From: Diploschistes diacapsis
Lineage: Eukaryota
DNA: 32,220 nucleotides
Reading direction: 5' to 3'
Assembly (NCBI GenBank): GCA_023645945.1
Contig: JALAIB010000108.1
Location: forward strand, 1-32,220
Shown here: positions 1-32,220 of the stretch, piece after piece
How the letters are laid out: every line of letters begins with the position of its first letter
Position numbering within the stretch: position 1 is the stretch's first letter
The notes under the pieces: model-generated
Databases searched by the model: none
Told to the model about the DNA's origin: nothing
Seen by the model: only the letters and a program-made list of their open reading frames with translations
Program-made: the position numbers and the translations under genes

Positions 1-28
1 CGCTGACGGTGCTTTGGTTTTCCTGCAG

Positions 29-345
29 ATTACAAGGTTCTGGCAGCCGGCTCGGTCCTGCCGCCGCCGGACCAGCGGTTCGTGAGGCAGCAGCTGGCGA
101 CGCTGCCGGCGAGGCTGAAGATGGCGCAGGAGAGGGAGATGGGGGAGATGATGGGGAAGCTGAAGGAGGTTAGTTGCCCCGTGTCTCTCTTGTTCTCGTT
201 CTGCCTTACCCATCCGGTGCTGACGAGGCGCTCTGCCTAGCTTGGGAATGGCATACTCAAGCCGTTCGGGCTGTCGACGGACATGTTCAACTTTCAGAAG
301 GACGAGAAGACGGGTGGGTACAACATGTCTTTTGGCAATTCATAG
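29..345 (+). CDS. 3' end (last two exons) of a TPR-repeat protein, TTC1-like; 5' part lies outside the window
   Basis: Exons 29-168 and 241-345, intron 169-240 (GTTAGT...GCTGAC...TAG). Spliced C-terminus ...AQEREMGEMMGKLKE|LGNGILKPFGLSTDMFNFQKDEKTGGYNMSFGNS* matches the conserved TTC1-family tail as I recall it. Confidence 0.85.
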
Positions 346-1170
346 CGTGGAGCGTATTACCGCATTCTGGACATAGACATGGGCGGCTCGTTGTCGATGT
401 ACGGTGTACGGTGTCGTCGATGCAAAGTGTCGAGTCACGACCATAAGACATCACATCGTATGCATACGAGACTAGACTGTTGGGTATAATTATATTCTGT
501 AGGCTGCTCGTTATCGTATGTGCAAAAAAAAATCAAAGAAAGTACCGCACGCTTCCGTTCAAGACTCCGAAGACATGCCATGCAGGGGGTATCATCGCTG
601 GAAAACAGATTGTCCCCATCCGCCCACAACCCGCACGCCACGCGCCAAAGACAAACGCCACGAGGCATCGCAACAAGCAGTTAGCACCTTGGGAAAGACC
701 GCTGTCTGTCCCTTCCTCGCTCAGGCTGCAGCCACACCGGGAGTGAAGCCGCTGCACTGTTGAGGATCATCGTAAAGGGGTATAACTACCTGGTGACATG
801 GCCGCGAAAAAGGACAGTAGCTGTCCGCGCTGCCCGTGCCTGCATCCATCAAGTCATATCCGCGAACGGACGCTCTCGTGTGGATGAGACCGAAAAGGAA
901 GAGCAAGCGCAAAGAATAGAGAAAGGAAAGTAAAATTTTGGTATAGTTCTGGGTCGTGTTGAGAACCATGTTAGCTAGGGATCTTATCGGCCCCCTTTTC
1001 ATCGCCTTCTCAAGATCCTTATTTTTCCAGCCAAGTAGCCCCCGTAAAGATAGATCGAAATGAATGTTGGGTGACAAATACATGCTTGGTGAGTGCTGGA
1101 AAACCGTGTGATGAAGTATCCAAGTCAAGCAATATCGATGATCGCAATGAACTCGGAGCTTGGAGAAGGC

Positions 1171-3014
1171 TCAGTAGTCCTCACCGTCATGGCAACTGAA
1201 AACACCGCCGTTGGGCTCCAGGAAATTGAAGTGAGAGGTCGTGCTTGAGGGGGGCTCACTGCTGTAATATGCATTGGTGCTACCGTTGCCAGTGCTGGAG
1301 ATGGATCCGCTGCTGTGGTAGCCGTCGACAATACCGTTGCCGAAGTTGTTCCCACCAAAAGCGCTCGAATCCATCGCACCTTCACCATAAGTTCCTGCCA
1401 TATTGCCAGCACGGGAGTTTGGAGCGATCTGGTTGGAGTACCAGAACGGATCATTGAGTTGACTGGGCTGAGGGTAGATACCCATTCCGACGTTGGAATT
1501 CGGCGCTCCGCCCATGGTCGAGTAAGACGTGGGCTGACGGAAGCCACTCGGACTGTGGTAACTCCAAGCTTGAGCGTCGGGACCAGCTTGGAAAGTGGCA
1601 TTGCTGTTGCCCGGGAAATTGTTGCCCCAAAGCTGAGCATGAGTGTTGTTGAGGCCAATGATGCCATCATGGCCAGGGAAAAGATCGTTCCACATCTGAG
1701 TGTTAGCGCCGGCTTGCTCCGCGTTATCGCCGCTGCCTGAAAGAACACGGTTCCAATGGTTGGTACCGTGACTGGCTGCTCGAGTGGAAGCCCGGAGGTC
1801 GTTCTCTTCATCTTCGATGCTAGACTGAACTTGAGCAGCTTGGTTGTTGCTCTGACGTCTCAAGTTGTAACGGCTCTGAGTGCGAGTAGGGCTCGCGGGA
1901 GAAAGTTTGATCCTGTCCGGGACCACTGCCGAGGCAGCTGGTGACATCTCATGGGCCGAGAAGTCGTCACTGTAATCAGCGTCCGGGGAGGAGAGCTCAC
2001 TGCTCTCTGCATCGGTAGAGGTCGAGGCCTTGCGACCTCCACGGGCCTTCTTCACAGGAGCAGCTTTGCGTTGACGATTACGCTTCCTGCCGTTACGAAC
2101 GAGCTCCTCGACTTCATCATCTTCCAGCGGAAGACCAAGATTGGCAACCTTCTGCGCCGCAGCAGTACCCATATCTGACTTCACCTTCTTCGTCTTGTTC
2201 ACGCGACGATTGGATGTAATACGCTAGAACAAGGTCAGCAAGCATCGTCCATAGAGGACAAAGCCTTGACTTACACCCATGCTTTGCTTTACCCCATCGA
2301 TAAAGGTGTTCGTATAGTCATAACCAATGAGGTGACGACACACCGTTTTGCAAGTCTTAAGTGCGGGCAAGATCGAGTTCATGTGATCAGCAAAGCTCAT
2401 GAATTTGATGGCCTTGAGGTTGTCCGGATTGTCTGGATCAAGGCGTCCGTTAAGCTGGTGGTACTCTTTAACCCGTCGCTGGAAATGGTCAACTTGGTGT
2501 CATAGGTAAGTCAGGAATGGGCCAAGTGCTTACCACAATGTGCCAAGCAATGTACTCAACGCGCTCAGGCCGGTTGACAACCTGTCTAAGCCAATGATCC
2601 TGCATCTTCTGGCCATCCACAAGGTCTTCCATATTCAGCATCATGTAAAGAACCGCCCTTACCCATGCAAGATCTTCCTGATCGTTCTGCGGATAGGTGG
2701 GATCGGTAATGAGCTTTGCCGTGTGGCGGGTTCCCTCAAATGCTTCCACTTCCGCATAGTTACGGTACCTCATCCGGGGTAGAGCATGATTGGGTGCCAT
2801 GTACTCCCGACTGATATCGATACCAGCGGGATTATCTAAGTCGGTTCATCTTACAGCTGCTCCAGGGTTCTGAGCCTGTCACTCAGCTTACCTTGATCCG
2901 GCATCGGGACTTGAATTGAATTAGTTGGGTGAAATCGTGGAGGTTAGCGATATGAAACTTACCATAGAAGTTGCGCATGTCCACCCCAGCGTACAGAACG
3001 TTACGGTGGTCCAT
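1171..3014 (-). CDS. Fungal-specific hypothetical protein (~542 aa, 5 exons) with basic NLS-like segment and S/N/G-rich disordered C-terminus
   Basis: Exons 3014-2963, 2909-2892 (18-nt microexon), 2835-2534, 2478-2275, 2223-1171 join in frame through four GT-AG introns (1629 nt). Contains LKTCKTVCRHLIGYDYTNTFIDG and RITSNRRVNKTKK motifs and RNGRKRNRQRK. Confidence 0.75.
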
Positions 3015-3639
3015 TGCGTTACACGATGGTACGTCGGAGCTGTAGCAGAAAATATGAAATTCAGTATTGCAATGCTCTCGGAAGGGATCAAACACCCCAA
3101 GAGCGCAGTTCGAAGCTTTGAAGACTCGGGATAAAAGTAGTAGCTCAACTATACGAAGAGCTTTCGGTGGCTCAGCGAGGGAGGGGTGAGACTTACCGAT
3201 ATTTGCAACTTGTACCACTAGGTTACAACTTCAAGGTAAAGAAGAGAATTTGAAGGGCGTTGCAAGCCGGAAGATCTCTATGAAGCTTGAGATGGGCGAA
3301 GTATCTCACAGATTCGAGGCCTCAAGCTTGAGCGTCGTGTAAATGGTAGAAAGGAAAGAAGCTCAGAGAGGGAAAGGCAGCGCTTTTATAAAGCCCCGGC
3401 AAAAAGTGACCGCTTAGAGATGCCTCCCGGTTGTAGATGACATCCCGCTATACAGTCATGAGTTCAGAAGTTTTGAAAAAGCGTCGTAGTAAGTCTTCGT
3501 TGAGCTTTGCCGTGTTCTCCGCCCCAGCTTGAACGGGAGCGGAATACAATTGGCACGTGGGGCGGAGGTCGGGATTAAAGCGTTGTGCGCGGGAGAGAGC
3601 CGTTGATGCTGAGAAGTGTTTGTCATTCACCAATAACCT

Positions 3640-4440
3640 AAGAAAGTGCCCGGCAGGTGGCGGTTGTCATGTGCTATTTAGTAATTGAGCAAGCAATTGT
3701 CGATCGCCAATGTGCTCAAATACTTGTCAGGAGACCAAAGAACTCGACGTTCTTTCCTATCAATAGGCAAGAACTTTTGAGACGGATGGGAAAGTGATCG
3801 AGAGGTCAGAGCCGACATCAGGCGCAATGAAGCAAGAAAATCATTCTATTGTCCGTATTAACAATCATACACTCGAGAAAAGTGAGATACATGCCATTCT
3901 GTATGGCTTCGTATTGCTATAAGCTATGACCCTCTACTTCGTTCCAGATCATGGCCTTCCAGTCCCTTGCAAGTGATCAGCCCTCCTAGGGAAGATTCTC
4001 CTTTTTGGACCTCCACAAATTTGAACAGAATCGCAAAAAGACTGCGGAATAGCACGAGAATGATACACAGAAACCGGTAGCGAAGACTGGAGTCAAAGAC
4101 AGAGCATCTTACAATTGATGAGAACCAAGGACTCACCTTACTGGGAGGGACGACGGCGGTTAGTCAGTACATCAGGAAACAGATGGTATCCTCTCACCTT
4201 ATATCAGATAGGATGTTCTCCTCTCAAGCAGCAACTTTTCGTTACATAAATACTTTCGCGTTGTTAGCGACATTGCGTTAGTTATGGTAGTTATGTACAG
4301 TTGGATCATGGTGCTCCATATACTCCCATTCTTGTTGCTGGTTTTTGACGTCTCGAAGGCTTTCTGATGGATATCCCTCATATATACCCTCATCAATTAA
4401 ACCCTCGCCTTAAAGATAGCCATAAGACGGAAGATTAGGC
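3640..4440 (-). pseudogene. Possible decayed multi-exon gene of unknown family
   Basis: Well-formed intron 4197-4141 (GTGAGA...CTAAC...CCCAG) and second intron-like segment 4136-4087. The upstream frame (GEGLIDEGIYEGYPSESLRDVKNQQQEWEYMEHHDPTVHNYHN*RNVANNAKVFM*RKVAA*EENILSDI) is broken by TAA/TGA stops explicable as C>T changes. Boundaries are approximate. Confidence 0.35.
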
Positions 4441-5467
4441 GCCTTCCCAGTACTGAGAGGGTCAATGCCGGGGGTACATGACTCGAGGCGTCAAAAGAAG
4501 GCTCGGTTTTTAGTGGATCGAGGTCGCACCGTTCACCGTGGCTTTTACATCAGAAGAGATACTGTGAATTTGTTTCAAGTATTGTGGTCACCCTATATCT
4601 TTTAGCTGTGTATCAGCCTCTTGAGGATCTCGAACCATACTGCCTTAGTGAGCTCCTACGGAGACTCCGGATCCCTCCATCACAAGCACGTTCAAAGAGT
4701 GGACACGGGAACGAGGGCACCAAGTCTCAGCTGGCTTAGACACCGATCTGCTCTTGGATTAGTGTTGCCTGACAATTGGCAAAGTGGCTTACAAGATCAG
4801 TATGCTTGTGTTCGCTTGCTTAATTCTGAAACCTTAATGAGTTGTCAGTATGATCTGCGAGAGATTGATGCATTAGTATTAAGTTAATATGTGTGATGCA
4901 TCCTGGACTCAGTGCTAGCCGCTTCGTTTGTACCGATGTGAGATCTAATACCATAGGACAACCACAGACTCGACTCGAACGCTCTTCTTGACGAGTCTCG
5001 CTTGACTGCAAAGTATTCAGATTAGACGTAGGTACGCACTTACATATAGCACCGCTTGTGGGCATGCTGGTTTGAAGCACTGCAAGCGTGAGTCTACATG
5101 CCAGAGTCTGCTGTCAAAAAGAGAGCTCGGGGAAAGTGGTACAGATTAGAACATTTTGGGAAGTTTGAGGAAAGAGGATGAATAGATTGCAGCCACAGGA
5201 GTCTGCGTATGCCATATTCATATTCATATTCCGAGAACTTGTGTCAACAACCTCTCAGCTTCCTCTTGAAATATCACGTGCCCGCCAAGCCGTTTAGCTC
5301 ATACCTAGTTCATTTCCAACATAAACCAACCCAGCGTCGCTAGCCAAGATGCGGATTGAAGCCGCCAAATTAACTACATAATAGATCTCTAAATGGAAAC
5401 GCTGTAAAAGATCCAAAACTGATAAGATAAGGGCACAAAGCCCTCTGTCAAAACACTTAAAAGCATC

Positions 5468-5990
5468 ATATCAACCCCTATCCATTCCCTCGTCGACCTC
5501 CTTATCCTCCCGTCGCTCTCGGAGGCATCCTCGCTGCCGCCGAGATCCAGCGCACCCGAGAGAACAAAGCCAGGCGCTGAGCAGCAGATCCGTCTGCCCC
5601 CTGCATAATTCAACCAGCAAGCAGCGGTGAAGCTACGACAAGAACGGATAGATAGAGAGAAATACCTCCGCTCCGCCACTTTCTGTCGGGCCAATAGCCT
5701 ACCGCAGCTCTCCGTATCATTCCAGCAGCCAAACCCCTAAAGTATCCTTGTCCTCCTCCTCCTTCTTCTTCTTCTTCTTCTCCTCCTTTTCGGGCGGTGG
5801 TTTGCGCTGTCGTCTACAGAGCCAGCGTCAGCGGGAAGAAGTAGAGTGCCAAGGCGAAGGTGAAGGAGAAGAAAGCGGTTGCGAGCTAGGCGACGATGGG
5901 AAAGGCGAGGGTTACGAGGTAAGAGAAGGCGGCGGCGAGGGAGGCGGATCCGTAAATTGTTAATGAAAGGATAGATAAAAAGAGCCTGTA
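5468..5990 (+). pseudogene. Possible RIP-degraded ORF (P/S-rich then K/A/E-rich low-complexity protein)
   Basis: Frames read (ATA)STPIHSLVDLLILPSLSEASSLPPRSSAPERTKPGAEQQIRLPPA*FNQQAAVKLRQERIDREKYLRS... and ...SVSGKK*SAKAKVKEKKAVAS*ATMGKARVTR*EKAAAREADP*IVNERIDKKSL*. The interrupting stops are TAA/TAG (CAA/CAG with C>T), and a frame change is needed near the CCT/CTT tract. Confidence 0.4.
5752..5787. repeat. Compound trinucleotide microsatellite (CCT)n(CTT)n
   Basis: CCTCCTCCTCCTTCTTCTTCTTCTTCTTCTCCTCCT seen directly. Confidence 0.85.
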
Positions 5991-6313
5991 ATGTCGCAAG
6001 AAGATTTTTTGAATTGAAATTAGACCGCGGCTGCTGACAAAGCAGGCGTACTCGTCGGGATGAGTCGTAGGTGCACAATCACTTATGCCGGCCCGAGCTG
6101 TGCATGACTTAGAAGCTAGAGTCGGGAGCAGAAAGGCTTTGCGAAGTACTTGGTCCTGATCTGGCATCCAAGTTTCCTTCAACCTTCATCTTCCGAGTCT
6201 TTGAGCTATATTCTTGAGCTCCCTGCCTTCTCCGCAGGGAAAGAGGACACAGGAAGTTGCAGAGGTTTACACAGCATTCTGAAACATCCTCCCCAAAGCA
6301 AAAACGCCAGTTG

Positions 6314-8009
6314 TTAATCAAAGCATTCGTTCCATCTGCCTCCGCTTCTTGCAAAACCGAGGCTATCTGTGAACTGGCTCAGGGTACAACGCCCAAGCGA
6401 ATCAGCGCCACAGCTGGCTAAGGGTATTACCCGGTCGTTGACCAAGACTCGTACCAGCTCTTCGTCGTATCCACTACACTGCATTTTCTCAAAATATGCT
6501 CGGGACGCGAATGGCACGGTCCAACTCGCGCTGTAGCCATTGGTCTCGAGTGGCTCTTGCAGGGAATGTCTACTCAAAGGCTTCGTTGCATTGTACAAAC
6601 CTAGAGCAGCGAATATGCCGCTCATATCGCTGCCGCAAACATCAGCTAAAAAGGACAGCAAAGTAAGAGGGGACATACTTATCGTGGGAGAAGTCCGCGT
6701 ATAGGGCTACACTGGGACCTAGCGGAAATGTCTCATTCCAGCTGTCTAACGTATGGTTGACACTGGTATGGTCTTTGATAGGTGAGCTAGTCATGCGAGC
6801 AATGAGCTCGTTGACGAAACCTACGCCTTGCGTAGGACCCAAGAGATTGCCATTACTGTATCCATAGTATTTACCCAATGATTGGAAATAGTCGTACTGA
6901 TGCCACTCATTTTCGCTGAAAAGATGACAAAATGAAGACAGCTTGCCACTCATTGAGGCAACTGTTTCAAAAGGGCACAGATCCATCATCAAGATAGTCT
7001 CCATCAGTGTCAAATTTGCACCAAGAAGATCCCGGTTCAATCTGGCCGTTACTTGAGGTCCGAATGTGGCAAGCCAAAGTGCTTGAGCGCGGCTAGCCAA
7101 GTCAGATTCAGGTCCATCCTCGAATCTATCGCATAGGCCGTGATGCAGGGTGTTATTGCTATCAGCGTCTTCGCTAATCTCCAAGATCGAATAAGGATAG
7201 GAACCAATGATCCCTTCTGCAGTCTTTGCGGAGTGGAAGCCCTTGGAGAAGTTCCCGGCAGACCCTACAACTCGATCTTGGCCTGCAGCCCGGATGAAAG
7301 GCACAAACGATCGGGTAAGAGTCTTGTATCGATGATAGAATTTGACACCGGAGTCATACATCTCGTTTTGACCAAATCTAGTGAGCTGACCTGCTCCTAG
7401 GGTAAAGGTGAAATCTTTCAGGAAAGAGTATTTGCCTGGAAAAGACGCAACATTGGTCTTGATCTTGTCAACCAGCCAAGCATAAGTCAGAGTCTTGGAG
7501 AGGGTTGGGTCTCGCGATCCATGGCGTGAAAGGACTTGTACGAAAGTTATATTGCAGCTGTCGGGGATGCTGGCAGTAAGCTCTGACGGCACCGAGAAAT
7601 ATGGCGAGTATTGGCCCCAGTAATGGGATATTTCTGGATGGCAATCAAAACCATGAATGTGGTTATAGCAAGGCTTACTGATGGCCGATGATCGGAGGCT
7701 ATCCATTAGTTAACAAAATGAATCAGTCGGTAATAGTAGACACTGCACGAAGTCTCACAAGTTGATTGAGATTAAGGCGCCGCAGTATAAGAGTAATAGG
7801 AGACCAAGCGTATGCCAGCAAGGGTACCTCAACCACGTCGACTTTTGAATCCGCTTCTTGGTTCGCAGGACGGCTAAAAGGTCTTTGACATCTTTACCGT
7901 TTTCAACGGCTCCAACGGTTCTAACGTTTATGACGTCTTCAACATCTTCAACGTTTTCACATTCTTCTAGATTCTGAACAAGGTGATAACTGGGCTCCGG
8001 CGATTCCAT
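6314..8009 (-). CDS. Histidine acid phosphatase / 3-phytase A-like, with N-terminal extension and probable membrane anchor
   Basis: Exons 8009-7759, 7698-6679, 6629-6314. Catalytic RHGSRDP and ADFSHD motifs, phytase-type WGQYSPYFS and [12 protein letters not shown] segments. Hydrophobic stretch [18 protein letters not shown] follows a basic patch. Confidence 0.92.
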
Positions 8010-8264
8010 TATGCCGTCGTGGACATCATTTAGAAAGAAGTCATGGGAGGCCAACTCTCTAACCAACCTTGAATCCTTCTAGATACAACAGTCAGATTCT
8101 CAATGCGGCTGATCTACATGTGCCATCGGTATCTAAGGTTTCCGAGGGGGTTCGGTAAGGTCTTGGCGATAAAAGAGGACAAAATCTTTACTCATACCCT
8201 TGTAACATATTGCTCATCTGAATCAAGTAATACGAATCTATCAAAAATCGTCCACTCCTCTTAC

Positions 8265-10081
8265 TCATATCGCCCGCCTCTTTAGCATGACAGTGGCGGT
8301 CTTGTCCGGCAAGTTCTGCGTCTCGAACTCCATGCTCAGCGGCCTACTCTTTCTCGGCGGGAAATTGAAGTCATACTCAAGCAGCAAGTGCACCAGTATC
8401 ATCTTGATCTCCGCGTCGGCGAACCACCGACCGGGGCAGGCATGGCTGCCGTAGCCCCATGACATGTTCGACAGGTTCGCGGCAACGTACTGAGTCTGTC
8501 CGCCACCAAGCGGATTGGCTTGCCGCATATCATGGAAACGGAAGCCCTTGAACTCCTCCGGGTCGGGGTAGTTCTCGGGATCCAAACCAATGGCGTGTGC
8601 AGGGACACCGATCTGGGTGTGAGCCGGAAGGACTTGGCCGTCTTTCAGGACGAGATCCTGGGGTATGACGCGCTCGTAGGTGACTGGGATTCAATTAGCG
8701 GCAGCCAACGTGTTGGGTGTGCTGATGACGAACTAAGCAGCAGCGGGTTGAAGCGTTGACTCTCGCGCATGAAGCTGTCCAGCTTCGACATTTTCAAGAA
8801 CGCCTTCTTGGTCAAAGCTCCCTCTTCTTCCAACGCTTTGGTGATCTCTTCCCGTAGAGGCTCAACGTATTGGGGCATAGCGCAGAGATCATACAATATG
8901 TGAGTGATGGCAACGGCGCTGGTATGAATCGCAGCGAACGCCACGTGCAAATTTATATGCGACAGCGTCTTGTTGGTCCGATGTTCCCTGTTATCCAGCA
9001 TCCATTGGATCAGATCTGCGTTCTTGGTGCCCTTCTCTTGAGGATCCGAGCGCGCCGATAGCACGGGGGAGATGAGGGAATCTGCCAAGGCAAAATGCTT
9101 GAAGATCTTCTTTACTTCTGGGATGAAGAACTTGACCAGCTGACGTGAATATGCAGGGAAATCTTTCAGTCGTTGAGCGGCTAGAAAGCTGTCTCCGGTG
9201 AAGTCAATCATCGTATCGGTCCATGGTTCGTGCCGGCTGAGATGGGTACCTCCGAACATGCGACTAGATGCTCGAGCTACAGTTCTTGTGAGGATGTCCG
9301 CTGCATTGAGTTCTGTCCAATCTGCTTTCTCCGTCAGCAATCGGACCGTACTCAGGTCGCCATCAGCATACCATCGCACGACGGAATCAAATCTACGAAC
9401 GAAGCCTTTATCTCGTCGTCGACTTCGGGTAAGATAGCCGCTAGCCAATATTAGTGATAAGATGCTTTGGCTGTTGTCTACCTTGGGAACATACCGAGAT
9501 GTTGATTCAGCTGATTCTTGATGATTCGGGGATGGAGCGTCTGTTCTGTTCCAATAGTGGTGACTTGGCCTTCAAACATCTAGACAGCACATCAGCAATG
9601 GTCCTTCTGGAAATAAGTATCTTTGGTTCCTCACTTCGACAAAAGTTGCAGGGAAATCTGCTTGCTCAGCGACTGCGTTCTTCAATTCTTCCACATATTT
9701 TGGTGGAACCATGAGTCGTTCACCCCTGGCTGTAGGTACGTAAAACAGCCCTCCCTTATACTTCAAATTCATTAGTTGATTTCAAAGCTTAAGATCACTA
9801 ATTCCTACTTTGCGATAGCCTTCCAGAAGGATATTCTTAGATCCATGTCTGAACTTGACTCTCAGGTCTTTTATATCGACGCCTTCCTCTTCGAGCCCAG
9901 CAACAGGGACATCTTTCAACAATCTTTGATGTTTAGGCCGAGGGAGAAGTACAAAGAGTGCCACAACAGCCAAGGCAAGTATTGCCAGGAACTTTGGAGC
10001 GCACAGCAAAGTCAGCGGCACTATAGGCACAAGATCTTGCCAAACAAGAGGCTTTGAGGAGTCGTTTCCTTCCATGGCCAT
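8265..10081 (-). CDS. Cytochrome P450 monooxygenase A (ent-kaurene-oxidase-like terpenoid P450 group)
   Basis: Six exons, five GT-AG introns (after GYRK, FVE, QHL, SCD, PLLL) join in frame. N-terminal TM helix, I-helix AFAAIHTS, ExxR (ESQR), FKGFRF, heme motif WGYGSHACPGR. Confidence 0.93.
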
Positions 10082-10602
10082 ACTGATGGGTACGCGGATA
10101 GATTGAGTGGTGCAAGGCTTATCAAAGTTAGCGTTTGTGGCTTGTAGGTTTTACAGTGAACGGATCGAAAGAATCTTTGTCTCATATCAGCACAGTGCTG
10201 AGATATGAGAATAAGTGTCTTGTCCTAGCACCGGCCATCCCAGTATAAATACCCAGAAGGGCACAGACACTCGGCTATCCAAGCTTTGGCCATGAACTGC
10301 TTTCAAGTCGGAGCTGCGGAGCCATGACCATGCGGCTGCTTCTCTATCCTACGTAGCGCTGATGCATCTTCAGGGTCCATGACAGTCCTTCACCTTCCTA
10401 CCGATGCTAGGAGTTTATGTATGCACTTCCTACGGGGTCCCTCCATTCGGGAAGCACCCGATTTTTACGCAGAAGGGAGCTTGCTAACGAGAATTGATAC
10501 TAAACACAGCTAGCACTGCTGTGTGCTGCCCAATTATTTCCGTGCGCAAAAATTCTGTTCGAGTATCTACTAACAATCGTGTTCGGAAACGATCGTCACT
10601 TT

Positions 10603-11625
10603 CTAGTACACGAATTTTTCACCTACAAGCTTCTCGCTCAGAGCCCAGAGCTTGTCCTGGTTTTCCACGCCCACCGCATGCGGCAACAGCGGTGTTTCAA
10701 AGATGGCTCCGTGGTTCAGGAACGCTCCGGAATGGTCCTTCAGATCGGGGTCCAGCGCACCGTACAAGGTGGTAGACGCACCGGCTGCAAGAGATTTGGG
10801 TGCAATGTTCGGCATTGGCGCGCCGTTCAGCGCCGCGGTGGCGATTCGGTGGCCCTCTGCGAACATTTCCTTGGTGATGTTCGCCATCAGTTTGCTCTCG
10901 AAGATCAACCCGGGATTGAGCGTGAAAGAGTACACTCCCTTGGCCTTGAGCTTGTCCGCTAGGGCATGGGTGAAGAGAATGTTGGCGGTCTTGGACTGGG
11001 CATACGCGTACCAAGCGTTATAGTCCTTGCCGCCGTCGAAGTTGGGGTCGTCGAAGTGAACGCCGCCGGACATGTAACCCAGGCTCGAGACGTTGATGAT
11101 TCTCGAGTCAGGTCCAGCAGCAATGATCTCGTCCATGAGAAGGTTTGTGAGGAGGAAATGGCCGATGTGGTTAGAGGCAAACTGTAGCTCGATTCCGTCC
11201 TTGGATTCCTCGAAGTTAGGAAGTGCCATGATACCGGCATTATTGATCAGAATGTCAAGCTTGTTGGTCAAGGTCTTGACCTCAGCGGCAGCTTTGCGGA
11301 CCGAAGCGTTGCTTGCAAGGTCGAGCTCGACGAACTTTGTGGGGACACCTGGGCTCTCCTTGGAGATCTGGTCGATGACTGGCTGGATCTTGCTCAGGGT
11401 GCGGCCCGCTAGAATGATCAAGGCGGGTTTCGCGACGGCGATGAAAATGGCCGTCTGGGCTCCAACGCCGCTCTCACTTGGTCCAGTGATCAGAACTGTG
11501 TTCTCACGATTAGTAATGTCCAGCAACGAGCATCAAAGAGGCTGCTTACTGGTCTTTCCGGGCACGCGATCCGCATATGCCTTGACCACCTCATCGCCAG
11601 GAGTATCATTTGAGAATGTCGGCAT
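10603..11625 (-). CDS. Short-chain dehydrogenase/reductase 1 (retinol dehydrogenase/WWOX-like, ~322 aa)
   Basis: Exons 11625-11550 and 11495-10603. TGPSESGVG Rossmann variant, INNAG, FASNHIGHF, NVSS and YAQSK catalytic motif. Confidence 0.93.
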
Positions 11626-12130
11626 GATGAGTCTTTTTTCGACAGAAATGCTTTTGTGAGCAATGGCTTCGCACTGTGAATGTGGTATTGAGACTATTAT
11701 TTAAATGAACGGGGAGATGCTGTATTTGTTGAAAGCTATATGCAGGCTAGCTATATGCTACACTGAGAGCTTCGATGGGAGACACCTTTGTTATTTCCTA
11801 TCCTTCCATTGTTGCAGCCTGACCTCATGTAGCACGGCATTTGTCATCCAGCAGGAGGCTGTCTCATTCACCCCGTAAAGGATGATCATGAGTTGACAAT
11901 CCGACCAGACCCTAGGACGCTGATTGATCGCACTGTCAGGTATGCGGCACACATTTTTGAGGTCTTGTCCAGGATGTTGTCGGCCCTTTCTCATTCTGTG
12001 CGGCAGCCGACTATTACCAGACTTTCCCTAATCCATCCAACCTTCCGAAGAATGCATAATGCATAATTCACAATGCATAATTTTATTCAAAAGATACGTG
12101 ACTCAAGTTATGCACTTGTGCAATTCATTA

Positions 12131-12339
12131 ACGTCTTTCCCCAGGAAACGGAACACCCCATGAAGCGGAACACTACATTATAATGTAATTACGCTAGATA
12201 GTTTTAAGCGAGCTTTTGAGCCCCACAACCACACATAAAATTATTTGTATGAAACTAAATCTGTTTTCAACTACGTTATACGAAGGTGCAGGGATTGTGT
12301 TCCGCTTCGTGGGGTATTCCGTTTCCTGGGGAAAGACGT
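12131..12339. mobile_element. 209-bp MITE, Tc1/mariner-pogo (Fot1-like) type
   Basis: 43-bp TIRs 12131-12173 (ACGTCTTTCCCCAGGAAACGGAACACCCCATGAAGCGGAACAC) and 12297-12339, 41/43 identical, both differences transitions. TA on both flanks (12129-30, 12340-41), ACGT termini, internal direct repeat GAARCGGAACAC in the TIR, AT-rich non-coding core. Confidence 0.92.
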
Positions 12340-12398
12340 TAGCGCTACTGCGGTTTTTTACCAAGCACTACGTGCTTTTTGGTTAATATCCTTACAAC

Positions 12399-14027
12399 CT
12401 ATTCTCCCCTCAACAGGGGATCAGACAGCAACCGCTTCATCACTTTGGGATTCATCACCATTGCGACAATGACTCCGTTATGGCTCCAGTGCTCTCTCCT
12501 TTTTTCTCCCAGATCGTCGTTCTCGCGAACGGTCTCGGGATTCGGCGGCGCTTCCATGATCTTGATGACTCCATCCATCGTGTTAGGCAGCAGGAAATGC
12601 ACGTGTCTGGGTGTGCACCCTAGGACGAATTCGAGCGTCGACGCTCCAAGCCTGAGCCAAGTGGTCACTGTAGTGTGTCGCTGGCCGATGAAGAACTGCC
12701 AGAGCCTCTGCGCAGCTGCCTCGTAGGTGAAGTCGTGCAGCACCGCTCCGAGACTCTTCTGGTCGAACCTCGTGGTCGTCGCTCTGATCGCCTTTGCTAT
12801 GTCCCCGAGTGAAGCATTCATGATCTTGCTTGGCCGCATTGCAGTATGGACGTGCATTGTAGGCGAGCCCAAGAAGTTTGCAGGTAAGGGAGGGGATAGC
12901 CGAGGGCGGATACCTAGGACAATGTTCAGATAGATATCTTTCGCGTCATCCGGTTGCCGCGCTGCGCTGAGACGCTGCCAAAGGTGTGCTAATAATGCAT
13001 CTAGGCGACTGATGGGGCTTGTCGACGTTTCGGATGCTTTCTTCCAAATGCTGCGTATCTCCTTGCCGTTGAAATGGATATGGATATTGGACGCTGGACT
13101 TAGAAAGTCGCATTCTTCCCACGGTACAGGTCCTGCGGGCGACAATTCGGCTCTGTCCGTGTTCAATCCCGGAGGTTTCGTGGCATCCATCAAACTTGCG
13201 AAGAACGGCGGTCGAGAATTGGTCTCAAGCCATCGATCATAGCGATGGATAGGCATAGATCGCGACGTCTGCAGAAGGCTCTGGTCAGGCTCTAGCTTGT
13301 TCAGATCTCCGCCAGTTGCCTTTTCGATCATTGATGGATCAAAGACATGTTCCAGAGCTGGCAAAGGGGTCTCCTGCGCCATTGCGCGATTCGTTTCCGC
13401 CCAGCCCATCATGAAAGACATCATCGACCCTGCATCGGACAGAGCATGATGGACCTTGAGCGCCACGCCGACTCCACCGCAAGCGAACGTCGTTAGTTGA
13501 ACGGACGAAGAAGGTAGTCCTGTGAAACTACGTCCATCATGTCCCACGATTGGAGTGGTAGAAAAGAACTCTTCTTGCGGAAACCCTGCGGCATCCCAGT
13601 GTCTTGAACCCTGAGCACGTTGCGACGGCGATGGTACGAACTCCTCGAGGCGTCGAGCACTTTCCGCTACGATGACTTCGAAACCGGGATCGGCCTTCGT
13701 GCCATGCTTCACCAGCAGCCGTCCAAAGCGCTTCCGCGGGTCGCTGCCATTTTCAAACGGAGCCAGCTGCAACTGGCCAGCCCAGTGTGGGTATGCATTG
13801 ATTATCCGCTGGAGCGATTCTAGTAGGTGGGATGCCAGAAGTGCTTTGCGTTGCGGTACAAGTCTCGGCTTGTCGTAGATCCACAAGCCGTTGGCAGGCG
13901 GGAAAGGGGCGGCAATGGAGTCGAGTATAGAGAGCTTCGTGGAGATGGCTTCTGCTGGAACTTGTTGAGGTCTGAAACGAGCGTGTAGAAAAGTATGCAG
14001 AAAATGTCGAGGAACGGAGGCAGCCAT
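12399..14027 (-). CDS. CoA-dependent acyltransferase (transferase family, HxxxD), candidate O-acetyltransferase
   Basis: Intronless 542-aa ORF with YPHWAGQL, VQLTTFACGGVGVALKVHHALSDAG (HxxxD), SRLDALLAHLW and RPRLSPPLPANFLGSP segments typical of fungal transferase-family enzymes. Confidence 0.9.
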   Translation of the reverse strand: MAASVPRHFLHTFLHARFRPQQVPAEAISTKLSILDSIAAPFPPANGLWIYDKPRLVPQRKALLASHLLESLQRIINAYPHWAGQLQLAPFENGSDPRKRFGRLLVKHGTKADPGFEVIVAESARRLEEFVPSPSQRAQGSRHWDAAGFPQEEFFSTTPIVGHDGRSFTGLPSSSVQLTTFACGGVGVALKVHHALSDAGSMMSFMMGWAETNRAMAQETPLPALEHVFDPSMIEKATGGDLNKLEPDQSLLQTSRSMPIHRYDRWLETNSRPPFFASLMDATKPPGLNTDRAELSPAGPVPWEECDFLSPASNIHIHFNGKEIRSIWKKASETSTSPISRLDALLAHLWQRLSAARQPDDAKDIYLNIVLGIRPRLSPPLPANFLGSPTMHVHTAMRPSKIMNASLGDIAKAIRATTTRFDQKSLGAVLHDFTYEAAAQRLWQFFIGQRHTTVTTWLRLGASTLEFVLGCTPRHVHFLLPNTMDGVIKIMEAPPNPETVRENDDLGEKRREHWSHNGVIVAMVMNPKVMKRLLSDPLLRGE

Positions 14028-14456
14028 GAATCCCTGGTCTCGAGAAGCTCATAGATCGGCATCATGTGTGAAGGGGAAATGCAGGTCTTGCGGCTAAAAG
14101 CAGATAGAAAGAAGGGTCCAGCATGCGAGATTGACAGAGAGACCATCGCGAGCTCTCCGGTCCCTGACCCGGCTGTGAAGACCAATGCTACGTAGCATCG
14201 CGTGCGGCTTCAACTTGCTATCGCAGGATTCGCACTTAAGCCTAATGCGGGAGCCCCCGACCAGATTTGTGCCCGATCCGGAATCGTGGCGCCAGAGGCA
14301 CGTATGTTCCCATTAGGCCAAATCTAGCTGCAACCGAGTCAAAGATGGGCTTCCATATCATCAGTGAAACCATGCTTCTCAATGATTTGAAAGCTGCGAG
14401 GATATCGATTGATCGCGGACACGCGAGAGAGTCGTAATCACGAGGCGATGACCAAG

Positions 14457-16294
14457 ATGGCATTTTTAGAAAGCTTGGTGGAACAGAAATACCCGAACGT
14501 TGTTGTGACCATCTCTGCAGTTGTAAGTATTTTCCTCTGGTAGCTGACCAAAGCAATTGACGAAGCAAGGTGCTTCTGATAGGTCTGAGCAAAGGTGCTT
14601 ATAACTATTTCTTCCATCCCCTTGCCAAGTTTCCTGGTCCGAGAGCGGCGGCAATAAGCAATGCGAGTAATTGAACCCAGAAAGTGGCAGCTGTGTTAAT
14701 GCTAGAAATAGTTTTCGCATTGTTACTGGTTCCTTGGAGGGCGCCAGCCGCACAAAATTCTCGAACTGCACAGGAAATATGGTTGGTTCATCACTCACGA
14801 GAAACATGCGCCTTACATGAAGTAGGTCCGGTTGTTCGAACAGGGCCTAACGAACTTTCCTTCAACTCCGCGCAGTCATGGCGGGATATCTACGACTTTC
14901 GACAAGGCCACAAGACCTTTGTGAAGAGTGATTTCTACGAAGGAGGCAGCTTTGCAGACCAATGTGGTTCCATCGTGAGCGAAAGAGACCCGGTCGCTCA
15001 CGGGAAGATGCGAAGGGATCTATCTCATGCCTTTTCCCAGAAATCATTGTCGGAGCAGGAGTTCATCATTGCTGGGGTGACTGATCGCTTCATTGAGAAG
15101 CTCCAAGAGCAAGATAGCCAGGAAATCGATGCCGTGAAATGGTTCACGATGCTCACGTTTGATATCATTGGAGATTTGGCGTTTGGGGAGACCTTCAATG
15201 GCATTGAGACAGGTACAAATTTGCGTGTGGATTTTTGCGCTGCTCACACTGGCTAAGGTAGTTATCATCCGTGGATCGTTCGAATCGAAGGCGCCATGAT
15301 GCAAGGTGCACTTGCCGATTGTTTCAAACGCTTTGCCACTATTGGAAAGCTTGTCATGCTGCTGCTTCCCGGCAAGGTAATGGCAATTATCGAAGACACT
15401 AAGATTAATGAGAGATACTCGATTGATTTGGTGAAGAAGTGGGCAAACGTCTTGGTGACCTGCGAGAAAGCGCTAATAAATCACAGGAGGATCAATAAGA
15501 AGACCGATCGCAAGGATTTCCTGACTCGTATCCTGGAGCATAGGGACGAGAACAACGTCTCAGATATCCAGATCGCAGCACATGCCTCGGATTTTGTGCT
15601 CGCTGGAAGTGAGACGACGGCGACAGCGCTCTCGTGTATAACGTATTACCTGCTTCATACGCCCCATGCCTTGAAAGCTTTGACCGACGAGATCGATGGG
15701 GCATTTAAGTCGTACGGTGAAATAAACGCTATGTCTACTAGCTCACTCAAATACCTTCAAGCCGTATGCCTAGAGGGGATGCGAATATATTCGCCACTTC
15801 CCTTTGCATTGCCAAGAGTGGTTCCTGCAGAGGGAGATACAGTGGATGGGCACTTCTTGCCCGCTGGGGTCAGTGAGAATTCCAAGTCTTAAAGGAGAGA
15901 CTGACAATCGTATGGTGAAGACTGTCGTATCAACGAATCCGGTGGCTGCATCACTGGACGCCCGAAACTTCAAAGACCCTCTTTCTTTCAAGCCAGAACG
16001 ATGGCTAGGCGACAACAAAACAGATAAACTAGATGCTTCTCAGCCATTCTCATTGGGTCCTAGAGGATGTCTTGGAAGAAGGTGCGTGCCCATTGAATTT
16101 GGACCAAGAACACTACCACTGACGACGGCAGTCTCGGATGGATGGAGTTACGGACAGTGCTTGCCAAGCTACATTTCAGGAATTCTATCGAACTAGTCAG
16201 CACTGACTTGGACTGGCAAGACGATTCGAAAATGCATACTCTTTGGCAAAAGCCAAGCTTGAAAATCAAAGTATCGTCGAGACATAAGAATTGA
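14457..16294 (+). CDS. Cytochrome P450 monooxygenase B (Tri11/CYP65-like group)
   Basis: Eight exons; intron 1 14523-14569, intron 2 GC-AG 14663-14711, intron 3 14782-14825, then four GT-AG introns. YNYFFHPLAKFPGP, GPNELSF, FDIIGDLAFGE, AGSETT, EGMR, PERW, FSLGPRGCLGR; TGA at 16292-16294. An in-frame ATG also exists at 14448. Confidence 0.93.
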
Positions 16295-16693
16295 TGGTGA
16301 TAGGAAGAACAAGATACTCGAATTTGGAGGACTTGAGATGGGGAGATGATGCTTGAATCGTCAGGCGCGGCGTCAACATAGATTCAACCTTGCTTCAATA
16401 TCCATATTCGCCTATCCCTATCGTTGGTCACACGGTAATTCGTCCTCATATTGGTGGGTTGATCCTGATTCTCAGCTATGAGATGTGTCACGATCGGAAC
16501 CGCCAAAGGTCATAGACGTAGTTATGCCTTTTCCATACCGTAATGCGATATACACAACAGCTTCGGCGACTGTAGATACCCAAAGTCCGTAAATGGACAG
16601 TTCCGAGATTTCGGAGCATGTTGGATTATATATACAAATGTGATGAATCTGTCAGCAGCTTCTCCTAGACCACACCTCTGCATTGCTACCGCT

Positions 16694-17709
16694 ATGGCCG
16701 CACTCACGATCGACAGCACGAAGTTCGCGGACTTGACCGGCAAGGTCGCACTAATAACTGGTATTTGACCCATTGAACTAGTAGCCTAGCTGACATCACC
16801 CAGGCGGATCGTCTGGTATTGGATATGCTGCCGCTTTGATTCTCGCAGGACAGGGAGCCAAAGTCCACATTCTGGATCTTGGACCACCCGAATCGGTGCC
16901 AGAGAACCTTTCTTCGCGAATCGAGTACCACCAGTGCGATATCACATCGTGGCCCTTGTTGAGAGATATCTTCCAGCGCCTCCCCAGGCTGGATCTTCTC
17001 TTTGCAAACGCCGGCGTTTCTGAGACAGTGAACTCTTTCGAAGACACCTTTGACGAAGCGGGACTACTGCAAGAGCCTTCGTATGGTGTCTTGGGAGTGA
17101 ACCTGAGATGCGTATTGAACGTGGTCAAGCTTGGCTGGAGCCACATGCGGAAGAACAAGATCGCAGGCAGCATTGTTCTGACGATCAGCGCAACGGCTTA
17201 TGCGCCAGAACAGTCGCTGCCTGTCTATAGTGCTGCAAAGCTGGCGGTATGCTTCCAGTGGCGAAAAAAATTGCTCAACAACTAACCGGAAATGTACACA
17301 GCTCGTTGGGCTTGTGCGAAGTCTCAGGTCCACCATTACCCAAGATAACATCACAATCAATGGCGTCGCCCCTGCTGCGACAATCACTAAACTGCTGCCG
17401 GGAAACCTGGCAGCGCCGATCATGGCAGCTGGGCTTCCCGTCAGCTCAGCACATTTTGTAGCCCTCGCCTTGGTGTGGTCTGCTGTCGGTACGGAGACGC
17501 GCAAGGTGGAAGTGTATGGCAGGGAAGACGATGCGAATCTTGTCAAAGCAGGCCGTTGGAATGGCAGAGTGATTTTGACTCTTGGCGACACATATACAGA
17601 GCTGGAAGAGCCAATAGCAAATCTTCGGCCAGAGTGGTTTGGAAAGGAAAATCTGCGGCTAACGAGAATGCAGCAAGCCGCGACCGATGCACGTTCATTA
17701 TTGCTTTGA
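16694..17709 (+). CDS. Short-chain dehydrogenase/reductase 2 (15-hydroxyprostaglandin-DH-like, ~305 aa)
   Basis: Exons 16694-16760, 16804-17246, 17302-17709. TGGSSGIG, FANAG, catalytic YSAAK, INGVAP. Confidence 0.92.
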
Positions 17710-17824
17710 CGCACTGGCCCAATTTGGAACAATTGGTTGAAAGCATCTACTTTGCGGTCACGTGGGGCTTTACACGCTATTCTCCATCGAAAAGAAACTA
17801 TGTTATGAGATCTAGATCGAAAAA

Positions 17825-19472
17825 CTATAGCTTAGGTATAAACTTTAGATTAGTCCGAATCTTCTCACCATGCACTAGGAACAGAATCGTGAATGGAGCA
17901 AATGCAAGGCCTAAGAGAGCGAGTAGCGAATTTCCCCACCCAAGGCCCAGTCGTTCATACAATGCTGGTCCAGCCAGTGGGACGACGGTTCCAAAGACGC
18001 TTCGAACGACCGTATTCGCGGCGATCGCACTGGCGGCGTACAACGTGAAAACATCGATAAGATACATTTGTATCGGCAGGAAGACGGCCAGGATTCCAAC
18101 GCCGCAGAAGCTTGTACCAATAATGGGCACAATCCAGTGGACGCGATACTCGGCCGTCCACCCGTACCAGAATAGACCGATGGGGAACAGGAAAGATCCA
18201 ATCACCAGAGGTGGCAGTCGATCCTCGGGTTTAGAAACGCCACCACGCTTCGCCTTCTGCCGCGCCAGGTATCGATCTGTGAACAGACCAACAAAGACTT
18301 GTCCGATCACAAATCCCATCCCAAGTCCGATGTATGCAAGTCCCGCTGCCCCAGTATTGAATCCATAGTTGTCTTCGAAGACGGCGGTGAAGGTCGTAAA
18401 GAGCAGATACATGTAGGAATACACAATGGCAATAAAGACGGAAAGGAGACCCACGATGGGAGAAAAGCAGATCATCTTGGTAGGACGCAGGATGGCCAGA
18501 CGGAAGAGCTCGGATGCCGTTTGTCCCTTATCGAATTTGGATCTGAGGTGCATGTTTTCCGTTTCTTTTCTGAGCTTCTCGGCTTTCCACTTGAGGAGGA
18601 CTGGGCCGTAGGTCTCCCGCAAGAGAAAGATGGACACCAAAGTCGAGATTCCAGAGAAAATGACGACCAGCCAAAAGGTCCAGCGCCATCCGACACCCAA
18701 AGTGAGGTATCCACCAGCAACTGGTCCAATGACAGGGCCAAGAAGAGGGCCGATTGTCCACAAGGTTAGAGCCCTCCCACGCTTTTCTGCCGGCATTAGG
18801 TCCGCAACGTACCCTCCACCAAGTGTAACCGGAATCACACATGCGAGGCCCATCACCAATCGGAAAACGATAAGCATAGGTAAACTGACGCTGACGGCGC
18901 AAAGTATAGAAGCGACGAGGAAGACCACATTCGCCACGTGGAAAACAATGCTGCGGCCGTAGAGCTCACTCAGAGGTGAGAGAAATAAAGGGCCAACTGC
19001 CAGACCGATGAGATAGATTGAAATGAGGAGAGATCCTTCCGTAGAATTGTTCGACTGAAAATTGGACAACGCCTGTGGTACTCCTGGGGCAAAAATGGTG
19101 GATGCCATTGATCTGAAAGCATGAGGCGTACTCGATCACAACTTGATGGATAACAGAAACTCACGTATTGAAGGTAACTGCAGAGACTAAACCTATGATG
19201 CCCCATTTACGATTCAGGCTCCAGATCATTGGATTCTGAGGATCGGCTGGCCCGTCCCAATCAACGACATTGCAATCACTGGTCGCAGTCGAATGCGGAG
19301 GTTGCTTTTCCACATCATTGTCTTTCTGTGCTAACGCTCCAAGCTCAAAGTCGCCGTCCTCCTTCCTTCCTTCAGATTGCCGTTGCTGGGTGGAGACTGT
19401 CGAACGATCTGTGGAGACCAAGTCGTTATGGACGAGATTGCCTCTAAGAGGCTCCCGGCTGGATGTATCCAT
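17825..19472 (-). CDS. MFS multidrug/toxin efflux transporter (DHA1-type, ~12 TM)
   Basis: Exons 19472-19165 and 19112-17825. [56 protein letters not shown] and [10 protein letters not shown] motifs. Confidence 0.95.
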
Positions 19473-19677
19473 GGCCTAGTCCACATGCACTTTATAGGAC
19501 ACAGGAGCTATGTGAAAGAACTGGCCATCATTGCACCGCTGTAGGAGAACCGCAGTCACAACATTGTAGGTGCAGCTTACACGACACTAAGTTGTTGCTT
19601 ACAGTGTTAACTTCCTGCTGCGGAAAGGCTCCGAGATAATAGGGCTGTCTAAGCGGAATCGGGGCTGTCCAAAATCG

Positions 19678-19744
19678 CCGAATTGGGAATTTCCAATTCG
19701 GGGATTTCCAATTCGGGACTTTCCGAGTCGGGGTTTGTCGAAAT
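19678..19744. repeat. 15-bp-period tandem repeat with overlapping palindrome in the MFS promoter
   Basis: Units GGGAATTTCCAATTC / GGGGATTTCCAATTC / GGGACTTTCCGAGTC / degenerate GGGGTTTGTCGAAAT (19685-19744); palindrome CCGAATTGG-N6-CCAATTCGG at 19678-19701. Confidence 0.7.
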
Positions 19745-19794
19745 ACAGAATTTGGCCGACAGGTAATCATTTTCATGCTGTTGTGGCTGTATTA

Positions 19795-20452
19795 GGGAGG
19801 TTTAGCACCCCTGTAAATGCACCGCGTAAGTCCTATCGTAGTTAGCTCGTGTCTCGGCGCCGAGCGCTGCTTACCTATTTGGGAAGCATCTCCGAACGTC
19901 GCCTACGCTGCATAAGTTCTAATATAAATAAGCGTCGAGAAAAGCCTTACGGCCCTCCACCGACGCATACATTTTTAATCTCTAAAATAGACTATTCGGC
20001 GTCTTTAAAGGCCGTCGGGGACGTGTCTGTCTCTATAAAACATAAAAAATAAACAACGACGTCTACCCCTACGGTCCCAGGCCCTAAATTTTACGATTTA
20101 AATAATAATAAACGTTGGTATTAAATATTGTAACGTCTATTGATTATCTTTGTATCTTTTTACCCACCTTTTCTTCTCCATTCCTCCTAACGCCTCGCAC
20201 TTTGTTATTAAATATAATAAAAGGACGAAAGTAATAATGGCCCCACGGCGCCTTAAAATAAGCCTCTGAAAACGTAAAATGGCCATATTTCAAACCTTTT
20301 TAATTATATTCAAAAGAGATAAAATTACTAGAAACATTGCATTTTAACATACTATTTAATTTAAACCAATCTATTACCAAGACCCCAAAAAAAGGCGCTA
20401 GCTACATCTGGACTTACGCAGCGAGCGCATTGACAGGGTTGCTAAACCTCTC
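19795..20452. mobile_element. 658-bp non-autonomous TIR DNA-transposon relic, RIP-eroded
   Basis: Left end GGGAGGTTTAGCACCCCTGTAAATGCACCGCGTAAGTCCTATCGTAGTTAGC (19795-19846) aligns with the reverse complement of 20397-20452 (GAGAGGTTTAGCAACCCTGTCAATGCGCTCGCTGCGTAAGTCCAGATGTAGCTAGC). TA on both flanks; interior AT- and TpA-rich with no credible ORF. Confidence 0.82.
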
Positions 20453-21177
20453 TATTGGCTGCTACCGGGTGAAACGCAACCCCGCTTGGTATTTGGGTGC
20501 GCCCTCAGCTATTATTACTATCAGTTCTTATTGTTAATCCTTTGCTAGGGTAGCCTACGGCTACATGTAGCCCTCGTGGTTCATACTTGGATTAACGACC
20601 AAAAATACTCCATGATCTCATGCATGAATCGGCAAAAAGCCATGTGCAAGATCTGACATGAGCCCACGAGGACACAAGCTTCGGTCCACAGTACGCCCAT
20701 GCGCCCATGTTGACCCTGGCCTTGGATTAGGTCCTCAAGCCAGCTTCCTAAGAGGGCATGCCGTGCTACATGGATTCCAGAAGCCCAGCTGTCCACCGTG
20801 AGACGGTCATTCGTCCTTGTCGAGAATCTACTAGGAGTTACGTTCCTTCTCATGGTAGTAAAATTTCGATTGTCTAGCCGCAAGAGGCTTGATTACTTTG
20901 CTATACGATGGCTGTGGTCTGTCTCGTCTGGCCACATAAGAGTCATAACGAGATGGCCTTGTGCCGTCAGGCAACGCATCAACGTGGCAGTGCGGCTCAG
21001 AGGGATAGAAGAGCTGTGTTTCACGCTATCTATCGTCTATTTCGCGAGGGTGGCGGCTGAGGACTGTGGGAGATCTATATAGGCTCGGTCTGTTGAGATT
21101 TTCTTCATGTTATCGTCGCTCTTTCGCTTATTTTCTTTGCATCTGAAGTCTGATTTGAATTGCCCTTGTTATTGGAA

Positions 21178-23029
21178 ATGGTGTCATTTTCTGTACAGCC
21201 GGCTGCGGCCATCATAGTCACTGTGCTTTTAGCATTCGCTGAAGGGTCGCTCATAAGTTTTCCTCGATCTCAGTCCAGCGGTTGCCAAGCACTCTCCAAG
21301 CAATTTCCTTCGTTGGTATCTTTTCCCAATAGCACCATCTACGAGACAGAGAATGCTGGCGAGTGGAATACGAGCGACGGCGAAGATGCGTGCTAACAGC
21401 TTTGCAGAATTCTGGTCCGAGACTACTATACTGTCTCCCTTTTGCATTTTCACACCGAACACATCACAAGACATCGCCTCCGCTGTGAAGGTTCTCGTTC
21501 AAACCAACACCAAGTTTGCTGTTCGGGGTGGAGGGCACATGCCTATTCCAGGGGCTGCCTCGACCAATGATGGGATCCTGATAGCAATGGACAACATCTC
21601 GACACTTGAGGTTGCTCAAGTTGGATCTCAAGCCGTGGCCAAAATTGGAACTGGCTCACGATGGATCAATGTCTACGAGCAGTTGGCATCTCAGAAACTT
21701 ACAGTGATCGGAGGCCGATATGCGTCAGTCCTTTGCTGTCCTGTTGTCTATCTTTACTGAAATAAATCAGACCGGTTGGAGTTGGCGGATACATCCTAGG
21801 CGGAGGAGTGTCTTACTATCTCTCAGCCAAAGGATGGGGTGCCAATCATGTCGTGAACTTCGAGATTGTCGACGCCGCGGGCGATATTCTCCAGGTTAAC
21901 GCCACATCGTATCCCGATCTTTTCTGGTCTCTCAAAGGTGGATCAAACAATTTCGGAATCGCCACACGATACGACCTTGAAACATTTCCCCTAATTGATA
22001 TCTACGGAGGATTCCTGACTTCGAACGAGACATATGTCAATGATGTAGTTCAGGGTAAGCTCACACAATCCGGAGCTCTCGTTCATCCGTAAAGAGATCA
22101 TCTAGGGTATTAGCCTTGAATTCCTAAGACCCATACTCCTACACCAATATCTAGGCAAACAGAGCTAATCTGATGGGCAGCTGTTGCTGACTATATCACA
22201 CCCTCTACTGGAGGAAACTTCGACCTAGCCGCTGCCGTAGCTCCAAATCTCGAGTTTACGACCGATACAAGAGTCCTCACAGCAGTCACCAGTCTCTTCT
22301 ATAACCAGAGCGTCGACGCATCTCCCAAAGCATTTGAGAACTTTACAGCTGTTCCAGCGATACCAGAGCTCTCTGGGACATCAAAACAAAGTCTGCTCAG
22401 TTTTCTGAATGCTACTGTTGCAACCGGAGATAGAAATTCCAAGTAAGGCCCTCATCCAAGCATAGTATTGAGAGACTGATCCTCGCGTTATAGCAAGCTC
22501 TTTGGTGCAACGTCACTTAAAGGCACTCCTCAGGCTGTGAAACTGGCTGCGCAGATTTTCTTGGACGAGATCAAGATCATCAAGAATGTGACAGGCGGTA
22601 TCGTGACAATTGGTTTCCAAATGATTGCCGAGTCTTCTCTTCAAGCAGCTCTTGCCGCCGGTGGGGATGCTATAGCTCTAGATCCCGCTAATGGTGCTGT
22701 CATGAGTGAGCTGTCATCCATACTCGCCAAGTCCAAAATTATGCTAACAGCCTCTAGCTCTCCTGGTTAGCAGCGAATATGCACAAGCATCGGACACGCA
22801 GTATCTCCAGGGCTGGTTAACTGGAGTTCTACAAAAGATCGAGAGGCAAGCGAAAGCCGCTGGCATCTATTATCCCTTCATCTACCTGAATGATTCGGGA
22901 GAGGGAGAACCTGTCCTGCGACTGTACGGGAATGGCAGGAGTTTCGCGAGAATGAAGGCCATAGCGGCGAAACACGACCCCAAGCGTGTATTCCAGAAGC
23001 TTCTTGCAGGAGCGTTCAAGTTATCGTAA
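21178..23029 (+). CDS. Secreted FAD-linked oxidase (BBE/vanillyl-alcohol-oxidase family)
   Basis: Six exons (intron 1 GC-AG 21359-21407). Signal-peptide-like N-terminus (MVSFSVQPAAAIIVTVLLAFAEG), FAVRGGGH flavinylation motif, VGVGGYILGGG, DLFWSLKGGSNNFGIATR, C-terminal YLND...HDPKRVFQ; many N-x-S/T sequons; TAA 23027-23029. Confidence 0.92.
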
Positions 23030-23668
23030 GGTCAGAATGGGGCTAGTGGCATTAGAATTTCTCGGATCATGCTAGAGAGCTGCAGATTGAGCCTTCGGGC
23101 ATTGTTATAATTATATACTTGTATACTACAACTGAATTGAGACGTCAGTATCTTCTATTTCCTTCCTCTGGGTCCTCCAGATAGCCACATCTGTGACCAA
23201 TCACCAGTCCTTGTAAATGCCTAATTGACTGTGATTTCGGGGCAACCTGCATTTGTGTATTTCGAAGAAGCCCCCGTTTGGCGCTAAGCCTGGTTCGTTA
23301 ATTAGCCGAACCCCTTTTCATCTACCAAGTTGAGCAAATATCGTTACTATGCAACCCTTTCTCAGCTTCCCATCCGGATCCACTCGATGATCGAGCCTCA
23401 AAGATCCAGTATTGATTCGGCGAGCATCTCCGACAGGTTCGATATGATCTTACGGACCCGGATCGATCCAAGCTGCCAGTCTCCGCGATCCGAGTAAGCA
23501 AAGGGGTCTCTCGTAGTTGAGCTTGACTAGTAAAGGTACCCCGTATGATGGCATTGTGTCTCAGTACATACTCTACCATCTTGCGCTTCGTTATCCTTCT
23601 CTTACAGTTTTGGCGCGATTCGTTTGTATCAGCTATCAAAATCAAATCCAGTACGTGTTTTGCCTACA

Positions 23669-24717
23669 ATGCTATCTCACGATGGTGACGCCGCTCCCCC
23701 ACCTCCCGCCTCGAACGGCGACACCGAAGGCCATCCGCCAACCCCAACCGGCGACACCAACGAGCACCTCCCCGACTCCTCCGGCTTCGCCTTCACGCCC
23801 ACCCTGCGCACCGGGCCCACAACCACCACGTCCCCGGCCAACAACCCGCTCGGGCCCTCCTTCGCCGTCTGCATCATCGGCGCTTCTCGCGGCATTGGCG
23901 CGGCCATCGCCCTGGCATACGCCTGCGCCGGCGCCGCGACGCTGATCCTGACCGCAACAACCCGCGCCGGTCTCGCTTCCATCACAGACGAAATCCGCTC
24001 CGTCGCGCCCGCCGCCCGCGTCCTCGCCGTCGCCTGCGACGTCTCCCAGGACGCGAACGTGCACGCGCTCGCGCAGGCGATCTGCACGCAAGTCCCCGGC
24101 GCGCGCCTCGACGCGGTTGTGGTCAATGCGGCGCACTACGGCGAGCTGGTCACTGACATCACCGGGGGAAGCCCCGCCGAGTTCCAGAAGTGCATGGATA
24201 TCAACGCGACCGGCGTGTACCTGGCCGCGCACCACCTGGTGCCCCTACTCATGGCGACGCAAGACGGCGCACGTACGTTCCTTGGCGTCAGCAGCCTCGC
24301 AGCCTGGTTGACGGGCGGCCTCGTCGCGCATTTGGCTGTATGTGTTAGTAAGCTGGCGCAGGTTAGAGTTATCGAGCACCTCGCCGAGCAGTACGGGGAC
24401 AAGGGGATATGCGCTCTGAGCGTGCACCCGGGATGCGTCAAGACGGATATGGCCAAGGCGGCGCCGCCGGAGTTTGAAAAGTGTGAGTCGAGCGCGGATC
24501 GCTGTCGTTGGACGTGTTCGGAGGAGGCTGACGTGCGGCAGACTTGGTTGACGAGCCTGGGCTGTGTGGAGCCATGTGTGTTTGGATAACGAAGCACCGT
24601 TTGACTTGGTTGAACGGCCGCTTTGTTTCGGCTACGTGGGATGCTGATGAGATCTTGGAGAGGAAGGAAGCTATTATCAAGAAGGATATGCTGAAAGCGC
24701 GTCTCATTGTTTCGTAG
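23669..24717 (+). CDS. Short-chain dehydrogenase/reductase 3 (~329 aa), atypical: VxxxK instead of YxxxK
   Basis: Exons 23669-24482 and 24542-24717. IGASRGIG, CDVS, VVVNAA, GVSSLAA, AVCVSKLAQ, SVHPGCVKT, WLNGRFVSATWD. Start codon less certain. Confidence 0.88.
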
Positions 24718-24909
24718 ATAGTCTCGATATATAGTTTAACGTTGGAGCAGGACCTAGTCTAGGTCTATAGATCACGCAAGCTCAAACCCATGCCCTTTGA
24801 AGAGACTACAATTGAGTCCATACAATAACTAGTACACCCCGGCTTTCTCCACCTGCAGGGGATATCGCACAGCGCGGAGAAATACGCAGATAGAGTGCTT
24901 ATTAAAGTC

Positions 24910-26827
24910 TCAAAGCCCAATCCTTTTCGTAAACCTTGCGTTCAGATGGGGCTTCCACCACTGTACATGTACATGGCTCGAGCCTTCGAAATCCATTTGC
25001 TCATCGATCAGAGCAATATCGTAAGTGAAGAGTAATTTTGCTAGTATAGAAGACATCTCCATGAACGCAAAGCTGAGACGCGCCACTGTTAGACCAAGTC
25101 GGCATAGGGACTGGAACGCGAAACTCACTTTCTACCGAGACACCCACGTGGGCCTAGAGAAAATGGCTGGCTAGCCTCCTTGACATCTGTGCTTTCGAGA
25201 TCGAGCCATCGTTCAGGGGTAAAGCTGTACGGCTTCTCGAAATTTTGTGGGTCGTGTGTTACGGTCCAGGCGCTTGTATACACTTCAGTCTATGGAGGGT
25301 CAGATCAAAGCTGATTTGAGGGAGGTATAGGAATAATGACCCCGGCTGGTACCCAGAACCCGTCGACATAGGCCCCTGGAGATGTCCTTGGGAAACCTTG
25401 AGATCCGGGAGGAAAGATGCGCAGACCCTCATTAATTACGGCCTGAAGGTAAGGCAGTTGTAGAGCCGCGGACGCATCAATCTCTTCATAGCTTTGAAAC
25501 CGATCACGAATCTCTGCTTTCAGCTTCTGCAAAGCGCCGGGTGTTTTGCAAAGATAGTATGTCGTCGCCGTCAAGAAAGTGGCAACTGTCTCTCCGCCAG
25601 CGATACTGCGAAAACATGAGGCTGGCTTCATAAGATGCTAACGTAGTCATACTTACACCAGTGTCGAACTATGCGCTGTCATCTCCTCTCTAGAGATTTC
25701 CCCATCTTCTACCTTTGCAGCGACGTTGGACAAGAAGTCCCTTCGGCTGGTTCCGCTATTCAGACGCCTGCGCACACAATTGTCAGTCTCTAAAGCCAAT
25801 ACTGACACCGTGGGAAAGCTCACGCTGCCACCTTGGCTCTACTAAGATTTGAGTGTTTGTCTCGAACGTCTGAGAGGAACTTTGGAAGAACCAGTTGGCC
25901 TAGTCGGCGGACAAAGGGATACCTTCGCAAGTTATCTATTACTGTAATCGCCCAGATATGTTTCGAAAGCATTTCCTGCCAGAAATGTGGATGCCCTGAA
26001 ATCATTCAGTCTGACTCTGGCACCCTTAGGTGAGTAGCTGTCTTTCTTTACTCACCGCTTTCTATGGAGCCGAATGACTCGCCAAATGCCATTTCTCCCA
26101 GAAGGTCAAAGGCAACCATTTCATACCAGTCGGTCATGTTCAAGCCTCCCTTTGAGTCGCCAAGCTGGCCAACCCGTGCAATGAATCTATCGATAACCTC
26201 CTGTATGATACTTTCTTGCTCGTACAATGCCTTTGCTGAAAACATTCCAGCCAATGATCGCTTCATACGATTGTGCTCCATAGGGTTTCTCGTACTGCCA
26301 ATGCATAAGCTGTCAAAACCAGTTCCGTAAATATCGTAAAATTCGCTCTTGATGAACGGTTGTTTGCCAGGCCATGGTCCATAGATATCCTTCCAAGATT
26401 TGACAGAAGCGAATGACAACTCGTTAGGCGAAACGCGAAAGACGGTTCCTACAATCACTCAATTCTGCGCTATAAGTGGCACAGTTCCATGCCCATTACC
26501 ATATTTTCGATGCTGTTTCTCGATTTCTCTGTGAAACCGACCAGCTGAAGAATGCCTAATCCTCCAAAACTACCGCATTGTGTAAGTGAAAGCAATTCGA
26601 TGTCTGCAGATATGAGCCCACCAACGACCACCTTGCAAGCCGTGGCCCAGGGAAGCCCGCAAGGGGGTGGAACCAGCCATTGTACACCACATAGGTCAAG
26701 ACATACAACGATATCTGCAGAAAGCTTAGCGAAGTGCTTGTCGAAGTCTCATAGGCCTTACAAGTCCAAGGACCATATATGTCCATGATCCTTTGGAGCT
26801 GAGTAATCCTTGCAGTACGTTGGCCAT
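24910..26827 (-). CDS. Cytochrome P450 monooxygenase C (Tri11/CYP65-like group, paralog of P450 B)
   Basis: Nine exons starting MANVLQGLLSSKGSWTYMVLGL|ISLYVLTYVVYNGWFHPLAGFPGP. SPNELSF, FDLLGEMAFGE, AGGETV, EGLR, PERW, FSLGPRGCLGR. Confidence 0.93.
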
Positions 26828-27411
26828 TTTGCTGAGCCCCGTACCTTGCGAGCTGCACAAGCAGATTTCTCTGTGCAAAGAGATTATACAAGTGTCTTCA
26901 GCGCCAAGAATGGATCGGATGGATCTCTCTAGAGGAAGAGGAATCTAGGAGTGAATCGCGAAGCGTCGAGTGCGTCTCTGCAACCCGCATTGTTTGTTGA
27001 TCTAGAATCTTTTTGGGAACTCGTGTATTTGGTTATCGGGCATTACCAGGCATTGAGATTGTGCTTATTTTTAGTTGGTTGATTTCTCTTCATCATCCTC
27101 TCAGAACAGCATGGCATGGCATGCATCGGGAGCAATGCAGATTGGTATCGATTGCGAGGTAAACAAGTGCCTGACAGCATCGGGGGGTAGCTTGATTGGG
27201 AACCGTGCGAGCGCCCGCTTCGGCTTCTTCAACTAGTTGCTCTTTATTTTTCCTTCCGAAAACGGGTAAGAGCCGCAAGCCCGTGTAAAGGGTGAGAGTT
27301 AATACAATAGACACCTGAACGAGAAAAGAAGTATTATTCGTAAGTCTCTCGTGTAATATTCACTATCCCCATTGCTCTCTATTATCAGCATCAGGGTCCC
27401 ATTCTACCAAA

Positions 27412-28733
27412 ATGCCTTCTACAATTTTCGAACAACAGCCCCTTTCCAGCAACGGCGTAGGGAACGACCTGATTGTGGAATTGAAGAACCAGTTCAAGAG
27501 CGAACTCAAGTTCGAGCTATACCAGGAGCTGAGAACCGCGTTGGATTCCACAAACGGCAACACGAATGGCTCGATCAATGGTACGGCTAGTGGCACCACC
27601 AATGGCACCACCAATGACACAACCAACGGGACGACCAATGGACGCCCCAGCAGTAACGGGAACGCATCTCCAAGAGTTCCAGAAAGTATATTCACGCCCA
27701 TCTACCATCCAATCATGGAAGATGCCATCCGGGACGTCGACGGCTACTTTCTTCAACAGTGGCACTTTCCAGACATGAAGTCGCGAAAGAAGTTCGTGGC
27801 GGCCGGCTTTTCTAGAGTCACATGCCTTTACTTTCCCAAGGCCCTCAACGAGCGCATCAGAATGGCCTGCTCGCTGCTTACCATTCTTTTCCTCATTGAT
27901 GGTAAGAAAAGAAGCTTCCCTAATCCACACGTGAAGCTGTTGCTGATGCTCTGCACAAGATCAACTTGAAGACATGTCTCTCCAGGATGGCGAGGCCTAC
28001 AACAACAGCCTCATGCCTCTGTGTAGAGGAACCCAGAAGCCGAACCGCAGCGTGCCGGTGCAGTGGATGATGTACGACATCTGGGAAGACATGCGTGCCT
28101 GCGACAAGGAGCTCGCAGAACAGGTCCTGGAGCCCGTCTTCCTATTCATGCGTGCGCAGACGTCCAAGGAAAGACTCACGGTGCATGGTCTCGGGCGCTA
28201 CTTGAAGTACCGCCAGGGAGACGTTGGCCAAGCGTAAGTCTGCTGCGTTCATCTGATGCCGTCTCGATGCCATCATCGGTATTTCAATGTTTAGATTGCT
28301 GACAGTTTGAAGGCTATTGTCCGCATTGATGAAGTTTTCCATGGGCCTGTCTCTCTCCGACGCTGATCTAGCATCAGTCAGCCTGGTAGAGAAGAACTGT
28401 GGCCGTCACATTTCCATTGTGAACGACATCTACAGCTACGAGAAGGAACTATACACGTCCCAAACAGCACACAAGGAAGGGGGCTACCTGTGCTCTGCCG
28501 TGCCAATCTTTGCCGAAGAGACAGACTTGAGCATCGCTGCTGCAAAGCGTGGCCTCTGGACGCTGGTGCGCGAGTGGGAATACATCCACAACGAGCTGGT
28601 TCGGGAGCGAATCAATGCACCAGAGGGCTGCAGCGAGACGGTGAAGGCATACATGAATGGACTGGAATACCACATGTCGGGCAACGAGCTTTGGTCCAAA
28701 ACAACCAAGCGGTATCAGGTTGTTGGACCATGA
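27412..28733 (+). CDS. ari1: Class I sesquiterpene cyclase, aristolochene synthase family (~394 aa)
   Basis: Exons 27412-27901, 27960-28233, 28313-28733. KKFVAAGFSRVTCLYFPKA, Asp-rich LIDDQLE, EPVFLFMRAQT, NSE triad NDIYSYEKE, GLEYHMSGNELWS and RY pair, all closely matching Aspergillus terreus / Penicillium roqueforti aristolochene synthases as recalled. Product specificity not proven. Confidence 0.93.
27550..27642 (+). repeat. Coding 12-bp degenerate tandem repeat (TNGx)n in the cyclase N-terminus
   Basis: Encodes TNGNTNGSINGTASGTTNGTTNDTTNGTTNG; e.g. GGCACCACCAAT repeated. Confidence 0.8.
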
Positions 28734-29021
28734 GAGCACGGAGCGGGAGAGGTCACCAGAGCAGAGATGGCTGCAGGGGTTGTAGGAACAGCGATTTCTT
28801 TGATCTGTCAGTCAGATATCTTTTCTGGCAGGGACATAAGCCTACACGGGCACAGTCGGGGTTGTTTTGGTCCGACTCGTCAACGGGCCGGGCCGGTTTG
28901 GCCATACATGCCTGTGATTGAGATGTGATTGAGCCGGCCTTATCTGGATACAACATGTCCAAGCTCCCCACGCTTTCTCTATGCAAATTCTATGCGAATC
29001 CAAATAGTCATTAGTCATATA

Positions 29022-30693
29022 TCATTGTCGGTCAAAGATCCTTCCAGGCCGTGTTCCGAATAATGCCAGTTGCTCTTTAATCCTCGCAGTGGTCTTCTCT
29101 ACGAGCAATAGATGCGTATCCCATTTGTGTTGGCTTAAAATATTGCGGACATGGTGCAAAAACCTTAGCAAGAGCGAGAGTTGCAACCTGGTCACGCCTC
29201 CGAACACCGCAGGCTCTTCTTCTACATCAAATTCATAGCCGTGAAGGTTCATTGGACCCGTCCCGGTGTCCAAGTTCTCTCCATGCTGGTACTGTCTAGG
29301 AGACAATGAGACGCTGTACTGTCGCTCAGGAAATTGGTGCGAGGACGCCCTGGCAGTCTGATGCTCAGTGTGAATATCGTTATGTTGCTCGTTGAACTGC
29401 TCCACGAGAAGCTCTAGTACTCTTTCGTACGCATCCACGAGGTTCTTCGAAACTACAACGAGCAGCATGACAAAGCTTGAGGAGCTGATGCAGCGCTTGC
29501 AGCCCAACAATTGTCTACAGCGCGCCAGCGTATGTTTACTGAGACGCAGTATGCAAGAGATGCCAGGCCGCAGGATGGACACGTTGTGGATGCTGATGGC
29601 TTCGAGCATTGATAGAGCTGATTTGACGCATTGGCACGATTCGCCGGATAAGAAGGTGTAGTCGGTCTGCCGCTCATTACCCGAAGAGAAAGTATCTGGA
29701 GCCATATCCCGAGTATATGCAATTCGACCCACTGTGGCGAGCGAGCTAGATTGAAAGTTTTGAGAATTCTGGGTTCGAGCTGTTTTGGCGGGAGGTACCA
29801 GAGCCGTGTTGGCTGAATATAGAAATGACAGATCAGTATCAGATACTTGTGTGGAGCCTGAAAAGCGATTGGGAGAATCTACATTTTCTTGGAATTAGCC
29901 ACCGATCTTGCCTAGAAAGCAGTACAATGAAAGGAATCAATATAGCATTGGCGACTTACTTCTCTGGCGGTGGGAATCCGTGTTCGCACTATTACTATCA
30001 CCACTCGAAGTTGGTGCTGTTGCATTAACAAGGTTGCCCAATCGATGCGAGCCAAAGTTCTCATTGGCATACGGGTCTTCCCAAATGTCCACTCCCAAGC
30101 CATTTTCGATGTTGAACATGTTGATATCTGTGTCAAACAATGTCTCGCCTGGAAAGCTTGTATTCTCTTCCACCTCAAAGCGGTTTGCCGCGACTGGAGC
30201 ATGGCTTATCACTCCTTCCATACCTACAGACGATATACCTGGGAGTTCTTGGTTTGCAGGACGTTGCTCTGTCTCAGATGTCTCAGGCTGTGCACCAAGT
30301 CTTGGAGCAGAAGTGTTCACGGGCGTCGCTGGAGTTGTTGCGCTCTTCCCACTCTCTTTACCACGGTTGTTGATAGCTCCCAACCTGGATATGGGACTGA
30401 AGGCCCCTGGCTTTTTGGATTTTACAGCATGATTGCTATTGTTGCGTGGTTCTTTCTCGGCCAGAGCTGCATAATGACAGTGGGAGCCTCTGGAAAGACA
30501 TCGATCACAGCCACTTGCTTCACCAGTACATTTCAGCTGAAGACGATTAGTAAATGGCAAGGCTTCGAGCACACTCAGCAACGTAAAATACCTTCTTTGC
30601 ACGACAATTGACACAAGCGAGATGGAATATGGGTCTGACTTCTACATTGTCAAATGAGTTCTTCTCCGGATTGATCTGTAAGGTCGCGTACAT
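29022..30693 (-). CDS. Zn(II)2Cys6 pathway-specific transcription factor (~489 aa)
   Basis: Exons 30693-30592, 30536-29960, 29812-29022 join in frame. Binuclear cluster ACVNCRAKK|LKCTGEASGCDRCLSRGSHCHY; C-terminal CQC...CRQLLGCKRC region of the kind seen in AflR-like cluster regulators. Confidence 0.92.
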
Positions 30694-31293
30694 TGCGTCT
30701 CAACGCAGACAGAAATCTACCAAACACAAGTACTGACATTGGAATATATAGAATCAGAGTACTAAAGCTGCTTATCTTCCAGATGGTGGGTTGTATCAAC
30801 AAGTTACATTCGGATGAACGTTAGGCAAAGGCTGAGGCAATCTGCCAATGAGAGGATGCCAGGTTGAGCGATAAGATTGATACTCTTGCGTGGTTCAAGA
30901 GTAGCTGGCGTAGATGAAGTGATTTGAGCCCAGACGAAGGTAAAAAGTTTGCCGTACTGAACGGCCCACTTCTATCGCTGCTTCCATGGCTTCTTACCAA
31001 GTTGAGAGGTGTTGCCAGAGAGAATCATACCATATCCACTAGCTACTGACCGCTCAGTTGCTGCGTAACTTGGCATTTCTGACACCGATGGGTCGAACTC
31101 AGTTAAGACTAAAGACATAATCGACAGTGGGGGCTAAGAAGGCGGCATTTAGATATGTGGTGGTATTCTGCCTTGTGGAGCCGCTAGTGGACAATTTTGA
31201 TGGTAATCTGGCTTAACCGCCGCGATTGCCGAGGTACCTATAGTTGTCAACAATTTAGATAGAAATTACAATCGCTTTACAGTTTATAAGGTT

Positions 31294-31426
31294 TGTTGAG
31301 CAGGCAGACGGAAGTCATGGCTATAAACTCGTCTAGATTCCAAAAAATTTACTACTAGACCGATTAAGAATAGTATAAATGTCAGATTATTAATCTAAAC
31401 GGGTTAGTCTGTTTAACTAGGCAACA
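31294..31426. mobile_element. 133-bp degenerate fold-back element, TGTTG...CAACA termini
   Basis: Starts TGTTGAGCAGGCAGACGGAAGTCATGGCT (related to 31976 onwards); internal inverted pair AACTCGTCTAGATT / AATCTAAACGGGTT; ends GGCAACA. Confidence 0.45.
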
Positions 31427-31975
31427 CTAGTAAAGCCCCTGAAGGTTCTTTAACCTTTCAGGACACGTCACTAACAACTATTTAAACATTCTATTAACTA
31501 TAGTCAAGCATCCTACTAGTAGTTATGGATTACTAGGTGGGATTACAGATGGTCTAGATCATTAGATCATTAGTCCAAATATTAGATTAATGATCTAATA
31601 ATACTAGGACCATGGATCCAATATAGGGGGAAATTAGATCCACTATATTGGGCATATTAGATCCCAATTGTAACAGCGGGGGTAGTGCCTAATAGGTAGC
31701 GCTATCCCACTGAGCCAAAAGACTAACCACAATGCTTTCAGGAACCCTGAAAGCATTGTTTCCCTATTACACTATATGTAGGTGCGTGGCTGTGGCAGTA
31801 GGTGGCAGATGTGTAACCCCGCAGGCCTTACACTAATATGTTGGATTATGGGGCGCATAATGTTGGATTATAAATCCAACATTATCGGAGATTAAATGTA
31901 TATTAATCACTAGGCGTTGGTTAGGTGAAATATGTCTATTAAAGACTTCTCACCTCCCAGCTTTACTAACGCTAT
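31427..31975. repeat. AT-rich, TpA-rich repeat mosaic with short hairpins and TAGATC/TGGATC repeats
   Basis: Perfect hairpins at 31729-31759 (14-bp stem) and 31857-31885 (13-bp stem), imperfect CCTGAAGGTT/AACCTTTCAGG near 31438-31462, repeated TAGATCAT/TAGATCC units at 31546-31665; no ORF. Confidence 0.65.
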
Positions 31976-32108
31976 TGTTGAGCAGACGGCAGAAGGCATG
32001 GCTGGGAGTTCAACTGAGTTCCAGAAGGAGGTTCAGTTCAGCTAAATTGAATCCTCGATTAGAACTCAGTTGAACTCCCAACCATGTTTTCTATTTATTT
32101 GTTCAATA
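31976..32108. mobile_element. 133-bp fold-back (MITE-like) element with ~60-bp arms
   Basis: CATGGCTGGGAGTTCAACTGAGTTC pairs with GAACTCAGTTGAACTCCCAACCATG (1 mismatch in 25). Outer arms differ mostly by transitions; termini TGTTG...CAATA. Confidence 0.7.
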
Positions 32109-32220
32109 TTCATTCCTTCATAGGCGGAATCGTTTAGCATATTGTTACGATCCGAGGTAACTAGGTAGTAGTTACTCGGTACGTCATAGCTAACCGGGGC
32201 GTTCCCCGACCATCCCTTCT

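Follow-up and report, generated by a model that had tools for sequence, protein, structure and literature searches.

What product is made by a compact group of secondary-metabolism genes in a lichen metagenome, and how closely is it related to the fungal toxin clusters that it resembles? The genes lie in a 32,220-nucleotide contig (hereafter, the window) which a preliminary description, made from the letters alone, had likened to the PR-toxin locus of Penicillium. Our analysis makes it quite likely that they form a cluster whose product is an oxidised, and possibly acylated, eremophilane sesquiterpenoid; they belong to a lichen-associated fungus that is probably the mycobiont. The cluster adds to a large and well-studied family: a catalogue of fungal eremophilane clusters already counts 371, divided among six groups (PMC13736955), and eremophilanes are reported from cultured lichen mycobionts (PMC12113121).

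Eleven genes occupy positions 8265-30693, from the stop codon of a P450 gene (P450a) to the ATG of a Zn2Cys6 transcription factor gene, the same limits as described before. The gene models are predictions made with a custom dynamic-programming gene finder, guided by tblastn comparison with retrieved homologues. All eleven coding sequences have an ATG start, a terminal stop and no internal stop, and each of their 35 introns (37-126 nt) is of the GT-AG type. A Pfam search of 134 stop-to-stop ORFs of at least 78 aa recovered exactly the families listed previously; 100 further ORFs from gaps and flanks yielded no additional family. Pfam and the gene models thus bear out a self-contained set of intact secondary-metabolism genes around a cyclase of the aristolochene synthase family, bounded on the left by a phytase ORF (His_Phos_2, 6317-7709, minus strand). 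The remark that the window holds no polyketide synthase (PKS) gene also agrees with both ORF sets, in which neither a PKS nor a small beta-barrel gene of the PR-toxin ORF7 type was found.

The cyclase gene (27412..28733, plus strand; 394 aa, 3 exons; Terpene_syn_C_2 ORF 28311-28730, plus) was compared with PDB sequences exon by exon. The sole strong matches were the aristolochene synthases of A. terreus and P. roqueforti (E values of 3e-32 and 1e-19 for exon 1, 9e-32 for exon 2 and 1.5e-50 for exon 3), the next-best family reaching only 6e-9. The earlier impression that the enzyme stands nearer to that of A. terreus holds for exon 1 (115 bits, versus 74 for P. roqueforti) but not for exons 2 and 3, where P. 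roqueforti scores higher (112 versus 108 and 174 versus 157 bits). The motif DDQLE was found by motif scan, and VNDIYSYEKE, which the scan did not register, was read from the sequence. In alignments the protein is identical or nearly so to the A. terreus enzyme at RVTCLYFPKAL, LFLID, EPVFLFMRAQT, VNDIYSYEKELYTS and SGNELWS, stretches that we take to be the sites of aromatic and metal-binding residues studied in both reference enzymes. The N-terminal extension is rich in Thr, Asn and Gly, and a 12-nt tandem repeat (27548-27641) lies inside the gene. The protein shares moderate identity with the two characterised enzymes and sequence cannot tell the product, so that the cyclase might generate a different skeleton, such as valencene or some other eudesmane-derived olefin, and the product would not be strictly eremophilane; valencene-derived fungal metabolites fall outside the scheme presented in PMC13736955. 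We regard this as improbable, given that both reference enzymes make aristolochene and are presumably about as distant from each other as either is from this cyclase, that the above stretches are conserved, and that the tailoring genes recur at loci of the same cyclase family. The eremophilane reading is backed by the PDB matches together with this recurrence, which concerns seven redox genes.

Recurrence was assessed at 80 metagenome loci that carry a cyclase homologue, scoring relatives of at least 40% identity and at least 150 bits within 10 kb. Homologues of P450b were present at 21 loci, of P450c at 18 (50-63% identity), of the short-chain dehydrogenase/reductase (SDR) SDRb at 11 and of the FAD oxidase at 10 (40-49%); those of SDRc (8/80), P450a (6/80, 42-45%) and SDRa (2/80) were rarer. 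Neighbouring pairs were retained for FAD oxidase and SDRc (8 loci), P450b and SDRb (6) and P450a and SDRa (2). Sibling assemblies account for many near-duplicates among the loci, making the independent counts smaller. No homologue of the acyltransferase, the MFS gene or the Zn2Cys6 factor at or above 40% identity occurs in any of the 80.

The pairing of P450b (14448..16294, plus strand; 495 aa, 8 exons, haem motif FSLGPRGCLG; p450 ORF 14675-16193, plus) with SDRb (16643..17709, plus; 322 aa, 3 exons, motifs TGGSSGIG and YSAAK; adh_short ORF 16794-17282, plus) extends beyond the survey. Parts resembling the two directly adjoin each other in mis-fused NCBI gene models of five genomes: Paraphaeosphaeria sporulosa (SDRa, P450b, SDRb and P450a), Monosporascus (two P450c-like parts, P450b and SDRb), and Penicillium expansum, Arachnomyces and Brigantiaea (P450b and SDRb). 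SDRb homologues of 54-61% identity adjoin P450b-like genes and cyclases in other loci. All four studied clusters are described as sharing a P450 and an SDR that carry out C-8 oxidation, the two being adjacent by gene name in two Xylariales clusters (HrL7/HrL8 and XhL7/XhL6; PMC10686045). For PR toxin the gene numbering of two papers points to different common P450s, PrL9 in PMC10686045 (which would be ORF11 by our own mapping) and Emp9 in PMC13736955. Based on neighbourhood and on a transferred name ("orf11", in Lignoscripta), P450b and SDRb are probably the common C-8 hydroxylase and C-8 dehydrogenase.

P450c (24910..26786, minus strand; 499 aa, 8 exons; p450 ORF 25308-26458, minus), which is transcribed divergently from the cyclase gene, has the haem motif FSLGPRGCLG and belongs to the P450 family of P450b. 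P450a (8265..10081, minus; 519 aa, 6 exons, haem motif WGYGSHACPG; p450 ORF 8268-9571, minus) belongs to another family, called "ent-kaurene oxidase" in NCBI and JGI record names. Bathelium mastoideum has genes resembling P450a and P450b whose locus tags differ by four and whose contigs are equally long. The neighbour of P450a, SDRa (10603..11625, minus; 322 aa, 2 exons, motifs NNAG and YAQSK; adh_short ORF 10606-11532, minus, 91.6 bits), has a 54% homologue that, at one surveyed locus (L006), neighbours both a cyclase gene and a P450a-like one, and the first 277 aa of a fused model (P0159) match it at 44%.

The FAD-linked oxidase (21178..23029, plus strand; 512 aa, 6 exons, GGGH at 105; FAD_binding_4 ORF 21257-22089, plus) had been called secreted and BBE-type. 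The latter label finds no support, the BBE domain (PF08031) being unmatched in either Pfam search. The case for secretion is a hydrophobic exon at the N-terminus, also seen upstream of FAD oxidase homologues in other loci; retaining this conserved exon requires an unusually short first intron of 37 nt. The adjacent SDRc (23669..24717, plus; 329 aa, 2 exons; adh_short ORF 23549-24586, plus) is atypical: it lacks the catalytic Tyr, with Val at the site where aligned orthologues have His.

The single-exon acyltransferase gene (12399..14027, minus strand; 542 aa; Transferase PF02458 ORF 12402-14048, minus, 94 bits) encodes HALSD at residues 194-198, H194 and D198 being conserved in 35 of 36 aligned rows. 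Its closest homologues (83, 67, 56 and 48% identity) include no named protein; by sequence comparison it is not close to any named protein, the best reaching 37-39%, and none of 35 matches is from Penicillium or Xylaria. Transferases at other cyclase loci share only 23-24% identity with it and carry a TRI-like_N domain, not found in it by Pfam; it is of another subfamily than these Tri101-like proteins. The MFS transporter (17825..19472, minus; 531 aa, 2 exons; MFS_1 ORF 17828-19135, minus, 156.7 bits, with a weaker TRI12 match) gives 9 peaks in a crude hydropathy count. The Zn2Cys6 factor (29022..30693, minus; 511 aa, 3 exons), modelled with an AflR-like middle region (ORF 29025-29894, minus), has CVNCRAKKLKCTGEASGCDRCLSRGSHC at residue 27, fitting CX2CX6CX6CX2CX6C; its Pfam matches are weak for both Zn_clus (E 0.048) and AflR (22 bits, cut-off 24).

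These assignments suggest a pathway. The cyclase would convert farnesyl diphosphate to aristolochene; P450b would then hydroxylate C-8 and its neighbour SDRb oxidise the alcohol to the enone (7-epi-neopetasone), a step shared by every eremophilane cluster known so far. P450c and P450a may add further oxygen, candidate sites being ring A, the C6-C7 bond or the side chain. The FAD oxidase could oxidise an alcohol, either primary or allylic, as far as the aldehyde or acid, by analogy with Prx3 and with HrL4, an FAD dehydrogenase that oxidises the side chain (PMC10686045). SDRa might adjust a ketone or alcohol; SDRc, in which the catalytic Tyr is missing, is possibly inactive or serves another role. 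A ring hydroxyl would be esterified by the HxxxD acyltransferase, and the product exported by the MFS pump, the Zn2Cys6 factor presumably switching the genes on.

Two known groups offer templates for the later steps. One is petasol/sporogen-type (group B), in which one of the three P450s would hydroxylate C-8, another desaturate or epoxidise the C6-C7 bond and the third hydroxylate C-3, the product being a relative of petasol or sporogen AO-1, like those of lichen mycobionts, with further acylation or side-chain oxidation. The sporogen AO-1/deoxyphomenone clusters (A. oryzae aoTc-aoL4, DPH and Isaria isa) are described as combining a cyclase with three P450s, one SDR and an MFS gene, with the same logic of C-8 hydroxylation and oxidation (PMC13647387, PMC11980549). 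Three surveyed loci (L031, L062 and L063) have a cyclase followed in a row by P450c-like (57%), SDRb-like (58%) and P450b-like (55%) genes, and mycobionts of Sarcographa tricosa and Graphis are described as yielding petasol, sporogen AO-1 and related compounds (PMC12113121). However, the two extra SDRs, FAD oxidase and acyltransferase of the lichen cluster go beyond the minimal group B set, its transcription factor is a further addition relative to the sporogen AO-1/deoxyphomenone clusters, and P450a is of a different family from P450b and P450c. We hold this reading only tentatively.

The PR-toxin-like (group A) reading, which has P450a oxidising positions C-1 to C-3 of ring A, the acyltransferase forming an ester at the C-3 hydroxyl, and a P450 and the FAD oxidase producing a side-chain aldehyde, is possible, if doubtful. 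The proposed parallel with the PR-toxin gene set of P. roqueforti and P. chrysogenum (prx1-11, ORF1-11) stands for enzyme types. According to Table 3 of PMC10144355 these are the same: a transcription factor, an acyltransferase, SDRs, several P450s and an aristolochene synthase, with an FAD-type oxidase close to the cyclase, as here (prx3 adjoins ari1), and, in P. chrysogenum, an MFS gene. Here P450a, SDRa and acyltransferase genes are contiguous, and two loci (L014 and L067) again show such a trio, made up of a P450a-like gene (43%), an SDR gene and a gene for a PF02458 transferase. The two sets also differ: the window has three P450s instead of the four of P. roqueforti and lacks the ORF7-type gene by Pfam, the lichen-metagenome genes have many introns, the cyclase is only moderately similar, and the acyltransferase is remote both from named Penicillium proteins and from the transferases at other cyclase loci.

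Other clusters share parts of the scheme. In the hypoxylan A cluster (Hypoxylon rickii, hrTc-hrL8), as described in PMC10686045, the common P450 adjoins the common SDR, and the FAD dehydrogenase HrL4 is adjacent by number to an extra SDR, HrL5, recalling the FAD oxidase-SDRc pair; HrL5 seemed inactive, as may be the atypical SDRc. Unlike the lichen cluster, it has no acyltransferase, and its aromatase-type P450 has no evident counterpart here. The eremoxylarin cluster (Xylaria hypoxylon, group C) includes an acyltransferase of the HXXXD type (PF02458), which forms an ester at a ring hydroxyl (PMC13736955), but a PKS of the same cluster supplies the acyl chain, and Xylaria is absent from the 35 acyltransferase matches. 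The peribysin cluster (Periconia macrospinosa, pma) has three P450s and three reductase genes around the cyclase; the account of pma in PMC13736955 that we draw on mentions neither acyltransferase nor FAD oxidase. The best named match of P450b is a P450 of this species (71%). With best named matches of 64% (Haloplaca sp.) to 68% (Physcia stellaris) for P450a and values for P450b and the acyltransferase as above, the locus is not near-identical to a characterised one, in keeping with its designation as a distinct cluster in another lineage.

Two lichen metagenome runs, X1 and X2, were compared. The cluster is colinear in X2 between 11000 and 30903, where 348 differences across roughly 19,000 bases correspond to an identity of about 98.2%. 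Two multi-copy repeat insertions are absent from the colinear X2 contig, one in the SDRa/acyltransferase spacer (12131..12353; read depth 5300 in X1 and 13000 in X2, versus 95 and 29 in the flanks), the other in the MFS/FAD oxidase spacer (19790..20452; raised depth); one X1 contig links 12341 to 20456 on opposite strands. These insertions, the altered site of SDRc and the acyltransferase differences, 10 of 15 among those listed being non-synonymous, a ratio close to neutral expectation which may reflect weak constraint, could mean that the cluster is partly decaying or silent, with SDRc and acyltransferase non-functional and the pathway ending at a simpler product. We consider this unlikely: all eleven frames are intact, the acyltransferase HxxxD is conserved, the insertions leave coding sequence untouched, and the indels relative to X2 are confined to spacers or introns among those listed (27 more lie beyond the listing). 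The clearly repetitive DNA consists of these two intergenic stretches inside the cluster; what had been termed repeat debris on the right is gene-free AT-rich DNA (GC 0.41). This right flank carries a single 23-nt tandem repeat besides a small number of short inverted ones.

The window is fungal DNA, with a GC content of about 0.5 and numerous short GT-AG introns. Pfam analysis of 134 stop-to-stop open reading frames, extended to 100 more ORFs in gaps and flanks, identified an uninterrupted run of secondary-metabolism genes from 8265 to 30693. Gene models came from a compact in-house gene finder that uses dynamic programming, steered by tblastn alignments to homologues. They derive from sequence and homology alone; the FAD oxidase start was corrected by hand, and that of P450a was set at the ATG at 10081, an alternative 28-nt first exon being discarded as spurious. 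All 11 models are complete ATG-to-stop frames, with 35 introns of 37 to 126 nt. The left end, on the minus strand, holds the genes for P450a (8265-10081, 519 aa), SDRa (10603-11625, 322 aa) and an intronless acyltransferase (12399-14027, 542 aa). P450b (14448-16294, 495 aa) and SDRb (16643-17709, 322 aa) follow on the plus strand, then an MFS gene on the minus strand (17825-19472, 531 aa) and, again on the plus strand, the FAD oxidase (21178-23029, 512 aa) and SDRc (23669-24717, 329 aa). P450c (24910-26786, minus strand, 499 aa) and the cyclase (27412-28733, plus strand, 394 aa) are divergently transcribed, and a Zn2Cys6 factor closes the run (29022-30693, minus strand, 511 aa). These results confirm the 11-gene secondary-metabolism run proposed in a preliminary description of this DNA, the outer coordinates of the two matching exactly.

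Right of the cluster lies AT-rich DNA without genes. The ORF/Pfam search found no convincing gene in the spacers at 19480-21170 and 30700-32220, and the same ORF search found none in the interval 1-6300 except for one long ORF. This 350-codon frame outside the cluster (1174-2223, minus strand) encodes a product that is basic, then Ser/Asn/Gly-rich and of low complexity; neither Pfam nor the ESM Atlas gave a usable match for it.

In a search of all solved structures, the aristolochene synthases of A. terreus and P. roqueforti were the only strong matches of each of the three cyclase exons (74-174 bits each), the next family scoring below 40 bits. The proposal that the cyclase is nearer to the A. 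terreus enzyme stands for exon 1 (115 bits versus 74 for P. roqueforti) and fails for exon 2 (108 versus 112) and exon 3 (157 versus 174); by these exon-wise scores, the A. terreus affinity is limited to the N-terminal third. Both metal motifs are present, DDxxE as DDQLE at residue 163 and NDxxSxxxE within VNDIYSYEKE, a stretch that the alignment shows to be identical in the A. terreus enzyme. RVTCLYFPKAL, LFLID, EPVFLFMRAQT and SGNELWS are likewise conserved in the cyclase alignments; together, these stretches contain the metal ligands of such enzymes as well as the aromatic residues by which the eudesmane cation is shaped. The metal motifs, and similarity throughout the catalytic domain, assign the cyclase to the aristolochene synthase family, with (+)-aristolochene as its predicted product. 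When exon 3 was compared with 1.84 billion cluster representatives, just 13 relatives had E below 1e-30, the closest of them at 63%. The family is small, and the present member, to judge from these matches, is no close copy of any representative. At its N-terminus the cyclase carries a Thr/Asn/Gly-rich extension of about 80 residues beyond the A. terreus enzyme; a 12-nt tandem repeat at 27548-27641 (7.8 copies) encodes this extension.

A contig scan with an alignment of cyclase relatives yielded 80 metagenome loci whose cyclase homologues do not exceed 60% identity; 40 of these loci span at least 10 kb. The 11 cluster proteins and that of a neighbouring phytase gene were searched against these loci, with matches counted at 40% identity or more and at least 150 bits. 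Homologues of P450b were found at 21 of the 80 loci, of P450c at 18, SDRb at 11, the FAD oxidase at 10, SDRc at 8, P450a at 6 and SDRa at 2; since sibling assemblies contribute numerous near-duplicate loci (e.g., L033, L034, L037 and L038), the independent counts are lower than these raw ones. The acyltransferase, the MFS protein, the factor and the phytase had no homologue at any of the 80 loci under the same thresholds. The phytase, a histidine-acid phosphatase by Pfam (6314-8009, minus strand), had been taken as the left border of the cluster. That border holds because, unlike the seven redox genes, the phytase is no recurrent companion of the cyclase family.

A script count over the 80 loci also identified conserved neighbour pairs: FAD oxidase-SDRc at 8 loci, P450b-SDRb at 6 and P450a-SDRa at 2. 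At one locus (L006) the cyclase, a P450a-like and an SDRa-like gene (54%) are consecutive. Mis-fused gene models from public genomes tell of similar arrangements. A Paraphaeosphaeria sporulosa "protein" matches SDRa, P450b, SDRb and P450a in succession, one from Monosporascus has two P450c-like parts followed by P450b and then SDRb, and P450b is fused to SDRb in models from Penicillium expansum, Arachnomyces and Brigantiaea. The conserved pairs and the mis-fused models indicate that the cluster consists of three oxidase-SDR modules plus P450c, seven genes that recurrently accompany the cyclase family. At two other cyclase loci (L014, 13709-18783, and L067, 3562-8219), an SDR, a P450a-like gene (43%) and a Tri101-like PF02458 transferase lie side by side, the same module composition as P450a-SDRa-acyltransferase here with a different transferase subfamily.

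Two of the SDRs have the catalytic Tyr-x3-Lys of classical SDRs, as YAQSK in SDRa and YSAAK in SDRb. In SDRc, around residue 224, VCVSK replaces YxxxK, with Val at the position of the catalytic Tyr; orthologues beside FAD oxidases elsewhere have HCVSK, with His instead of Tyr. Searching the ESM Atlas with SDRc returned generic SDR clusters and nothing more specific. Its sequence places SDRc in an SDR-like subfamily that lacks the catalytic tyrosine and travels with the FAD oxidase. The latter has FAD_binding_4 and the GGGH motif. Its earlier label as BBE-type is not supported, as Pfam analysis of the C-terminal exons gave no match to BBE (PF08031) at E up to 0.1, and VAO/PCMH-type FAD-linked oxidase is a more apt class for the protein than BBE-like. 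Homologous loci share its hydrophobic N-terminal exon; the sole in-frame join of this exon uses a predicted, unusually short intron of 37 nt (21363-21399, GTGGAA...CTAACAG, with a CTAAC branch site).

The single-exon acyltransferase gene encodes a PF02458 protein (94 bits, cut-off 22.7) with the HxxxD motif of BAHD/PF02458 enzymes (HALSD), whose H and D are retained in 35 of 36 aligned rows. Metagenome proteins are 83, 67, 56 and 48% identical to it; the best named matches, from bdelloid rotifers and Polyporales, reach 37-39%, and none of the 35 matches comes from Penicillium or Xylaria. A profile of the acyltransferase relatives detected transferases beside cyclase homologues at 4 of the 80 loci. 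These are 23-24% identical to the cluster enzyme and bear a TRI-like_N domain that it lacks. Given these differences and the distance of its named relatives, we read the acyltransferase as separately recruited into the cluster. Its 67% relative and an 83% relative of P450a each lie on a contig of 26,757 bases. The matching lengths suggest a single contig, and the pairing of the two genes probably persists in a related fungus.

According to the available text of PMC10686045 (Cox and co-workers), a single P450 and a single SDR, which form the C-8 ketone, are common to the sporogen, hypoxylan, eremoxylarin and PR-toxin clusters, the two being adjacent, by gene names, in the two Xylariales clusters; in the hypoxylan cluster, side-chain oxidation is the work of an FAD dehydrogenase, and an extra SDR appeared inactive. 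By analogy, the shared C-8 step would fall to P450b and SDRb, the FAD oxidase would convert an alcohol to an aldehyde or acid, and P450a and P450c may perform additional oxidations. P450b is 58% identical to a Lignoscripta protein with the transferred name "Cytochrome P450 monooxygenase orf11", which fits P450b as the common P450 by our own mapping of gene numbers only. The numbering of the PR-toxin P450s differs between PMC10686045 and PMC13736955.

The text available for PMC13736955 (Minami and co-workers) classifies 371 eremophilane clusters by key enzymes into groups A, B, C, BC, D and X, around a core of cyclase (Emp2), C-8 P450 (Emp9) and SDR (Emp4) leading to 7-epi-neopetasone. As to this core, the cyclase is present, and P450b-SDRb, the candidate pair for the other two members, is found repeatedly next to cyclase homologues as well as fused in gene models. 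Group A (PR-toxin type), towards which the preliminary description leaned, has as key enzymes the P450 Emp6, the isomerase Emp7 and the acetyltransferase Emp8 (PMC13736955). The candidates in the cluster are P450a, from a separate P450 family, and the PF02458 transferase, and the ORF search found no candidate for a small Emp7-like gene in any gap of the window. The key enzymes of group B (sporogen/phomenone type) are the P450s Emp13 and Emp15, and that of group C (eremoxylarin type) is the PKS Emp12 (PMC13736955). The frequency of P450c-like genes next to cyclases (18/80 loci) is compatible with group B. Group C is ruled out within the 32-kb window, since Pfam detects no PKS domain in any of its ORFs. 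The eremophilane interpretation is supported in part, by the family-level identity of the cyclase and the recurrent redox neighbours; its claims of an A. terreus affinity beyond exon 1 and of a BBE type are not supported.

Lichen secondary metabolism is, to our knowledge, known almost only via polyketides. Named best matches are scattered over Lecanoromycetes, Lichinomycetes and Dothideomycetes, those of P450a being lichen-forming fungi (Physcia stellaris, 68%; Haloplaca, 64%; Lobaria, 51%). We regard the source organism as lichen-associated and as probably the mycobiont itself. No named sequence is similar enough to make the locus a known, characterised cluster, which bears out its presumed distinctness; the kind of cluster is thoroughly known. 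Cultured mycobionts of Sarcographa tricosa and Graphis have yielded petasol, sporogen AO-1 and other eremophilanes (available text of PMC12113121), and a survey of lichen terpene clusters, in its available text, grouped none with a characterised cluster (PMC11457338). Full-text literature searches found no eremophilane cluster assigned in a lichen fungus; the supplement of PMC13736955 may list such clusters. We consider it possible, if rather unlikely, that the locus is the first eremophilane-assigned cluster in a lichen-forming fungus and the genetic counterpart of the petasol/sporogen-type mycobiont compounds, with a lineage-specific acyltransferase, of a subfamily unseen in other eremophilane clusters, and a Tyr-less SDR linked to the FAD oxidase. 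If so, the cluster would be expected to make an undescribed O-acylated eremophilane. The complete, compact and apparently intact cluster would provide a direct heterologous-expression route for linking lichen eremophilanes to genes, in organisms whose cultivation is very difficult. The scheme that predicts eremophilane structures from enzymes would gain a little from the three conserved oxidase-SDR pairs, the unusual SDRc and an acyltransferase recruited separately; the existing understanding of how the pathway works is left unchanged.

Sampled words of 20700-30690 were all found in a lichen metagenome run (X1), the probable source of this DNA, and 48% of them in a second run (X2). The X2 contigs are colinear with the locus from 11000 to 30903, with 348 differences over about 19,000 bases (compared span, 11000-30999). 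Among the indels listed, all fall in spacers or an intron; 27 more exist. In the 3′ half of the acyltransferase gene (12402-13183), 10 of the 15 differences listed change a residue, possibly reflecting weak constraint or fast evolution. Two intergenic stretches, 12131-12353 and 19790-20452, are absent from X2. Depth bins over the first read 5300 in X1 and 13000 in X2, and those over the second 330-550 (flanks, 95 in X1 and 29 in X2), 3 to 450 times the flanks across both runs, and one X1 contig connects 12341 to 20456 on opposite strands. The two stretches are probably copies of a small dispersed, MITE-like repeat inserted in opposite orientation.

As to regulation, the Zn2Cys6 motif of the factor is interrupted by an intron, which accounts for its weak Pfam match. 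AflR-type TCGN5CGA sites number 13 against 7.45 ± 2.9 expected, a count reached in 5 of 100 shuffles; a role as shared promoter motif finds no support, most sites lying inside coding sequence. A 15-nt unit (AATTCGGGAATTTCC) is repeated 3.5 times at 19681-19732, some 210-260 bp upstream of where the MFS gene starts and immediately ahead of the repeat insertion; it could be a regulatory element or a piece of the inserted repeat.
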